Assembly (NCBI GenBank): GCA_002269645.1
Contig: NIVC01004151.1
Coordinates: 1-57,721 of the forward strand
Length of the DNA: 57,721 nt
Direction: 5' to 3'
Origin: Macrostomum lignano
Taxonomy: Eukaryota
Shown here piece by piece: positions 1 to 57,721 of the stretch; within the stretch, counting starts at the first letter, position 1, and the number at the start of each line of letters is the position of its first letter. The position numbers were made by a program, and so were the translations under genes. The notes below the pieces were generated by a model that worked only from the letters and a program-made list of their open reading frames with translations, had not been told where the DNA came from and ran no database searches.

Positions 1-228
1 TATGTGTTTGCATAGCTCAACTCTGCCGCAGGCAAAGCCATGGGAATTCCGTAGACTCCTAATGAGAGTAATAGGCACCTGTGTTCCATAGGGGTAGGCC
101 CCTAATGTGAATACATAGCTGCATGTGTTTACATAGGAGATATTTGTATATAAACCAGAAAATTTGTTTTCACAAATAATAAAATTTTTGAAATTCTTGC
201 TCCGTTACATCGTAATAACTAATTAATA

Positions 229-408
229 ATGGTCGATATTGGAGAAGGCTACAAACTTCAAGTACAAGAGTATGAAGGAGTACAGTTTATTGCGATTCGG
301 AAATTTTATCGACATGGCAGCACAGCAAGTTTAAAACCCGGCGTTCCCGGATTTAACCTCAACATCCGACAATGGGAGAAGTTGAAAGAACGAAGCGAAC
401 TCTCGTGA
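229..408 (+). CDS. PC4/Sub1-type ssDNA-binding domain (59 aa ORF, not in the ORF track); first domain of a frameshifted tandem-PC4 gene
   Basis: MVDIGEGYKLQVQEYEGVQFIAIRKFYRHGSTASLKPGVPGFNLNIRQWEKLKERSELS* matches the PC4 pattern (human [26 protein letters not shown]...KPGRKGISLNPEQWSQLKE). Confidence 0.8.
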   Translation: MVDIGEGYKLQVQEYEGVQFIAIRKFYRHGSTASLKPGVPGFNLNIRQWEKLKERSELS

Positions 409-971
409 AGGCGGCCCTAGGCGGGCAACAGAGGATCATCAAACTCGGTTTTGATAAGTTTGTTGAGGTTAAGAACGGCATCATCTGGCTAAGACGGCTT
501 CCAGAAGATTGCTGCGAAGAATTTTTGAAGCGAAACACTGTGGCCTTGGCACCAGCTCTGTGGCGAAAACTGTGGGAGCAGGCTGCATGGATCGACGAGC
601 AGCTGTCTGCCCCACGCCAAATTTCTGATGTGTATGAGCTGGAGTCGGGATCTTCGAGCGAGAGAAACGGTGATGATGATGACAACAGCAACAAGGACGA
701 CACCATGCGGCTTGCGAAGACTGAGGATGAGGGCGTCCAATCAAGCACTCTACGCATCGACGATGAAGTGGTCACATCAACGCCTCTACCGGTGACAAGA
801 GCTGCAGCTGGCTTTATCCCAAAGCAGGATTCGGATTTGCTGCAGGACCCAGTCTGGTATCGCTTCCGGGCTGAAGCAGCTGCGGTCGAGAACGTCAGGA
901 AGCGCAAGCAACCATATCCGCTGCGCAGGCAGAACGCCATGAGACTGCGCCTCAATGAGGATGAGGAGTGA
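372..971 (+). CDS. Second PC4-like domain plus acidic/low-complexity tail; continuation of 229-408 in the -1 frame
   Basis: IKLGFDKFVEVKNGIIWLRR...KRNTVALAPALWRKLWEQAAWIDEQL fits a PC4 repeat. Joining the frames at ~403 gives QWEKLKERSELVKAAL, colinear with PC4 QWSQLKEQISDIDDAV. Confidence 0.6.
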   Translation: MGEVERTKRTLVKAALGGQQRIIKLGFDKFVEVKNGIIWLRRLPEDCCEEFLKRNTVALAPALWRKLWEQAAWIDEQLSAPRQISDVYELESGSSSERNGDDDDNSNKDDTMRLAKTEDEGVQSSTLRIDDEVVTSTPLPVTRAAAGFIPKQDSDLLQDPVWYRFRAEAAAVENVRKRKQPYPLRRQNAMRLRLNEDEE

Positions 972-2550
972 AGAAGAAGAATAAGAAGTGCTTTGAAGAA
1001 CTTTGGTGACTGGTGACATACTTAAATTGGCTCATTTAACAATTTCTATAATTAACATTGCTCATTTATCCAGAAAACTTAATTAAGTCTCTCCATGTAA
1101 GAAAATCATGCAACTTATTGTTTCTTATCCGCTAAAAAATATAAAAGCTTCTTTTCATAAAAAAATTGTTTTCCTTTGTTCTTGTGCTTAAGAAAAAAAT
1201 TAGACTGTTGACTTTTGTTTCTTGAGAAAATGGAAAAAAATTATTTGCTCCTGGCCAACCAGCTAGTTTTTCAATTTGCTCAAAGCTGCTGCATCAAGTT
1301 AGAGAAGAGGGTGGGCATAAAAATTGAAAGAGCATTGAACAGTGGCTCAATGAGCAAACCGCGAAAAGAACTTAAAAAAATTTCATTCTTTCTGGCAGGA
1401 ATGAAACTGGCAGGCTTTCATTCAGCTTGATTTTGATAATGGAAAAGATCTACTACAACCCTGCTCAGCCTGCCAGTTTCAGGCTCAGGCTCGAGTGCCA
1501 GCTCAGTTGTCTGGCACTCGTGGCAAAGCAACCAGCGACTTATAATGCAGCTGTCTTTTTTGTTATGGAGCTTTAACCCACCGAGCTCACATGAATTGCA
1601 GCTGATGCACACCTCGTGCACGTAGGATGGACACCGAGATTTATTCATTATTTAAAAATCTATGAGAAATTTAGTTTAAAATAAAATTTAAATTTAAACT
1701 TCTCATATGCACATATTTAGCCTCTTATATACCCACTTCAACCAAATCTGTGTTAATAAAAACATAGCCGCTATGTTTTCAGCTTTGCTATGTTTACAGT
1801 CAGCCACCCAATGTCCAATGATTTCATCAGCGCATCCAGGTATTGAGCCCTTGTTAAATTCCCGCACGCCCCGCTAAATTCTTTTGAATACGCCGCCAAC
1901 TTTACCCCACCCAGTCGAGGGTGGCAATAAAACTACTGATAACTGAGCACTCTCTCCTTTCAGCAACAAAGCCGCCGCCGCCGCCAGCTCCCAGACAGCG
2001 GGAGAGAGAGAGGCTTGGCTACCACTATGTTTGTTTACAGAAGTTTGTTATTACCGATAAAATTATATAATAAAGTATTAGTATAATACTGAATACAATA
2101 AAATACCGCTGATATTTGCCAATCGTTCAACACAATTTCTAGAGATTCCCCTAGCTCGCCTCTGTGCATACTTGCGGATTCCCCCATGAGGTGCCTATGA
2201 ACTCTCATTAGGAGTCTACGGAATTCCCATGGCTTTGCCTGCGGCAGAGTTGAGCTATGCAAACACATAGGCGCCCTTCTGATCCGGGCCCACGGAATTT
2301 CCGTGGCTTTCCCTGCGGCAGAGTTGTGTTATCCTCTACTACTCCGGTGCCCCGCAATCCTGGCAGAGCAGGAGTCCGTCAGGCCGAAACGATGTCGGAC
2401 CTCGGCGCCCAGCATGGAAGCACAGGCTCGGAGTTGGCAGGCAGCTGTGTGCTCGGCCCAACTTGGAACTTGTTCGCTCCCAGGCTCTGCGGCGCGCCAT
2501 CTGACGCGCCCTGCTCTAACTGTGACTGTGCATGCGGGGTCGCATATACT

Positions 2551-2840
2551 TTGTTGTTTGTTGTTGTTGTTGGTGTGAAAAGTCGGCTAGGTAGGCCGGT
2601 GGCATGACGCTGTCATCAAGGCGAATAGCGGCCTTGGCGGTACTACTGAGCGAAATGGCAGCCGAGGTTTGCGGCAGGCGGGCTGCGTGATTTGCGGTTC
2701 GGTCGCGGCTTCATTAGCGGGTATGCCACAGTGGGCAGGGACCCAGGCGAGGTCGATGTCGTTGTAGTCGCAGGTGCCCAGGTTGATGAGGTTGTTGATG
2801 ACGCCAGCAGATAGGCCGCTGTTCCTTGCTGTATACATCC
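2551..2840 (-). mobile_element. Decayed non-LTR retrotransposon fragment (RNase H C-terminus) with a (CAA)n tail
   Basis: DIDLAWVPAHCGIPANEAA, then after a frameshift DRTANHAARLPQTSAAISLSSTAK, a typical LINE RNase H end. (CAA)n at 2551-2573 on the minus strand. Confidence 0.7.
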
Positions 2841-3519
2841 AAAGGGATTTATCCTTGAATAAACTAGCTCGTATACATGTACTCGTAGCTTAATTTTGAC
2901 AGCAATATCATCATCTCAATTAAGCGACCCCCTGCGAGAGCCTTTTCATCTCAGCAACTCCCCAATCATGCAGCCTTGACATCTCAGCCATACCCCATGA
3001 GCCTTAATAGCCGGACAGCTCAGCGATTCTACCTGTGAGACACAGCATTTCATAAATATCTTCCAGCTTTTCAGTCAGAGCAAAATGTTTTACCTTGAAG
3101 TACACCCGATCAAAAATACTTTCTTTCCTAGAGTTTTTTAATATTTAATCCTATAAAAATGAAGCAATTTCTTAGTAAAATTACGTGTACCAGCGCGTTA
3201 TCAATGCGCATAGAATATGCTGCAAAACCAAACGAAAATCGGTTCCCGCAGTGTCATGTTAAACCAAAGTTCTCAAGCACAGATGATACAACAATATATT
3301 GTATATTTAAAGCAGTGAACTTTGACAGCTTGGCTTTTGAAGACTGCTTCTCGGAAAAGTTTGCCAAAATATACAGCAGTATACGTTCATGTAGGGTATT
3401 GAATACTGGCTGAAAAATCATTGGCTATATGCAGGGGTGGGGGAGGTGGGGGTGGCCGATGGCCTCCCTTGGGTACCTCTGTAGTAGCTGCGGCGGCCCG
3501 GTATTGGCGCCCTTCTGAT

Positions 3520-3590
3520 GTTGGTGCCCCTGGTGTTAAGCCCCTGGTGTTAAGCCCCTGGTACTAGCTAAAGCCCCTGGCACTAAAGCC
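3520..3590. repeat. Short array of a 15-bp repeat family (GCCCCTGGTGCTAAA)
   Basis: Same unit as 36507-36586 and, in reverse complement, 56640-57160. Confidence 0.7.
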
Positions 3591-3844
3591 CGGGTCCGGG
3601 GCCCCTGCACGATGACGCCCTTCCGAGGAATGGCACCTCAAGTTGACCCCCTCGCGCTGGCGCCTTCAGAAGACGTGCTTTATCTAATAAAAAGTCCTGG
3701 CGACACCTGTGAATACATAAACTTTATTTTAATGTCTACATTTTAAGTGACAAAACGAAGTGATGCACTACTACAAGTAATACCTATTTAGCGTTTGCTT
3801 AAAGGCGAATCGCAATTGAAGTTGCAGTTACTAATGGCACATTA

Positions 3845-6800
3845 TTAGCTGTTGAAAGTGTCTTTCAGACTGGCAGTTTGCATTGGAATGCAGTCTTGCA
3901 GATTTTGTTTGAAGTCGTCAAGACTGCGCACTTCAATGCCCTGCAAAGGATATATACGAGTATGTACACGAGTACAATTAGGGCAATGGTTGAAATATTG
4001 ATCAGCACTTACTGCTAGTTTATCCTGTTAAAGCTTTACGCTATTTTTACTTAGATGACGATACACTCAGATTTTTTAATTTGCCTGAGAGCCTAAAGGT
4101 ACTGTATACCTGTATTTATTCATAACTACACGCCGAAGGCAACATTTCCAGTTTAAAAAAACAGAAAAGCACATGTACACTCGTACAATGCTGCCGGCTC
4201 ACCTGATAGGTAGCATAATAATCGTCCTGAGCATTAAAGGTGAACTGCTGCCTATTGATTTTGTGAACACTCAGCACACGCCTGTCTTGCGAACCCTGTT
4301 TCAGCCATTTCTAAAATATATAGTTTACAGTGATTACATGTAATACAGGTATGTACTGTGAGGGCTCATTGGCACGATGGGTTACAATGTAAGTGGGAAG
4401 TTTTTGATTGGACAAATCAAATAATCAAATCATCATTTATTTGTACAAGCACTAGCTGATGAACAACTTTGACAGAAATTGTACATTGGGGCAGTAGTGG
4501 AAGGGCTGGGTAAATGTACATTGGGGCAGAAAGGAAAGGAGTCGAAGGACTGAGCAACAATATGTGCATTGGGGTAAGGAGTGGAAAGTCTTGGAATTAA
4601 GCACATGTACATCGGGGCAGGAGTGGAAGGGCTGGGTAAATGTACATTGGGGCAGAAAGGAAAGGAGTCGAAGGACTGAGCAACAATATGTGCATTGGGG
4701 TAAGGAGTGGAAAGTCTTGGAATTAAGCACATGTATATTGGGGCAGGAGTGGTAAGGGGCTGGGCACATCTACATTTGGGTAGAAGTGGAAGGACTGGGA
4801 CATGTACAATAGCCACACAGTACGAGCTATAACGACGTTATAGTATGTATATTGCTGGGAAAATTTGTGCCAATGCGTCAAAGTCTTGAAACTTTAAACG
4901 TTCACTTCGGATTATCGAACGCTTACTAGTGGGTAAACAACTAGACAGCTCACCTTCCAATAATTGTAAAGATCCTTTTTGCTAATTCTATCCAGAATAG
5001 TTTTGACATTGGTGTCCAAACTATGGGTATCCCAGCTGAAATCGTAGTCGCCGCAGGTGATGTGTCGCCAGTACAGCTCATGCTGCCTGTTTAAATTTGG
5101 CGCAGTAAACAGACGTGTCGCAAGCTGTTGCACTCGACTCTTCATACCCGCCAGCTGCTCCTTGGTTATGGAATCCACTGTTTTACCGACGCATGCGATT
5201 ACCAACTCGATTGTTGTTTCAATCTGCGTGCAGATGTTTAGCAACAGGTCAATATTCATGCAGTAAAACAGCTTGCTACATGTCATTCTGAATGTAAATC
5301 CGCAAGAAAATACAGTAGCAAAATATTCTGTCAGCCAAGGTCTCAAGAAACTGGGGCACAGAGTCAAAGGGCGTGTCTCTGAATCGTCCACCGGCAGTTA
5401 AAGAAACGCCGACTGAGAATGCCGTGTCCTTGCTGTGAATGCATATATCTACTGCATCTAATACCTAGAATAATTGCATGCAGAAGGCAGGTTGTGAGCG
5501 CGCAGGCACAACGCTTTCGACGACATGGTTCCACGGCCAATGCTCCGAGGCAATTCCGAGCGCGCCAATACTGTACGCAGGCACCCATGCACTCATTATA
5601 CACACGCTCACACAGAGTGCACAGCTTGACCTTCTAATCGTCAGGCATGTGCACTCTCTGCGCCTTGGAAGTTGGTCCTCATGGCTGTGAATCGCACGAC
5701 AGCTCTTCTAATGAGAAGTTCAAACCAAGAGACTTACCGCAACGGGATGCGACTCGGAGACTAGCTCAATGACGATGCAGTTGGCATTGCAGCCAATCAC
5801 CGTGTCCCACCTTAAATCGCGCTTTGTACAGTCGGGCAGTTTGGTACAGAGTGTCAGAGCTTCTTTCAGTAGCCACAAGCAGCAATTATGCCAGAACCGA
5901 CGGAAGAAGAAGTCGTCGTATTTTGACGCTTGCTTTTTTAACCCTCCCGATATCGCAGTCGGCATCTGAAGCAGCAGGCCGCAAACCGACTTGGTCAACG
6001 CAGCGTCGCCTTTCTTCAACCTCGTAGTCCGGCTGGTAAGTTCGATGCTTCTGTTAGTAGCGAAGTTCAACCGGATGAAATGGTGACTGCCTCTTGGTAG
6101 GAGTCGCTCAGAACAGCGCATAAAAAATGGATCCAATCGAAACGTGTCCGCTGGACGCCGCGAAAGTGGTGGAAGAACAGCTGTAATTGAGTCAACCAGT
6201 GAGATGACTTGCTCAGCAGTGAGATTGCCCAGCGCCAGAATCTCAGCATACAGTTCTGGCCGGCTGGGCCAGTTCTCGCGTTCCAGCGGAGTGGCATGAG
6301 CGGGATTGGAAAAGTGATGCGCTATGAAACTTGACGGATTGATTTCCACTTCTCGGTCTGGCTTTTGTGCTATGAGAGGAAAACATTGTGCAATTATGGT
6401 TGAGCTACAAGTCAGTGCGACAGTTTACAATCAATGGTACCTCACTCACCCAGCGTTTGCGTATCCAAGGACTGATAGTCTCGCTGGATGTGTAAAAATC
6501 CAGCCAGATCCAAGCGATTTGCAATCTGGGATAAGTCTGAACAGGGCTGTAATGAAAACTTCTGCGCTCTAAGATTTCCAATGCGCTCCTGTGCAAAGGT
6601 GAACGAAATGTTCAAAATTAATTTGAATGCAATGAATGTAATTTTAAATTTAAAAAATAACTTTGATGGGCTGCATCTTAAATCCTGAGCCGCTGGACCC
6701 TAAGCACATACTGTACGCAGGCACGCAGTCATAACAACCGCTCACACAATGTTTACAGCGGCCCTGACTTTCTAATTGTCAGGCACGTACAGGGGCGTCG

Positions 6801-9800
6801 CTACCGGGAGGACAGGGGGGGGGGGAGGACATGCCAATGCCTTGTCCCCCCCACCCCATCTTCGTTGACCTGTAATGGAAATAAAAAAATCGCTTCAGAG
6901 CGACAAAACATAGCGCCTGCGGACAAAAATGGTGCCTGCGGCGCTAAAATGAGTGCCTGCGGCGCTAAAATGGGTGCCTGCGGTGCTATAATGAGTGCCT
7001 GTGAACCAAATTGAGTGCCTGCGGCGCTAAAATGAGTGCCTGCGGTGCTAAAATGAATGCCTGCGGTGCTAAAATGGTCGCTGACGACACCGATTCTGAA
7101 AAAATGTACATATAGTAATTTAGTCGTGTACATGTACATTTACAATTCTTGGCTTTGTCCCCCACCATAAAATCCATGGCAACGCCCCTGGGCATATACA
7201 CTCTCTTTGCCTTGGGGGTTGGCCCTCATGGCACCACACCTCCCGGTCAATCTTCCGACCTTCTACGGAATCGAACCAGGGGTCGTGTTGCGCGAGATTC
7301 AGACGCATTATAACTGAACTTCTCTGCCCACAGTGTTTTAAGGCAGTCTGCCAAAGGAAGACACACCTGGTTGAAGTAGTTTAAGGGAACTCGCAGCTCT
7401 GCAATGCGACCCAATGCGGCCAACAAAAGGGCCGGTAGAGGCTCGCTGTGACCGCTGCAGCACACCTGGATGCCGTTGCAGCTTCGAGAGACGCTCAGCT
7501 CAAGGTCGGCTTCAACCGCTTGCATTTTCAGATCGGCCAGCTCTTCAGAAAATAGATTGGCCAGAATGCTGATCTGCAGAGACGAGGCCAGGGCGAGCCT
7601 CACAACGTCAACTGGAGGCAGCAGGTCAACGGATATGTAGGCAAGTTCGGTTTGGAACCGGTCATCTTGTCGGAACCAGAGATTAGTGCTGGATGAGCTG
7701 CCGTCTAGTGTACTTTGGCGTTTGATTTTTCGAGGCCCGTTAGGCTGTGGGTTTTAATTATCGTTTTATACCGCAGATACTACATGATGAATACGGTGAA
7801 CTCATTGCTCATAGCTCATTGGCCCATAGAGTAGAAAGCAGTTGAGTAGAAAGCTTCATTGGATAAGACTCGTTTATTGGTCCAGCTCGCTTTAACCGTA
7901 GCTTAAATTTTTTCTTGAACACGTCTTTTCACAAATAGTCTTTTTACCTCCTCTCTAGACCTCTTCAGCCTAACGCTTTCATGCAATGCATATTCTCAAT
8001 GACGCTGTTTAGTGCACATTACGTCTGCATCAATTAGCAAGCTGTAGACGTCTACAAGTCACTACAACTACGGTTCTTTACATAAAATAGCTATCACATT
8101 CTCGCTTGCTACTTCCTGACTGAAATTTAAGGAACTAAGCTGGCATGTCTAGTAGTCCGTGATCTATCGATTATAGCAAATGCGGTTAATGTCAGTATGA
8201 CCAAAAATATGACCGCAGTCAAAAATTTATTTATTTACTGACCTGATTAGTTAAGTCTCGGGGCTTTAAACTAAAATTTTTGCACACAAACGGCCTCGGT
8301 CTTGGCCAGGTGAACACAGTGTCAATCTGACAGCTTGCAGTTGGCCATTCGGCTCTGCACAGAGCCAATAAGTTTTCAGACAGCTTCTCCAAATTGTAAG
8401 GAGCTATGCCGTCGGGCTGGCAGCACAGCCTTCCGTCGGGAGCTGAAGTTGATGTGTTGAAGTTGCGATTGTTGCTTCTTAACTACAAAATACATGATTT
8501 ACTATTCTTCGACTACAAAACCCTTTGGTCCCGCAAGAAACAATAAAGAGATTTTAGCGCTTTTTTGTTGTTGAAATTCTTGCAAATTTAAGTCCGCATG
8601 ATCAAGCGAAACTTGTGATGGCCAAGTTCTAATAAATCCATGTACACACTCTGTGTGCCTTGGGGTTAAATTGGTAGGACAGCCCCTAGAAAGATTCCTG
8701 GAACAAGCCCAAATTATGTAGACTAACACAATCGAAGCATGGTTTGTGTTGTGCAAGAGTCAGAAACGCTTCCGCTGAGCTGGCCTGCCTTAACAAAGTA
8801 AAGACAGCAATTCTCAACAGTTTTTAGACTCTCTGTTCGAAATTCATACGTTCGAAATGCATCTGACTCTTGCGCAACACCACCGGCTTGTGCATAAAAT
8901 TAGCGAGAAGGGGGTTGCAATGCGTACACGATTTACGCCTTCGAGAGCCAGAGGCACAGAGAGTGTACATGCCTGACGATTAGTAAGTCAGGGCCGCTGT
9001 ACACTCTGCGTGAGCGTGTGTATGAGTGTGTGTCTGTGTACAGTATTGACGCTCTCGTATGTACGTGCTCAGGAGTCAGCGGAATGGCCAGAATTGCAGC
9101 GCTGGTTGTGGAACGATGTCGCCGAAGGCGTTGCGCCGTCCCTACCTACATCGCTCCTGCGAAGGTTTATACTTTTTATAACCCAAGTCTCACAGCTGAA
9201 TAAGCATACGTGCTCCGTATGCCAGTCCAAGTCGGAAACGAACACTCTGCACTGGTCCACAGTCAGACAAGCCAGAAACCCGTTCATTTCCTCGGCAGAA
9301 TAGCTCGAAAGCAAGTGCCTGGCTGAGAGCACATCCGCGATCTCGTACCGGTGCAATCGAGTCGCGATGTTGAACTCGTCATTCACCAATGGCAGGCGTT
9401 TTAGCTTCAGAAAAGCAGACCAATCGTCAACTTCAGGTAGGAAATGCGCCCGTCTATCTAACCTGACCTCATTGTGCAGCTGTTCGAAATGCTGCGCCTG
9501 ACTGCGGATCATTGCCAGGTAGCGGAAGACTGCACTAATTATCTGCGAGTCAATGAAAGTAAGTTGCGAAGAAAAAATTAGGAAATAAGTTTTTATAAGA
9601 GATCGCCTAATGAAGAGTACGAAGATACTGAAGCGATATTAAAGACACAGAAACAGGTCCTTAGCTTATGTCGAAGCTTATGTGAAGCTCAAAGTTTTAA
9701 TATTGATCTCAATTAGATTTCCGCCCTTGATAAATTTAACCAAACGTACCAAGTCTTCTGTTTCCACAGTATACTTCGTTGTTTCATCGCAGTGAAGAGC

Positions 9801-11427
9801 AATGCAGAACGTATCAAAATCAATGCAGCCTGTGTCCGTCAGGGACGCGCTATCTAGCTGAACTCCGAGCTTAGTACGCAAATACTCCTTCAGACTGCCC
9901 AGTCCATCCCTGCCAAACAGATACTTCACTAATAGATCGGGCGATTTTTTGTGCAGATCGGTCTGATCTGGCAGCGGGAACACAATGAATATGCCGCCCA
10001 AGTTCATGCGCTTGCCGCGAATCTGTGCATAAGTAGCAGGGGTGAGTGGATGCAGTGGATGCAGTAATCCGCACTGCTAGACACAATTTCTATGTTTGTA
10101 TTCTTCGCCTCAAATCCACTGTTTTTCACTGTAAACTACCAGAGGAAGAACACCCTGAAAATTAGCCAGAGTAAAAGGCCAGTGACGAGCGAGGCCAGAG
10201 CTGACGCAGACACATGTCGTCGACGTGCTGATAAAATTTGGAGAGTTGACAAGGCCGCACTGAGACGCAATGCTGATTGACACATAGGGGTGTATTGAAA
10301 TGCACTAAGGTTTACAAGGGAAAAATTCTGGTAGAATTGTTGAATATCTCGACGGTCTGGAAAATGGCTAATTGGTATTCTTTCTGTTAATTTAGGAGCA
10401 CTCTTTTTCGGTGGCTGCGTTGACGTGACGCAAAAAGCCTATATTTGTCTGTGTAAGCAACCAGTACTAACTCGTAAGTATAGGCATTGTAAGTTTAAAT
10501 AGTAGTCACAAAGAAGGAGTACGTCACTGATCAAGTCTATTTCCCAATTACCTTGGTTCCGCCTAACGCAGTGTATGATCCCTCCAACGGATGCTGACCC
10601 TTCGAGCGTACTCGAGAGTCAGTCGGGGTTGAAAAATCAAATTTTGTGGCGGCAGTCAGGCTCTGAAATAAAGAGTTCGGAGTTCTCATTTAGGGATTAG
10701 ACGCCTGTAGTTTATCGCAGTTTAAATTGGAGTTGAGTATTTTTTATTTCTAGTTTTAATACTTCACTGTGGCATGCTATTTGTTCATTGAATGTCATCC
10801 CGTACATACCACAAGCTCGTCAGTTGAGCGACCATCTTCCAAAGCCATTCGCCTCCGGCAGTTTGAGTTGAAATGCCGCTTGTGGAATTCAGCTAGCCTA
10901 TCGCACAGTTCCTCGATCTGAAACAACTCGACTGTGCGCTGGCTCGGTTGAACCATCCGATTGTAGGGGTGATTCGAATTTCCCGAACAACGCTGCAGCC
11001 AATTCAAAGAGGATAGTTGTTGCTTGTACTTTTCCTTTTTGATTAAATACTTGATTCTGTTCGCAGAAAATTCTGGTGTTGTAATGCTTTTGATCAACTG
11101 TTTGAGCACCTTTGATACGCTGTCTGAGGAGGTTATTTTGTAGCTGAACTCAGTTCGGTCATCGGCAACTCTCACACTGCCAGTCAAGCCGATTGTAGAA
11201 TCCGTTTGCATGGCAACCATGCCTGCCAGCAGTTCAGCCAGTCCCAGACAGTCTGGCGGATCGTGCAAGCGACCAACACCGATGGTGAGGCAGAGCAGCG
11301 ATTTTCGATCGAGCGTGTCCTCAGTTTGGCTGACTAGACAGGCCGAGTAATTAGACGCTGTTTCTATGGCAACGCACTTCGACTGCAATGGTGCCGGAAC
11401 ATCTTTTAATATTTTGCCGATTTCCAT
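3845..11427 (-). CDS. M16A (insulysin/nardilysin-like) pseudo-peptidase A, complete, ~1057 aa
   Basis: Phase-consistent exons 11427-10810, 10662-10552, 10022-9750, 9542-9194, 8442-8243, 7744-7367, 6588-6450, 6369-5738, 5223-4954, 4310-4203, 3940-3845, with no frameshift. IDE-like motifs VGRLHDPPDCLGLAELL, FPLPDQ, VFRYL, WFRQDDRFQ, YWRHITCGDYDF, RRVLSVH. HxxEH is replaced by ELLAG. A further upstream exon cannot be excluded. Confidence 0.85.
4478..4810. repeat. Intronic tandem repeat, ~126-bp unit x~2.5 built from TGTACATTGGGG sub-units
   Basis: Direct repetition is visible; it explains the repetitive ORFs at 4433-4816. Confidence 0.85.
5495..5670 (+). repeat. Dispersed repeat family R2 (about 200 bp; core TACTGTACGCAGGCAC...CACACGCTCACACAG...TCGTCAGGCATGTACACTCTCTG)
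   Basis: Related intronic copies at ~6700-6790/7192-7225, 8940-9140(-), 24020-24135, 28575-28700, 30785-30920(-), 51440-51625(-), 53885-54055. Confidence 0.75.
6790..7191. mobile_element. hAT-like MITE carrying a 21-bp minisatellite, inserted into an R2 copy
   Basis: TIRs CAGGGGCGTCGC...GCAACGCCCCTG, imperfect 8-bp TSD GGCACGTA/GGCATATA, internal (GAGTGCCTGCGGCGCTAAAAT)n. The R2 sequence resumes after the element. Confidence 0.7.
8940..9140 (-). repeat. R2 dispersed repeat copy
   Basis: Reverse complement similar to 5495-5670 and 53885-54055. Confidence 0.75.
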
Positions 11428-12134
11428 CGCCACTTTCAGTTGAACGAGCTAAGTGTCTAGAATTTTAAGAGTAGAGATGAAGATGCGTAAGATTAGTTAC
11501 TCTGTAACTCTGTCTTAGGTACTCTGGTCGCAGGTACTCTGATCACAGGTACTCTGGCCACAAGCATTCTGGTTAAGTTATTGTGGTATTACGGTAAAAG
11601 ACTCAAATAAACTTCTGCTAACTGCTTCTGCTAAAATGTAGCAAATGTATCTATTAGAGAAAAAACATATGGCAAATGCCACAGCTCAACTTACGTTTCT
11701 GATCCAGCTCAAAGAAAGCAGATTGGCCGCAATATTTTTTTATGTTAGAGCAGTTCAGTCAGATTCACGGGAAAAATGATTTTAAGTACAGTTTTATATA
11801 CTCTTGGGGTCTTGAAAAATTATCGAAATTCCATTTTGGCTCAATCATTAATGGTCCGTTTCTTTACTTTGTTCTTCATACATTTACTTGTCGGACTTTT
11901 TAGACATAGAGTGGTGCGTTTGTTCAACTAATTAAATTGGAAAATCTTCTTTCATAACAAAAATCGCCCCTCAAATATCTTTTAGCGGTAATCAATTTTC
12001 TGCAAAATTTAGTCTATGACACAGATTTGAGATCAAATTTAAATCATCATGAAATACTTTTTAATCTTCGGTAGTTCGGTCAAGCAACTGGTGGTTTAAA
12101 GGACAAAAGAAAGAAGATCCAAATTGCATGAAGA

Positions 12135-15100
12135 ATGGCTCAATCAGGGAATGCGGTAAGTTTATATAGACCTTAAGAACGTAATTTTTACGATGTCCAC
12201 AATTGCATTGTTTTGTACAGCATTTTACGAGCTAGAGGATGTCAGTTTCTCTGAAGAAAATTAATAGTAGTTGTTTCATAAAAAATTATTTTATACCACT
12301 ACTAGACTGATGCAGCAGCCAGTGTGTCTCAGAGAGTCGACAACCTGCCTGGGCCGAAGAAGTGCACCTACAGAGCCATCGAGCTGACAACCGGTGCCAC
12401 CGCCTGTCTAATTCAAGAAGCTGAAGACGCCGACCCTTACGGACGTCCGTCGCAGTCAAATTTGATTGTCAGCCTTGGCGTCGGTCGTCAGCAAGATCCG
12501 CCAGACTGTCGTGGCCTGGCCGAGCTCTGCGCCGAACTGACGGTGCTCGAGCTTAACCAAAACTTTCTTTGTCAAAGCATTCTCGACGATTTGACTTCTT
12601 ACATAATTCATTTGGAATCGTTTCATCTCGAAAGCTTCTTAGAGGCCTTGTGCGCTGGAATTCGAAACCCCCGATTTGAAGAGGCCAACATAAAAAGTCT
12701 GCTTCAGTCTGGCCGATACAAACAAAGCTGGCCAGCTCTGGAGTTTCTGCAGCGCTGCTCGGGGAACAGCTCCTCAGCTCACCCATTCTATCGGCTTGCT
12801 CAACTGACGTCAGCCGAGCGAACTGTTGAATCATTGGAGATCAGTGAGCTTAGAAAACGACTGATTGAATTTCACGAACGATACTACTCCGGCAATCTGC
12901 TGCGTATAGTGGCTGTTGATTCAAGATCGCTGGACACATTGGAGGCAAGTGTTCCTGTTCAAATATACGTTTAAAAAGAAGTCAAGCAGATTCTTCTAGC
13001 TGAAAGTATCCCAGCTACAAATGAAGCATGTAACAATCAATTTTAGAGCATTATTGTGACCACATTTGGCGGCATACCCAATCGTTCGGCTCCTAAAGTG
13101 GACATCAGCTCTCGAGAATTGGAGGACGTGAAAGTAAAATCGGGCGGAATCAAGGTAAGCATTCGAGTGGATTGAAACAAACAATAGCTTGTTTCAAACA
13201 ATAAGAGAAACATAAAATGACTCTTTGCGCTGTTCAATCCCAGATTCGAGGCAAGAGCATGAACGTGGACGGAATTCATCTCGTGTTTCCTCTGCCAGAC
13301 CAATCCAGCTTGAGTAGCATTGCACCGGATCTTTATGTGAAGCATTTGCTGCGCAGCAAGCATGTCGGCAGCCTTGAAGCAAGTCTAAACTTGCACGGAT
13401 TTAGCTTGAACTCTGCCCGGTTGATGGATTTCGGACAAGTTGGATTCGATTTCTTCTGCATTTCTGTGCAGTGCAATGCTGAAAATAATCAGATAGAAGA
13501 CGAAAATATGGTCAGTTTTAATTTTTGTTATCTCTAACGATTGCTGGTTCAGTGTGTGACAGTACTTGAGTGGCATGACCCTACTTCGAAGTAGATGCCA
13601 AGGCCTATGGGAGGTATTGCTGAAACTCTGTGTCTCATGGAGAGTTGTTCAGATGCCTTGAGCCAAAGCTCATAGGAACTCTCATATTTTAGGGTGGATA
13701 CCTGGCTTTTAGAGCATCATTTAGAGTGACTGTACAAGGGAAAAACCTACATGTAGTTTAAAAAAATGTACTTCTTTCTTTGTTGCCTTCCAAACGAGGG
13801 GCGCAGATTGCTAGTTTAAACATGAAAATACATTGACTTTATTTCTCGAATTCTCTACAGGCCATCAAAATAGTGTTTCGCTACTTGGCCATGATTCGCA
13901 GTGTTGGTCCACTAAATTGGCTACACAATGAGCTTCGCTTGACTTTGCAACGCGAATTCGCACCGAAAGGAAAGCTGGACGAGTCCCTTGAGCCCATGGA
14001 TCCTATGATTAATCTGCTACTGCATCTGGCATCTGACGATTATTCGTTAGCAACTCGGCTTCAAAGATTTTCACAGCGCGACGCTTTAACAGCTCGACAC
14101 CTGATCACTGAGTACTCGGCTCAGGCCATTGCAGACTTTCTAACCTTTTTGACGCCCGACAGGTGTATTGTGTACGTCTCTGATATTGGTTGGAATAGCA
14201 AGCCGGCTTGCAACTACCAGAGTAAGCTTCTATTGGTCTATGACGGACGGATGTATTTCACGCTGTGGGGTTGTAGCGCCGTAGTGGGTTGGAGCCTTAG
14301 TGGTTAGAGCGTCAGACTCACGACTGATAGGTCGCACTCAGAACAATTTGTGTCCTTGAACAAGACACTCTGCATTAACTCTACACTGTTTCAGTTCAAC
14401 CAGCTGTAAAATGAGTGCCAGCATTAGCTGGTGTAATTGAGGGTGTGTGTGTTGCGACCCCCCCCCCAGTCCTTGGACTGAACTAAGTACGCAGCCTTCG
14501 AGATGCGCCGCGCAATAGCTGCGGCTGAGCTGTCGGTTGCACATCTGGCCATTAGGATAGGTGTAATCATTATTATTATTATTCACGCTTGGACACAGAG
14601 TACATACTTGACGATCGACAAATTCAATGCTGCTGTACATTCCATTTAATTGTGTACCTCCGTACGTATTTGTGTTCGTGTTTGTGCCTCAATGGTCTGC
14701 GGAATGGGTATGACTGCTTGTCTGACTTCCAGCCGTGTCGAAGCTCCCCAGCTACTAATTAACATTAAGTCTCACATCTAATTACCGAAAGACTTAACGT
14801 CAATGCTTAAACAATAGTATTTAAAGACGTCTTAATCTTGACCTTGCAGCTCCCAGTGGCAAGCTCTGCTGCGTGCCGGAAGGTCAGCAGGCTGAGTACT
14901 CCACCGAAAAGCTGTCACCAGCTCTTTTGAACCTCTGTTCAGCTCCGTGGCCGAAACAAGACTGCGATTTGGATAGAGAGTTCAAGATGCCGCATTCAAA
15001 GCCATTTATGCCTTCGGATATTAGTTTAAGACCGAGAGTTAGCAAAGCTCAGGTAAGAACTTTGATTTGATATGTAGTCAAATTACAAGGTTGAACGAAA

Positions 15101-17864
15101 ACTTTAATTTACTTTTGATTAAAGCTGTTTATCAGTCAATCTTCGATTAATAAAAGCTAAAATCGGTGCTTTTGCTACTTCTTTTATAATCTTCTAATAA
15201 AACTTCATACTAACATCTTAATCAGGATTGCAATAATTTGCTGTCGATAGTAAACAAAAGCTATGAAAAGTTACTTTTTTCAGTAATTATTACCAAGTTT
15301 GTTTAACCATGTAATACTCGTACAACTGGACCTCATCTGAGGACAAAAAATGATAAAATCGCATTTTCACGAAGTTGTGTCAGCTCTTAATTGATCCCAA
15401 CAGGCGTGCGTCACAATTTCTTTATTTGAACACCTGCTGCTTATCCGCATTTTCCCTCAGCTTCCGGGGCCTAGGCAGCTTCGCATACCACCAATGCCGA
15501 ACTCGGTTTCGTCAAACTCCCGACTCTGGTTCAGACAGGACGACAGGTTTCAGTCCGATTTGGCCTACATTTCAATCGACCTAATTCCTCCAATTGAATG
15601 CAGTCCAAAGAATCAAATTATCTTGGAAATTTTGGTTCAACTATTTTCTAAAGCGTTGCACAAGCTCAAGAAGCAAGCTGCCGAAGTCTGTATGGAGTTG
15701 AGCATCTCCCGTAGCAGCAACGGTATCCAGCTGTGCTTTTCCGGATACAACGAACCGCTGCTCAAGTTAATAACGACTGCTCTGCATCAGATTGCCGATC
15801 TGAAGATCACCAAAGAAAGCGTTCACAAGGTCTGCTGTGGCGTTATTCATATCCTTTAAAGACTTGTCAAATTTTACTTTAATTACATACTTTGCCTACC
15901 AATACTAATTTCAGGTCGGCTCAAAGGTTTTGCACCTTGCAGATGAATCGGCGAGCAAAGATGAAGAAGTCGACCAGCTCGCGTGCCAGTTGAACTTGGC
16001 TGGCTACTCGCATATGCAGCAGAAACTGGATGGAGCAGTCTCAATGGTGAGCAGTTATACTGTTGTTTCGTCAAAAGGCATATCTGCTTGCACTATCCAA
16101 TTTTGCGACACTCTAGGCGTACCAATCAAGGATTTAATGTCCGTTGCCAGTTACTTTTGCGAAGCCGCCAAAACAGTACAAAAACAGCCGAGCAAAAGCC
16201 CCAAGACCGGTGCGAAATCTGCACCGGGTCTGTTTGCTGACATCCTGGTGTTTGGCAACGCTACCGCGGACGATGCAGTCAAAGCTGCTCAATCGATCCT
16301 GACTGCCCTGCCGTCGCTCTCGTCAACAGCAAAGATGACATCGAATCCTAAAGACCAGCAGCGTCGCCCTGAGCACCTTCTTAGCAAAGGCAGTTACAGT
16401 ACAGTGCAACTTGGAGGCGCTGAAAAATGCGTGGCTGTCAGTCAGAGCGACTGCTACAGCAGCACCTCCTGCGTCTGCGCCATTCTCATTCAAATTCCAT
16501 TAGCAAAAGCAAAGCCTCCAATATCGATGAGTGCCGCAACGAAAGCGCTAGGGGAAGAGTTTTTCACGCGAGCAAGTCACGATTGTCTGCTACAGATGAT
16601 GCTAGCAGCTGCTGTTGCTACGCCTTCTGACAGGATTGAAAGTAAAATATCGCTTGGTTACGGCGCGAACTGTGTCGTATTTCAGAAGATCATCGAGCAG
16701 TCACCTGCTAAGGTAAGTTTCAAGCATTTTTTGCCAAGTTTGCCATTTTCCCCAGTAGTTAGGTTTTCCTGTCATGGTGATAATTCCTTGTGAACTCAGA
16801 ATTATAGCCTATTATAAGTAAACTTAAGTCTTGTCTTAAGTCTTAGGGTCGTAGCCTAGTGGTTATAGCGTCACACTCACGACTGAAAGATGCGGACCCA
16901 CGCGAAATAACTTGTGTCCTTGAACAAGACATTTAACTCTGCATTGCTTCAATTCAACCAGCTGTAAAGTGGGTGCCAGAGCATTAACTGGAGTATTTAA
17001 GGGTGTGGCGACTCCCAGTCCTTACGCAGCGAAACGAGCCGTACGCAGCCTTCAGATGCTGCTGAACTGTCGGTTGCACATATGACCATTAGGGCTGGCG
17101 TAATCAATTATTATTGTTATCAAGTCGTGCTGATTTGAAGCCCCAGAATGAAAGAAATCTTTTTCAGATGGAAAAAGAGATCGAGTCCTTTATTGCTAAG
17201 ATCGGAAATCACTTGACTGCAATGTCTTCGGAGTCTTTAGAGACCTACAAGCAGAAAGCTCTTCAATCAATGCAAGCATTGACAGTACCTAAAAGCATTG
17301 AGCAGCATCACTCAATGTACTGGACTCGCATCATGTCCAGAAATTTCGAATTCAGTTGGGATGACCCGCGAGCGATGGACTGTCTGCGCGCTATTGTGGA
17401 CAGTATAAAAAAGGAGGACCTGTTGAACTACTGGAAGGTAAACGTCTGGCTTTACATATAAATTCAATTCAATTTTGTGACAGCCAACTGTCGGTAAATC
17501 CCTGATCAATAAATAAATGAGTGATTTAGTTGCTACTGCACTCCAAGACGTGCAAACCCTTTTATCAGTAAGACGTCAATAATCATCCCCAACCTAACGC
17601 CCCTAAATCTATAGAAATGGTTTTGTTCGGAATCTAAAGACCGCTCCATGCTCTGTCTCCAAAACTATTGCCGAATGGACATCGACAAGTCCGGAACGTC
17701 TGTAAGTATTTTTTACCGTGCCTTTTTATTTATCGTTTTAGCCGTCTATCCGTCAAAAAATGTTGCAGGGCAAAGTCATCGCGGATCTGGAGAAGTTCAA
17801 GAACTCTCTTGAGCCGGCTGCCCTACCGATACCAAGCTGTCTCAAGACTGTGCACGACGCCTAA
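12135..17864 (+). CDS. M16A pseudo-peptidase B, complete, ~1072 aa
   Basis: Exons 12135-12155 (MAQSGNA), 12306-12944 (GC donor), 13047-13154, 13244-13510, 13861-14221, 14850-15052, 15461-15829, 15915-16712, 17168-17437, 17615-17701, 17769-17864. All phases match and there is no frameshift. HxxEH is replaced by ELCAE. Confidence 0.85.
14267..14581 (+). mobile_element. tRNA-derived SINE with a Nin/Deu-like central core
   Basis: A-box-like AGCCTTAGTGGTTAGAGC, core GTCCTTGAACAAGACAC...CCAGCTGTAAAATG, (ATT)n tail. Seven copies in the window. Confidence 0.75.
16845..17117 (+). mobile_element. tRNA-derived SINE copy
   Basis: TAGCCTAGTGGTTATAGCG head, same core, ATT-rich tail. Confidence 0.75.
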
Positions 17865-18609
17865 TCTCATTGAGCTAAGACTTCCTTGTCAAGATTGTGA
17901 TCGCTGTATACATTTTGTGTTTGCAAAAATATAACGAGGTAATATACAGCTTTAAGTTCTGCACCTCTGACCTGACCGACCACAAAATAGTGTTTGTTTA
18001 TTGAAATCTGTCGAGCCTGTGTCAAACCAAGTTCTGTAGCCAGTATAATTGGTTTGAAATTCTCTACTTGATTGTCTTTTAACCAGAAAGAATTGAGCTT
18101 TAAAAAGCTGACTTGGAATGCAGTCAGTTGGAAGAGTGCAGCTTGGAATTGATTGGCCTTAGGGTCAACCATACTGCGGATCACAGCTGGCGATAGCATT
18201 GTCCATTGTACGCATTGTACGCTCAACGCTTCGAAAGCATTGCGTAGGGCTACTAAAAATATATTAATGATTTGATATATGACAAACACATTGTCTCATG
18301 AATGTATTTTTAGAACCCTAAAATAATGATTCCTAAGCGTGGAATAATGAGCGTACAGCATGACACAATGAGACAATGTTCTTATTTATATAGTTTTTAG
18401 GTAATTCTATATGGAAAGAGTGCACAAATTCGTATCCTTTATGTCTGTTGTCTATGGTAAAAACTGTTTCAAATCGTCAAGCCAATGAATTCATCAGGCA
18501 CGCATTTTAGCCCACAAACTACACTGTCTTAGGCCGTTCCTCTCAGTTTGTTTATTCGATAGAGGCGATAAAAACGGAAGCATTTCGCATTGGGTGAGTA
18601 TCAAGGCAA

Positions 18610-18830
18610 TGACCGATGCGACAATTGGAAGAGATACAAAATTACGGGCCGAAAAGAACGACTGCAATTTGGTGATGATCATTCATGGAAGGTGACATTG
18701 GAGCATGTGGACAGCTTTGGACCAAAATCCTCTCTTGACTTTAAAGGGGATACGACGTATTTTACGGGATCAGTTTGATGAAGTGAACGTGAGCGAAACA
18801 ACTGTGAGTCTTACTTTGGATGTACCTAGG
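18610..18830 (+). mobile_element. Possible decayed Tc1/IS630-like transposase N-terminal (HTH) relic
   Basis: Frame-broken WKRYKITG...KVTLEH / ALDQNPLLTLKGIRRILRDQFDEVNVSETTV resembles the Tc1/IS630 HTH pattern. Judged by eye only. Confidence 0.35.
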
Positions 18831-18888
18831 TCGTGATGCAAATTTTGTGGCACAGTTCAAGTATTCAGCATTGGCCCCTTTTCAACAG

Positions 18889-20455
18889 GCGTTACTATGA
18901 GTGATCTGCAGTCCATCGTAGATGTTTTTCTCAACTCGTCTAAAGTCGAGTCCCAGCCGCAGACGGAAGAGGCATCACCTTGGATTTTATTCGCTGATAT
19001 TCTGGTGCTCATGATGATGCTATCACGTCTGCTCAATCCGTTCTGTCAGTGATTCCAGCTTTGTCAGCTGAGACAGCAACAGAATTAGAGTCCGATTTTT
19101 CTAGATTCCGTCGCCCAGAGCGCCACCTTTGCAAGGGAAGCCACAGCACCATCCAGCGGTGCCAGGACCAAGAATCACACAGAGCTCATCGCCAACGACA
19201 TGCTGCCTCTACTTGCGGCTTCGTCATTCAGATTCCTGTGGCGATGGACGAGCCTCCGTGGCGATGACGAATGCTATGAAGAAACTGGGAGAAGAGTTCT
19301 GCAACCGAGCCTGTCACAGCTATCTGCTACAGTATATATTGGAAGTTTCTAATGGAGTGGAAATATGCAAAGTCTTCCGAGCCGTATCGCGAGGTTACAG
19401 TGGCAATTGTTTCCTGGTTGAAATGAGCCACGACAATTCACCTGCAAAGGTTGGACAAACGAAAACCTTACTGAGTGATATTTGATGCGCGATACTAATT
19501 TATACGTGTCATTTGGAAGTAACCAGTCTCTTTGCGCAATGATATTCATTTTTGAGATTAAAATTGTCGAATAATATTTTTACATTATTTCCCTGCTACT
19601 TTCTCTCAGATGGAGAAGCAAATCGAGTCTTTTATTGCTGAGATCGAAAATCACTTGACTGCAATGTCTTCGGAGTCTTTAGAGACCTACAAGCAGAAAG
19701 CTCTTCAAGCAATGCAAGCATTGACAGTCCCTAAAAGCATTGAGCAGCAGTACTCAATGTACATGTACTGGACTCGTATCATGTCCAGCAACTTCGAATT
19801 CACCTGGGATGACCCGCGAGCGATGGACTGTCTGCGCGCCATTGTGGACAGCATCGGAAAGGAGGACCTGTTGAACTACTGGAAGGTATATTTTTGGTTG
19901 ATTAGGTCGCTGAGTCGATTACCGATCGGACTTCTATCAATCTTATTAGTGTCATGGATCTTGAGCTGAGTCATGCACGAACACCTGTTGTTAGTTATAT
20001 TCTACTTAAACAGGGCGCACTTTGTGTTAGCTGGTTTTGTGCTTGGTACATTTGTATCTCCTTAAAAGGTCACGTCAAGGATGATCACCGGGGTTGCTTA
20101 ATTGTTTATTTCCATAGCCTTTCAATTTCTTTATCTTCTCCCCGCAGAAATGGTTCTGTTTCGGATCGCCAGATCGAACTGTTTTCGAGCTACAGAACTA
20201 TTCAAAACTAGCGATTGATGAATCTGGAACATCCGTAAGTGTTGAAAAATCTTTACAAACCTAGTTATACCTTCACGCATGTAATTTGTTATTTTAAATT
20301 TGAATATACCATAGTTTCAAAATTTGTTTCCTAGACTTTGCTTTTAAATAACTCATAATCGTGATTTCTAAAATCATTTGTAGGGCACAATCATTTCCGA
20401 CTTGGAGACGTTAAAAAGTAGTCTGGAAGCATATCCAATACGATCACTTAATTGA
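18889..20455 (+). pseudogene. M16A paralog C: 3'-only fragment related to gene B
   Basis: Exons 18889-19449 (frame breaks at ~19010 and ~19257), 19610-19885, 20148-20234, 20384-20455. No N-half or domain-3 exons lie between B's stop (17864) and 18889. Confidence 0.7.
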
Positions 20456-21202
20456 CTGTAGTTTGAAACTAGACATAACGCTCATGTATGCTTGCTGTAC
20501 TACTGAATCAAATAAAATACGATTACGAAACATAAACTCGAGCCTTTTTTCATTAAGTAATTCGATCAGTTTTTAACTTATACGAGCTTATAAGAATAGT
20601 GACAATTATTTCATTTTACGAGTACGAAGCGACGTCATTTGTTTTTTGTTTTCAATAAAAAAACTAATACAATATAATGTATGGCCATCAGTTGTGATAA
20701 ATCTGAAAAATGCATTATCTACAGATCTACATGTACGAGTACTATCCGACAGATAGTCAACTGCCGGGAGAGATGAGAGATGGAGATCACGCAGTTAAGA
20801 ACATTCAATATGTCTCAGGGATACCATACGGAGAACTTGTGCATTGTACGAAGCGTTTACGTACTTGGGGATGACAACCGAAACGATGAAGTGCATTGGA
20901 GCAGTTTTTCAAATAGAAATTAGCTACTGCAACGCATCTAGTCTAGTTAAACTAAGACACTCGCGACTCAGCGTTAATTTGGCGCTATTTATTACTCTAA
21001 ATCTCAATACAAGAATGGCCAGAGACTAAAAAGTCCTTTAAACTTTTATCATGGACATCAAAGTGGAATTTCAATTTATTTGGCATAAATTTACGCTTTA
21101 CGAGCATAAGATTGTCTTAATCTACAATACGCCTATTTAAATTATATTTCGACGTAAAGCTAAAGGTCGACTGCAAGTTTTTCTCAGTCAGACTGTTCTA
21201 AA

Positions 21203-24200
21203 ATGTCGTCGAGGATTAAGCAACGCTTTGATAACATCGAGTCACCGCGCAGTTTTTGGTCCAACTTCTTGGAATGCCGCGGTATCGAGCTGCACAACGG
21301 CGTTCAGGCGCTGCTGATTCGGCACAACGTCGACGATTGCCAGACAGATTCGGAGCGCAACTGGACGATGGAGTCATTTCTCTGCGTCAGCATGGGTGCC
21401 GGCCAAAGGCACGACCCGCCTGACTGTCTCGGCCTGTCTCAGCTCTGTAACGAAATTATTGCTGCTCAACAAAGCTTGGAATTAGATAATCAACAACCGC
21501 AAACCAGTCATGATTACTGGGAACTTACGGAAGCATCGGAAAGAGCCTCGCCTTTGGAGGACATCATGTCTCAGTAATAACTTCTTTGATCAAACTGAGT
21601 CTTGTAAAATTCAAACTTGTAGTTTAACACTCCTCAATGTAGCAATAGAAATCCATGAGAAACCTTTGAGGACACGATTTTGCAAGTGATGCACATAGTG
21701 AAAATAAGAAACATTTTATCCTGCATATTTACCCATTTCTGTTAACACGAAGTGAAGACATTTTTAGACAAAAAGCACCTCACAAAAATGAAATAGGGTA
21801 CGAGCGTATGCATGCAGTAAAAGTTTTGCGTCAATACGAGCGTACATTGTTCTTATACTAGCTCTAAACTTCACGATGCTTAACCCTTCAGGACAAAAAC
21901 AGACGTGAGCATGTTTTGTATAATAAATAAGTCCTTTCAACAACTGCATCATGTTACGAAGTTGCTTGCCAATAGCCTCGAGCGACCGGACTTTTCGGAG
22001 GCAAACATTAATCGACTGATGCGGCTATCGCTCGACAGGGAAAGCCGCAAACTCTCCTTCGCCCGGTCACCCCTGCACCTGCTGGAGAGCCGCACCTCCA
22101 ACCCGCAGCATCCGTGCAATCGGCATGCAGTCTGCGATCCATCAGCCACCGTTGCCGCTTTCAGCGCGGCCGAGTTGCGCACCCGCCTAATTGAGTTTCA
22201 TTCGCAGCACTACCGCGTTAGCGACTTTCGCATAGCTGTGGCGGATCCCCGTCCTCTAGACGAACTGCAGGTAAGTCCAACTGTTTCGTAGAGCTTGTTA
22301 ACATCTCAGCATCTAAAATCTCTAGTTAACTCGTTAACATCAAAAAGCCATCAAACTATCTTTAATAATGCAATCGAAGTCAGAATACAGAACACACTGT
22401 ATCTGTTAGAACAAGAAAAGGACAAAAATGTTTTAAAATTTTCGATGATTTCAGAGCCTCATCGAGGTTGCTTTTTCGAGCATGCAAGAAAACTTGCCCG
22501 TTTCTTCACCAATCGTGAATGAGAATGTCGGTCATCCCTACGACGGCACGGAAACGGCAGTCAAGGTATTTTCATCCTTTTTGTAATAGTTATCTATTCT
22601 AAGCCATGGAAGCAATTTATTTGAATAGCACAATATTCATCCTCTATTTGTAATTTTTCGCGGCCCAGTGGCTGCAATATAAAACGAACAAAGTAACCCG
22701 TATACCGCTCGCAGATTCGCGCCTAAATGCATCTTTTAATGGCATCTACATTGCCTTTCCGCTGCCGGATCAGTCGACAAAATTCGCCTCGTCGCCGGAC
22801 CTGTACCTGCAGTTCCTGCTAGCTTGCGACAAACCGTACGGTCTCAATGCTTTTCTGAAGACTAATAGCGCGGCCGTTACTGCCTCGGATTCTGATCCCG
22901 CCACTGGCTACGACACATTTTACATTTTTGTGCACTGCAACAGAAAATTGAATCCGCGTTGTGAGGACATGGTAATGTTACGAGTAAATTTCTTTAATAG
23001 GAGCTCATCGGTATTGAGCAAAATTAACACCTCTCGATAACAAGTGCTGGAAGCTCACTTTTAGATTAAGAAATAAGATTGCCGACAAAACTGAGCTTCT
23101 TAAAGCTATTTCCAACCTTTTTTCGAGAAACCATCAAGCATCAAGTAGCGAACGGAGGCTAGTATAGTAGTATAGTAGGCATGTCTCGAACGGATCCCAG
23201 CCAGAATACTGATTTCAGGAAATCTGGACGCAATTCCAAGTTCCGACTTATCCCGAATCCCGATACTGAAATCCCCAGCGTTCGTGACAAGTCAGGGCAA
23301 AAGTTTCCGGTCACGAGTTTTGAAAATATTACTTTGCATGCAGCTCACAAGTTTCTAAAATTGTCCTGGATGGTACATGTAGGAAGGAAATTTAACTTTT
23401 TCTTAAATAAAAGGCTTAAAGCTGTTATGGATAATAAATTTCTTCGTACCCTGTGGCTCATTTGTGGTCTATAGGGTGCAGCAGTTTACTCCTTAATTAT
23501 GGATGCTCTGATTGTGACATCTTGATTCCCGTTGTGCACCTTTAGATCATCACTGCCGTCTTTCGCTACCTGGCCATGCTCCGATCAGTTGGGACGCAAA
23601 AGTGGCTTTTTGATGAGGTGCAAGATTGGCTTAACGAGTGCGAACTACATGTAAACGCGAATCAACAATGGAGGCGCTCTGACATCGACGAGCTGTGCTT
23701 CAGGCTGCGACGGTATCCGCTGCAACACGTGCTGACGGCTCGTCGCCAGCTAACGAAATACTCGGCGGAGGAGATTAAAGACTTATTGGAACTTCTGACT
23801 CCCGAACGGTGCAAAGTGTTCGTGCCCGAGCGGTTTGTTACCAAATTTGACGGACGGGCTAAGGGAACTCAGTGTAAGAGAATTTTAATTGTACAATTTT
23901 GCATGCACCCGCATTTTTTTAGCGGCAGGGGGGTTGTGTGCACCCTGGCGCACTTTAAGCGACATAGCACACAACCGGCGAGAGGCATTACTGCCCATTC
24001 CGTCGACTCCCCTGAGCAGGCATACAAGCGCGCGGATACGTACGCAGGCACACACTCACACAGGAGTGTACAGCGGCCCTAACTTTATTTTATCGTTAGG
24101 CATGTACACTTCACTGCGCCTTGGGGGGTTGGCTCTCAAGGCCGTTAATTGCACAAGCGAGCCAAGCCAAAATTCCAATTCAGCCCCAAATTAATGTGAC

Positions 24201-24680
24201 TGCACTTGGAATCTAGCCTGGGTCGCTGGCACACCAGAGCCTGCGCTAGACCGCTGGGCTACGGCCCCCCTCATGCACCCGCGTTGGTCAAGTTCATGTA
24301 AATTCACAATATTGTCGTCATTAATGAACGACTGCACAATAGGACAGTAGACGTCATTAATGAACGACTGCACAATAGGACAGTAGACGTCATTAATGAA
24401 CGACTGCACAATAGGACAGTAGAAGATCATGAAACACTACATGTAAAAGCGAATTCAATATTTTAAGCCCCATAATCCGTTTCTCATAGACTGCACAAGT
24501 TGTAAGCGCGAACTTGACGAATGCGCTGAGTACAGACTGGAGAAATTTCAACCACAACTTCTTGCCGTCTGCTCGGCTGATTGGCCATCAACTGAGTGCG
24601 AAATTGATGCAAGATTTCAACGCCCAAAACCGTCGCCAATGCGCCTAGTTGAAATGACAAAGAATCTTCTATTGAACCAG
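21203..24680 (+). CDS. M16A module D: N-half only (domains 1-2 plus linker), probably spliced to E
   Basis: Exons 21203-21574, 21962-22270, 22455-22565, 22715-22971 (1 nt short), 23546-23873, 24490-24680. HxxEH is replaced by QLCNE. No C-half exons before E. Confidence 0.7.
24317..24424. repeat. 36-bp tandem repeat x3
   Basis: GTCATTAATGAACGACTGCACAATAGGACAGTAGAC repeated. Confidence 0.9.
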
Positions 24681-25308
24681 GTTAGTTTGAACAGAAGGAC
24701 GATTATCAAATGCGGGAATTTTAGAAAAAAAGTAAATATGGAAAATCCTATTTAGAATTTGCAAGCCCTAGGAAAAGAAAATTGCTCGGGGGGGGGGTAG
24801 GACAAACTCAAATTGATGTTAACATTATCTGGGTCTATAATGACTCTTGGGGAGAATTACTTAAATGTCACGGCTTTAGGATTAGGGTTAGAGTTAGGGA
24901 TGGGGTTAGGGAGATTTCAAGGTTGACAGAGGATTTTTTAGATTTCAAGGCTTATGGGGGGCATCGCTGAGATGTCAAGGCTCACGGGGGGAAAGTTGAT
25001 ATGTTGAGGCTTGTGCAGGGGGGAATTGCTGAAATGTCAAGCCTTGCGAGTATCTGAGGTTATTGCAAAGAGAAGCTGCATGTGGTTTATTCAAAAATTT
25101 TTACTCCATTATTGTTGGCTCCCTTTTGTTGGATTGCTAGTGTATTTTTAAATGGATGATCGCTTTCTTGTCAATTAGAAGGCAATACAGCGCTAATCAC
25201 CATCTTTCAATCATTTATTTTGAGGTGGTCGGCTGTAAATCTCTAGCTGAACGACAATCGAGTTCCTTAAACGTTGCTTCGTTCGTAGTGAGACGAACCG
25301 ACTCACAG

Positions 25309-28300
25309 GGTAGCTTGCTGCCATATCTGGACCGCAGCGTCGAGCTGAGTAACGGAGTGCAAGCTTATCTGATCAGTCAGAACAGTTTTGGCGGCATTTT
25401 TAACCATAACGGTTCGGTTTTGACTATCAGCATTGGTGTGGGCCACCTGCAGGACCCGCCCGATTGCAGAGGCCTGGCACGGCTCTGCCAGCGTCTAGCT
25501 ATCTCTCGAAAGACATTAAAATTAAAATCAATTTATAATGAAAAGATGCGCGTTTTTGAAGCTCACACTGAGTACAGCGTTTGCATGGGGGGTTTCACGG
25601 AAATGCCCGTGATTTTAGAGCAGCTGGCGGCCGACATACTAAGACCCGAGTTTAGTAGGTATGAAATCGGACGAGCGCTGATGAGGGGAATGCCTGATAG
25701 TCCTACCGATTGTATACAGCCTGTTGAGAGGCTGCAGCGCTGCGCTGGCAATCCAAACCATCAGTTTAATAGGCTGCCTGACGAGCGGCTAATTACCAAC
25801 TGGACTGAGGAAAAGCTGCTGGACCAATTGACGCAGTTTCACAGCCTCTACTACTCTGGAAATTTGGTGAGGCTGGTTGTGGAGGACTCGCGTTCGCTCG
25901 ATGACTTGGAGGTGAGGGACGAACTAATAATAGTTATGCTGGATTGCATTCTTTAAAATTGAGTACAATTTTGAGTACAATTGGCTACGATTTCAGGCCC
26001 TAGTTTTGGCTACTTTTGGCCAGCTTCCAGACGCATTTGCTAATCGGATTCTGTTCGGTACGCACCCGTTCGATGGAACGAAAATGGGAGTCAAGGTGCG
26101 TTATTTTTCATGGGAAAGCATTCAAGTGCTCGGTACTAGAAACTCGTCGGGTTTGCCACTGACGTCGGGTAGTGCAGAAACCTAGAATTAAGCTGGCCGC
26201 ACACGGAATCAAATCGTCCTGCATGTAGGTGTTTTAGACAAAGCCAAGAATTCTGCAAGTACATGTACACGACGAAATTCCTAAATGTACAATATTTTCA
26301 GATCCGGTGTTGCCAGCACTCATTTTAGCACTGCACACTTAATTTAGCGCCACAGGCACTCATTTCAGCGCTGCAAGCACTCATTTCAGCGCCGCAGGCA
26401 CTCATTTCAGCGCCGCAGGCACTCATTTCAGCGCCACAGGCACTCATTTAATTGTCGGCTTTAATTGTCGCCATGCAGCAAAAATTATGCCCCCCAGATC
26501 TTTTACTGGAGGGGACATGTCCCCCCTGTCCCCCCCCGTTGGCGACGCCCCTGCGTAGGCCGGTAAAAAGGGAAGTCTTATTTGTCACATCGATAGCTAG
26601 TTTATTTTGTATGCTCTCATAGCGCTAAATGAAGTTTTACCATAGACTACTTCGGTCGAGAAAAACCCGGTTCCTTGAGAGCATACTAAATGCTTTAGCA
26701 ATACGGCAGATATACGTTCCTTAAACCATGGGGCCTCCCGCCGGCAGCACAGCTTCCGCAGCTCACCATCGCAGCCACCTGCAGCTGCACTAGTGTTTAT
26801 CTGTGGCCAGCAGCGCACCCGCAAACTCCCACAAGGTTGTACTTTACCAACCTCTAGCAGATTTCTAAGAAAATGTAGTGTAGCACCCTGTTACTCCAGT
26901 TGGAAAACTGTAAAATTAATCCCTGAGTTTTTACATTGCATTCCTTATACTCCATTGCAAAAAAACAGATTCGAAGTAGGGGCGTCAACTTGGACGAGAT
27001 TAGATTTGTCTTCCCTGTGCCAGATCAGTCTGATCTGTTTGAGACCTCGCCAGACTTGTATGTGAGCTACCTGTTCGAAACATTATTTGGAAAACTCTCG
27101 GATGCATATTCAAGACAACGAGGAGAGCTACCGGAAATTCTTCGCCGTTGTCCAGTTGCCAATCTTTTAGACTACGGCTATACTGGCTTTGACTCCTATC
27201 AAATTTCGTTCAATACAACTTTTTGCCAGAAGAACTGTTCTGCCGAGATGGAGGACGAGGTACTCAGATTTTTTTTAAGCTCTCTCTCTCTCATTTCGTG
27301 ATTTCTTGATATATTTTTGTTAAACTTTTTTCTCATTTCAGACGATCAAGTTTGTATTTCGCTTAATAGCACTAATACGAAAAATTGGACCAAAAAAATG
27401 GCTGCATGACGAAATTAGACACCAAAGGCGAACAAAACTTGCTAAAAACTTTGAAGATATCCTCTATCGCCGTGCTAACATTATAAACGTTTTGGACGAA
27501 AATTTAAGCGTTGCATCTCGACTACTGAGATTCCCCATTCACAAATTAATTTTCGCTGGCTATCTGCTCAACGAATACTCGCCTCGAGCAATCGAGGACT
27601 TTCTGACTTGTTTGTCGCCCGAAAAATGCAAAGTGTTCGTGTCGGATCTGAATCGCAAAGGCGAAGCTTCAAGTAAGTTATTAGGAGCGCAGGCAGTAGT
27701 AAAAACCTACATGTAGTTTATTTAGAAAAAAATAACTCTTTTCTTTGTTGCTGTCTTCCCAACCGGAGGGCACATATTGCTAGTCTAATTTTTGATCATC
27801 TTACAAGAACCACGCACTAGGCTGGCATTGAGGCCCATTCTACAAACGTACTTTCAGTTTGAAACACTCTGACAACACTTCATTAAATCAAAGAAGAAAC
27901 AACTGCAGTTGATAAAATAAAATAAATTGATCATAATTTAAGCGTTTCATAGTAATTCCGCAGAATCGAACTAAAGGGTCATATAATACACTATCATACA
28001 CAGGTGTAATGCTAACTCAGTAACTTGTATACCCTTCTATCTCAGACGAGCCGTCCAGCCAGGCCAAAGATGCATCTCCGCACAGTGAAGAGGAATTTTC
28101 GCCAGAACTTCTAGCCGCCTGCTCGGCACCTTGGCCTGCAAACGACTGCGAATTGGAGAAAGAATTTGAAATGCCAGAGCCGAATCCGTTTGTGTGCACC
28201 GACTTCAGTCTGAAGCCCCGAGAAGAGGTTAGTCGACACCAATTTATTCTGTTTTGCATTTAAGAGAATTTAGCGAATTTAGATTTGAGAAATGCAGCTG

Positions 28301-31300
28301 ACTTTTTTATTTGTTCTATCAATCTCACAGTCTCTACGAGGTAAAATTTTCATAAGCTTAAAACTTTTGAAGACAACACAAAAATTATACGAATATCAAG
28401 ACTTTTCGACAGAAGTGTCAAGTTAAAGTTTTGGCTTGTGAAGTTATACTGTCTTTAACTACCGGAATGCGGATGTCAAGTTTACCACCGAAATGGAGCT
28501 CGAAGAAAAAACTTCAGATCTATCTGCTGCAGTCGAGATCTCATAGAGAGATATCATCCAACTAACTTTCAAGGGCTTTCAGAACCATAGCAAAACAACG
28601 CCTTCGGCGACATCGTCCCACAACCAGCAACTCCCTTTAGAACATAATTTGCTCGTACAAGCGCGCGTCAATACTGTACGCAGACGCGCCCCACTCGTCA
28701 GCCACTTTTTGTGAGCAAGCCCCTATGGAATTTTAAACACACTCAAGCCTGTTAAACAAAAAATGTATCAGTTAAACAACTTCTATGAACCCCAATTAGC
28801 TTAAAAAAACTTTTGTTTTATTCTATCCGGCGTTTCTAGTTCAAACTGGTCTGGCAAGCAGTCGGTTTAGCCCATAACAGTAAGCTTTGGCTCTTGACGT
28901 AAAAGTGACCCCTTAGAAGAAGCTCCAGATTACCTTTTATTATCAATTCTAAGCCTAACCAAACTTTCTAACTTCACCTGCTAGCCTCATGGAGCAGGCC
29001 CGCGTCAACTTCAACTGCCGTCGTCGTGCAACGCTCGACTTTGGTTCTGCCAGGATCCCTACTTGAATTCGAGACAGGTGTTCATCGCTATCAACCTTGT
29101 AGCTCCGGAGCTATTGTCCCAGGACGCACCAGTGGTTTTGTACGATCTGTTGGAAACACTAGTCTCGTCTTTCATTCTGCCCGCCTGCGAATCGAAATCC
29201 GATTTTGAAAGATCCAACCAAAAATGGGTACCCATTGTAAACAGCCACAGTGGGATCAGCACATTTTTTGTTGGTTACTTGGAACCGGTGCTGCGGCTGC
29301 TGCCGGATGCCTTGAGTGGCATGTCTAGGTTTTCGATCTCTTCGCTTAATGAATCGCATAACAATTCGGTGAGACTCTCTTAACGCATTTGTCTTCACTA
29401 GTATATTCGGACATTTTGAGTTCATTATAAACTTCTAGATGAAGGGTGCAGTAAAAAGGCAAAAAAACTTGATGAAGTAATTAGTTTGTATAAATAGATT
29501 TTACGATTTTACGTTTCCAGTCACAAAAAACTTGAGTCCATGTCTGTGCTTGGTAATGGGATACTGTTCACGTGACTGCCAAATGTTTGCCAAACTGCCA
29601 AAATTAGACTTGACTGCCAGCAACTTGACTGTCAGTGACATTAGACTGCCGTCGATTCGTGGTAGGGTTAGGGGCTTTAGCTTAGATTTGGATAAACGTC
29701 AGAGTTAAAGATAAAGTTGGGTTAAATCTTAGAAATTACGTTTAGGGTTAGGGCTAGATTTGCAGTCAATTTGTGGCAGTCAATTGTCTCAGAAACCTTG
29801 GGAGCAGAACTGCAAAAACCATCAGCTTGCAGAGTATTCGCAAGGTTTAACTTTAAATAATATTGTCTTTAGAAATGTAACAAACGAAACTTGACAACTG
29901 CCTGTCTTGAATACTTCATTCCTCAAGATACGCTCATACTAATTAGGGTACGAAGCCAGTAGGATATCAATCGTATTAGTTTATTTCCATTTCAGAACTC
30001 CAGTTCGGACAGTTCGTCCAGTTCATCGCCAGATTCGGCAGGTCTTTTTCGACCCTCTCCGGGTACGGAGTTTGCATCAAAGTTTGATGCCATGGACTTC
30101 TTGGCAGATGCTGAGGTGGTAGCCAGGCAATTAGATTTGGCCGGATTTATTTGCTTCTCAAACTCTTATAAAGTACAAAGTGTGGATTTGACAGATGGTA
30201 AGCATTGCATCAAATAACTGTGAGAGAAAATTAGAAATTACAGAATTACATGTATATTCAACTATAATAATCTGAAAATGCCTGTCAACTTAATCTCACA
30301 ATGTGTGGAGCCCGAGTAACCTATGTGCAAAAATGATGCGTTATTTTGCTCAGAGTGACACCAGAAATCAGGGTTTGGCAAAAAAAGCAACAAAAATATG
30401 ACTTGAGAGAACAGGAAAGGTGATAGTTAGCGACTATTTTGTCAACTTAAGCTCATCAATTATTCCGTTGCTTTTTCTCCCCTATCTCAAGTCCAATTTC
30501 CGTCGCTTTTTTGCCAAACCCAGCTTCCTAGTGTCATTGTGAGCAGAATGACATATCATTTGTGTACATTGGAATTTTTGAAACTCCACTTTATGAGCTT
30601 AAGTTGACAGGCCCTTTCTCGATGTCTCATAAATCAGCTGTCTTTCATACAGATACGATTTTTGAACAGAGGCTGGAAAGACTAACAGTGACGATTCGAA
30701 CCAATCAAAAGGTGTATCTCTGTTAACAGACTAGGATTTAAAATTTGCCGAGGGTTTTTCGGCATAGGGATCAACCTCCAAAGCTCAGAGAATGTACATG
30801 CCAGACGATTTAGAAAGTCAGGACCGCTGTACACTCCTGTGTGAGCATGTGTGTGAGTTGTGTGTTCGCGAACAGTATTGGCGCGCTTGTATAAGCTCAG
30901 GAATCAGTCAAACAGGCATAATTGTCTTCTTTCTCTCGACTTATTTTTTAAAATTGATAGTGAACATAAATAATAATTCCCCTCACCCAGATGTCGAAGT
31001 CAAGGATTTAGAGTTTGTTTGGAGTCATTTTTCTAAATTCGATCGAGAATCGGACGTCAACGGAACGCCGTTGTTTGCGGACATCATGGTGTTTGGCAAT
31101 GCAACCGAAGCGGATGCGGCCAGAGTCGCGCAGACCATCCTAGCCGCAATGCCGGTACTCACTTCCAAGTCGACAGCGCAGTCACCGCCATCGCCGCAAT
31201 CGATACGAAAAAGCGAGCGACTGCTGCCAAAAGGCATTCGCAACAAGGTAGTACTGGACGTCAAAGAAGACGTCAACGAGAATTTTTCTGCCTGCGCTAT

Positions 31301-32604
31301 TGTCTTACAAATATCAACAAGCGAAGCATGGAAGGCATCTCTCTGTTGTCAATCGGTCGATGAATCATCTAAAAGGATTTGGCACGAACTGATAATTAGA
31401 TTGATTGTGCGCTTCATGGAGTTTAAAGTGAATCCTTGCAAGTCCGATATTATTGTCGCCGATGCAAAGATCGGTCGCTATGCCTGCTGCATCGTGCTGG
31501 CTTCGGTACAAAGCAAGCATCCCGCCGACGTAAGTCCTTTTCCATTGCATTTCCAAAATAAATTTTGTCCTGGGCAATAGCTATTGCGTTAAAATTTACT
31601 TCAATTTGAGACCTAATGGGGCAGATGTGCAATCGACAGCTCAGCCACAGGAATTGATGAAAACGTCTGAAAGCTGGGTACGGCTGTTCAGTCCAAGGTC
31701 CACGCAATAACTGCGGTCGCCACACTCGGTCTCAATTACCCTAGCTAATAATGGCACCCATTTTACAGCTGGGTGAACTGAAGCAAGGCAGAGTTTAGTA
31801 TATCTTTCTTGCTCAATAACACAAGTTGTTCCGAATGATTCAATAATCGAAGCCCCGACCTTTCAGTCGTAAATTCGACGCTCTTACCACTATAGGCTAC
31901 AAATCATCAGTATTTTGTTTTTTATCATCCAGATCGAACAGCAGCTTGAATTGTTCATCTCAAAATCCTGCGATTACATCGAAGAAAAATCGTCTAAAAG
32001 CATGATATCATACGAGCGTAATGTCAAGCGAGACACGTTACAGTCGATTTGTCCAACCAAATTCCAAGAACAAGCCTGTGCACACTGGAATCACATTGTC
32101 AGCGGAGATTACGACTTTAGCGACGCCTGTTCTGTCGTGAAATGCATCGATCAAATATGGAAGAAAATCGACAAAATCGAACTCTCGAGATACTGCCGGG
32201 TAAGGAGCTGCAAGCAAGCACTTTTTAAGACCTTATACTCAGCCCCATACTATAAGTGATTGCTAAGATTCTGAAAGTGTACTGAACTGCAGGGAAAATG
32301 AGTGACAATGACAATGTCGTGTCGTTATTTGCAGAGATGGCTGTCCAAGGACGCGGCGGACAGGCGCCAACTAGTAGTGCACAAAATTAATCGGGAAAAG
32401 TTTCCGAAAGATTCGACTAACGACAGCGACACCGCGGTGAGTAGCCATGGTTTTTTTGCTTCTGGTTCTCCATGAAACTGTCTGCAATTCAATTTTTTTC
32501 ATTTTCCAATAACACAGAAACCTGACATTTTTGCTGAGCTGAACAAATTCAAGCGGTGCATGGAGTCTTGTCCGATGAGCGACTCTGACCTGAACAAATC
32601 TTAA
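25309..32604 (+). CDS. M16A pseudo-peptidase E, full four-domain module
   Basis: Exons 25309-25911, 25997-26095, 26969-27259, 27342-27672, 28046-28227, 28985-29368, 29996-30197, 30991-31529, 31933-32199, 32335-32436, 32518-32604, all phase-consistent. HxxEH is replaced by RLCQR. An in-frame ATG also exists at 25156, so an independent start is possible. Confidence 0.8.
26320..26554. mobile_element. Partial copy of the hAT-like MITE with the 21-bp minisatellite
   Basis: (GCACTCATTTCAGCGCCGCAG)n followed by the terminus GGCGACGCCCCTG. Confidence 0.7.
29590..29790. repeat. Small element with TTGACTGCC/GGCAGTCAA inverted sub-repeats around a degenerate TTAGGG-like core
   Basis: Inverted motifs flank GGTAGGGTTAGGG...TTTAGGGTTAGGG. 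It resembles non-autonomous Helentron-type elements; class uncertain. Confidence 0.4.
30280..30612. mobile_element. Foldback/MITE-like imperfect palindrome (~330 bp)
   Basis: GCCTGTCAACTTAATCTCAC... pairs with ...TGAGCTTAAGTTGACAGGC; inner arms GGGTTTGGCAAAAAAAGC / GCTTTTTTGCCAAACCC. Confidence 0.7.
31610..31900 (-). mobile_element. tRNA-derived SINE copy
   Basis: Reverse complement of the SINE core and head. Confidence 0.7.
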
Positions 32605-32924
32605 TGATTCCTTAACTGACTGACTGCAATCCTTCGAATACACGTATGCCCATATTATGTACTCATGAAAATGTTTTGTTTCTCAAATAAATTGAGCGCA
32701 GACTTTTTTTCTACTCAGTCATCGAAACGTCCTAACTTTTAGCTACGTGTAAAAGCCAGGACAAGTGCAGCAAAATCATGGTATTTTCTGTGTCGGACTT
32801 TTGATTCAGTGGGAGGGTGAAAAGTCGATAAAAATTCTGACGTTTGGAATGAAATGTACTCGTAGAAAAATGAAAGATTATGCGAACTTTAGCCTAATAG
32901 TTAATAGATCAGTTTTACTTGATA

Positions 32925-33500
32925 AAGGAGTGAGGTGGCTAAGAAGTGAGGTGGCTGAGGAGTGAGGTGGCTGAGGAGTGAGGTGGCTAAGGAATGAGGT
33001 GGCTGAGGAGTGAAGTGGCTAAGGAGTGAGGTGGCTGAGGAGTGAGGTAGCTAAGAAGTGAGGTGGCTGAGGAATGAGGTGGCTGAGGAGTGAGGTGGCT
33101 GAGGAGTTAGGTGGCTGAGGAGTGAGGTGGCTGAGGAGTGAGGTGGCTGAAGAATGAGGTGGCTGAGGAGAGAGGTGGCTGAGGAGAGAGGTGGCTGAGG
33201 AGTGAGTTGGCTAAGAAGTGAGGTGGCTGAGGAGTGAGGTGGCTAAGGAGTGAGGTGGCTGAGGAGTGAGGTGGCTGAAGAATGAGGTGGCTGAGGAGTG
33301 AGGTGGCTAAGGAGTTAGGTGGCTGAGGAGTGAGGTGGCTAAGGAGTGAGGTGGCTAAGGAGTGAGGTGGCTGAGGAGTGAGGTGGCTGAGGAGTTAGGT
33401 GGCTGAGGAGTGAGGTGGCTGCGGAGTAAATTGGGTGGATGGTCAGTGAGGTGGCTGAGGAGTGAGGTGGGTGGATGGTCAGTGAGGTGGCTGGGGAGTG
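32925..33500. repeat. 15-bp G-rich minisatellite (GGAGTGAGGTGGCTG/A)n between genes E and F
   Basis: About 35 visible tandem copies. Confidence 0.95.
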
Positions 33501-33828
33501 GGCTAAAGAAATAAAATGAAAATGCATTTGAAGCTTTACTTGCTTGCCTGCCTACCAAAAAACTTTTTGAAAATTATAATTATTGATAACATGATGGCAT
33601 TGTTAGCCGTAGTTACTGATAGCAGTAACTTACAGTAAGTTAGTTAGTTAGCAGTAACTTACTACGAGCTAACTTATAGCTTTCCTTAATTTAGATAATA
33701 CAACTTTAGTCAAATAGACTACGGTTTGTCTATGTCAAAAATATTTTTTTTTAATTTGAACCCCAATTAACGATGCAAAACTTTGACAATTTCAAGCAGG
33801 CGAAACAGAAGGACCCAACTCAAATAAA

Positions 33829-36800
33829 ATGACCGACTCCAAGCAGACTAATTTGCAGCCTCTTGTGCTGCACTCTCGGGTGCTTTCGCGTTTCGAAATT
33901 GATACGCCATCGCAGTACTTAAACCATTACATCCGCCAGCATCGGGCCATCGAGCTGCCCAACGGCGCAATCGCGTTTCTGTCTCATAAGCCGGACGACT
34001 TTGATGACGACAGCAGCAGCAGCAGAAGCAGCTCCGATATCGGGCCTGCAAATATGAAATCCGGGGCTGACGATGAGTCGAATGTGTTCTACGACAATGT
34101 CGAAAATGATACGACCAGCTGCGACAAAGAGTCCTCAGCCGACTGCAGCCTGCAGAGAAGCCGATTCGCTTTGGTGTGCTTCAGCATCGGCGTTGGCAGA
34201 CTGCACGAGCCGTCCGACTGTCGGGGCCTCGCCGAACTGTGCCTTCGATTGATTTTTTTCGCCTGCAATCATCCGCAGATGCAGAGTCTCGAGAGCAGCT
34301 TTGACGATACCACTGTTCAGACTCTAGACGAATCGATCTGGAACCAAGAATCGCACTACCACGCTGAAGTATTCGATGACCGATCCGAGTGCAGCTTTGT
34401 GGTCGACTCGGACGTCCTGCCGGCCGTTCTGCGGGTAGGTGTTTTTGCAATTACGCTCACTTGGCGGGGGTTGCAGCCTAATGGTTAGAGCGTCGGATTC
34501 ACGACTTGAAGGTCGGGGGTTCGATTCTCGATCCCACTGGAACAATTTGTGTCCTTGACCAAGACACTTTGAGTGCCAGCATTAGCTGGTGTAATTGAGG
34601 GTGTGTGTGGCGATCCCCCAATCCTTTGAATGAACAGCCGTACGCAGCCTTCAGATGCACCACGCAATTGCTGCGGCTGAGCTGTCAGTTGCACATCTGC
34701 CCATTGGGGCATGCAATTACGAGTAGTTTAACACAGATGTAATTCGTATTTTACTGAGAAAAACAAATCAATGTCAAATGAACTAAAATTTAATGCTACC
34801 ATAGATCTATTATATTCTAGCTTATAATGTATAATAATAATGTATATAGTTACATGTAGGTTAAATCCAGAAGTCATGTTAGTGCTCAGGGGTCGCTTGT
34901 TTAAGACCGAAATTTCATAACGCCGGAAGCAACTGCATGGTCCTTCACAAGATCGAACTATCTACTCTATCTCACCTGCTCTATCTCACCCTTGATTCAC
35001 ACCAGCCAGCGGAACCAGTTAAGATCAGTAGCAAAGTTAGGATGAATTCGAAAAAATAACAAGTGAAGAATAGATGTTAAACCCTCGCGTTAAGTATAAT
35101 AAATTTTCCTCACGCAACCCCTTAAGAGTTTAATCATCAGATAACCCAGACTCGCAATCTGGCTGATTCCCACGGACCCTACACAATCGTCCGTCATCTC
35201 AAACAACTAATTATTAAATGTAGTTGAATCACCGCCCCACATAGAATACGTTCATAAAGACCCTTTAAAGTGCAGTTAGACTTTTAAGCAGCCTGCACTA
35301 GTCCTTTACAATGCAGTCACCAAGCACGGGTGGCTTTTTGTAAGAGTATGTCTGTTAACAACTGCTACACTCCACCACATAATAGTAATAATAATATTTG
35401 ATTACACCTGCCCCAATTGGGCCAGATGTGCATCCTGAAGGCTGCGTACGGCTGTTCAGTCCAAGGACTGGGGGGTCGCCACACACACCCCAAACTACCC
35501 CAGTTAATGCTGGCAGCCATTTTACAGCTGGGTGAACTGAACCAATGCAAGTTAAGTATCTTGCTCAAGGACACAGATCGAGAATCGAACCCCCGACCTT
35601 CAAGTCGTGAATCCGTACTCCACCACGTTCTGATAACACTGCAATTTTTCTAATTCCTTAACCTAAATCCTATTCTTAATGGTCCCTCAAAAAGTCTCTA
35701 AATTATATCAGATTAAATATGATCCTTACCCATACTAAACTACAGAGCCTAGGCGCCAGCATAAAGTCTCCAGAATTCAACGAAGTCTACATTGAACGCG
35801 AGCAGAAGAAACTGCGCTCAAAATGCCTACGTGAAGGCCTGCCACCGTTGGACCTTCTTGAGCGCAGTTCTGGAAATCCGGACCATCCGTTCAACCGCTT
35901 GGTGCTGGACAATGCGAATACAGTGGCCTCAATCGGCAGCGAAGACGTGAAAAAGCGACTGTTTGAATTTCACGCCAAGTATTATTCGGCTAAGCTATTG
36001 CGGATGGCTCTCGTGTGCAGCAAACCGCTGGACGAATTAGAGGTTAGTCTCTTTTTTTAACGAGTATCATTATATAGTTATTTCCAATTGTATATCCATA
36101 CAAGGGCTGTGTATCTAACATAGCAGTGGTAAAGACCAAGACCCAGGTTCTGTGCACCCAGTGTGCTTGTGAATGTTCTACACAAAAGCATGTCCAATGG
36201 TCCAGACTAGTTAAAAGTCACAGATTAGCCGCTTTGCCAACCTCACATTTCAGGAAATTTTTGTTGACGCATTCGAAAGTCTGCCCGGCGAGCCCGTTCC
36301 TTGCATCAGATTTAACTGTCATCCGTACGATCGTTCGGAGACTGGGGTCAAGGTAAAAATTTTTGCGTTTTTGCTTTTTTGCCCATCGAAATGTTTGTGT
36401 TTTATTTTTTTATTTACTTTTTTATATTATTGAGTCAAACATACTCATAAACACAGACACATAGACAGTTCTCTAATTCACTAATAGACAGTAATCTATA
36501 ATTTAGCCCCTGATGCTAAATCCCCTGATGCTAAAGCCCCTGATGCTAAAGCTCCTGGTGCTAAAGCTACTGGTGCTAAAGCCCACATGACTACGTCACT
36601 GTAGGAGTAGCTTTTTGCTGCATCCTAATTAACACAGCTCAAAATGGTAGCTACGCGCTAAAGTTTCTGGTTCTTCAAGAATAATAGTTTTTTCAATAAA
36701 AATACTAACAATGTACCTAGCGCCCTTTCTATGATCATCTGCAAGACACTGCAACTAATCTAAAAAATAAGACATCTTCATCGACGACACTTACTTACAG

Positions 36801-39730
36801 CACATTTTGCTATTTTGCCCTACGGCAGGTTCGTACGGATTGTTTAAACTCGAGATTCTGCAACACAGTCGAGATTGTGTTTCCCCTGCCAGACCAGAGT
36901 CCGCTGTACAAGACCTCGCCAGACCTGTACGCTTTGTTGATGCTGCAAAAAAAGCGGCAACAATGCTCACTAGAGGCCTGCCTCCAACGACACGGTCTGG
37001 GCTTCTGCGATGTCGGATTGTTGGACAGAGGAACTCTGGGCTTCGATTCTTTTCACATCTGCATCAGGGGAATGAAAAATGTTCGCGACAGTGAAGATCG
37101 GGTGAGCGGACGTTATGCTTTTTCAATAATTTAGCAGTTAAATTGCTTTTTATCTAGAGTCTTACGTTTTAAGTGCTTAAAAGAATTATAAAAAGAGCAA
37201 ATGGCATAAGACCTTCTTAGTAATCAAGGAACAATATCACTTCTAGCTACTGCTAGGCAACCCAGTAATCAAATGAAGGTATTTATTACCTTGAGTCCTG
37301 ACTAGTCGTGCTCTTTCTGTGAGTTGATCTCGCAATAGGATTCAGTTAGATCAGTTGATCTGGCGCCTTACTTCTTGTTCTGGTCCGAGTCTTCTTTGTG
37401 CTCCTTGACTTCTTGCCGGCCGGTGTGGTATCTGTAGTTCGGACCAATAGGAAGCTTCGAATTAACTATGGGATCCCTGCGCCAATCTGCGGTTTCAATT
37501 AAGCCTTCTCCTTCTAGCAGTGCTTCAATGCACTCTAGGTATAGCTCCGGTAATCACTGATAGTCCTCTAAGATCTATCAGGGTAGCCTTCTGGAGACAA
37601 CAACCAATGGAGTCTTAAATAGACTCTAGAGTCTCAACAGACTCAAACACAACAATAATAATAAGTCGACTCAAACAACGGGCGCAAATGAGTAAGGCTT
37701 ACCGCAAGAACTCGACCGAGTCTCTGTAGGAAGTCTTCGTATTGCTTCCTCTTCGGAGCTTCTCCTTCTGGAGTCTTGTTGTTAGCTCCGGGTCCGCTTC
37801 GGACCACTTGTATTTATAGGCAAACGGACCCCTCGCGAGGTCGTCCATCACATTTTCGTAAATGTCAAAAGGTCGCGCTTTGGTGGCTGTCAAGCATGAC
37901 AGGGTAGAAGGTTAAGCAACTGGTCTAGTGTAGCGCGCATGATTGGTTACCGTAGCTGGGTTAATTGAGGCTTTCTTTGATAGGTTCACCCGGTGCAGGC
38001 CGGATGATGAATCGCAGGTGGGGTTTAAACTTGACAATTGTAGGTCACACGTGATTGGTCGGCTGCTAAAATAGCATGTTCGAATTTTCTTTCTTGTGAT
38101 TGGTTGATTAAAATATATCTGTGATTCAGTACTTGTTATTATACATGCTACTTACTATACTACTGAATAAAACTTATAAGTAGTATTTTAACTGTTTTAT
38201 GTCTTTTTTACGAGAGGTAGAAAACTCTACAAAACTTCACAGTAGCAACTCGGCCCGCTAAAGGTTTGTGTCGCTTTTAAGCTTTCTTCTCTCCCCGCTC
38301 TCTCTTTTTATCTCTCATCTCATCTATCTTGTTAATCTCTATCTATTGAATTGTATTGTATTCTATCTATCTATTGATCTCTATCTATCTCTATCTCTTT
38401 CATTGAGTTGTATCTTTTACCTGACGTTTGAGCCAAGAAAGCTCGTCAAGCCCTGTCCAAGATATTACTTAAACACCGGTAGGGTTCAGAGTAGCCCCGA
38501 ATCAGTGGAATCCTGGCGGAATCTTGCGTCTAAAGTACGCCCTGTTTATGACCCACTACATGCCTGATAGCTAAAAACCAAGCCCGTTGTACACAACCCT
38601 GTACGAGTGTTGTGTTATCCTATGATAGTCATGGGTCAACAGGATGAACAGAGTTGCTTACATCCTCGCTACCTTGGTGTTGACTGTCGTCTTCTCGATT
38701 TTCAGCAATGCTATCCACCTCGAGAATGAACTAACTAGCAAACGACAACAATAACGGAGGTTTCAACATAGCTTATCTAAACAATATGAATTAGCTTTGT
38801 TAAAATCCTGTTTTTTTACATATTGCAGGCAATCACTGCCGTGTTTCGGTACCTGGCCATGCTTCGAAAGCTTGGACCGCAAGAGTGGTTGTTCGAGGAA
38901 GCTCGCCTAGAAGGCCAAAAAGCCCTCGATGTCGGTCTAAACGACTGGGAATACTATCCATTTGTTCGCAGCAATATCTGCCTTCAGCGATATCCGATGC
39001 AGGATCTGCTGAGAGCGCATCGAGTGCCGTGCGACTACTCGCCAACAATAATATCCGACTTCTTGAATTTGCTGACTCCCGACAGATGCAAAGTGTACGT
39101 TTTCGAAGCTGGCGTCAACAAAAACTGTCCAAGTAAGTGCTTGAGTTAATACGGTACAGAAATATTTTGCTAAGTATTCAGACTTGAAGGGAACAGATGA
39201 ATGAAACAGCATGTTTTTTACAAACTAGGAACTTTTAGCTTTTGTTTAAATCTTCATCTTTTTAGATAAAAAGGTTAATTTTGACACAGTTCACACGTAC
39301 AATGTATGTTGAGTGATCATGTCGATAATTTCGTGAAAGTGCATCAGGCTGCACTATTTTCAAGCACAAATATTTGAAAGTATAGGTATTAAGAAATCTA
39401 AGCGTCCACGTCCCCTCAAAAGGCTTCTTTCTAAAATCATTCCTTATTATAGCGTAGACCAACGATCATATATACAGATCTATCAAAGATCTATGGCGTA
39501 GACTTGTAAAACTCTTCGCAAAAGCGTCTGCTTATCCGAATTTTTTTGCTAACGTCCATCTGTATGTAGCTGTCTATGGCCAGTCCTGCCCACACTCCGG
39601 CGCGGTGCCGCACAGCGTCAAGAAGCTGGATCCCGACCTGCTGGCAGTCTGTAAAGCCGATTGGCCTTCACCAAGCATTGAATTCGACGCTGATCTGGGC
39701 TTTCCTCAGCCAACGCCTGTGGATTGCTTA
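33829..39730 (+). CDS. M16A module F: N-half only, with a nardilysin-like acidic insert, probably spliced to G
   Basis: Exons 33829-34434, 35746-36042, 36254-36352, 36829-37101, 38829-39132, 39570-39730 (unspliced readthrough stops at 39751). HxxEH is replaced by ELCLR. Confidence 0.75.
34464..34712 (+). mobile_element. tRNA-derived SINE copy
   Basis: A-box-like GCAGCCTAATGGTTAGAGC, B-box GGTTCGATTC, same core. Confidence 0.8.
35385..35612 (-). mobile_element. tRNA-derived SINE copy
   Basis: Reverse complement of the core and B-box. Confidence 0.75.
36507..36586. repeat. 15-bp repeat family array (GCCCCTGATGCTAAA)n
   Basis: About 5 copies, same family as 3520 and 56640. Confidence 0.8.
37249..38768 (-). 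mobile_element. ~1.5 kb solo-LTR-like insertion in an intron of F
   Basis: Flanked by TAGCT at 37244-48 and 38769-73. The minus strand starts TGTTG, has three CCAATCA boxes (~38100, ~38055, ~37945) and AATAAA near the far end (~37265). The plus-strand left end reads AC-TG rather than a clean TG. Confidence 0.4.
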
Positions 39731-39843
39731 GTAAGCTGGGTGCTTGTCTGAGGACTGAGGACTGATGACTGAGAACTTTTCGTCGATTAGTTAAAGTTAT
39801 ATAGATCACTTGTAGTATTTTTATTCCTCCAACATGTTTTTAG

Positions 39844-42800
39844 GCGGAGTCAGTGTCAATAAGTCAACAAGACGACAGTTCGGCATTGTCGCGCATTGCT
39901 CGCCGTCATGAAAAACTCCTAGCCTTGCCGTCATCTGACTGCTCATTCCGCGTCATTGAGCTGACAAACGGTGTCCAAGCTATCCTGGCCAGTCGAAACA
40001 GTTTCGGAGGCCAGGAGAGTAACGAAAAATCGCTTGTGTGCACCACCCTGGGCATTGGGAGACTACACGATCCGACTGACTTTCGAGGCTTAGCAGAGCT
40101 GTGCCATCGCCTCACACTGGTTGGATCAAATCGACGCCTCAAACATTCGATGGCTTGAACGACCTGCTGCTAGACAATAGTTGTGAAGAGAATGTTGAAT
40201 ATGCCATGGGGGTACACGATGACCAATCAGTGTACAAGTTTACTGTTCCAGCGAGTCTAATTCCGGAAAGCCTGTTTCGCCTAGGCTGTGGATTGGTCAA
40301 TCCCGAAATTAGCAACGAAAGCGTCGAACGCGAGCTGCTGTCTGGTCAGTTCAGGCGCCAGATTCCAGCCCAGGACTGGTTGGAGCGCTGCTCGGGAAAT
40401 CTCACCCATCCCTACAATCGAATGGCGAAAGGTGCCCAGAAAACTATTCGATCCTACACATCCGAGGAACTAAAAACTCGCTTGATTGCATTTTTCAATG
40501 AAAACTACTCTGCGAACTTGTTGAAGCTGGCTATAGTGGACAGCAGGTCTCTTGACGAGTTGGAGGTTAGTTTGCGAGCCGTATAAAAAAATCCTATTGG
40601 AAGTAGGCACACTAATACTCGCAAGTTAATAACGAAGCCTTCAGATATGCGTGGTTTAATAACTTTGTACTCATTGCAGAAACTGGTGGCAGCTCATTTT
40701 GGAAGCATGCGGAATTTGTCAATCAACCAGTTGAAGATTTCAACGCATCCGTACGAAGGAACATTGATGGGCGTAAAGGTAGGTGCTTCAGACTTTATGT
40801 GTGTATTTTTGTGTACGTTTAATAGCAGCAGACAAGGAGTATAGACTCGCAAATTAGAATGTCACATTAGAGAGCGTTCTTCTTGTTCAGCTTACATTGG
40901 TTCCCCGACCAGAAGTAGAACCCGAGGACGCTCTAACCTATGAACTCCTGCCTAAAATTACACAATAGCTTACATTGGTTCCCGACCACAAAAGTAGAAC
41001 CCGAGGACGATCTAACCTATGAACCCCTGCCTAAAATTACACAATAGCTTACATTGGTTCCCGAACACAAAAGTAGAACCCGAGGACGCTCTAACCTATG
41101 AACTCCTGCCTAAAATTACACAATAGCTTACATTGGTTCCCGACCACAAAAGTAGAACCCGAGGACGCTCTAACCTATGAACCCCTGCCTAAAATTACAC
41201 AATAGCTTACATTGGTTCCCGACCACAAAAGTAGAACCCGAGGACGCTCTAACCTATGAACCCCTGCCTAAAATTACACAATAGCTTACATTGGTTCCCG
41301 AACACAAAAGTAGAACCCGAGGACGCTCTAACCTATGAACCCCTGCCTAAAATTACACAATACACTTAACTAATCTAGGTTCGCAGCAACTGTCTGAGTT
41401 TAGGTCGAAAACTTTACATGGTTTTCCCCTTGCCGGAGCAAACAAAACTGCACTTGACTTCGCCGGACATGCTCGTGAGCTACTTGATCAACAACCGGTG
41501 CAAGGGGAGCATTAGCGACTGTCTCGAGCGGCGTCATTTAAGTACAAACGTGTTTGGACAACTGGTCAACAGAGGTTCTGTAGGCTTCGACTCCTACTGC
41601 GTGACTGTTTTCCACCAGAATAAAGAGTTGGAGATGGCAGAGAGTGAGAACAAGGTGTGTACGAATAGCGATTTACATGCGTTTGTTGCGTATACATTGT
41701 TGCGTATATCACACGCTGTTCTTTCTAGAGAAGTCGTGCGTCCGACGCTCTCATGTCACTCACGACTTGAAGGTCGGGGTTCGATTCCCGATCATACTGG
41801 AACAATTTTTGTCCTTTAGCAAGACACTTAACTCTGCATTGTTTCAAGTTCACCCAGCTGTAAAATGGGTGCCAGCATTAGGAGGAGCAATTAAGGGTGG
41901 TGTGTTGCGATCCCAAAGTTCTTGGACTGAACAGCCGTACGCAGCCTTCAGATGCGCCGCCCCAAAGCTTCGGCTGAGCTGTCGGTTGCACATAGCCCAA
42001 TTAGGGAAGGTTTAATGAATTATTATGTTTTTATCCTCTTTAAGAAGAATCTGACTGTAAAAAAGTTTTCACAATGATCGACAACCTTCAATAAACTTCA
42101 ATAAAAATCAGACGTACGCGTCTATTGGTTAAGATACCTTTAAAAAAATTTCACTATCGCAAGCTTTTAAGCTCATATTTTACAGACTCAGTAAAATACC
42201 ACACTTATCTTCAGATAATCACAATAGTATTTCGCTATCTCGCAATGCTGCGCCAAATTGGTCCACTGGAGTGGCTCTACAACACTTTCCGCGTAGAAAG
42301 ACGCAAGGGTCAGACATTTGACGACGAAAATTCTTCTACTGGGCCTCGTTGGAAGCTGAACCCGTTGCAGTACTACTGCGACCAGCTGCTAGAGTGCCAC
42401 ATGCAGCGCTACCCTCTGGAGAGCTTGTTCACTGCTCGGTACGCGTTGCCTGAATACTCGCCTCGGGCCATTACTGACTTTCTGGAATTTTTGAAGCCCG
42501 ATAATTGCAAGGTGTTCGTTTCAGGCTTTGGCACAGACGAGTCTCATATGTGCACCTTTCTGTGTAAGTTGTCCTTTAATCTACAAAATGGTTACTAATT
42601 AAGTATCGGATAATTTAAAATCACTTATGACGTGATCTTCTTCGTTAGATTACTGATTATTCCATCCTTTCACCCGCAGCTCCTGATGGCAAGCTCTGCT
42701 GCGAGCCGGATGGCCCAAATTTCTGCAGTATGGAAAAGCTCAAACCGGAACTGATTGCCACCTGCTCAGCTGCTTGGCCTTCTTCATCGTGCGAGTTCGA

Positions 42801-45800
42801 TACTGAGCTGAAGCTGCCAAAACAGAATCTGTTTTTGTGCTCCGATTTTAGTCTGAGGCCCGACGAGACAACTGATCAGGTCGGTATGGATTCCTAGCGG
42901 TGATGCGGTGGTCCAGATCTGTGTTAGGGTAGGTTAGGTTAGGGTAGTCGGATAGCTATAGTTCTAAGAGGGGCTTTTAGTGCTGCAGCTAATCAAGTCG
43001 ACCGTTGAATCGCAGACAGAGTGGAAGCACACGCTCACACATGGTGTACAATGCCTATGACTTCATGGCTGAATATGAATTGCAAGAATTGTACGGAGGA
43101 GTAGTTGTGTTATTGTGTCGACTTTTTTAAATTTCAGCAACCACAAGGACCGCGGCTGCTACGATTCGAAGCCGGGCCGCACACACCAGCCGCTCGCTTC
43201 TGGTTCCAGCAGGATAACAGGCTCCAGACTCCGATTGTCTTCATCTCAGTCGATTTGGTGACTTCGCCTGAGCCGCTTGTGACCGACTGCGCCTCGTCCG
43301 TCATGCTGGATATTTTTGTCGTGCTCCTAGTCGACCAGCTCAACAGCCTTGAAAGCCAAGCCAAGCAGGTTGATCTACGTTTAAAAGTGTCGCGCAGCAA
43401 ACAGGGCATTCAGGTGTGCTGCAGCGGCTACAGGCAGCCCCTGCCAAGTCTTGTGGCTGCCGCTCTGAGTCGGATTTTTGAGCTGAAGATTACGGAACAT
43501 GCATTTCGTAAGGTGAGCTGTGCACAGTGTCTAACTAGAATTTTCCCGCCGACGAATATTTCCTGACGAGTTTGGCCTTGGGGATTCTTCTTAACTGCTC
43601 TGAACATATTTTTAAACGAGGCCAGCTGTTGAGGGGGCGCCAGCTACAGAGGGGGTGCCAGCAAACAGAGGGGACGTCAGCTACAGAGGGGACGCCAGCT
43701 ACAGAGGGGACGCCAGCAAACAGAGGGGACGCCAGCTACAGAAGGGACGCCCAGCTACAGAGGGGGTGCCAGCTACAGAGGGGGTGCCAGCTACAGAGGG
43801 GGTGCCAGCTACAGAGGGGGTGCCAGCTACAGAGGGGACGCCCAGCTACAGAGGGGGTGCCAGCTACAGAAGGGACGCCCAGCTACAGAGGGGGTGCCAG
43901 CTACAGAGGGGGCGCCAGCTACAGAGGGGGTGCCAGCTACAGAGGGGACGCCAGCTACAGAGGGGACGCCAGCTACAGAGGGGGTGCCAGCTACAGAGGG
44001 GACGCCAGCTACAGAGGGGACGCCAGCTACAGAGGGGGTGCCAGCTACAGAGGGGACGCCAGCTACAGAGGGGACGTCAGCTAGAGAGGGGACGTCAGCT
44101 ACAGAGGGGACGCCAGCAAACAGAGGGGACGCCAGCTACAGAGGGGACGCCCAGCTACAGAGGGGACGCCAGCTACAGAGGGGGTGCCAGCTACAGAGGG
44201 GACGCCAGCTACAGAGGGGGTGCCAGCTACAGAGGGGGCGCCAGCTACAGAGGGGGCGCCAGCTACAGAGGGGACGCCAGCTACAGAGGGGACGCCAGCT
44301 ACAGAGGGGACGTCAGCTACAGAGGGGACGCCAGCAAACAGAGGGGACGCCAGCTACCGAAGGGACGCCCAGCTACAGAGGGGACGCCAGCTACAGAGGG
44401 GGTGCCAGCTACAGAGGGGGCGCCAGCTACAGAGGAGGTGCCAGCTACAGAGGGGACGCCAGCTACAGAGGGGGTGCCAGCTACAGAGGGGGTGCCAGCT
44501 ACAGAGGGGGCGCCAGCTACAGAGGGGGCGCCAGCAAACAGAGGGGGCGCCAGCTACATTGGGATGCATTAATTGCCTACATGGATCATCGGCTCAGCAA
44601 ATATAAATTAATGGGTTATCAATCTCCTCATTGTTTCAGGCTCGACGGAAAATATCTGCCCTGGAGGCGCAGAAAACGCACAAAACGGACTTGTGCAAGT
44701 CGCAGCTTGCTATGCTACTAAATAGCGCCTGCTCTTGGCACTGGTCGTATCAGGATAAAAGAGTCGCTATTAACGGTATGTTTGCTAATATCTAAATATT
44801 CAATACAAAAATTCCAGACGAACTCTCTTCTCTACAAACCTTCACTTCAGAAACAACTCTGGAGAGCTTCATGATATTTGTCCAGCGATTCAGCAGTCAG
44901 ATTCAGCTATCGTCGCAACCGCAACGTCTGGTCAGCGAGGACGAGGACGAAGAGGACAAACGAACTGACGCGGCTGTTGCCGTCATGAGCCTTTGGTCAC
45001 GAATCTCCCTAGCCGAGGACGAAGAAGTCGTAGAGGAGAGCTCCGCGCTGCAGCAGACACTTCAGGAGGAGCAAGACCAGCAGCAGAAGCAGCAGATTCC
45101 GCGCCAACTGTTTGCCGAGATTCTCGTTTATGGCAACGCTACAGCTAAAGATGCTGAAGCAGCCAGTCAAATCATTTTGAACGCGCTGCCATCACCGACT
45201 CAGCGTACCACTGAGACAACATTTGAAGCAGTGAGGCGTCGAGTGTATCTACTCCCCAGCGGCAGCCATCACGTGCTCAGCTGACAATATCTGCTAATTA
45301 TCAGAGGAAATCAGGGTGCGCTGTAGTACTTCAGGTGCCAAAACCGGTGCCAACTGCCGACACAAATATGGGCTTTGAAGACGCGATTAGACAAGACTGT
45401 TTGTTTTATCTGCTAATCGAGGTTTTGCAATGCCGCGGCGAGATGATCAATGACCCGTTGGATCGAGCTATAAAGATACTAATACAGAGAAATTATCACG
45501 CCTATGTTGTTACATTTGACGTTGTGGATTCACAGCACCCGACAAAGGTAGGCCTATGTGTGAGAGTAGTGAATTAACAATGTCACTGAACCGAAAGGTA
45601 GGCCGATGTGTGAGAGTAGTGAATTAACAATGTCACTGAACCGAAAAGGTAGGCCGATGTGTGAGAGTAGTGAATGAACAATGTCACTGAACCGAAAGGT
45701 AGGCCGATGTGTGAGAGTAGTGAATTAACAATGTCACTGAACCGAAAAGGTAGGCCGATGTGTGAGAGTAGTGAATTAACAATGTCACTGAACCGAAAAG

Positions 45801-46559
45801 GTAGGCCGATGTGTGAGAGTAGTGAATGAACAATGTCACTGGATCGAATCAGCTGCTTGTTTCCTATCGCTCTTTTTTTCCAGATTGAAGAACAAGTGGA
45901 AAATTATATCGAAAAAATTGGCGATTACATTTCCTCTCTGTCAGAGGAGTCATTCCGATACTGCTTATCAAGCATGGAGAAATCGATGCGCAAAGAAATT
46001 CCTACTACTGTCCAGGAGCAGCACGATTCCCATTGGCGCAGCATCACTCACGGTGTGCTGCGCTTCGACCGGGACGCAAATTTGGCCAAGTGTTTAGACG
46101 CAGTGGTTGGAGGCATCAAGAAGGATTGTCTGCTTGAACTATGGCGGGTAAGTAGCAAAGTAGCAAAGTACCAATTTTTTACCAGCGTTTATCAGATTCA
46201 ACTTGAACTTAAGTTGGAGCTTATATAATTAGTCTTGTATAATATATACCGTTCGCGCCGCTTCCAGTCCTGCTTAAAGCGGGGATCTCCGAACCGGCGC
46301 AAGCTGTGCATCCATCGAATCTCCAGGGCGGCTTTCCCCGACGGCATCAGCGAGGCTGACTACGCTGATTACCCGGTGAGTCCTGAAGCCATACGCACTT
46401 GTTGACTCTTGTAGCGTTGGATGCGTTCTCCTTAATTAATTCTCTAAAAAACTCTATTTCCAGGGAACCATCATACGTAACAGAAATCTTTTCAAGCAAA
46501 GCCTGCTGCTAAGTCCCTTGCCATCGGTACAGAATTTGCGTCCGAACTCTGATGTCTAA
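39844..46559 (+). CDS. M16A pseudo-peptidase G, full four-domain module (two single-base frameshifts)
   Basis: Exons 39844-40565 (-1 at ~40138), 40680-40778, 41379-41654, 42215-42563, 42680-42879, 43138-43512, 44640-44775, 44818-45547 (-1 at ~45278), 45884-46147, 46268-46375, 46464-46559. HxxEH is replaced by ELCHR. It begins at a splice acceptor with no ATG of its own. Confidence 0.75.
40888..41362. repeat. 79-bp intronic tandem repeat x6
   Basis: The unit start AATAGCT recurs at 40964, 41043, 41122, 41201 and 41280. Confidence 0.95.
41745..42030 (+). mobile_element. tRNA-derived SINE copy
   Basis: GGTTCGATTCCCG B-box plus core. Confidence 0.75.
43620..44570. repeat. 20-21-bp intronic minisatellite (GCCAGCTACAGAGGGGG(C/T))n
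   Basis: About 45 copies; source of the spurious ORFs at 43572-44721. Confidence 0.95.
45545..45840. repeat. 50-51-bp tandem repeat x6 that begins at a splice donor
   Basis: AAGGTAGGCCGATGTGTGAGAGTAGTGAATTAACAATGTCACTGAACCG repeated. Confidence 0.95.
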
Positions 46560-47803
46560 GCGAGACGCCATCGAGTTTCTTGGAATTTTGAATTTGCAGC
46601 AATAAATAAACAGGACTCAGTTCAACCTCAATAAAATATCGGTAGTTATACACTCAATATTTACCTGTGCAAACATGCACGAACAACTTTGTCAATGTTT
46701 AATATGAGAATGGTTTTGCTCAAGAAAGCTCTTGTTTTCGGTTACCCTTGGTGTACTTACTTGTGCAGAAGACTAGCAAAGACCAATTATCAGATGGTAA
46801 AAGAATAAACCTATTTGTTCATTTTTACATAAATTACGCTTGTAGCCTTCGTTCACGGTGTAAAATTATTTTGACGATTTTTTTTTACAAATTTTGCTTT
46901 TTAAATCATTTTGTAACACAAAGATCCGTTAGAAGCTCCCCAGAAACGCTAGATCGTCAGTTAAAAAACTGAATTTAAGTATTCATGCTCATAACTAGCA
47001 TCTGCAAAGTTATAGATACACAGATACTAGCATCGTAGATAGGACAGTACACCACATGTAGATGTAGAAGTGTTTGGTCTTACTCTAACGATCACCAAAG
47101 GAAAGGTTGTTAAATTTTTGTTCTATAATGTTGCCGATCCTCGTGGACATAAAGAGATGAATAAACTCCTATGTCTGCGCCAACAGGTCAACTCAACAGT
47201 GTCCAATGCTCTTTGTCGTATGGGTATTAAACAAGCCAAGCAAAAACTAAAATAATAATGAAGCCAAACAGTAGCCTGTAGCTGTAGTACTCTTCTCTTG
47301 ACTTAACTGAATCAACTGCTGTAGAGGACGCAATGTGAAGATGAGAGCGAAAGGCAAAAGGTTGGCTTTCCTCGATTATTTTGTTGCTCCCTGTTTAGTG
47401 CTGTGAAGGCAGCAGGTAACAATTAAGGTAATTTGAGCGTAAATGCAAGGTTTAAATTTATTTTATTCTGAATACGTCATAAACTGGTGTTGAGCATGCA
47501 GCTCTAGTTCAAGAAAAAATCGGAGAGAAGTTTTCATTAGTCGCGTTATATCCTATCTAAACTGTACAAAGGTCTAGTTTAGTTTTAGGTCAGTTTTGGT
47601 GATAGATGTTTAATAAATTCTGTTGAAGCTAAAAACCAAAACTCAACATTCTCGATGTCTCCTAACCAACAAACATCTACTTGTGGTCCGAAGGGACAGC
47701 TAATACACTATTTTTTCACCTTGATATGATTGTCTATGGGCATAACTTGAAAAAACCGCATAGTCTTTCAATTCTTGCATAGCTTCAATTCTTAGAGCTC
47801 AAG

Positions 47804-50800
47804 ATGCAACAGAGCCTAAAGCTTCCACAGCAGCAGTCGCCATCCCAGTCCAAGCAGCCTGAATCGGTAAATCAGCGACCAAGTGTCACAATGTCCATAA
47901 AAGTTCGCGACAACAATGTACCCTTAGTAAAAGGAATCGAAGCTTACAAGCACACAAAACGACGATGCCTGGAGCTGTCGAACGGTGCCAGTGTTCTTCT
48001 TATTAGCTGGTCAAACTTGGAGCAGATTCAGGGCTTCTTCGATCCCTACAGCGTGTTTCTTTGCGTGAACCTCAACATTGGCCGGCTTCACGACCCACCC
48101 GATTGTGTAGGCCTTGCCGAGTTGTGCCAACGACTGACGCTCTGCGGCTCCAAAAAATATCCGAACGACGAGCAGGCTGGTAAGTCAGTCAGTCCGTCTG
48201 AATCTGCTTGGCTAATTTCGCGGTGCGCTGTGGCTTTTTAAAATGGAACAGCATTTCAGCTACTAGCTGAAAGACCTAGTAGGGACGATTGACAATTCAC
48301 CTGAACACCAAAATCTCGTTAACCGCTTGGTGATCAGGATGCTAGCACACCACCGGTACAGTATACGATCGCTACTCGTACGACGTACACGTTGCTCTGG
48401 TGCATCTATAACTGGTTAAAATGCCACGACGATTGATGGTTCAAGTTATTGAATCACTCTAATCGCAGTCTGTGCAGCATAACGGCGCCAATTTAGGCCC
48501 TCAAGCAAGGCTGACTGCTGTATGGGGTTTGTACGCTCTTAATTATAATAGGAATCATGATCGAAAGGACTGCAGTTATCATTATTTAATAAGAATTGAT
48601 TGCACCTGTCCCGATTGGGCCGGTTGTGCAACTGACAGCTCACCCGCAGCTATTGCGTGGCGCATCTGAAGGCTGCGTAATGGCTGTTTAGTCCAAGGAC
48701 TGGGAGGTAGCCACACACCCTCAATAACCCCAGCTAATGCTGGGTACCCATTTTACAGCTGGGCGAACTGAAGCAATGTAGAGTTAAGTGTCTTGCTCAT
48801 TGCTCAAGGACACAAATTGTTCTAGTGGGATCTGGAATCGAACCCCCGGACCTTTCATTAGGGAGTCCAATGTTCTAACCACTAGGCTGCAATCCAGTTA
48901 ACATTTAGTAATGTTAATAAACATTGTTTAGTATAATATCCGTGTTTGTTTTGTACATTGTTCTGAAAAAAAGTTTTGGTGTATAAGAGATCCCTAGGGA
49001 AATCGAAATTTGGTTCTTACTCAAGAAAAAATGCGAGTTGCTGACAAAACTGCGCCTAATTTGCAGGTCTGCTCACGAAAGTTCAGAGAGAAAGCAGCTC
49101 ATACTCAGAAGAGATCACAATCGGGCAGCCGCAACAAGAAAGCCATAGCAACTCAATATTGTCCGAATCATTCGATTTCGACCCGCTCGCTCGAATTGAG
49201 GTCACCGAGGATCAGACAATTTACACTTTTACCCTGGAAACCAACTATCAGTTGGAGATGTTTCTGGACCATCTCTGCGCCGGGTTGCAGTGTCCGCTGT
49301 TTAACAAGACGGCAGTGGAGCGGCAGGTGCAAATCTGGCAGGCAGTCTCTAAGACGAATGCGCCCTCCCTAATAGACCAGTTAGAGCACTGCTCGGGTGA
49401 CGCCAAGCATCCCTACAACCGGCTGCACCGTCAAAGTGGCCGAACTGTTGATAAATTATCTACCGATGAGCTAATTAACCAACTGAAAGAATTTCACTCG
49501 AAAAACTATTCCGCTAATCTGTTGCGATTGGTGCTGTCGTATGCGAAGACACTGGACGAAATGGAGGTTGGTAAAAGTCGTTAATATGTGGTTGTAAAGA
49601 TTACCATGGCTATAAATAAATTATGCACCAAATACTCGAATTGACAGGCAATGGTGCTGGAGTCTCTGGGTGGAATGCAAAATTTATCGCTTCCACGTAT
49701 TCGCTTTCCTCGTCACCCGTACGATGGTACGGAAATGGCAGTAAAGGTAAAATTGTGCCGTAAGCCTGAAGCCAATTCTTTCAAAGTATTTCAATTTTTA
49801 TTGCGCCAAGAGACACAAAAAAGTTTATTAAAATAAAATGGCAACACACTAAAATTCAGCCACAAGCAAAGCTAGCGTTTTAAGATAGCGATAAACGCTA
49901 CTGCAAAGAAGGGCGTCGTATGTTTTGGGCAGCCAATTTTGGGGTCATGTCCCCCTTGACCAAAGATCATATATACACAAGATAGGCGACTTTTCATTAA
50001 CCACTGGCCATAGAAGCTAATGTGAAAAATTTTGCTACTCGCGATAGCGCGAAGATCAACTACTGAACTCCATTTCGTCAGTAGTTTCTGCAGTGCGTGC
50101 GTCGTTATTAGTTTGATTGAGTAGTAGCTTTTATTTAATTTATGAGAAACAGCTAGGGAACCAGGAGCAGAGACTTTTGCATAGTATTGGATTAAAATTT
50201 GACCTTTTTAGAACATCCATTATGCATTGGTGTGTTTAAGAAGCTTTAAATGCTGGCTAATCAATTTTACCCTTTTGAGTATAACGCACGTCAGTAAAAC
50301 AGTTTCAAAGTCCAGTGTTTACTATCGAAATGTCTATAAATAGCAACAGTACTTTACGTTTGCAGAAGGTCTTGATTGTTTATTATTACACTAATTACAA
50401 TATTTCAGATATAATTGGCCTTATGACACATATTTAATTTTGCTAATTTTTACGTTTTCCCAGACATCGGAAGTCGTTTCCTTTTACGAGTATTTCATTG
50501 AACCCAAAAACAGATCCAATGAAAAATTAAAGCAACAACATTAACCAAGTAATTATTCGAATAGAAAAGTTTTAATAGTACTACCAATAGTCGTTCAGAA
50601 TGAATAATATTACTATTAATAAGCCAAATAATTAGCAAAGTTAAATCCGTGGGCTTTATTATATAATCTACGTGGTACTACTCACAAACATAATATATTA
50701 ACGGTTTGATAGTACAATGTAGTAAAAACTGTTTTACTGCCGTGTACAGCTGATTTATAAGAAAATCTAGTATAGCGTCTTTCTACGTGTTCTTCATTCC

Positions 50801-53794
50801 TCTGTGCCCCCATGGCTACATGTACGCCACCACCAACAAATTCTAGGAGAAATGGTGATAAGACATTGAAAACCTATCAACTCATTCTCTAGGTTCGCAT
50901 CAAAGGTAAATCTCTCGGTGGAATTTACATTGTGTTCGCACTGCCCGACCAGTCTACTAAGTATCTGTCGTCGCCAGATTTATTCTTAACCTTTCTGATG
51001 CACGTTGACGAGCGCGGCGGGTTGCAAGACTGTCTGCACAGATTCGGACTGGGCTATTGTCAGTGCCGACTGTTGCCTAGCGGCAATCTAGGCTTTGATT
51101 CGTACTGCATCGCCATCAAAGGCATGTGTAAAGTTCGCGATGCGGAGAACAGAGTGAGTAGATCTATATGTGCTCAGATTATATAAAGATTGGTCAAAAT
51201 GCATATTAAATAGTCTCGCTGTAGAACGGAGAGGTGAACTTAGGTACGCGGAGTGGGGCTCAAAGTAAAGCTCGAATCACTGTGGAAATCTTACCAGACC
51301 AGTTCGGGACACTCGGCAGGGTTTCATGGTAGGAAGTTTATCAGACACATCACGAACTAGCTGGGACACTTACGAACAACTATGCGCTATCGTGAAAGGG
51401 GTTGTCTTGCGATTCAGAGCCATGAGGCTAATCCCCAAGGTACAGAACGTGTACATAACCTGACAAATAAAATATCAGGGCCGATGTACACCCTGTGTGA
51501 GAGCGTTTATGAGTTCCCAGTGCCTGCTTACAGTATTGGTACACTTGTATGGGATCAGGAGTCTGCAGAGTGGGCTGAATTGCTAAACGGCTGGTTGTAG
51601 GACGATGTAGCCAAACGCGTTGCACCATAATTAATGAATAATTAACAATAAATATATGCACTTGTTTCTGACCCGTGTAACGAATCAATACTAGACTTCC
51701 ACGTATTATACATTTTCATGTACACCTGTTATATTTAGCGCTCCATTTGCCAACACGCAGGCAATTACAGCAGTGTTCCGCTACCTGGCCTTACTGCGCG
51801 CCGTTGGCATTAACGAGCTTCAACGTAGAGAAATTTGTAAAACGCACGAATTGACTTATAATCCATTTAGTTTGACCGAGTTCGGTCCGCCGCCCGAGTG
51901 CCTGCCGCGGCGCATGCAGCGATATCCGCTCAGAGACCTGCTGGTAGCTCGTTTTAAAATGTCAAACACCGGGTCCGGCGTGCTCGTGGAATTCCTTAGT
52001 AGCTTATCACCGGATCGCTGCAAAGTTTTTGTTTCCGATACCAATGCCAGCAATAGGGAAGGTGCAACCAGTCAGTGTAAGTATTTTTGCCATTACAGTT
52101 TGGAAGTGACAAAAACAATTTGAAAAACGTTGGCCATATATATTATACTTCAGTTGGTTGATCAGATGTTGTCAGCACTCATTTTAGCGCCGCAGGCACT
52201 CATTTTGGCGCGGCGGGCACTCATTTTAGCGCCGCAGGCACTCATTTTGGCGCGGCGGGCACTCATTTTAGCGCCGCGGGCACTCATTTTGGCGCCGCGG
52301 GCACTCATTTTGACGCCGCGGGCACTCATTTTGGCGCCGCAGGCACTCATTTTGGTGCCGCGGGCACTCATTTTGGCGCCGCGGGCACTCATTTTAGCGC
52401 TGCAGGCACTCATTTTAGCGCCGCGGCACTCATTGGCGGGGGCACTCATTTTGGCGCCGCCACATTTTGGCGCCGCGGGCACTCATTTTGCGCCGCGGGC
52501 ACTCATTTTGGCGCCGCAGGCACTCATTTTGGCGCCGCCGGCACTCATTTTGGCGCCGCAGGCACTCATTTTAGCGCCGCAGGCACTCATTTTAGCGCCG
52601 CGGCACTCATTTTGGCGCCGCGGCACTCATTTTGGCGCCGCAGGCACTCATTTTAGCGCCGCCGGCACTCATTTTAGCGCCGCAGGCACTCATTTTGGCG
52701 CCGCAGGCACTCATTTTAGCGCCGCGGGCACTCATTTTGGCGCCGCAAGCACTCATTTTGCGCCGCGGGCACTCATTTTAGCGCCGCGGGCAGTCATTTT
52801 GGCGCCGCGGGCACTCATTTTGGCGCCGCGGCACTCATTTGGCGCCGCGGGCACTAATTTTGGCGCCGCGGGCAATCATTTTGGCGCCGCGGGCACTCAT
52901 TTTAGCGCCGCGGGCACTCATTTTGGCGCCGCGGGCACTCACTTTAGCACTCATTTTAGCGCCGCAGGCACTCATTTTGGCGCCGCAAGCACTCATTTTG
53001 GCGCCGCGGGCAATCATTTTGGCGCCGCAAGCACTCATTTTGGCGCCGCGGGCAATCATTTTAGCGCCGCACTCATTTTGGCGCCGCAAGCACTCATTTT
53101 AGCGCCGCGGGCACTCATTTTGGCGCCCCAGGCACTCATTTAAGCACCGTTGGCGACGCCCCTGCCCCTGCCCTTCATCTGACCCCACCCCCAACTAGAG
53201 ATTAAAAGCTTTGTAATACATCGGTATTGGCGCAAAAGTAGAGAACTTTATAATCAATATCAATATACTGTAAATATTCGTAAACAAAGTAGACATCGTC
53301 ATAAATATATAGATGATGTCAAGACACAAAAATGGAGTCAGAACACAGATTTTGGGGGACGCAAAGAGGTACATTTACGTGGGCATAAATAATAAAGAAA
53401 AAAGGGTAAAATTTAAAAGCAACGAAGAATACACTGCAAAAACTTTTTTACTTTTTTTACAAAGGGTCTAAGTGTATTCGGCCAAGTACTATTAGATTAG
53501 CTTCTTGCCACATAACTAAGTTTAGGTTTTCACGAGCGTGAATGACAGAATCATAAGGCCAGTTGAAGTGTCAGTTATCGATAGTATCATTTTTTTCACA
53601 GCCCCAGACAGCAGCAAGCCGGAGAGCGCGTCAAGTTTACAGTGGAGAAAATTCCATCGGAGCTCCTGTCGGCTTGGGCCGCCAGCTGGCCGTCGAAGTC
53701 GGAGTTCGATGCCGACTTTATTCTGACACCGATCGGTCCCAATCCGACGCTGCCTCGTCCGCATCGATTTTTGCCCTGGAAAATTCCCTCGGAG
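47804..53794 (+). CDS. M16A module H: N-half only, probably spliced to I
   Basis: Exons 47804-48179, 49067-49566, 49648-49746, 50893-51153, 51761-52076, 53602-53794 (1 nt short at ~53620). HxxEH is replaced by ELCQR, followed by the IDE-like GSKKYP. Confidence 0.75.
48585..48893 (-). mobile_element. tRNA-derived SINE copy
   Basis: Reverse complement of head, core and tail. Confidence 0.75.
50287..50744. mobile_element. Possible MITE with CAC...GTG terminal inverted repeats
   Basis: CACGTCAGTAAAACAGTTT pairs with AAACTGTTTTACTGCCGTG; no clear TSD. Confidence 0.45.
52170..53165. repeat. Expanded 21-bp minisatellite of the hAT-like MITE, ending at its terminus
   Basis: About 45 copies of GCACTCATTTTGGCGCCGCGG, then TTGGCGACGCCCCTG at ~53150-53164. 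Confidence 0.9.
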
Positions 53795-53884
53795 GTGAGT
53801 GCGAGTTTAGCAATGAAAAATGTCTTGCTGGAAATTTTTATGCTGCCATAAATAAAATCAATAGACACATCGATTAGCAGAAGG

Positions 53885-54055
53885 ATCGTGTTCATCCTAA
53901 CGCAACGCCTTCGGCGACATCGTCTCATACCCAAGTCTGCCCATTTCGCTGACTCCTGGGCACATACAAGCGTGCAAACACTCATACACACGCTCACACA
54001 GGGTTTACATCGGTTCTAACTTTCCAATCGTCAGGCATGTAGACTCTCTGGGCCT
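53885..54055 (+). repeat. R2 dispersed repeat copy in the H-I junction intron
   Basis: Matches 5495-5670 and 8940-9140. Confidence 0.75.
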
Positions 54056-54252
54056 TAAGTTAATGCGAGTCGCATACGAGCGTAAAAACCTCCCCAGCCA
54101 ATTTTCGTGTGCACAATCCCTTATTTAATGTGGCGTTCGGAATGGGACGTGTTTACACTCTGCTCTCATTTATAATTACGTGTATACTTTGATATCTTAA
54201 GTAAGATGCCTCTTTAAAGTCGCTCATAATAATCCGTTTCTCTACCCTACAG

Positions 54253-57200
54253 TTCTCTACTATTCGATCAGAGTCTTCAACGTTGATAAAATCTCGTTGC
54301 AACGATCTCGGGGCACCGGTGTCGCTCGAATACGCTACGACAAGGTGCAACTGCTTGGAGTTAACGAACGGCGCCCAAGCCATTCTGCTGCACAGCGAAG
54401 GTCTTGAAAATAAATCATTCGTCTGCGTCAGCCTTGGCGTCGGTCGGTTGCACGACCCACCGGACTGTGCGGGACTGGCTCAGCTGTGCCAGCGCCTGAC
54501 TCTGCTTGAGTCGAAGAAGTATCCAAACATAACCGAGTGCTTGCACAATCTTCTCTATATAAACAGCTATCAAGGGTCGCCGTACTACGCGACGAGCGTT
54601 TCCGACGACCAGACAACTTACCGGTTCGAAATCGACAATTCATTCTTACATGAAAGTCTAGACCGTCTTAGTGCGGGTATCCTGAGCCCTGAATTTACCG
54701 AGTCTAGTCTTACCCGTGAGCAACATCAGAACTTCTACAGTTGCAAGATTTCTGCCTTGGATTGCCTACAGCGCAGCTCGGGAAATTCAACTCATCCGAT
54801 CAATCACCTGATACAGGGCAATAATAAGACCGTGGGTTTGCTTGAGTTCAAAGAGCTGCACAAGCATCTAACTAGCTTTCATTCGCGGTACTACAGCGCT
54901 AATCTGCTGCGTGTAGCAGTGTCTAGCAGCCACAGCATGGAAGACATAGAGGCAAGAGATCATTTTTATGTCACTTTTTTAATTGAGTCAGGGGTGCTAA
55001 ACAAACAGTTTAATGTTTCAACAGGCAATGGTTCTCACAGCATTCGGTGGAATGCCGAATCTGTCAGTATCGCCGCTGTCCTGCTATACTCACCCGTTCG
55101 AGGGCTCTAAGTTGGGCGTCAAGGTAAGCTTTATCTCTCTCATGGTCTCAATTACCAGGACCACTAGAAATTGTGTCGTATCAGAATTTAGCACTTACCG
55201 TCTATGAAAAAATCTAATTGAAGGCTAAATTTCGCTCAAATTTGCGATCGTCGTAATATCGATCGTAGGAGGTAAGAAATTGTCGAATAAGTGATTGAAG
55301 ACGATAGAACGTAACTGCTACGTCCTGATGCAAACTAAGCTTCTAGTGATCATTCAAGATTTTTACAGGGCTTATAAATAATAACTTTGCATTACCTAAC
55401 TTGTCCAGATTCGAGGAAAGTCATTAAGCCTCGCGGAGCGCTGCACATCGTGTTTCCTCTGCCCGACCAGACGGAGTTGTACAAAACCTCACCCGATCTG
55501 TACGTTAGTTACTTTCTCAACAGTGACTGCGGCGGCAGTTTAAACGCCTGTCAGGATCAGCTCAATATTGCAACAGTATCCGCCGGGATGCAGAACTCCG
55601 GTTCGCTAGGATTCGATTCGTATTGTGTGACAGTGTTATTATCGAATACTACTGATCTAAGTAAAGCTGATCTGATTAAAACTGAGAACAATGTGAGTAC
55701 TTTATAAACAGAGCAGGATTATTTACAAAAAACAAGTTAGTCGGGCCTTTGGACACTGCCGAAAATAAAGGTGGCAGTCTCTCTAGCCATGACAGATGAA
55801 GGCAGTGCAGGTAAAGGCCGGTTCACATTACCACTAATTGCTATGCTGGTCAAAGATTGCCCAAACCAACAATGCACAGTCGATTCAGGTTCATTTAAAA
55901 AATAAATTTGAGCAATATTTTGTCCCCAGAGTTACTGATGGTACTACGAAGTGGTCTTCTAATAATATTGTAACTTTAAATTTCTTACATTCTTCGGACG
56001 TCCAATACTTAAGCTTATAACTTATTTTGCTTTTTAACTGTGTAGATAGACACTTTCAACAACCTTCACCTATCAAACCATTTTAAAATCTGTAATAAAT
56101 ACTCGTGCTATTGCTAGCTATATTTTATTGATGTTAACGTGGACGAATCTCAACATTTTTAGGCAATAACAGCCGTATTCCGGTACCTAACAATGCTGCG
56201 ACAGCTGGAGCCTCGGGAGTGTCTGTTCAACATGGTCCGTCTTGCTCAAAGAAGGCTGTTCAATTTCGACCGCGAAGGCGAGTGCATGGCGCCGGGCAGT
56301 GAAAAACTCGACCCGTTGCAGCGGTTCTGCGATGAGTCGCTGCAGGTGCATTTGCAACGGTATCCAGTTAAGGAGCTGCTTACTGCTAGAAGTGGCGCCA
56401 AGCTTGAATACTCGGCACAGGATATCGCGGCATTCCTTCGCTTGCTTGTTCCAACCAACTGCAAGATTTTCGTCTCCGATTTTGGAGCAGATGCCGATCA
56501 CGAGTGCTCGTTGTTAAGTGAGAATTATTTCTGTTTCTTATGGTGTATTTTTACCGCAGCACCAATCTGCTCATCTTTCCTGGTGTGATAAACGCAAGGG
56601 CGTTGCCAGAATTCTTCTTTGGGAGGCTGAGTCGTCTGGGGCTTTAGCACAAAGGGCTTTAGCACCAGGGGCTTTAGCACAAAGGGCTTTAGCACCAGGG
56701 GCTTTAGCACTCTAGGGCGCCAGCACCAGGGGCACCAGCACCAGGGGCGCCAGCACCAGGGGCGCCAGCACCAGGGGCGCCAGCACCAGGGGCGCCAGCA
56801 CCAGGGGCGCCAGCACCAGGGGCGCCAGCACCAGGGGCGCCAGCACCAGGGGCGCCAGCACCAGGGGCGCCAGCACCAGGGGCGCCAGCACCAGGGGCGC
56901 CAGCACCAGGGGCGCCAGCACCAGGGGCGCCAGCACCAGGGGCGCCAGCACCAGGGCGCCAGCACCAGGGGCGCCAGCACCAGGGGCGCCAGCACCAGGG
57001 GCGCCAGCACCAGGGGCGCCAGCAACAGGGGCCAGCAACAGGGGCACCAGCACCAGGGGCTTTAGCACCAGGGGCTTTAGCACCAGGGGCGCCAGTACCA
57101 GGGGCGCCAGCACCAGGGGCGCCAGTACCAGGGGCGCCAGCACCAGGGGCGCCAGCACCAGTGTGTAAAGTACATTGCCATAAAAAATCCGTCGTATTTT

Positions 57201-57420
57201 CGTCCGTCACTCCCCAGCACCTGGCGGCAGTCTCTGCTGCAAGCCGAAGAAGGCAAACGAGCTGCACACGCTGGAAAAGCTGCCATCGGATCTTCTCACC
57301 GCCTGCTCAGCCAGCTGGCCAACTGCCTCCATCATGGCGGACACTTTGATCAAGCGCGCCAAGGGAAAACTTGTTTATCAGTGCCGATTTTCAACTTAAA
57401 TCGAGAGAGAAAAATTTGAG
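54253..57420 (+). CDS. M16A module I (N-half visible; continues beyond the window)
   Basis: Exons 54253-54951 (GC donor), 55025-55123, 55409-55692 (1 nt short at ~55433), 56163-56517, 57218-57420 (internal frame slips). HxxEH is replaced by QLCQR. It begins at a strong acceptor, TTTCTCTACCCTACAG. Confidence 0.75.
56640..57160. repeat. 15-bp intronic minisatellite (GGGGCGCCAGCACCA)n
   Basis: About 33 copies; source of the spurious ORFs at 56525-57267. Confidence 0.95.
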
Positions 57421-57721
57421 GTATTCAATAATCTTTATTTATGTTTTACTATGCTTCTGCAAGGGAAACTAGCAAGTAGGTAGTGGTTTGTCGTGCAACC
57501 AGGGCCAGATCCTGATCCAGATCCTACCAGACAAAATCAAGTAGAAATCTCTATGTATTAGTTCAGTACATGTACCTTGATTATGTGCTATTTGATATCT
57601 TTGCACTCAAAGCAGTCTTGTTTAGATCATAGTTTCTAAGAAACCAAAGAGACGGCAGTCCTTGCTCCTTCCACGTCTAATTTTAGTCGTCCGGTCCTCA
57701 GCAGCTGCTGATCAAACAGTT

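Follow-up and report, generated by a model that had tools for sequence, protein, structure and literature searches.

Polinton replication has so far been inferred from gene content, and non-autonomous Polintons already exist as Repbase N-families. For vertebrate Mavericks, the accessible text of PMC8097293 gives 5'-(AGT)2//(ACT)2-3' as the commonest end motif and (AG)3//(CT)3 as the alternative, with target-site duplications (TSDs) that are 6 bp long and terminal inverted repeats (TIRs) of 46-1447 bp. According to the same text, the end repeat is tied to jumping-back initiation in protein-primed replication, the genes form two modules that point inward and have their accessory regions next to the TIRs, and the core genes listed there do not include a single-strand-binding protein. 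Adintoviruses are capsid-encoding Polintons of animals (PMC8502044). As far as the accessible parts of the following sources go, termini and TSD decide how a non-autonomous element is classed in Repbase (PMC4455052), Tlr1 is sometimes viewed as a non-autonomous polinton (PMC5499653), polB-less polintons in Pieris stay mobile (bioRxiv 2025.02.07.637071), and in anole the absence of non-autonomous Polintons was remarked on (PMC3014272). In the literature searched, we found no relevant paper on Polintons in Macrostomum.

Here we describe an element at the start of contig NIVC01004151.1 of Macrostomum lignano; the whole stretch of 57,721 nucleotides that was analysed is called the window. The element resembles Polintons/Mavericks in its right end, apparently of the (AGT)2//(ACT)2 type, in its TIR length and in its inward-pointing genes, and it differs from the vertebrate set in size, at 2.4 kb versus 12.7-24.6 kb (PMC8097293). 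Unlike autonomous Polintons, it has no genes for the protein-primed family B polymerase (pPolB), integrase, ATPase, protease or capsid. It lacks three core features of the autonomous Polintons and is not a member of that group. It would work like a non-autonomous Polinton if its ends are as predicted. With the Repbase N-families, Tlr1 and the Pieris elements it would then share Polinton ends, seen here at the right side, that come without the full replication module, and mobilisation in trans is presumed; it differs from Tlr1 and the Pieris elements in being much smaller, in having no capsid genes and in keeping a PC4-type accessory gene.

The element is probably Polinton-derived. This ancestry, proposed in an earlier note on this DNA, gained support on two counts that do not depend on each other: the right end carries the (ACT)2 motif, and a tandem-PC4 protein matches an adintovirus protein in fold. 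The features on which the argument rests are as follows.

1-80, plus strand: inner part of the left TIR, the mirror of 2189-2269 (79/81 columns match; blastn E 3.8e-33)
229-408, plus strand: piece 1 of the tandem-PC4 gene, the canonical PC4 unit (PF02229; human PC4), 43/53 identical to the related protein P0001
372-971, plus strand: piece 2 of the tandem-PC4 gene, in another frame, 107/218 identical to P0001 residues 50-266
1230-1430, plus strand: 66-aa ORF, no Pfam match
1402-1481, no strand: perfect 15-bp inverted repeat with a 50-nt loop (fold z -4.1, 0/200 shuffles)
1418-1648, minus strand: Cys-rich 76-aa ORF with paired CXXC and LxCxE, Oncoid-like by motif, no homologue found
1439-1576, plus strand: 45-aa ORF, first 14 residues MEKIYYNPAQPASF, lies antisense to the Cys-rich ORF; neither Pfam nor PHROG gave a match
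1492-1520: 10-bp hairpin after the 15-bp inverted repeat
1759-1779: perfect hairpin
2189-2343, minus strand: right TIR of 155 bp; its two 41-bp sub-repeats occupy 2218-2258 and 2292-2332
2338-2343, plus strand: (ACT)2 end motif, which fits 5'-(AGT)2//(ACT)2-3' (PMC8097293)
2344-2349, plus strand: predicted 6-bp TSD, CCGGTG, whose partner copy would fall outside the window
2344-2838, minus strand: decayed retrotransposon-like tail, the insertion target, with an RNase H-like fragment and then the putative first half of a CxxCG zinc knuckle

Terminal inverted repeats and the right junction

The window begins inside the left TIR, and the outer ~74 bp of this arm lie upstream of position 1. The 68 outer bases of the visible inverted repeat are identical, indicating that the element ends are young or homogenised. 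We found that the two arms diverge cleanly inside 80/2189 and enclose unique gene-like DNA, with no tandem duplication, and that they do not form a fold-back palindrome. The earlier note had described an element of about 2.4 kb, with a TIR of about 155 bp that contains internal sub-repeats and ends in ACTACT, and these points were borne out as far as the window reaches. Taking the left arm as the mirror of the right gives a predicted length of ~2,417 bp; the right arm measures 155 bp if the end motif and the junction mark its outer limit; two 41-bp units, 88% alike and 74 bp apart, were seen within it; and its terminal ACTACT is directly followed by CCGGTG. The left terminus is predicted to be AGTAGTAGAGG, starting ~74 bp upstream of the window and preceded by CCGGTG.

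The TIR length, 155 bp in the right arm with 80 bp visible in each arm, falls inside the Polinton range of 46-1447 bp. The window has 20 ACTACT on its plus strand (3.5e-4 per base), and the exact (ACT)2 hexamer of the right end lies 6 bases past the outer sub-repeat. A blastn search of the rest of the 57.7-kb window found 0 further copies of the element or its TIR, and no helper element. With a single copy seen, the satellite family suggested in the earlier note was not confirmed. The right TIR showed no special fold (z -1.0), and positions 1-4000 had no Rfam match at E<=1.

The word TGTTTAC, which we take to be a forkhead-type site, is present at 126, 1791 and 2032, that is, three times in the element versus 8 times in the other 55 kb. 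Two of the three element copies stand just upstream of the PC4 gene and of the Cys-rich ORF, and related CTATGT words are found repeatedly within the TIR and close to it.

On its right side the element abuts the decayed retrotransposon-like tail. The RNase H-like ORF in this tail (2838-2587, minus strand) matches Pfam RNase_H at E 0.02, below the cut-off, and its PDB matches to RNase H are weak, at E about 0.3 with unrelated ones among them. The minus-strand peptide LLCQDCGAPE ends at the element junction. Its pattern C..CG..E has a single occurrence in the six frames of the window, at 2365-2342, and is presumably what is left, as a first half, of the CCHC knuckle found in non-LTR elements with RNase H; this segment has no Pfam match. 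The presumed knuckle, cut at the junction, points to an insertion boundary no more than about two bases from 2343. Its last codon, for glutamate, takes in bases 2342-2343, which were assigned to the element. The element could therefore end at 2341, reading 5'-TAGTAG, a terminus of the TA..TA type.

The tandem-PC4 gene and its relatives

The earlier note had reported a PC4-like gene. A PC4 domain is indeed present: ORF 229-408 matches PF02229 at E 3.6e-8, with a score of 33.2 bits versus the curated cut-off of 25, and it matches human PC4 in the PDB at E 7e-6 to 5e-5. Its product carries the conserved IRKFY and KPG motifs. The gene itself, which exceeds one domain and is frameshifted (229-971), had been described too narrowly. 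From the PC4 fold and the IRKFY and KPG motifs, we infer that the tandem-PC4 protein binds single-stranded DNA.

ORF 372-971 has no Pfam match and encodes a degenerate second PC4 unit, an acidic linker and a conserved basic tail. Among 346 candidates, it matched two proteins, P0001 (49%) and P0002 (46%), and the N-termini of both match ORF 229-408 (43/53 for P0001). A tblastn search of the window with the relatives placed them on two adjoining frames, with the break between about 378 and 402. Because P0001 and P0002 are single chains that span both ORFs, 229-408 and 372-971 represent one frameshifted gene. The frameshift is either a true mutation or a sequencing error.

Other explanations of the two ORFs were considered. 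Two separate genes were ruled out, since the relatives are single chains. An intron is improbable too, as the alignment of the relatives runs straight through the break and leaves no space for it. A captured ordinary host PC4 was also ruled out, as the gene is tandem and about 30% identical to human PC4.

A profile search of 1.84 billion representatives returned 39 matches at E<=0.001. The set of relatives (n=15) consists of the 13/39 matches that cover the second unit, plus P0001 and P0041, and all 15 have both PC4 units. Among the other 26 matches, the five inspected are multi-PC4 proteins. A second-unit profile, built from 14/15 relatives with P0038 left out of the model, gave each of the 15 relatives at least 52.9 bits, and the other 26 matches 17.6 bits at most. 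PF02229 was found at E<=0.1 in 12/14 relatives scanned, once in each. The nearest relatives are 72-81% identical to the window pieces in unit 1 and 63-71% in unit 2. The four relatives with contig data come from contigs of 1.0-1.1 kb. The ESM Atlas gave PC4 clusters, the best at 0.85 and 0.89, which serve as leads only; where the source is known, they are mostly from molluscs and arthropods.

We also observed a conserved C-terminal module after the variable acidic linker in P0001, P0002, P0003, P0006, P0041 and the window (830-950). It reads DLxxDPxWY..R and then RKRK, with LRRQxAM in all but P0006, and it is predicted to form a helix and is likely a nuclear localisation signal.

The fold was modelled by AlphaFold with a 16-row alignment on the intact relative P0001 (not on the broken copy of the window). 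In this model, residues 1-126 mostly have pLDDT above 90, the lowest ten-residue block is at 79, and the chain forms two strand-strand-strand-helix units; with a 3-row alignment only, mean pLDDT was 47.6. Unit 1 agrees with human PC4 at rmsd 1.4-1.7. A Foldseek search of the PDB placed PC4 and MoSub1 at the top (best E 2e-3, rmsd 1.7 over 64), with no match at E<=0.001. VIA-align against 48,161 chains ranked Pur-alpha first (Z 10.2, 117 residues, rmsd 3.9), and MRP1/2 and Whirly proteins after it. As modelled, P0001 is a single-chain version of the PC4 dimer, or pseudodimer; in sequence, the internal repeat is only weakly supported (unit 1 versus unit 2 by profile, P 0.027). Unit 1 of the element protein is a PC4 domain, as in PC4/Sub1/p15, and the two-unit chain resembles Pur-alpha repeats I-II. 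It differs from PC4/Sub1/p15 and the PUR/Whirly proteins in that the second unit is degenerate and missed by Pfam, in that it is a single chain rather than a homodimer, and in its location within a mobile element.

PC4-like folds are common in viruses. In BFVD, the P0001 model matched MOSUB of a Branchiostoma lancelet adintovirus (A0A5H3CIS2) at E 1.5e-4 over 155 columns, with 15% identity and TM 0.38/0.50. This was the sole match at E<=0.001, among at least 500 at E<=10. The protein at rank 2 is unnamed (E 1.2e-3) and phage proteins come next at 3.5e-3 and above, which puts the lead of MOSUB over them at under one to two orders of magnitude. The match, at 155 columns, extends over more than one PC4 unit, and the proteins are of a similar size class (203 aa for MOSUB versus 246-272 aa). 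With an identity of 15% between MOSUB and P0001, the likeness is one of fold and does not make it an ortholog. Judged from the model, the fold match suggests a second link to Polintons, of moderate strength and independent of the end motif.

The main text of PMC8502044 contains no mention of MOSUB. In the readable part of its supplement the name occurs once, in a row of labels in Fig. S2 whose last three entries are MAEL, MOSUB and ITR; the layout text of this figure places MOSUB beside the ITR label, and the map of origin is not assignable from it. P0001 had no tblastn match in phage records, and PHROG gave only weak matches (E>=0.012). We found no description of a PC4-type gene in Polintons in a search whose range excluded most subscription papers, Repbase Reports and bioRxiv supplements. 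PC4, 'coactivator p15' and MOSUB had 0 occurrences in relevant papers among the matches listed, and in the literature retrieved on polinton and PC4 together, PC4 is an unrelated label.

Small ORFs and hairpins of the interior

The genes of the element point inward from both TIRs. We confirmed that the element has neither replication nor capsid genes, as the earlier note had stated: 972-2188 contains no ORF over 76 aa, and there is no core Pfam match. This absence of core genes shows that the element is non-autonomous, as had been suggested. Five ATG ORFs of at least 40 aa lie within 972-2188, the longest of 76 aa, and those scanned have no Pfam match. Among the element ORFs scanned, Pfam gave no match to polymerase, integrase or capsid. 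There is no gene for a protein-primed family B polymerase, given the length of the longest ORF in 972-2188 and the lack of a Pfam match; no rve integrase domain was found by Pfam among the scanned ORFs; and capsid, packaging ATPase and protease genes gave no match and have no room in the element. The beginning of the 45-aa ORF at 1439, MEKIYYNPAQPASF, may resemble the start of Polinton integrases.

The small Cys-rich ORF of the earlier note was found again, with 76 aa on the minus strand (1648-1418). The Oncoid genes of adintoviruses have LXCXE beside paired CXXC, usually with a CK2 site, and are usually located upstream of PolB, as described in the accessible text of PMC8502044. The Cys-rich ORF resembles them in having LxCxE and paired CXXC, and it differs in that the CK2 site after LxCxE is absent. 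Among 2000 dinucleotide shuffles, an ORF of at least 76 aa was present in 485, paired CXXC in 5, LxCx[ED] in 67 and both motifs in 0; the corresponding counts among 44 real window tiles were 31, 1, 2 and 0. Measured by the shuffles, the ORF is thus out of the ordinary. This motif test was post hoc, and the CXXC and LxCxE motifs have one Cys in common. The homologue search, over proteins of 41-133 aa, gave 1 candidate and no match at E<=10. The PDB held no match to the ORF, and neither did phage records searched by tblastn.

Perfect hairpins with stems of at least 10 bp are dense in the element: 3 were found (0.34 expected) versus 8 in the other 55 kb, about nine times the background rate of the window. 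The hairpins at 1402-1520 are a candidate internal junction site, or a candidate terminator between convergent genes. Around 1480 the plus-strand ORFs that start out from the left end run into the Cys-rich ORF, which comes from the right end on the minus strand; a deletion junction may lie here. Such a junction may have joined the left accessory region to the right one, as one would expect from the Maverick layout; the data fit this picture and do not show it.

Origin of the element

Our tentative reading, to which we give slightly less than an even chance, is a mobile, internally deleted, non-autonomous derivative of a Polinton/Maverick of the adintovirus type, about 2,417 bp long. A parent Polinton would have lost its core modules, possibly at a deletion junction near 1480, and would have retained its two ends together with the adjoining accessory genes. 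The (AGT)2 ends would act as origins for protein-primed, jumping-back initiation by the terminal protein/pPolB of a helper, and the element ends as attachment sites for the helper's integrase. This integrase would have placed the copy in a dead retrotransposon and duplicated 6 bp of the target. The tandem-PC4 protein would most likely coat displaced single strands during strand-displacement replication of the parent elements, or may alternatively serve as a transcription cofactor. Since the PC4 gene is frameshifted in this copy, it would be a passenger, or its protein would be supplied in trans.

The full-length alternative is that a complete Polinton inserted here and then lost ~14 kb in place, leaving a one-off fossil that never moved. 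Its ends and its gene link would equal those of the mobile derivative, and it fits nearly as well. The PC4 gene is frameshifted, the window has no second copy, and the hairpins near 1402-1520 could have promoted a deletion; moreover, 96% of the vertebrate Maverick copies described in PMC8097293 are defective. On the other hand, with TIRs that are near-perfect and a PC4 gene that is otherwise open, a large deletion would have had to follow soon upon insertion, and sampling should favour amplified short families over single remnants. We regard a fossil of this kind as rather unlikely. Less probable again is a non-autonomous element that moves by cut and paste and belongs to a different superfamily (IS3EU/GingerRoot or Academ, or a Pack-MULE-like carrier); the PC4-like gene would be its cargo, and the flank would have produced the (AGT)2 look by chance. 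Arrays of sub-repeats within TIRs typically bind transposase, which counts for such an origin, as does the fact that no Polinton core sequence was detected. If the glutamate codon belongs wholly to the retrotransposon, the end at 2341 reads 5'-TAGTAG, and IS3EU/GingerRoot elements have TA..TA termini and 6-bp TSDs in the accessible text of PMC10045372, the latter matching the TSD predicted here. However, the element has no transposase remnant and its cargo points to adintoviruses, being unlike host PC4, intronless and tandem in form, with an adintovirus protein as its best viral fold match. The exact (ACT)2 hexamer, at its short distance from the outer sub-repeat and with its low frequency, also argues against chance.

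Clean divergence of the arms around unique gene-like sequence, free of tandem duplication or fold-back palindrome, makes an assembly artefact at the contig end very improbable. A collapsed or mis-joined longer element would fit a window that begins within a TIR, and the lone frameshift could be a long-read error. Returning to the mobile derivative, a stronger form of it is that the element belongs to an active satellite or defective-interfering mini-Polinton family, which we consider doubtful. Here 2.4-kb genomes would be replicated, integrated and perhaps packaged by a helper, the lineage would keep a dedicated single-chain PC4-type ssDNA-binding protein, and the ~1-kb contigs with intact relatives would stem from expressed genes of this kind of element. 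In such a family, the tandem-PC4 protein may be, for Polinton replication, a little-noticed counterpart of the adenovirus DNA-binding protein.

The tandem-PC4 family, by its tie to adintovirus MOSUB, offers a concrete, small candidate for a Polinton single-strand-binding protein. If the element is a 2.4-kb derivative, it would mark the minimal cis sequences for Polinton replication and integration, namely the 155-bp TIR with its two sub-repeats. If it is a single in-place remnant, it represents ordinary transposon debris plus one under-described accessory gene family.

After about 3 kb the window has a different content. Several insulinase (peptidase M16)-like genes, diverged from one another and split by introns, stand in tandem at 4900-56600; 3/5 ORFs scanned match Peptidase_M16 (PF00675), and exon families recur 5-7 times. 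An 81-bp inverted repeat (34574-34654 and 35435-35515), 89% complementary and with its arms 780 bp apart, is a candidate MITE. The window also carries many minisatellites. Related GC-rich minisatellites of 14-15 bp are located at 3526-3562, 36505-36584 and 56639-57161, and a 21-bp minisatellite family, possibly a dispersed mobile repeat, is found in both orientations at 6902-7076, 26316-26449 and 52175-53149.

Follow-up and report, generated by a model that had tools for sequence, protein, structure and literature searches.

Does the short gene that lies just inside the left inverted repeat of a Macrostomum lignano element, and whose PC4 domain breaks off after 59 codons, conceal a second PC4 domain in an overlapping frame, and if so, what would a mobile element gain from the two being joined? 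This question is raised by positions 229-971 of contig NIVC01004151.1 (assembly GCA_002269645.1), of which we analysed a stretch of 57,721 nucleotides, here called the window. Our best explanation as a whole, to which we give a probability of about 0.6, is that 229-971 is a frameshifted gene in an element that internal deletion would have cut down from a Polinton/Maverick (adintovirus), and that the first ~126 residues of the intact protein would form a PC4-like pseudo-dimer of SSB-like use, followed by an acidic linker and then a basic C-terminal segment. The gene does lie within an inverted-repeat element, as the original prediction had it; the features on which the argument draws are as follows.

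1-80, no strand: left inverted-repeat arm, 97.5% identical to 2189-2269, running off the start of the window
147-154, plus strand: putative TATA-box-like site, found by a motif scan with a consensus that we assume, 82 nt upstream of the start codon
229-387, plus strand: PC4 repeat 1, from its strands to halfway through its helix (Pfam PF02229, PDB PC4/MoSub1, relatives)
388-392, plus strand: frameshift site (comparison with three intact relatives)
393-428, plus strand: remainder of the repeat-1 helix plus a short linker, in the frame of ORF2 (helix at 45-63 in the model of a relative)
429-608, plus strand: degenerate PC4 repeat 2 (hhalign profile match, secondary structure of the model)
609-845, plus strand: variable acidic linker, probably disordered, with a conserved S-T-P motif (charge profile, alignments)
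846-971, plus strand: conserved C-terminal segment and stop (DPxWY..R, basic RKR cluster, RRQxAM)
1230-1430, plus strand: 66-aa ORF, no Pfam match, PHROG E 0.25 at best
1439-1480, plus strand: YYNP-containing stretch, possibly an eroded integrase start, resembling what we take to be the beginning of Polinton-type integrases
2189-2269, no strand: right inverted-repeat arm, 97.5% identical to 1-80
2292-2332, no strand: second copy of a 41-nt sub-repeat, 88% identical to 2218-2258
2338-2343, no strand: ACTACT, inferred right end of the element, an (ACT)2 motif 6 nt past the sub-repeat

Two open reading frames share the gene. ORF1 (229-408, plus strand, 59 aa) ends with a stop codon at 406-408 and is overlapped by ORF2 (372-971, 199 aa), which runs in the -1 frame relative to it; the 199 codons of ORF2 without a stop were matched by none of 2000 base shuffles. 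A search with the ORF2 sequence yielded two single-frame relatives among 346 candidate proteins, and a further one, started from the first of these, added a third (3 of 51). Because each of the three intact relatives (P0001 to P0003; 246-272 aa) spans both ORFs without a change of frame, we read 229-971 as one frameshifted gene. Residues 1-52, from ORF1, are identical to theirs at 38 to 43 of 52 positions, and residues 55-128, from ORF2, at 47 to 53 of 74; among themselves, the relatives share 40 to 41 of the 52 residues before the break and 50 to 62 of the 74 after it. Since the window's copy is about as close to the relatives as these are to each other, and ORF2 is stop-free, this copy appears little decayed and the lesion would be either a recent mutation or a sequencing error. 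Split as it is, it most likely makes no working protein. When the alignment to the three relatives is followed residue by residue, the match stops at 385-387 and restarts at 393 in the other frame. The frame switch thus falls between 387 and 393 and not at the CTCTC of 400-404, where the repair point had been predicted; at that motif the downstream frame is already in register with the relatives. The contigs that encode P0001 to P0003 are just 1.0-1.1 kb long, about the length of a transcript of this gene, which gives a hint of expression.

Could the two pieces be functional as they stand, either as a heterodimer of the 59-aa chain and a 199-aa chain begun at ATG 372, or through programmed frameshifting? 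ORF2 is open and conserved, and its ATG has a purine at -3 and a G at +4, as in what we take to be the start-site consensus. When the window's two pieces were folded as separate chains (contact agreement at least 87%, partner pLDDT at least 71), they scored 0.43 as compared with 0.01 for the best control, a pass at a height where passes are wrong more often than right unless the complex is likely beforehand. Of 78 solved pairs, 51 reached the mark, as did 2 of 108 mismatched pairs, and passes at 0.60 or below included only 5 of the 78 solved pairs, yet all 4 passing mismatches (of 180). The support that the predicted complex draws from this score is weak, and the score may stem from similarity to the solved PC4 dimer. 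Set against a functional split are the single frame of all three close relatives, the position of the break within the repeat-1 helix, and the ATG at 372 itself, which is a by-product of conserved Gln-Trp codons in repeat 1. A slippery heptamer (X XXY YYZ) is absent from 331-410, and around the break there is no usable intron, the GT..AG spans there measuring only 8 and 16 nt. Programmed frameshifting or splicing across the break was rejected for want of such a site and of a plausible intron, and we consider a functional split in any form very improbable.

The 59-aa PC4 domain that had been proposed for the first piece is well founded. ORF1 scores 33.2 bits against Pfam PF02229 (E 3.6e-8; gathering cut-off 25), and among 177,635 PDB sequences its six matches are to human PC4 (E 7e-6) and MoSub1 only. 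In human PC4, F77 and W89 stack in the binding of single-stranded DNA and are required for it, while R70, R86, R100 and K101 contact the backbone (PMC4350104, in part). Repeat 1 aligns with a Tyr at F77, a Tyr at W89 and an Arg at R86, and the Arg and Tyr at the R86 and W89 positions are present in all 16 rows of the protein family described below that have repeat 1. At R70, R100 and K101 it carries Tyr, Val and Pro, and the corresponding basic backbone contacts are absent.

The second repeat is not visible to ordinary searches. ORF2 has no match in Pfam at E<=10, no meaningful one among PDB sequences and none to ORF1 by BLAST; the piece 393-620 has none in PHROGs; Pfam finds just one PC4 stretch in each intact relative, and the family profile reaches PC4 in the PDB through repeat 1 only. 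A profile of the family's repeat 2 (16 rows) does match one built from 131 canonical PC4 domains in hhalign (86.8%, E 4.2e-6, 57 columns); none of 100 column shuffles scored as high, and reversing the profile brought the match down to 0.1%. Without three distant members the match stands at 81%, and with close or mid-range subsets only, at 22-46%, none of 40 shuffles scoring as high for any subset; the profile signal hence leans on the distant members of the family. The family's own repeat-1 and repeat-2 profiles scarcely match each other (1%, E 0.057). In a feature search of the Atlas, PC4 clusters came up with repeat 2 (0.86) as well as with the pair of repeats (0.89), the top match for repeat 2 being a viral PC4 cluster in which Preplasmiviricota is known for one member (0.86); we treat these as leads only. 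The predicted order of elements in repeat 2 is three strands, an inserted short helix, a fourth strand and a long helix, and its distance from repeat 1, 69 residues, lies in the range of 63-76 residues that holds for 52 of 87 spacings in canonical tandem PC4 proteins. Judged from these profiles and alignments, repeat 2 appears to be a remote PC4 homologue over the whole domain. Of the two PC4 parts originally predicted, the first is thus above the Pfam cut-off; the second exists as an ORF in the -1 frame (372-971) and is PC4-like by remote profile match, but it is not a PC4 domain at the level of Pfam.

Repeat 2 has lost both stacking aromatics: the hairpin is shorter at F77, and a Pro occupies the W89 position in 10 of 17 rows. 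The PG..G ridge is lost as well. A Lys or Arg is kept at about R70 (17 of 17), R86 (11 of 17) and R100 (16 of 17), and the residue that follows the R86 position is Arg or Lys in every one of the 17 rows. As read from the alignment, the pair would therefore be asymmetric, with the stacking aromatics in repeat 1 and basic residues only in repeat 2.

To model the unit, residues 1-129 of P0001 were given to AlphaFold together with 17 family rows and without canonical PC4 rows; a canonical protein with two PC4 repeats and a DEK_C domain (P0038) had been dropped before the profile tests and this second fold, as a guard against circularity. The model (pLDDT 91.8, pTM 0.83) has strands and helices in two repeats, a short helix in repeat 2 replacing the long ridge strand of repeat 1. 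Its repeat 1 superimposes on human PC4 with an rmsd of 1.4 over 64 residues. The whole unit is most like Pur-alpha I-II (3k44; Z 9.8, rmsd 4.1, 117 residues aligned), a Z score just moderately over the background of that structure search, and it also resembles MRP1/2 (Z 7.5) and Whirly (Z 6.4), 114-117 residues being compared. With Foldseek, PC4 and MoSub1 ranked first in the PDB, the best E being 2.6e-3 and none reaching 0.001; among viral models the sole match below 0.001 was MOSUB of a Branchiostoma lancelet adintovirus (E 1.1e-4, TMq 0.73, rmsd 5.6, 14% identity, 155 alignment columns). An earlier full-length fold from a three-sequence alignment was useless (pLDDT 47.6), and its fold search returned helix noise (best Z 4.4). 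From the model we consider it very likely that the two repeats fold as an intramolecular pseudo-dimer, and the full-length match to 3k44 would imply helices that are swapped between the repeats. One protein with two PC4-type repeats, which the original prediction had obtained by mending the frame, is accordingly what the three single-frame relatives, the profile match and the predicted fold each point to, and its suggestion that structure prediction might reveal a pseudo-dimer within one chain was borne out by the confident two-repeat model resembling Pur-alpha I-II.

Beyond the two repeats, the protein was expected to end in an acidic tail. The middle part is acidic, but the end is a conserved basic segment. 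In the full-length model pLDDT is below 50 over residues 127-226, and the three motifs of the C-terminal segment (DPxWY..R, the RKR cluster and RRQxAM) are all present in four of the five relatives checked, P0007 having the first only. The basic segment may serve as a nuclear-localisation signal, to judge from its composition.

How widely is this arrangement found, and does it derive from the host's own SUB1? A profile of the three relatives matched 59 proteins among 1.84 billion, 58 of them new. Thirty-eight of the 58 carry two to four Pfam PC4 repeats, and tandem PC4 as such is common. A further 13, in which the alignment takes in the second half or both, have at most one scoring PC4 repeat; together with P0001 to P0003 and one later profile match they make up a family of 17 members. 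The intact relatives of the window's gene have about 250-270 aa, the first ~126 residues being the two-repeat unit. We found no genomic copies of the relatives in bacterial or archaeal genomes, where one 11-residue match was spurious, being the start of an unrelated, presumably sigma-factor-like ORF, and tblastn of P0001 against 50,697 phage records gave no match. Many of the proteins P0008 to P0060 have four canonical PC4 repeats spaced by ~68 residues, often with DEK_C; each of these cellular proteins is likely to comprise two single-chain PC4 pseudo-dimers, an arrangement without mention in the available part of a review of the PC4 fold (PMC7549692).

A retrocopy or tandem duplicate of host SUB1/PC4 would account for a repeat 1 that scores as PC4 and for an intronless gene. 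The family's sequences speak otherwise. The P[GT]xKG motif, which 109 of the 131 canonical PC4 domains carry, occurs in 0 of 16 repeat-1 sequences of the family, and GxPG, present in all 16 of these, in 0 of the 131. In a quick tree (67 columns; 81 of the 131 canonical domains, the first two per protein) all 17 family rows, that of the window included, lie on one side of a branch that separates them from the 81 canonical domains (SH-aLRT 91). Because the family forms a branch apart from canonical domains, the retrocopy reading fails, and on the motif counts and the tree, in which the comparison was with canonical domains and the host's SUB1 stood outside, we find an origin from SUB1 hardly credible. 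We therefore regard the family as distinct from canonical PC4/SUB1, as represented by the 131 canonical domains, the host's own SUB1 not being among them.

What kind of element carries the gene? Positions 1-69 and 2201-2269 of its arms are 100% identical, and the second copy of the sub-repeat suggests that the right arm reaches ~2343. The element (1-2343) then measures ~2.3-2.4 kb, its left end lying beyond the window. Polintons/Mavericks have 13-25 kb (PMC10748475, in part), and those of vertebrates most often end in (AGT)2//(ACT)2 with 6-bp duplications (PMC8097293, in part). ACTACT at the inferred right end is a sign of Polintons that is just suggestive, because the hexamer occurs 20 times on the plus strand of the window, three of these in the first 3 kb. 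No ORF for a polymerase (pPolB), integrase, ATPase, protease or capsid protein was found in 1-2343 by ORF list, Pfam and PHROG. The possible integrase remnant at 1439-1480 had no Pfam or PHROG support, and its YYNP motif was not found in the available supplements of PMC8502044, PMC10748475 and PMC8097293. Since Polinton genes are absent and the size is ~2.4 kb as against 13-25 kb, we file the element as a probable Polinton derivative, non-autonomous and not itself a Polinton. Three things link the element to Polintons: its end motif, a single fold match and a motif whose resemblance we assume. Inside the element, at 1661-1707, there is also an AT-rich, hairpin-like palindrome with 22-nt arms (82%); no Rfam families were detected in 1-3000, and the right terminus folds no better than shuffles (z -1.26).

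The element might instead be a non-autonomous transposon with terminal inverted repeats, unrelated to Polintons, that captured the gene. This would be in keeping with the lack of any detected Polinton core gene in 1-2343, with a left end and target duplication that lie beyond the window, with the abundance of ACTACT on the plus strand, and with a visible arm that could stop at 2269. Yet the hexamer is found 6 nt past the arm's sub-repeat, and an adintovirus protein ranks first by fold among viral models. The gene lacks introns and adjoins a terminal repeat, like the MOSUB label in the available part of the adintovirus figure cited below, and the top Atlas match of repeat 2, a lead only, is a viral PC4 cluster (0.86). 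On balance we hold such a capture to be improbable and retain the origin from a Polinton.

To the right of the element, 2550-2838 (minus strand) holds an RNase H-like fragment (Pfam E 0.02, below the cut-off) followed by a (CAA)n-like run, which would suit the 3' remnant of a truncated non-LTR retrotransposon. Most of the remaining window, 10795-55500, is taken up by diverged genes for insulin-degrading-enzyme-like M16 peptidases in tandem, at least six or seven in number, with coding segments that repeat at 12468, 21386, 34180, 40042, 48065 and 54427 and one on the minus strand at ~10795-11433. One 21-bp minisatellite unit recurs in both orientations at 6905-7089, 26261-26501 and 52112-53061; the array at 6.9 kb appears, on inspection by eye, to be bounded near 6789 and 7190 by short inverted ends and is possibly a small mobile element. 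At 34574-35515, inverted arms of 81 nt (89%) stand 780 nt apart, and with related segments at 14451, 17054 and 41900 they probably form a MITE-like family. Further long minisatellites occupy 32814-33550 (16-bp unit), 43623-44589 (18 bp), 56638-57221 (15 bp) and 40831-41441 (79 bp), and several long ORFs of the window are by-products of such arrays.

What would the intact protein do? Judging from its predicted fold and the residues kept, it probably binds single-stranded or melted DNA, and as a single-chain unit it would do so without a partner chain. Binding would be asymmetric, repeat 1 giving the stacking aromatics and repeat 2 serving as scaffold and phosphate contact. Polintons are thought to replicate by protein-primed strand displacement, and we know of no ssDNA-binding protein among their core genes. 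The core-gene lists in the available parts of PMC8097293 and PMC10748475 name none. The most probable use of the protein would be to coat the displaced strand and help to melt the ends during replication of a full-length parent in the nucleus; this is the weakest step of our explanation, and we put such a role at somewhat below even odds. It could concern intact relatives in a full-length parent only, because the element has no polymerase and the copy is frameshifted.

The same fold and mobile origin would also suit a regulator of transcription acting at viral or host RNA polymerase II promoters. PC4 and Sub1 are transcription cofactors (PMC4350104, in part). The acidic linker and the basic C-terminal cluster fit a nuclear regulator, and a single aromatic repeat would be better suited to a short bubble than to the coating of long single strands. 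Acidic tails are typical of SSBs too. In addition, the title of PDB entry 4bg7 links the PC4 homologue of phage T5 to DNA replication, and we consider the transcriptional role unlikely, while keeping ssDNA binding in replication as the preferred use. A more sweeping proposal, which we advance tentatively, is that Polinton/adintovirus elements across animals may carry asymmetric single-chain PC4 pseudo-dimers as their own ssDNA-binding replication factor, a counterpart of the adenovirus DBP that would have arisen by an independent duplication of PC4, with MOSUB as a member.

The window's own copy is of little weight in itself, being split and lodged in a defective element. An element-encoded PC4 pseudo-dimer would, though, offer Polintons a small, soluble and assayable candidate ssDNA-binding protein. 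It would also provide a clear example of a homodimeric fold turned into an asymmetric single chain whose second half is invisible to Pfam; because that half escapes Pfam, genes of this sort are annotated simply as SUB1/PC4 copies.

Among known systems, MOSUB (UniProt A0A5H3CIS2, 203 aa) is a candidate relative, the best viral fold match and of similar size, but differs in sequence (14% identity, rmsd 5.6). In Supplementary Figure S2 of Starrett et al. 2021 (PMC8502044), as far as the layout of its text shows, a MOSUB label stands beside an ITR label, and SSDBP is also labelled, twice; MOSUB, Sub1 and PC4 have 0 mentions in the main text, and no paper with both adintovirus and MOSUB was among the matches listed. 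Polintons/Mavericks share with the element their terminal inverted repeats (here at least 80 bp, 97.5%) and an (ACT)2 motif at the inferred right end, but not its size of ~2.4 kb or its lack of their core genes. A literature search pairing Polinton/Maverick with PC4, whose reach ended before most subscription journals, Repbase and bioRxiv supplements, gave no relevant paper, PC4 in the one match being a cluster label. Neither PC4 nor SSB is mentioned in the available text of PMC11071308, and no PC4 gene appears in the available supplements of PMC8097293, PMC11131425, PMC11161782, PMC10748475 and PMC10120064, a match in the last being a cluster id.

Human PC4 and MoSub1 (1pcf, 4usg, 4bhm), type II homodimers, resemble repeat 1 in sequence and fold, and MoSub1 likewise has a Tyr at the W89 position. 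The family differs from them in holding two repeats per chain, the second degenerate, in having no N-terminal extension, and, within repeat 1, in GxPG replacing PGxKG and in the changed R70, R100 and K101 positions. The PC4 homologue of phage T5 (4bg7; Z 5.8) is likewise a viral PC4 fold tied to DNA replication by its PDB title, but it is a homodimer of a single repeat. Cellular multi-PC4 proteins (two to four repeats, often with DEK_C) have tandem repeats at the same spacing of 67-70 residues; their repeats, in contrast, are canonical and Pfam-positive and fall outside the family branch. Single-chain domains of two repeats define the type I class of PC4-like folds, with Pur-alpha, Whirly and MRP1/2 (Janowski & Niessing 2020; PMC7549692, in part). 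PC4-like folds bind ssDNA and destabilise duplexes, and asymmetry between repeats has also been described for P24 and MRP1/2 (PMC7549692, in part). The family shares with this class the single-chain, two-repeat pseudo-dimer predicted here, but identity is ~10% and by sequence it would descend from PC4 proper; in the available part of that review, no type I member listed comes from a mobile element or belongs to the PC4 family by sequence. The fold class is thus already known, as is a PC4-like gene labelled in adintoviruses, while the tandem asymmetric anatomy and the family that shares it appear undescribed.

What the first reader, a model, noticed from the sequence alone, without database searches (positions are those of the whole stretch)
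3845..57420. Tandem expansion of catalytically dead insulysin/nardilysin paralogs
All eight N-modules replace the inverzincin HxxEH (IDE GLSHFCEHM) with GLAELLAGM, GLAELCAEL, GLSQLCNEI, GLARLCQRL, GLAELCLRL, GLAELCHRL, GLAELCQRL or GLAQLCQRL. In A and G the PxF-to-GN segment is 33 aa against 39 in IDE, and the AVDSE third-ligand motif is absent in all modules. Yet A, B and E are intact over about 1000 codons with conserved splice sites despite very high divergence, which implies selection for a non-proteolytic role. IDE and nardilysin have known non-catalytic activities (peptide/amyloid trapping, HB-EGF binding, sheddase activation). A diversified peptide-trap or sensor repertoire is my inference.
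Basis: partly seen in the sequence, partly recalled or inferred. Interest (0 to 1): 0.85.

Follow-up and report, generated by a model that had tools for sequence, protein, structure and literature searches.

The report
Dead insulin-degrading-enzyme gene cluster in a flatworm
This contig of the flatworm Macrostomum lignano carries five neighbouring genes that descend from the animal's own insulin-degrading enzyme, have lost every residue needed to cut peptides yet have been kept intact by selection, and include three genes with an unusual extra half-enzyme; at least one is switched on in the testis region, so they look like a new family of non-cutting "pseudo-enzymes" of unknown role.

Summary
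All eight quoted motifs are in the window, and each aligns with the HxxEH zinc site of insulin-degrading enzyme (IDE). The window is a whole 57,721-bp contig of Macrostomum lignano (assembly Mlig_3_7).

The eight "modules" are five genes, not eight:
- A (minus strand, 1053 aa) and B (979 aa) are ordinary four-domain units.
- C+D, E+F and G+H are each one roughly 1600-1680-aa gene, with an extra IDE N-half spliced in frame onto a full unit (N-N-C).

All eight N-halves lack both zinc histidines and the catalytic glutamate. Seven of eight lack the third ligand. All five C-halves lack the conserved R/Y pair.

In a neighbour-joining tree the modules form one clade (100% bootstrap) that joins M. lignano's two active IDE genes (100%). 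No nardilysin-like acidic insert was seen among the best 145 relatives.

Synonymous sites between modules are saturated (pS 0.73-0.83) while pN is 0.41-0.49, so the coding sequence has been under purifying selection.

Four genes have transcript-based GenBank models. G+H is classed testis-region and germline-enriched in published RNA-seq.

The function is unknown. A non-catalytic binding clamshell in the male germline is my inference. I found no relatives outside M. lignano and no publication on these genes.

The parts
3845..11427 (-). Gene A (BOX15_Mlig006666g2, 1053 aa). It is a four-domain IDE-like unit with 11 exons. ATG is at 11427 and the stop codon at 3845-3847. The motif GLAELLAGM lies at 11218-11244.
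   Evidence: P0180 maps exactly to the window with canonical GT..AG introns. Pfam matches M16_M, M16 and M16_C. The AF2 model has pLDDT 79 and the top 50 Foldseek hits are all IDE.
12306..17864 (+). Gene B (979 aa; UniRef model P0181/P0001), a four-domain unit with 10 exons. The first exon starts right after an AG, in phase 0, without an ATG. The motif GLAELCAEL is at 12513-12539. It lacks the 36-aa penultimate exon that A has.
   Evidence: Exon maps are. The M. lignano spliced leader ends in ATG (PMC8629364), so a start codon supplied by the leader is inferred.
19610..19885 (+). B': a lone duplicate of B's exon 17168-17437, with ag/gt flanks.
   Evidence: blastn gives 90.5% identity over 283 nt. 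Nei-Gojobori (NG86) gives dN 0.047 and dS 0.255.
21203..24683 (+). Module C: the N-half (domains 1-2 plus linker, 546-547 aa) of gene CD. The motif GLSQLCNEI is at 21431-21457. There is a 1-nt deletion at ~22722 relative to the full-length model.
   Evidence: P0174 mapping; frameshift; in-frame donor at 24683|gt.
25228..32604 (+). Module D: the full four-domain part of gene CD (BOX15_Mlig021631g2 on this contig, 1230 aa; full CD model P0174, 1602 aa, 17 exons). The motif GLARLCQRL is at 25471-25497.
   Evidence: P0018 and P0174 both contain the C-to-D junction ...LLLNQ|VVGCKS... that I had predicted independently.
33829..39730 (+). Module E: the N-half (573 aa) of gene EF. The motif GLAELCLRL is at 34225-34251. 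An acidic, Ser-rich insert precedes the motif.
   Evidence: P0005 and P0011 mapping.
39844..46559 (+). Module F: the full four-domain part of gene EF (BOX15_Mlig028065g3 on this contig, 742 aa; full EF model P0011, 1680 aa). The motif GLAELCHRL is at 40087-40113. There are 1-nt deletions at ~40129 and ~45279 relative to the full models.
   Evidence: Mlig028065g1 is expressed in a published differential-expression table (PMC12896417).
47804..53794 (+). Module G: the N-half (582 aa) of gene GH. The motif GLAELCQRL is at 48110-48136.
   Evidence: P0006 mapping. The same gene is intact on L001.
54253..57721 (+). Module H: the first roughly 558 codons of the four-domain part of gene GH (BOX15_Mlig000040; 1650 aa, 17 exons on L001). 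It is cut by the end of the contig. The motif GLAQLCQRL is at 54472-54498.
   Evidence: Pfam M16 x2, M16_C x2 and M16_M x2 on P0006. Testis and germline annotation of Mlig000040.g2/g3/g9 (PMC7336406).

Best explanation
The window holds a lineage-specific cluster of five transcribed genes that arose from duplication of the flatworm's own insulin-degrading enzyme (family M16A). They keep the four-domain clamshell fold. They have lost the zinc site (both His and the catalytic Glu of HxxEH, and the distal Glu in seven of eight N-halves) and the R/Y pair of domain 4, so they cannot act as canonical M16 peptidases.

Two genes (A, B) are ordinary N-C units. Three genes (CD, EF, GH) carry an extra N-half spliced in frame ahead of a full unit (N-N-C).

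Shown:
- homology and fold;
- loss of the catalytic residues;
- one clade with the species' active IDEs;
- purifying selection on the coding sequence;
- transcript-based gene models, and testis/germline expression of GH.

Inferred mechanism: they work as non-catalytic binding clamshells (pseudopeptidases) in the cytosol of male germline cells. They would hold peptides or unfolded protein segments in the IDE-type chamber, as catalytically inactive IDE can. In the N-N-C genes, the extra N-half would offer a second, alternative lid for the single C-half, or a way to pair with another molecule.
For: Identity of the window:
- It is a whole M. lignano contig.

Homology and fold:
- Pfam M16, M16_C and M16_M score above their cut-offs on P0006 and P0011.
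- Human IDE is the best PDB match by sequence, E 2.5e-17.
- The AF2 model of A has pLDDT 79 and pTM 0.82. Its top 50 Foldseek hits are all IDE, E about 2e-47, aligned over the full length.

Loss of catalytic residues:
- HxxEH is replaced in all eight N-halves.
- E189 is lost in seven of eight.
- The LRTKEQLGY R/Y pair is lost in all five C-halves.

Origin:
- After the dead paralogs, the best of 4638 profile hits is M. lignano's own active IDE (413 bits), followed by a second active paralog (308 bits) and then generic IDEs (258 bits or less).
- In a neighbour-joining tree the dead clade has 100% bootstrap, and dead plus active M. lignano IDEs have 100%.

Selection:
- pS is 0.73-0.83 (saturated) against pN 0.41-0.49 in 13 module pairs.
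- Open reading frames of 979-1680 codons are retained.
- The B/B' exon pair has dN/dS 0.18.

Fusions:
- Independent models P0174, P0018, P0005, P0011 and P0006 all read through in-frame junctions.

Expression:
- The GenBank annotation is built from RNA-seq transcripts (PMC5730564).
- Mlig000040.g2 has read counts of 6 in the head fragment against 724 in the fragment that also includes the testes, and is classed Testis and germline_FACS (PMC7336406).

Precedent for binding without cutting:
- Titles and abstracts retrieved for PMC3623905 and PMC4521159.
Against: - No biochemical evidence exists. 'Dead' rests on sequence alone.
- Tissue data were retrievable only for GH, with a single differential-expression entry for EF. 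The tables were cut before the identifiers of A and CD. No GenBank model for B turned up in the searches run; its models are UniRef predictions only.
- On this contig CD and EF carry 1-nt frameshifts, so this particular copy could be decaying.
- The extra N-halves and the following full units could also be expressed separately. The first exons of D, F and H begin in phase 0 after an AG, which is compatible with trans-splicing of a leader that ends in ATG.
- The chamber-binding mechanism is an analogy with IDE. It is not derived from any conserved binding residue that I tested.
- Internal tree branches are poorly resolved (38-61% bootstrap).
Confidence: 0.7

Rival explanations
1. The paralogs are regulators of the active enzyme. 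Like many pseudoenzymes, the dead IDE paralogs would pair with the active M. lignano IDE (through the C-half dimer interface, or by an N-half docking onto an active C-half) and tune its activity or localisation, rather than binding cargo themselves.
For: Two active IDE genes coexist in the genome. M16 function generally depends on pairing an active half with an inactive half, for example alpha/beta MPP (PMC11266112). The extra free N-half in three genes would suit such pairing.
Against: No co-expression or interaction data exist. The dead C-halves have lost the R/Y pair that an active partner's site needs. Five diverged genes (31-47% identity) seem more than are needed to regulate one enzyme.
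Confidence: 0.15
2. The genes are decaying duplicates. On this reading the array consists of pseudogenes or pseudogenes in the making, the annotated transcripts are noise, and the frameshifts on this contig are real.
For: There are three 1-nt frameshifts in C and F and further indels in G and H relative to L001. GenBank models on several copies are truncated (742-1357 aa). B' is an isolated exon.
Against: Synonymous sites are saturated while 31-47% amino-acid identity and reading frames of 979-1680 codons persist. Every frameshift is a single-base deletion in a short homopolymer, and full-length models exist from other copies or the other assembly of the same PacBio data, which is typical of consensus error. 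GH is intact on L001 and strongly testis-enriched. A matches its 1053-aa model exactly.
Confidence: 0.07
3. The genes are still peptidases with a non-canonical metal site, for example one using the Glu/Gln/Arg residues now in the motif, or the Cys/His-rich linker insertion.
For: A keeps a Glu at the E189 position. E, F and H keep E182. A, F and H share an H-x-C-x8-L-C-C motif in the N-C linker, and B has the three Cys but not the His (and own reading of the sequences).
Against: No module keeps either zinc histidine or the general-base Glu. The motif residues differ between modules (E/Q/R, A/N/Q/L/H, G/E/R), so no alternative site is conserved. The R/Y pair is lost as well. The Cys-rich insertion is modelled with low confidence in the AF2 model of A (residues 443-461); its position relative to the catalytic site was not measured.
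Confidence: 0.05

Closest known systems
Insulin-degrading enzyme (insulysin, MEROPS M16A); closest is M. lignano's own IDE, PAA70440.1 / UniRef A0A1I8JGJ2
   Same: Both have a four-domain clamshell of about 1000 aa and the same Pfam domain set. IDE is the best sequence and fold match. The N-half/linker/C-half boundary is shared, and so are lineage motifs such as FSPELLAAC. No signal peptide is evident by eye.
   Different: HxxEH, E189 and the R/Y pair are lost. There is a 3-residue deletion in the E182-E189 helix. The N-C linker carries a Cys-rich insertion. Low-complexity inserts lie between domains 3 and 4. No C-terminal SKL-type ending is present. Three genes have a second N-half. Identity to the active IDE is only 26-33%.
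Alpha-MPP and cytochrome bc1 core proteins (M16B non-peptidase homologues)
   Same: They are M16 members that have lost the zinc motif and act through binding or scaffolding.
   Different: Those are single halves of about 500 aa that work with an active or structural partner, and they are ancient and universal. Here whole M16A-type proteins are dead in both halves, and the family was found only in M. lignano. The 2024 pseudopeptidase review lists only MPP for M16.
Engineered IDE-E111Q and other proteolytically inactive IDE
   Same: These show that the IDE chamber can bind and hold peptides (amyloid-beta, alpha-synuclein) without cutting them (PMC3623905, PMC4521159). This is the working analogy for the mechanism.
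   Different: Those are laboratory mutants that still bind zinc and keep all other residues. The flatworm proteins have lost the whole site and have diverged greatly.
Uncharacterised 'insulin-degrading enzyme-like' proteins of Hymenoptera (Leptopilina boulardi XP_051155398.1, Harpegnathos saltator XP_011150285.1, Dinoponera quadriceps XP_014469183.1)
   Same: They are natural IDE paralogs with a degenerate motif (CxxQH or HxxQH) and a partly degenerate R/Y pair.
   Different: They arose independently, keep one or both zinc histidines, and are not in the flatworm clade. Nothing is known of their function.
Nardilysin (NRDC)
   Different: No nardilysin-like acidic insert after the motif was seen among the 145 best relatives checked. 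The modules group with IDE. The acidic or Gln-rich stretches in D, F and H lie between domains 3 and 4, not in domain 1.

Membership tests
Peptidase family M16, subfamily A (IDE-like), as a homologous family | Four tandem alpha/beta domains recognised as Peptidase_M16, M16_C and M16_M(+C) in one chain of about 1000 aa | tested here: met
   Pfam on P0006 gives M16 3.6e-21, M16_C 1.3e-14 and M16_M 2.1e-36, all above their cut-offs. P0011 is similar. The AF2 model of A aligns to IDE over about 1085 columns.
Peptidase family M16, subfamily A (IDE-like), as a homologous family | Closest relatives by sequence are IDE-type proteins | tested here: met
   The profile search of 1.84 billion representatives, the PDB search and the tree all point to IDE.
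M16 as active metallopeptidases | Inverted zinc motif HxxEH (two His ligands plus a general-base Glu) | tested here: not met
   All eight N-halves have E/Q/R, A/N/Q/L/H and G/E/R at the three positions. Of the 145 best representative hits checked, 132 have H..EH, and several of those without it are N-terminally truncated sequences.
M16 as active metallopeptidases | Distal Glu zinc ligand (IDE E189) about 76 residues after the motif | tested here: not met
   The aligned residue is G, R, G, L, G, W and N in B to H. Only A has Glu. Seven of the eight modules (all but C) have a 3-residue deletion in this segment.
M16 as active metallopeptidases | R/Y pair in domain 4 (IDE R824/Y831; described as conserved in M16A and M16C in PMC12731061) | tested here: not met
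   The LRTKEQLGY block is absent from the C-halves of A, B, D, F and H, and present in nearly all the active relatives aligned.
Nardilysin | Long acidic insertion in domain 1 shortly after the zinc motif, and grouping with NRDC rather than IDE | tested here: not met
   No representative hit shows such an insert. The modules group with the M. lignano IDEs. A named NRDC sequence was not included in the tree.
Pseudopeptidases (non-peptidase homologues under selection) | Catalytic residues lost, but the coding sequence conserved and expressed | tested here: met
   pN 0.41-0.49 against pS 0.73-0.83. Models are transcript-based. GH is expressed in the testis region.
Pseudopeptidases (non-peptidase homologues under selection) | Demonstrated lack of activity and a demonstrated non-catalytic function | not testable with these tools
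   This needs recombinant protein assays and knock-down.

The most novel reading that the evidence does not exclude
This would be a previously undescribed, male-germline family of whole-protein IDE pseudoenzymes found so far only in M. lignano. Three members have a new N-N-C architecture: two alternative 'lids' for one 'base'. On this reading the family acts as a diversified set of non-degrading peptide or protein cages in spermatogenesis and evolves fast, as reproductive genes do.
Probability: 0.3. Interest if true: 0.7.

Novelty: new variant of a known kind. Interest (0 to 1): 0.55.

Why it matters
Pseudoenzymes are known in M16 only as half-size partners (alpha-MPP and the bc1 core proteins). 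This family would be a different case: full IDE-type clamshells that lost catalysis in both halves, then multiplied, diverged and were kept by selection, with a domain arrangement (N-N-C) I found described nowhere.

IDE's debated non-proteolytic activities (holding amyloidogenic peptides, chaperone-like behaviour) could be studied here in proteins that evolution has already stripped of catalysis. M. lignano is a practical system for that, since it is amenable to transgenesis (PMC5730564) and RNAi has been used in it (PMC4490696).

The cluster also adds a concrete example to the pattern of rapidly evolving testis genes reported for Macrostomum (PMC7336406).

Tried and rejected
- **Structure prediction, first attempt.** An AF2 run of the H unit with a 5-sequence alignment failed (pLDDT 42) and was not used. 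A 114-sequence alignment was too large to send. A 69-sequence alignment worked.
- **DNA of other copies.** Look-ups of P0001, P0002, P0003 and P0005 in the contig index found nothing. I therefore had no DNA from diverged allelic or homeologous copies, and could not estimate within-species dN/dS.
- **Concatenated query.** A query of six modules joined together returned only two proteins and missed P0018, which is encoded on this contig. The word-indexed search is therefore not exhaustive.
- **dN/dS between paralogs.** This cannot give a ratio because dS is saturated or undefined. Only the contrast between pN and pS is informative.
- **Unit duplication.** I looked for C/E/G and D/F/H forming separate clades, which would show duplication of a two-module unit. 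The tree does not resolve this (38-61% bootstrap).
- **Literature.** Searches for Macrostomum with IDE or M16, and for the gene identifiers in main texts, found nothing relevant. The supplement tables of PMC5816591 and PMC8662610 held no hits. Those of PMC7336406 are cut before the identifiers of A, CD and EF.
- **Nardilysin affinity.** Considered and rejected.
- **ORF at 357-968.** It has no Pfam or PDB match.

Full report
**What the window is.** The window is eukaryotic and intron-rich. A crude translation of one module retrieved only Macrostomum lignano proteins. Cluster look-ups show that several GenBank proteins sit on a contig of exactly 57,721 bp: PAA48429.1, PAA48430.1 and BOX15_Mlig006666g2. 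The window is therefore a whole contig of assembly Mlig_3_7. A second contig, NIVC01002999.1 (fetched as L001), is 99.9% and 98.6% identical to window 37795-52082 and 52175-57721 respectively. It extends past the end of the window. At least three other contigs carry near-identical copies of the locus. This fits the known redundancy of this assembly (PMC5730564).

**Check of the observation.** All eight motif strings are present at the stated places, one on the minus strand.
- In alignments with active IDEs, each string occupies the columns of GLAHFCEHM. The positions of H108, E111 and H112 are occupied as follows:

| Module | H108 | E111 | H112 |
|---|---|---|---|
| A | E | A | G |
| B | E | A | E |
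| C | Q | N | E |
| D | R | Q | R |
| E | E | L | R |
| F | E | H | R |
| G | E | Q | R |
| H | Q | Q | R |

- In the REVNAVDSEHEKN segment, seven of the eight modules (all but C) have a 3-residue deletion. The residue aligned to the third zinc ligand, E189, is Glu only in A.
This block holds the R/Y pair, IDE R824 and Y831, which the review PMC12731061 describes as conserved in M16A and M16C.

**Gene structure.** Mapping A- and B-type proteins onto all frames showed that A, B, D and F cover the whole length of about 900-1050 aa. C, E and G stop at about residue 500, and H runs off the contig.
- Public models explain this pattern. P0006 (PAA53923.1, 1650 aa) is G spliced in frame to H. P0005 and P0011 (1653 and 1680 aa) are E spliced to F. 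P0174 (1602 aa) and P0018 (on this contig) are C spliced to D.
- I had predicted the C-D junction (donor after 24683, acceptor before 25228) before seeing those models.
- The extra unit ends where IDE-N plus its linker ends, just before the PxPNPF..DFSLK motif. The architecture is therefore N-N-C.
- The cluster thus holds five genes: A (minus strand, 11427 to 3848, 11 exons, exact match to the 1053-aa model), B (12306-17861), CD (21203-32601), EF (33829-46556) and GH (47804 onward). A and B are head to head, 880 bp apart.
- GH is followed on L001 by unrelated ORFs, so the cluster ends there.
- Intron positions and phases are shared among modules.

**Frameshifts on this contig.** Relative to the full-length models, the window has single-base deletions in short homopolymers in C (~22722) and in F (~40129 and ~45279).
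- This is why the GenBank models on this contig are only 1230 and 742 aa.
- The two F deletions checked are also present in L001.
- The window and L001 also differ by 1-nt indels inside G and H exons.
- The assembly is built from PacBio data. Intact models exist from other copies, and all the events are single-base indels. I therefore think consensus error is the likelier cause, but I cannot prove it.

**Homology and fold.**
- Pfam finds Peptidase_M16, M16_C and M16_M above their cut-offs, each twice, in P0006.
- phmmer against PDB sequences gives only IDE (2.5e-17) and E. coli protease III.
- An AF2 model of A built on a 69-sequence alignment reached pLDDT 79 and pTM 0.82.
- Its 50 best Foldseek matches are all human or rat IDE, at E about 2e-47 over the full length. 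The global TM-score is about 0.5 and the rmsd about 12 Å. I read this as a different opening angle between the two halves.

**Origin.** A profile of five full-length units was searched against 1.84 billion representative proteins and found 4638 relatives.
- After the dead paralogs themselves, the best hit is M. lignano's own active IDE (PAA70440.1, HFCEH intact, 413 bits). A second active M. lignano paralog follows (308 bits), and then IDEs of other organisms (258 bits or less).
- A neighbour-joining tree on 393 ungapped columns puts the eight modules in one clade (100% bootstrap) and joins that clade to the two active M. lignano proteins (100%).
- Module-to-module identity is 31-47%. Identity to the active IDE is 26-33%.
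- None of the top hits has a nardilysin-type acidic insert.
- No member of the dead clade from another species appeared in any search. The coverage of other Macrostomum species in those libraries is unknown.

**Selection.** Codon alignments of 13 module pairs give pS 0.73-0.83, which is saturated, against pN 0.41-0.49.
- Amino-acid sequence has therefore been conserved long after silent sites randomised. This holds for the N-half modules C, E and G as well.
- Reading frames of 979-1680 codons would not survive that much neutral change.
- A lone duplicate of one B exon (B', 19610-19885) differs from its source by 11 synonymous and 10 non-synonymous changes. That gives dN/dS 0.18.

**Expression.** The GenBank annotation of Mlig_3_7 derives from a genome-guided RNA-seq assembly cut at experimentally supported trans-splice and poly(A) sites (PMC5730564). 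A, CD, EF and GH all have such models.
- In the re-analysis of positional RNA-seq in PMC7336406, Mlig000040.g2 has a length of 4953 nt, which equals 1650 codons plus a stop. It has 6 reads in the head fragment and 724 in the fragment that also includes the testes. It is classed 'Testis' and 'germline_FACS'. Entries g3 and g9 are similar.
- EF (Mlig028065g1) appears in a differential-expression table of PMC12896417.
- The tables were cut before the identifiers of A and CD. No GenBank model for B turned up in the searches run.

**How it most likely works.**
- Shown: these are IDE-fold proteins without the canonical catalytic apparatus, conserved by selection and transcribed, and at least GH is expressed in the male germline region.
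- Inferred: they act by binding rather than cutting. The simplest model is that the clamshell still closes around peptides or unfolded segments, as proteolytically inactive IDE is reported to do (PMC3623905, PMC4521159).
- Inferred: in the N-N-C proteins, the second N-half gives an alternative lid or a handle for pairing.
- The N-termini show no obvious signal peptide on my reading of the sequences. This points to a cytosolic rather than a secreted seminal-fluid role.
- Rival readings are scored separately: regulators of active IDE, decaying pseudogenes, and an unconventional metal site.

**Comparison with what is known.** As a homologous family these proteins belong to M16A. As enzymes they fail every catalytic criterion I tested.
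- The 2024 review of metallo-pseudopeptidases lists only MPP for M16. My literature searches found nothing on these genes.
- Degenerate IDE-like paralogs (CxxQH or HxxQH) also exist in a parasitoid wasp and in two ants. They are uncharacterised. Loss of IDE catalysis after duplication is therefore not unique to this flatworm.
- The complete loss, the five-gene expansion and the N-N-C architecture are new as far as I could find.

**Verdict.** The gene count, the 'intact E' statement and the nardilysin link are wrong. The proposed function is untested. Interest is moderate to high for people working on pseudoenzymes, M16 peptidases or reproductive gene evolution.

Noticed in passing
window 19610-19885 (+), compared with 17168-17437: B' is a lone copy of one coding exon of gene B. 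It is 90.5% identical at the nucleotide level, has a 2-codon insertion and intact ag/gt flanks, and gives dN/dS 0.18. It could be a mutually exclusive alternative exon or a relic kept similar by gene conversion. A weaker match to the preceding B exon lies at 18879-19159.
   Followed up: partly
window 12306, 25228, 39844, 54253 (+): The first exons of B, D, F and H all begin in phase 0 directly after an AG and contain no ATG. The M. lignano spliced leader ends in ATG (PMC8629364). B probably gets its start codon from the leader. D, F and H could in principle also be made as stand-alone four-domain proteins.
   Followed up: partly
window ~22722, ~40129, ~45279, ~53620, ~57356, ~57412: These are single-base indels, mostly in short homopolymers, relative to full-length protein models or to the near-identical contig L001. 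They are probably PacBio consensus errors, but they truncate the GenBank models on this contig.
   Followed up: partly
window 6915-7076, 26316-26449, 52175-53149: The same 21-bp minisatellite (GCACTCATTTTGGCGCCGCGG or its complement) sits in introns of A, D and G, with up to 37 copies in G.
   Followed up: no
window 43631-44558, 56661-57161, 32926-33500, 40889-41362, 45539-45848: Large tandem arrays lie in introns of F and H and between CD and EF. They include an 18-bp unit x51, a 15-bp unit x33, a 16-bp unit x35, a 79-bp unit x6 and a 51-bp unit x6. They produce long spurious ORFs in several frames.
   Followed up: no
N-C linker of A, B, F and H (A residues ~440-490; window ~8243-8440 and ~9195-9260 on the - strand for A): A Cys/His-rich insertion relative to IDE is present here: (H)-x-C-x8-L-C-C-x-P, followed by C-x-A-x-W-P...C. 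It is conserved in four full units and modelled with low confidence. It might bind a metal or form disulfides.
   Followed up: no
D, F and H between domains 3 and 4 (e.g. window 44868-45278 in F): Low-complexity inserts are present here: acidic and Gln-rich in F, Gln-rich in H and Ser-rich in D. E has an acidic, Ser-rich insert before the motif, and G has a Ser/Glu/Gln-rich insert after it.
   Followed up: no
representative hits P0035, P0096, P0121: IDE-like proteins of Leptopilina boulardi (CxxQH), Dinoponera quadriceps (HxxQH, 1835 aa) and Harpegnathos saltator (HxxQH) have degenerate catalytic motifs. They look like independent natural 'E111Q-like' IDE paralogs.
   Followed up: partly
window 2590-2889 (-) and 357-968 (+): There is a weak RNase H-like fragment (Pfam E 0.009), likely a retroelement relic, and a 204-codon open frame with no Pfam or PDB match, both beyond the 3' end of gene A.
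   Followed up: partly
window 17437-17769 (+): Gene B appears to lack the 36-aa penultimate exon (WLK.GS..RR.LS.HKI) that A, CD, EF and GH all have.
   Followed up: no

What the first reader, a model, noticed from the sequence alone, without database searches (positions are those of the whole stretch)
21203..57420. Three apparent N-N-C fusion genes: a duplicated insulysin N-half spliced in frame onto a second module
D, F and H each stop after the domain-2 linker exon at a phase-0 donor (24680, 39730, 53794). The next module opens at a phase-0 acceptor in the right frame (25309, 39844, 54253). The F-G gap is only 113 nt and G has no ATG, leaving almost no room for a separate promoter. Predicted products are D1D2-D1D2D3D4, about 1550 aa (D-E) and 1700 aa (F-G). 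Known M16A enzymes are single N-half + C-half clamshells, and I do not know of this architecture. The N-half is a symmetric phase 0-0 cassette, which explains how it could duplicate in frame. D-E is the weakest junction because E has a possible own ATG at 25156.
Basis: partly seen in the sequence, partly recalled or inferred. Interest (0 to 1): 0.9.

Follow-up and report, generated by a model that had tools for sequence, protein, structure and literature searches.

The report
Six-domain dead insulysin genes, flatworm
Three neighbouring genes of the flatworm Macrostomum lignano each join an extra front half of an insulin-degrading-enzyme-like protein in frame to a complete second copy, giving a ~1,650-residue protein that has lost its catalytic residues; these proteins are already in public databases but this shape has not been described for the family.

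Summary
The window is a 57.7-kb contig of Macrostomum lignano (assembly Mlig_3_7) holding a tandem cluster of divergent M16A (insulysin-like) genes. Three N-half-only modules (D, F, H) each end at a phase-0 GT donor (24680, 39730, 53794), and each is followed by a complete N+C module.

GenBank gene models built only from RNA-seq, and separate UniProt predictions, span all three junctions. They contain the predicted junction peptides VDCLAESVSI and KIPSEFSTIR.

One correction: the D-E acceptor is 25225, not 25309. It is in the same frame, and the junction peptide is LLNQVVGCKS.

The products are 1602, 1653-1680 and 1650 aa, with the order D1-D2-hinge-D1'-D2'-hinge'-D3-D4. The first halves are under purifying selection (omega about 0.13).

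Every module lacks HxxEH, and every C-half examined lacks the R/Y pair. These are pseudo-proteases.

The window copy carries single-base indels that break D, G, H and I. Sister contigs are intact there, and the differences look like assembly errors.

No other N-N-C protein appeared among the 150 closest relatives in 1.8 billion representative proteins, and I found no paper describing one. The function is unknown. Separate expression of the second module by spliced-leader trans-splicing is not excluded as a minor route.

Verdict: a real, undescribed variant of a known family, of moderate interest.

The parts
21203..32604 (+). D-E gene: 17 coding exons, 1602-aa N-N-C product (ATG 21203, TAA 32602-32604)
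   Evidence: P0074 (UniProt A0A1I8HM42) maps end to end with GT-AG introns. ATG and stop checked. GenBank PAA48429 on this contig covers D exon 5 through E.
21203..24680 (+). D: first N-half module (D1-D2-hinge, 546 aa), six exons. Has a 1-nt deletion after about 22723 in this contig.
   Evidence: Indel against C654. No substitution against C654 across the 1629-nt coding sequence.
24681..25224 (+). D>E junction intron, 544 nt, GTTAGT...TTTTGAG, phase 0 on both sides. Holds an in-frame ATG at 25156 that is open into E.
   Evidence: The same junction is found on C654.
25225..32604 (+). E: second module, complete N-half plus C-half
33829..46559 (+). F-G gene: 1680-aa N-N-C product (ATG 33829, TAA 46557-46559)
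   Evidence: P0038 (A0A1I8JL62) maps end to end apart from two 1-nt frame breaks. PAA56843 and PAA61785 span the junction.
33829..39730 (+). F: first N-half module (573 aa), six exons
   Evidence: omega 0.20 against C2566.
39731..39843 (+). F>G junction intron, 113 nt (111 nt on C2566), GTAAGC...TTTTTAG. No AATAAA/ATTAAA and no in-frame ATG.
39844..46559 (+). G: second module (N+C). 1-nt deletions at 40128 and 45278 in this contig and in C2999; intact in C1996 and C2566.
47804..57721 (+). H-I gene: runs off the window end. The full 17-exon, 1650-aa coding sequence is intact on sister contig C2999.
   Evidence: P0002 (PAA53923) maps here. On C2999 the spliced translation equals P0002 exactly.
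47804..53794 (+). H: first N-half module (582 aa), six exons. 1-nt deletion near 53622 in this contig.
   Evidence: omega 0.07 against C2566.
53795..54252 (+). H>I junction intron, 458 nt (451 nt on C2566), GTGAGT...CCTACAG. AATAAA at 53851 lies just after the read-through stop at 53849.
54253..57721 (+). I: second module. The N-half and the start of the C-half lie in the window. 1-nt indels near 55433 and 57355.
12135..17861 (+). C: neighbouring single N-C paralogue, used as comparator. It has a 21-nt ATG exon, then a phase-0 intron before the module's first exon.
   Evidence: P0081 (PAA48428) and P0083 mapped.

Best explanation
These are three tandemly arrayed paralogous genes of Macrostomum lignano. 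Each is cis-spliced into one mRNA that encodes a six-domain, catalytically dead insulysin homologue with the order D1-D2-hinge-D1'-D2'-hinge'-D3-D4 (1602-1680 aa).

Shown:
- The first module carries the ATG.
- Its hinge exon ends at the same phase-0 donor that, in the single-copy neighbour C and in the second modules, joins to the D3 exon.
- Here that donor joins instead to the phase-0 acceptor of the next module's first exon, so the frame is kept.
- The junction introns are not multiples of three, contain stops, and vary in length between haplotypes.

Inferred origin:
- The N-half cassette is bounded by phase-0 introns.
- Either an internal cassette duplication, or a deletion between two tandem paralogues (from the post-hinge intron of the upstream gene to intron 1 of the downstream gene), would give an in-frame N-N-C gene.
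- That unit was then duplicated to make three.

Inferred function:
- All N-halves lack HxxEH and the C-halves examined lack the R/Y pair, so the proteins cannot be zinc peptidases.
- They most likely act by binding rather than cleaving, as a cage, scaffold or decoy for peptides or proteins.
- The extra N-half would be tethered by a flexible hinge, and could either compete with the second N-half for the single C-half or pair in trans.
- The genome keeps catalytic IDE genes on other contigs.
For: - Architecture and splice sites. Pfam finds two stretches each of PF00675, PF05193 and PF16187 in H-I, and two of PF05193 and PF16187 in all three genes.
- Transcript-based models across all three junctions. 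The annotation method is described in PMC5730564.
- Intact full-length reading frames elsewhere: H-I on C2999 and D through E on C654.
- Junction introns conserved as introns on a roughly 2.5% diverged haplotype, with indels that are not multiples of three and GT/AG kept.
- Purifying selection on the first halves: F+H show 22 synonymous against 10 nonsynonymous changes, omega 0.13, P = 4e-8.
- G and I have no usable ATG.
- HxxEH is lost in all modules and the R/Y pair is lost.
- Catalytic IDE with HFCEH lies on C130, C2067 and C1237.
- The AF2 model of H plus the I N-half gives two IDE-half-like folds with a low-confidence joint. Its best PDB matches are human IDE and pitrilysin.
Against: - I saw no reads. 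The transcript evidence comes second-hand through the annotation, and isoform ratios are unknown.
- Some transcript-based coding sequences start inside the first module (PAA48429, PAA56843, PAA61786). I explain two of these (PAA48429, PAA56843) by contig-specific frameshifts upstream. Internal trans-splice sites could look the same.
- The window copy itself is frame-broken in D, G, H and I.
- A 318-aa query centred on the junction found no transcript-derived fragments in the large protein collection.
- The tree does not resolve whether first and second modules are separate clades, so the origin story is inference.
- The binding function is inferred only from the lost catalytic residues.
Confidence: 0.82

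Rival explanations
1. Operon-like pairs. The N-only module and the following N-C module are separate cistrons on one precursor RNA. The second is matured by spliced-leader trans-splicing at the same phase-0 acceptor, and the leader's terminal AUG supplies the start codon. On this view the cis-spliced fusion is a minor or by-product isoform.
For: - The M. lignano spliced leader ends in ...TTGCATG. About 30% of genes are trans-spliced, 15% are in operons, and the usual spacing is about 100 bp (PMC8629364).
- All three acceptors are phase 0, so a leader AUG would be in frame.
- The H>I intron has AATAAA at 53851, right after the read-through stop.
- E has its own in-frame ATG at 25156.
Against: - The annotation pipeline cuts transcription units at detected spliced-leader and poly(A) sites, yet left these genes whole.
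- D, F and H have no stop codon before a strong canonical donor that is homologous to the hinge-exon donor of complete modules.
- The F>G gap has no poly(A) signal.
- An acceptor with a donor upstream in cis is normally cis-spliced (reviewed in PMC8629364).
Confidence: 0.1
2. D, F and H are truncated dead duplicates (pseudogene relics). They are merely swept into the downstream gene's transcript, so the fused reading frame has no function.
For: - Tandem clusters often hold fragments. One such fragment (C's 3' exons, 18998-20261) lies in this window.
- The window copy has frameshifts in D and H.
Against: - omega is 0.13 on F+H.
- All six exons of each first module keep open frames and GT-AG sites despite only 25-45% identity between paralogous modules.
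- The frameshifts are contig-specific and absent from sister contigs.
- The only ATG of each gene lies in the first module.
Confidence: 0.05
3. Assembly artefact: a mis-joined or collapsed tandem array creates an apparent N-N-C order.
For: The assembly is redundant and rich in indel errors (PMC5730564).
Against: The same order and junctions occur on independent contigs: C654 and C657 for D-E; C2566, C1996 and C2999 for F-G and H-I. They also occur in the separate set of UniProt predictions.
Confidence: 0.02

Closest known systems
Insulysin / insulin-degrading enzyme and pitrilysin (peptidase family M16, subfamily M16A)
   Same: - Homologous over all domains: Pfam PF00675, PF05193 and PF16187.
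- The best structural matches of the model are human IDE and E. coli pitrilysin.
- The short hinge with the LPxxNxF motif is kept.
- The genome's own canonical IDE (P0087) shares marks with this subfamily, such as HPYDG..GVKV.
   Different: - Six domains (N-N-C, about 185 kDa) instead of four (about 100 kDa; PMC12731061).
- HxxEH replaced, for example by ELCQRL.
- R/Y pair absent.
- Only 20-24% identity to canonical enzymes, with a long stem branch.
Inactive M16 homologues (alpha-MPP; cytochrome bc1 core proteins)
   Same: They lack the zinc motif and work by binding or scaffolding rather than by catalysis (PMC11266112; PMC12731061).
   Different: Those are about 50-kDa M16B halves that pair with a partner subunit. 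Here every half in the polypeptide is inactive, and three halves sit in one chain.
Neighbouring single N-C paralogues in the same cluster: C (PAA48428) on the + strand and B (P0046/P0084) on the - strand
   Same: Same divergent, inactive subfamily, exon structure and hinge exon.
   Different: They have one N-half only. C's hinge-exon donor joins to its own D3 exon.
Other long M16A predictions in the protein library (for example P0189, 1835 aa)
   Same: More than four M16 domains in one predicted chain.
   Different: P0189 is N-C-N-C, which is two complete units and possibly two merged genes. P0097 is trypsin plus IDE. P0111 has an unrelated N-terminus. None is N-N-C.

Membership tests
Peptidase family M16, subfamily M16A (insulysin type) | Sequence and fold homology to the M16 alpha/beta domains (PF00675, PF05193, PF16187) | tested here: met
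   Pfam hits lie above the curated cut-offs in D-E, F-G, H-I and C. Foldseek top hits are IDE and pitrilysin, E about 1e-32.
Peptidase family M16, subfamily M16A (insulysin type) | HxxEH zinc-binding and catalytic motif in domain 1 | tested here: not met
   All eight M. lignano modules aligned (B-I) have no His or Glu at these positions, for example GLAELCQRLTL. Outgroups have HF(C/L)EH.
Peptidase family M16, subfamily M16A (insulysin type) | R/Y pair (LRTxxQLGY) in domain 4 that completes the active site | tested here: not met
   Absent from the C-halves of E, G, I, C and B. Present in both canonical M. lignano IDEs and in the outgroups.
Peptidase family M16, subfamily M16A (insulysin type) | One polypeptide of about 100 kDa with four domains (one N-half plus one C-half) | tested here: not met
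   D-E, F-G and H-I have six domains and 1602-1680 aa. The canonical layout is taken from PMC12731061.
Peptidase family M16, subfamily M16A (insulysin type) | Short hinge between D2 and D3 | tested here: met
   The hinge exon is conserved in all modules (WP..., xPxxxPF motif). It aligns with LPxxNxFIP of canonical enzymes.
Peptidase family M16, subfamily M16A (insulysin type) | Zinc-dependent peptidase activity | not testable with these tools
   Needs an enzyme assay. The sequence predicts no activity.
Spliced-leader-resolved operon (two cistrons) | The upstream cistron ends with a stop codon and a poly(A) site before the downstream acceptor | tested here: inconclusive
   There is no stop before the donor in D, F or H. 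No AATAAA/ATTAAA in D>E or F>G. One AATAAA (53851) in H>I, after the read-through stop.
Spliced-leader-resolved operon (two cistrons) | Spliced-leader reads at the downstream acceptor | not testable with these tools
   Indirect only. The annotation pipeline that cuts at such sites left the genes whole.
Truncated pseudogene fragment | Neutral evolution and shared disabling mutations | tested here: not met
   omega is 0.13 on F+H. The frameshifts are contig-specific.

The most novel reading that the evidence does not exclude
The N-N-C chain is a functional three-lobed (or domain-swapped) non-catalytic M16 cage. Two N-halves would share or exchange one C-half. This would be a mode of assembly not seen in any M16 protein, used by the flatworm to bind or sequester peptides rather than cleave them.
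Probability: 0.15. Interest if true: 0.7.

Novelty: new variant of a known kind. Interest (0 to 1): 0.45.

Why it matters
M16 enzymes are described as two-half clamshells. A 2025 review lists M16A and M16C only as four-domain monomers of about 100 kDa (PMC12731061). A conserved, expressed chain with three halves raises a direct question: which halves pair, and what does a fully inactive 'cryptase' do?

It is also a clean example of exon-phase-compatible cassette fusion inside a tandem gene cluster.

Practically, it shows that these long gene models are not merge artefacts. It also shows that the frame breaks on this contig are most likely assembly errors. Both points matter for anyone using the M. 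lignano annotation.

The biological weight is limited for now. The subfamily was found only in M. lignano among the sequences searched, and nothing is known about its expression or function.

Tried and rejected
- A 54-nt mini-intron (40120-40173) to explain G's frame change. Rejected because the frame does not fit, and sister contigs simply have one more base.
Replaced by 25225 from the gene models.
- My own guess of a D exon-4 acceptor at 22669. Replaced by 22715 once the 1-nt deletion was seen.
- Looking up PAA53923 by exact sequence for its genomic context. Nothing was returned for this genome.
- A 318-aa query centred on the H-I junction, meant to catch short transcript-derived proteins. 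No hits.
- Gene identifiers searched in paper texts and in the supplements of PMC5816591. No hits, so I have no expression context.
- 'Macrostomum' with 'insulin-degrading enzyme', and a search for six-domain or fusion M16 papers. Nothing relevant.
- The first profile search failed because the profile had more than 1,200 positions. It was redone.
- The tree of N-halves does not resolve the history. The AU test rejects neither a clade of first modules (p 0.25) nor a clade of second modules (p 0.11). Only F+G as sisters is borderline (p 0.046).
- The extra domain-1 intron in D, F and H looked like a shared marker. But the three introns are in phases 2, 0 and 1 and at different positions, so they say nothing about a shared origin.
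- AF2 of H plus the I N-half (1130 aa; the whole protein exceeds the size limit) gave pTM 0.54. Superposition on IDE gave TM about 0.4-0.47 and rmsd about 17 Å. This is no confident N-N clamshell, and it says little either way.
Full report
**What the window is.** The window is the whole of contig C4151 of a 764-Mb, 5,269-contig genome. A protein search identifies the organism as the flatworm Macrostomum lignano. The best hits are M. lignano proteins at 94-97% identity, some recorded on a contig of exactly 57,721 bp. The introns are canonical GT-AG and 73-1,727 nt long.

**Anatomy.** BLASTP of all plus-strand ORFs against each other and alignments by exon class show seven homologous insulysin-type N-half modules on the + strand.
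- C (12135-17861) is an ordinary N-C gene.
- D (21203-24680), F (33829-39730) and H (47804-53794) have only the N-half exons and end with the hinge exon.
- Each is followed by a complete module: E, G and I.
- A further single N-C paralogue lies on the minus strand at about 4.9-11.4 kb.
- A partial copy of C's last exons lies at 18998-20261.

Pfam finds Peptidase_M16_C and Peptidase_M16_M twice in each long protein, and Peptidase_M16 twice in H-I. By alignment with canonical enzymes, the first module stops inside the D2-D3 hinge, at the LPxxNxF motif. The domain order is therefore D1-D2-hinge-D1'-D2'-hinge'-D3-D4.

**Junctions.** I mapped database proteins back onto the DNA and required exact translation across GT/AG sites.
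- The junctions are 24680>25225 (544-nt intron), 39730>39844 (113 nt) and 53794>54253 (458 nt). All are phase 0 on both sides.
The D-E acceptor is 84 nt upstream of the one proposed and in the same frame, so the junction peptide is LLNQVVGCKS.
- The three introns are not multiples of three, and each reaches a stop 6-24 codons after the donor.
- On a haplotype about 2.5% diverged (C2566) they are 111 and 451 nt long, with GT and AG kept. They behave as introns.
- G and I have no in-frame ATG open to their first exon. E has one, at 25156.
- The N-half cassette is bounded by phase-0 introns in the single gene C too. C has a 21-nt ATG exon, then a phase-0 intron, and a phase-0 intron after the hinge exon.

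**Evidence for one mRNA.** The GenBank annotation of this assembly is purely transcript-based. It used StringTie, TACO and a mapped de novo transcriptome. A pipeline then cut transcription units wherever spliced-leader or poly(A) reads were found (PMC5730564). Its genes cross all three junctions:
- PAA48429 on this contig, and PAA79061 (from D's ATG into E).
- PAA56843 and PAA61785 (F into G).
- PAA53923 (complete 1650-aa H-I).

On sister contig C2999 the 17 exons of H-I translate exactly to PAA53923. UniProt entries from a separate set of predictions give 1602-, 1653-, 1655- and 1680-aa proteins with the same junctions. I infer that these derive from the earlier 2015 annotation. No separate coding sequence for D, F or H appeared among the clusters I examined. 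The three accessions I found on this contig are consecutive, PAA48428 to PAA48430. I did not see reads myself, so isoform proportions remain unknown.

**State of this copy.** In the window the frames of D, G, H and I are broken by single-base indels, after about 22723, at 40128 and 45278, and near 53622, 55433 and 57355. Sister contigs are intact at each of these sites. Other contigs have their own private frameshifts, for example F exon 4 on C2566. Such a frameshift upstream explains why two transcript-derived coding sequences (PAA48429, PAA56843) start at an internal Met. Window and C2999 differ by 5 substitutions against 18 indel events in 13.4 kb. D's coding sequence differs from C654 by one indel and no substitution. 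This is the pattern of long-read consensus error, not of decay, although reads are needed to prove it.

**Constraint.** Between the window and C2566, synonymous divergence is 0.024-0.031 in F, G and H. Intron divergence is 0.020-0.025.
- F shows 10 synonymous and 7 nonsynonymous changes (omega 0.20).
- H shows 12 and 3 (omega 0.07).
- Together omega is 0.13, and a binomial test against neutrality gives P = 4e-8.
- G is similar, with omega 0.29 in the N-half and 0.08 in the C-half. The part of I inside the window has too few changes to judge.

The first halves are therefore not relics.

**Not a peptidase.** All eight M. lignano modules aligned replace HxxEH, for example with ELCQRL. The C-halves lack the LRTxxQLGY R/Y pair. 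The genome keeps canonical IDE genes with HFCEH and the R/Y pair on other contigs, each present in three copies. In a tree of N-halves all the cluster modules form one clade with 100/100 support and a long stem. Inside that clade only G+I and D+F get weak support. AU tests reject neither 'first modules are one clade' (p 0.25) nor 'second modules are one clade' (p 0.11). A single origin of N-N-C followed by gene duplication is the simplest history, but it is not demonstrated.

**Structure.** The full chain exceeds the size limit of the predictor. A model of H plus the N-half of I (1130 aa, 31-row alignment) has mean pLDDT 74 and pTM 0.54.
- Both modules show the M16 strand-helix pattern.
- Residues 563-580, just before the junction at 582/583, fall below pLDDT 50.
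- Foldseek's best matches are human IDE and pitrilysin (E about 1e-32). The TM-score is only 0.4-0.47 and the rmsd about 17 Å over the whole length.

So each half resembles an IDE half, but the model gives no confident N-N clamshell. This is weak evidence either way.

**Rival: operon.** M. lignano trans-splices about 30% of its genes and has operons with about 100-bp spacing. Its 35-nt leader ends in ATG (PMC8629364). A leader added at these phase-0 acceptors would give an in-frame start, so 'no ATG' and 'no room for a promoter' do not exclude separate expression of E, G or I. The H>I intron also has AATAAA (53851) directly after the read-through stop, so an H-only isoform is conceivable. Against this as the main route:
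- The pipeline that cuts at leader and poly(A) sites left the genes whole.
- The first modules have no stop before a strong donor.
- The F>G gap has no poly(A) signal.

I give this rival about 0.1 as the dominant form. A minor share is possible.

**Comparison with what is known.** A 2025 review describes M16A and M16C only as four-domain monomers of about 100 kDa (PMC12731061). The inactive M16 proteins reviewed there, and in a pseudopeptidase review, are the M16B-type alpha-MPP and bc1 core proteins. A profile search of 1.84 billion representative proteins returned 4,477 relatives. Among the best 150, only the M. lignano proteins are N-N-C. The three other hits longer than about 1,350 aa are trypsin plus IDE, an unrelated N-terminus plus IDE, and N-C-N-C. 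Text searches found no paper on these genes or on a six-domain M16 protein. That library is incomplete, and only 150 hits were inspected, so the architecture could exist elsewhere.

**Verdict.** The fusion interpretation is supported by independent transcript-based models and by selection. The proteins are already deposited as uncharacterised entries. The architecture is an undescribed variant of M16A, and the proteins are pseudo-proteases of unknown role.

Noticed in passing
window 4912-11448, minus strand: A further single N-C paralogue of the same inactive subfamily (matches P0046/P0084, starts MEIGKILKDV...). It is arranged head to head with gene C.
   Followed up: partly
window 18998-20261: A partial duplicate of the last exons of gene C (domain 4), up to 87% amino-acid identity, lying between C and D. 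It is probably a fragment left by rearrangement in the cluster.
   Followed up: partly
window ~22723, 40128, 45278, ~53622, ~55433, ~57355: Single-base indels that break coding frames in this contig but not in sister contigs. Differences from C2999 are indel-dominated (18 indels against 5 substitutions in 13.4 kb), which suggests consensus errors.
   Followed up: yes
window ~23912-24272 (intron between D exons 5 and 6): A dispersed repeat of about 360 bp, with more than 35 copies at 95-97% identity on other contigs of the genome. It is probably a young SINE- or MITE-like element.
   Followed up: no
window 32926-33500, 40889-41362, 43631-44558, 52175-53149, 56661-57161: Large minisatellites (16-, 79-, 18-, 21- and 15-nt units), four of them inside introns of the cluster and one (32926-33500) between D-E and F-G. 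Introns holding some of these arrays differ greatly in length between haplotigs, for example 1127 against 289 nt and 600 against 288 nt.
   Followed up: partly
window 45539-45848: A 51-nt tandem repeat (six copies) that begins at the end of a G exon. It therefore repeats the exon end plus the GTAGGC donor six times, giving possible alternative donors.
   Followed up: no
window 53849-53856: If the H>I intron is retained, the frame stops at 53849, and AATAAA follows at 53851. This would be a possible H-only isoform made by intronic polyadenylation.
   Followed up: no
window 21573/21892, 34413/35746, 48179/49067: Each first module (D, F, H) has an extra intron inside domain 1 that E, I and C lack. 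The three introns are in phases 2, 0 and 1 and at different alignment positions, next to lineage-specific inserts. F, for example, has an acidic, serine-rich insert.
   Followed up: partly
window 12944/13047 and 54951/55025: GC-AG introns (GCAAGT, GCAAGA) at the homologous end-of-domain-1 position in C and I. The other modules use GT there.
   Followed up: no
G000 contigs C130, C2067, C1237 and C514, C151, C4715: Two canonical, apparently active IDE genes (HFCEH present), each in three near-identical copies. This fits the redundant DV1 karyotype.
   Followed up: partly
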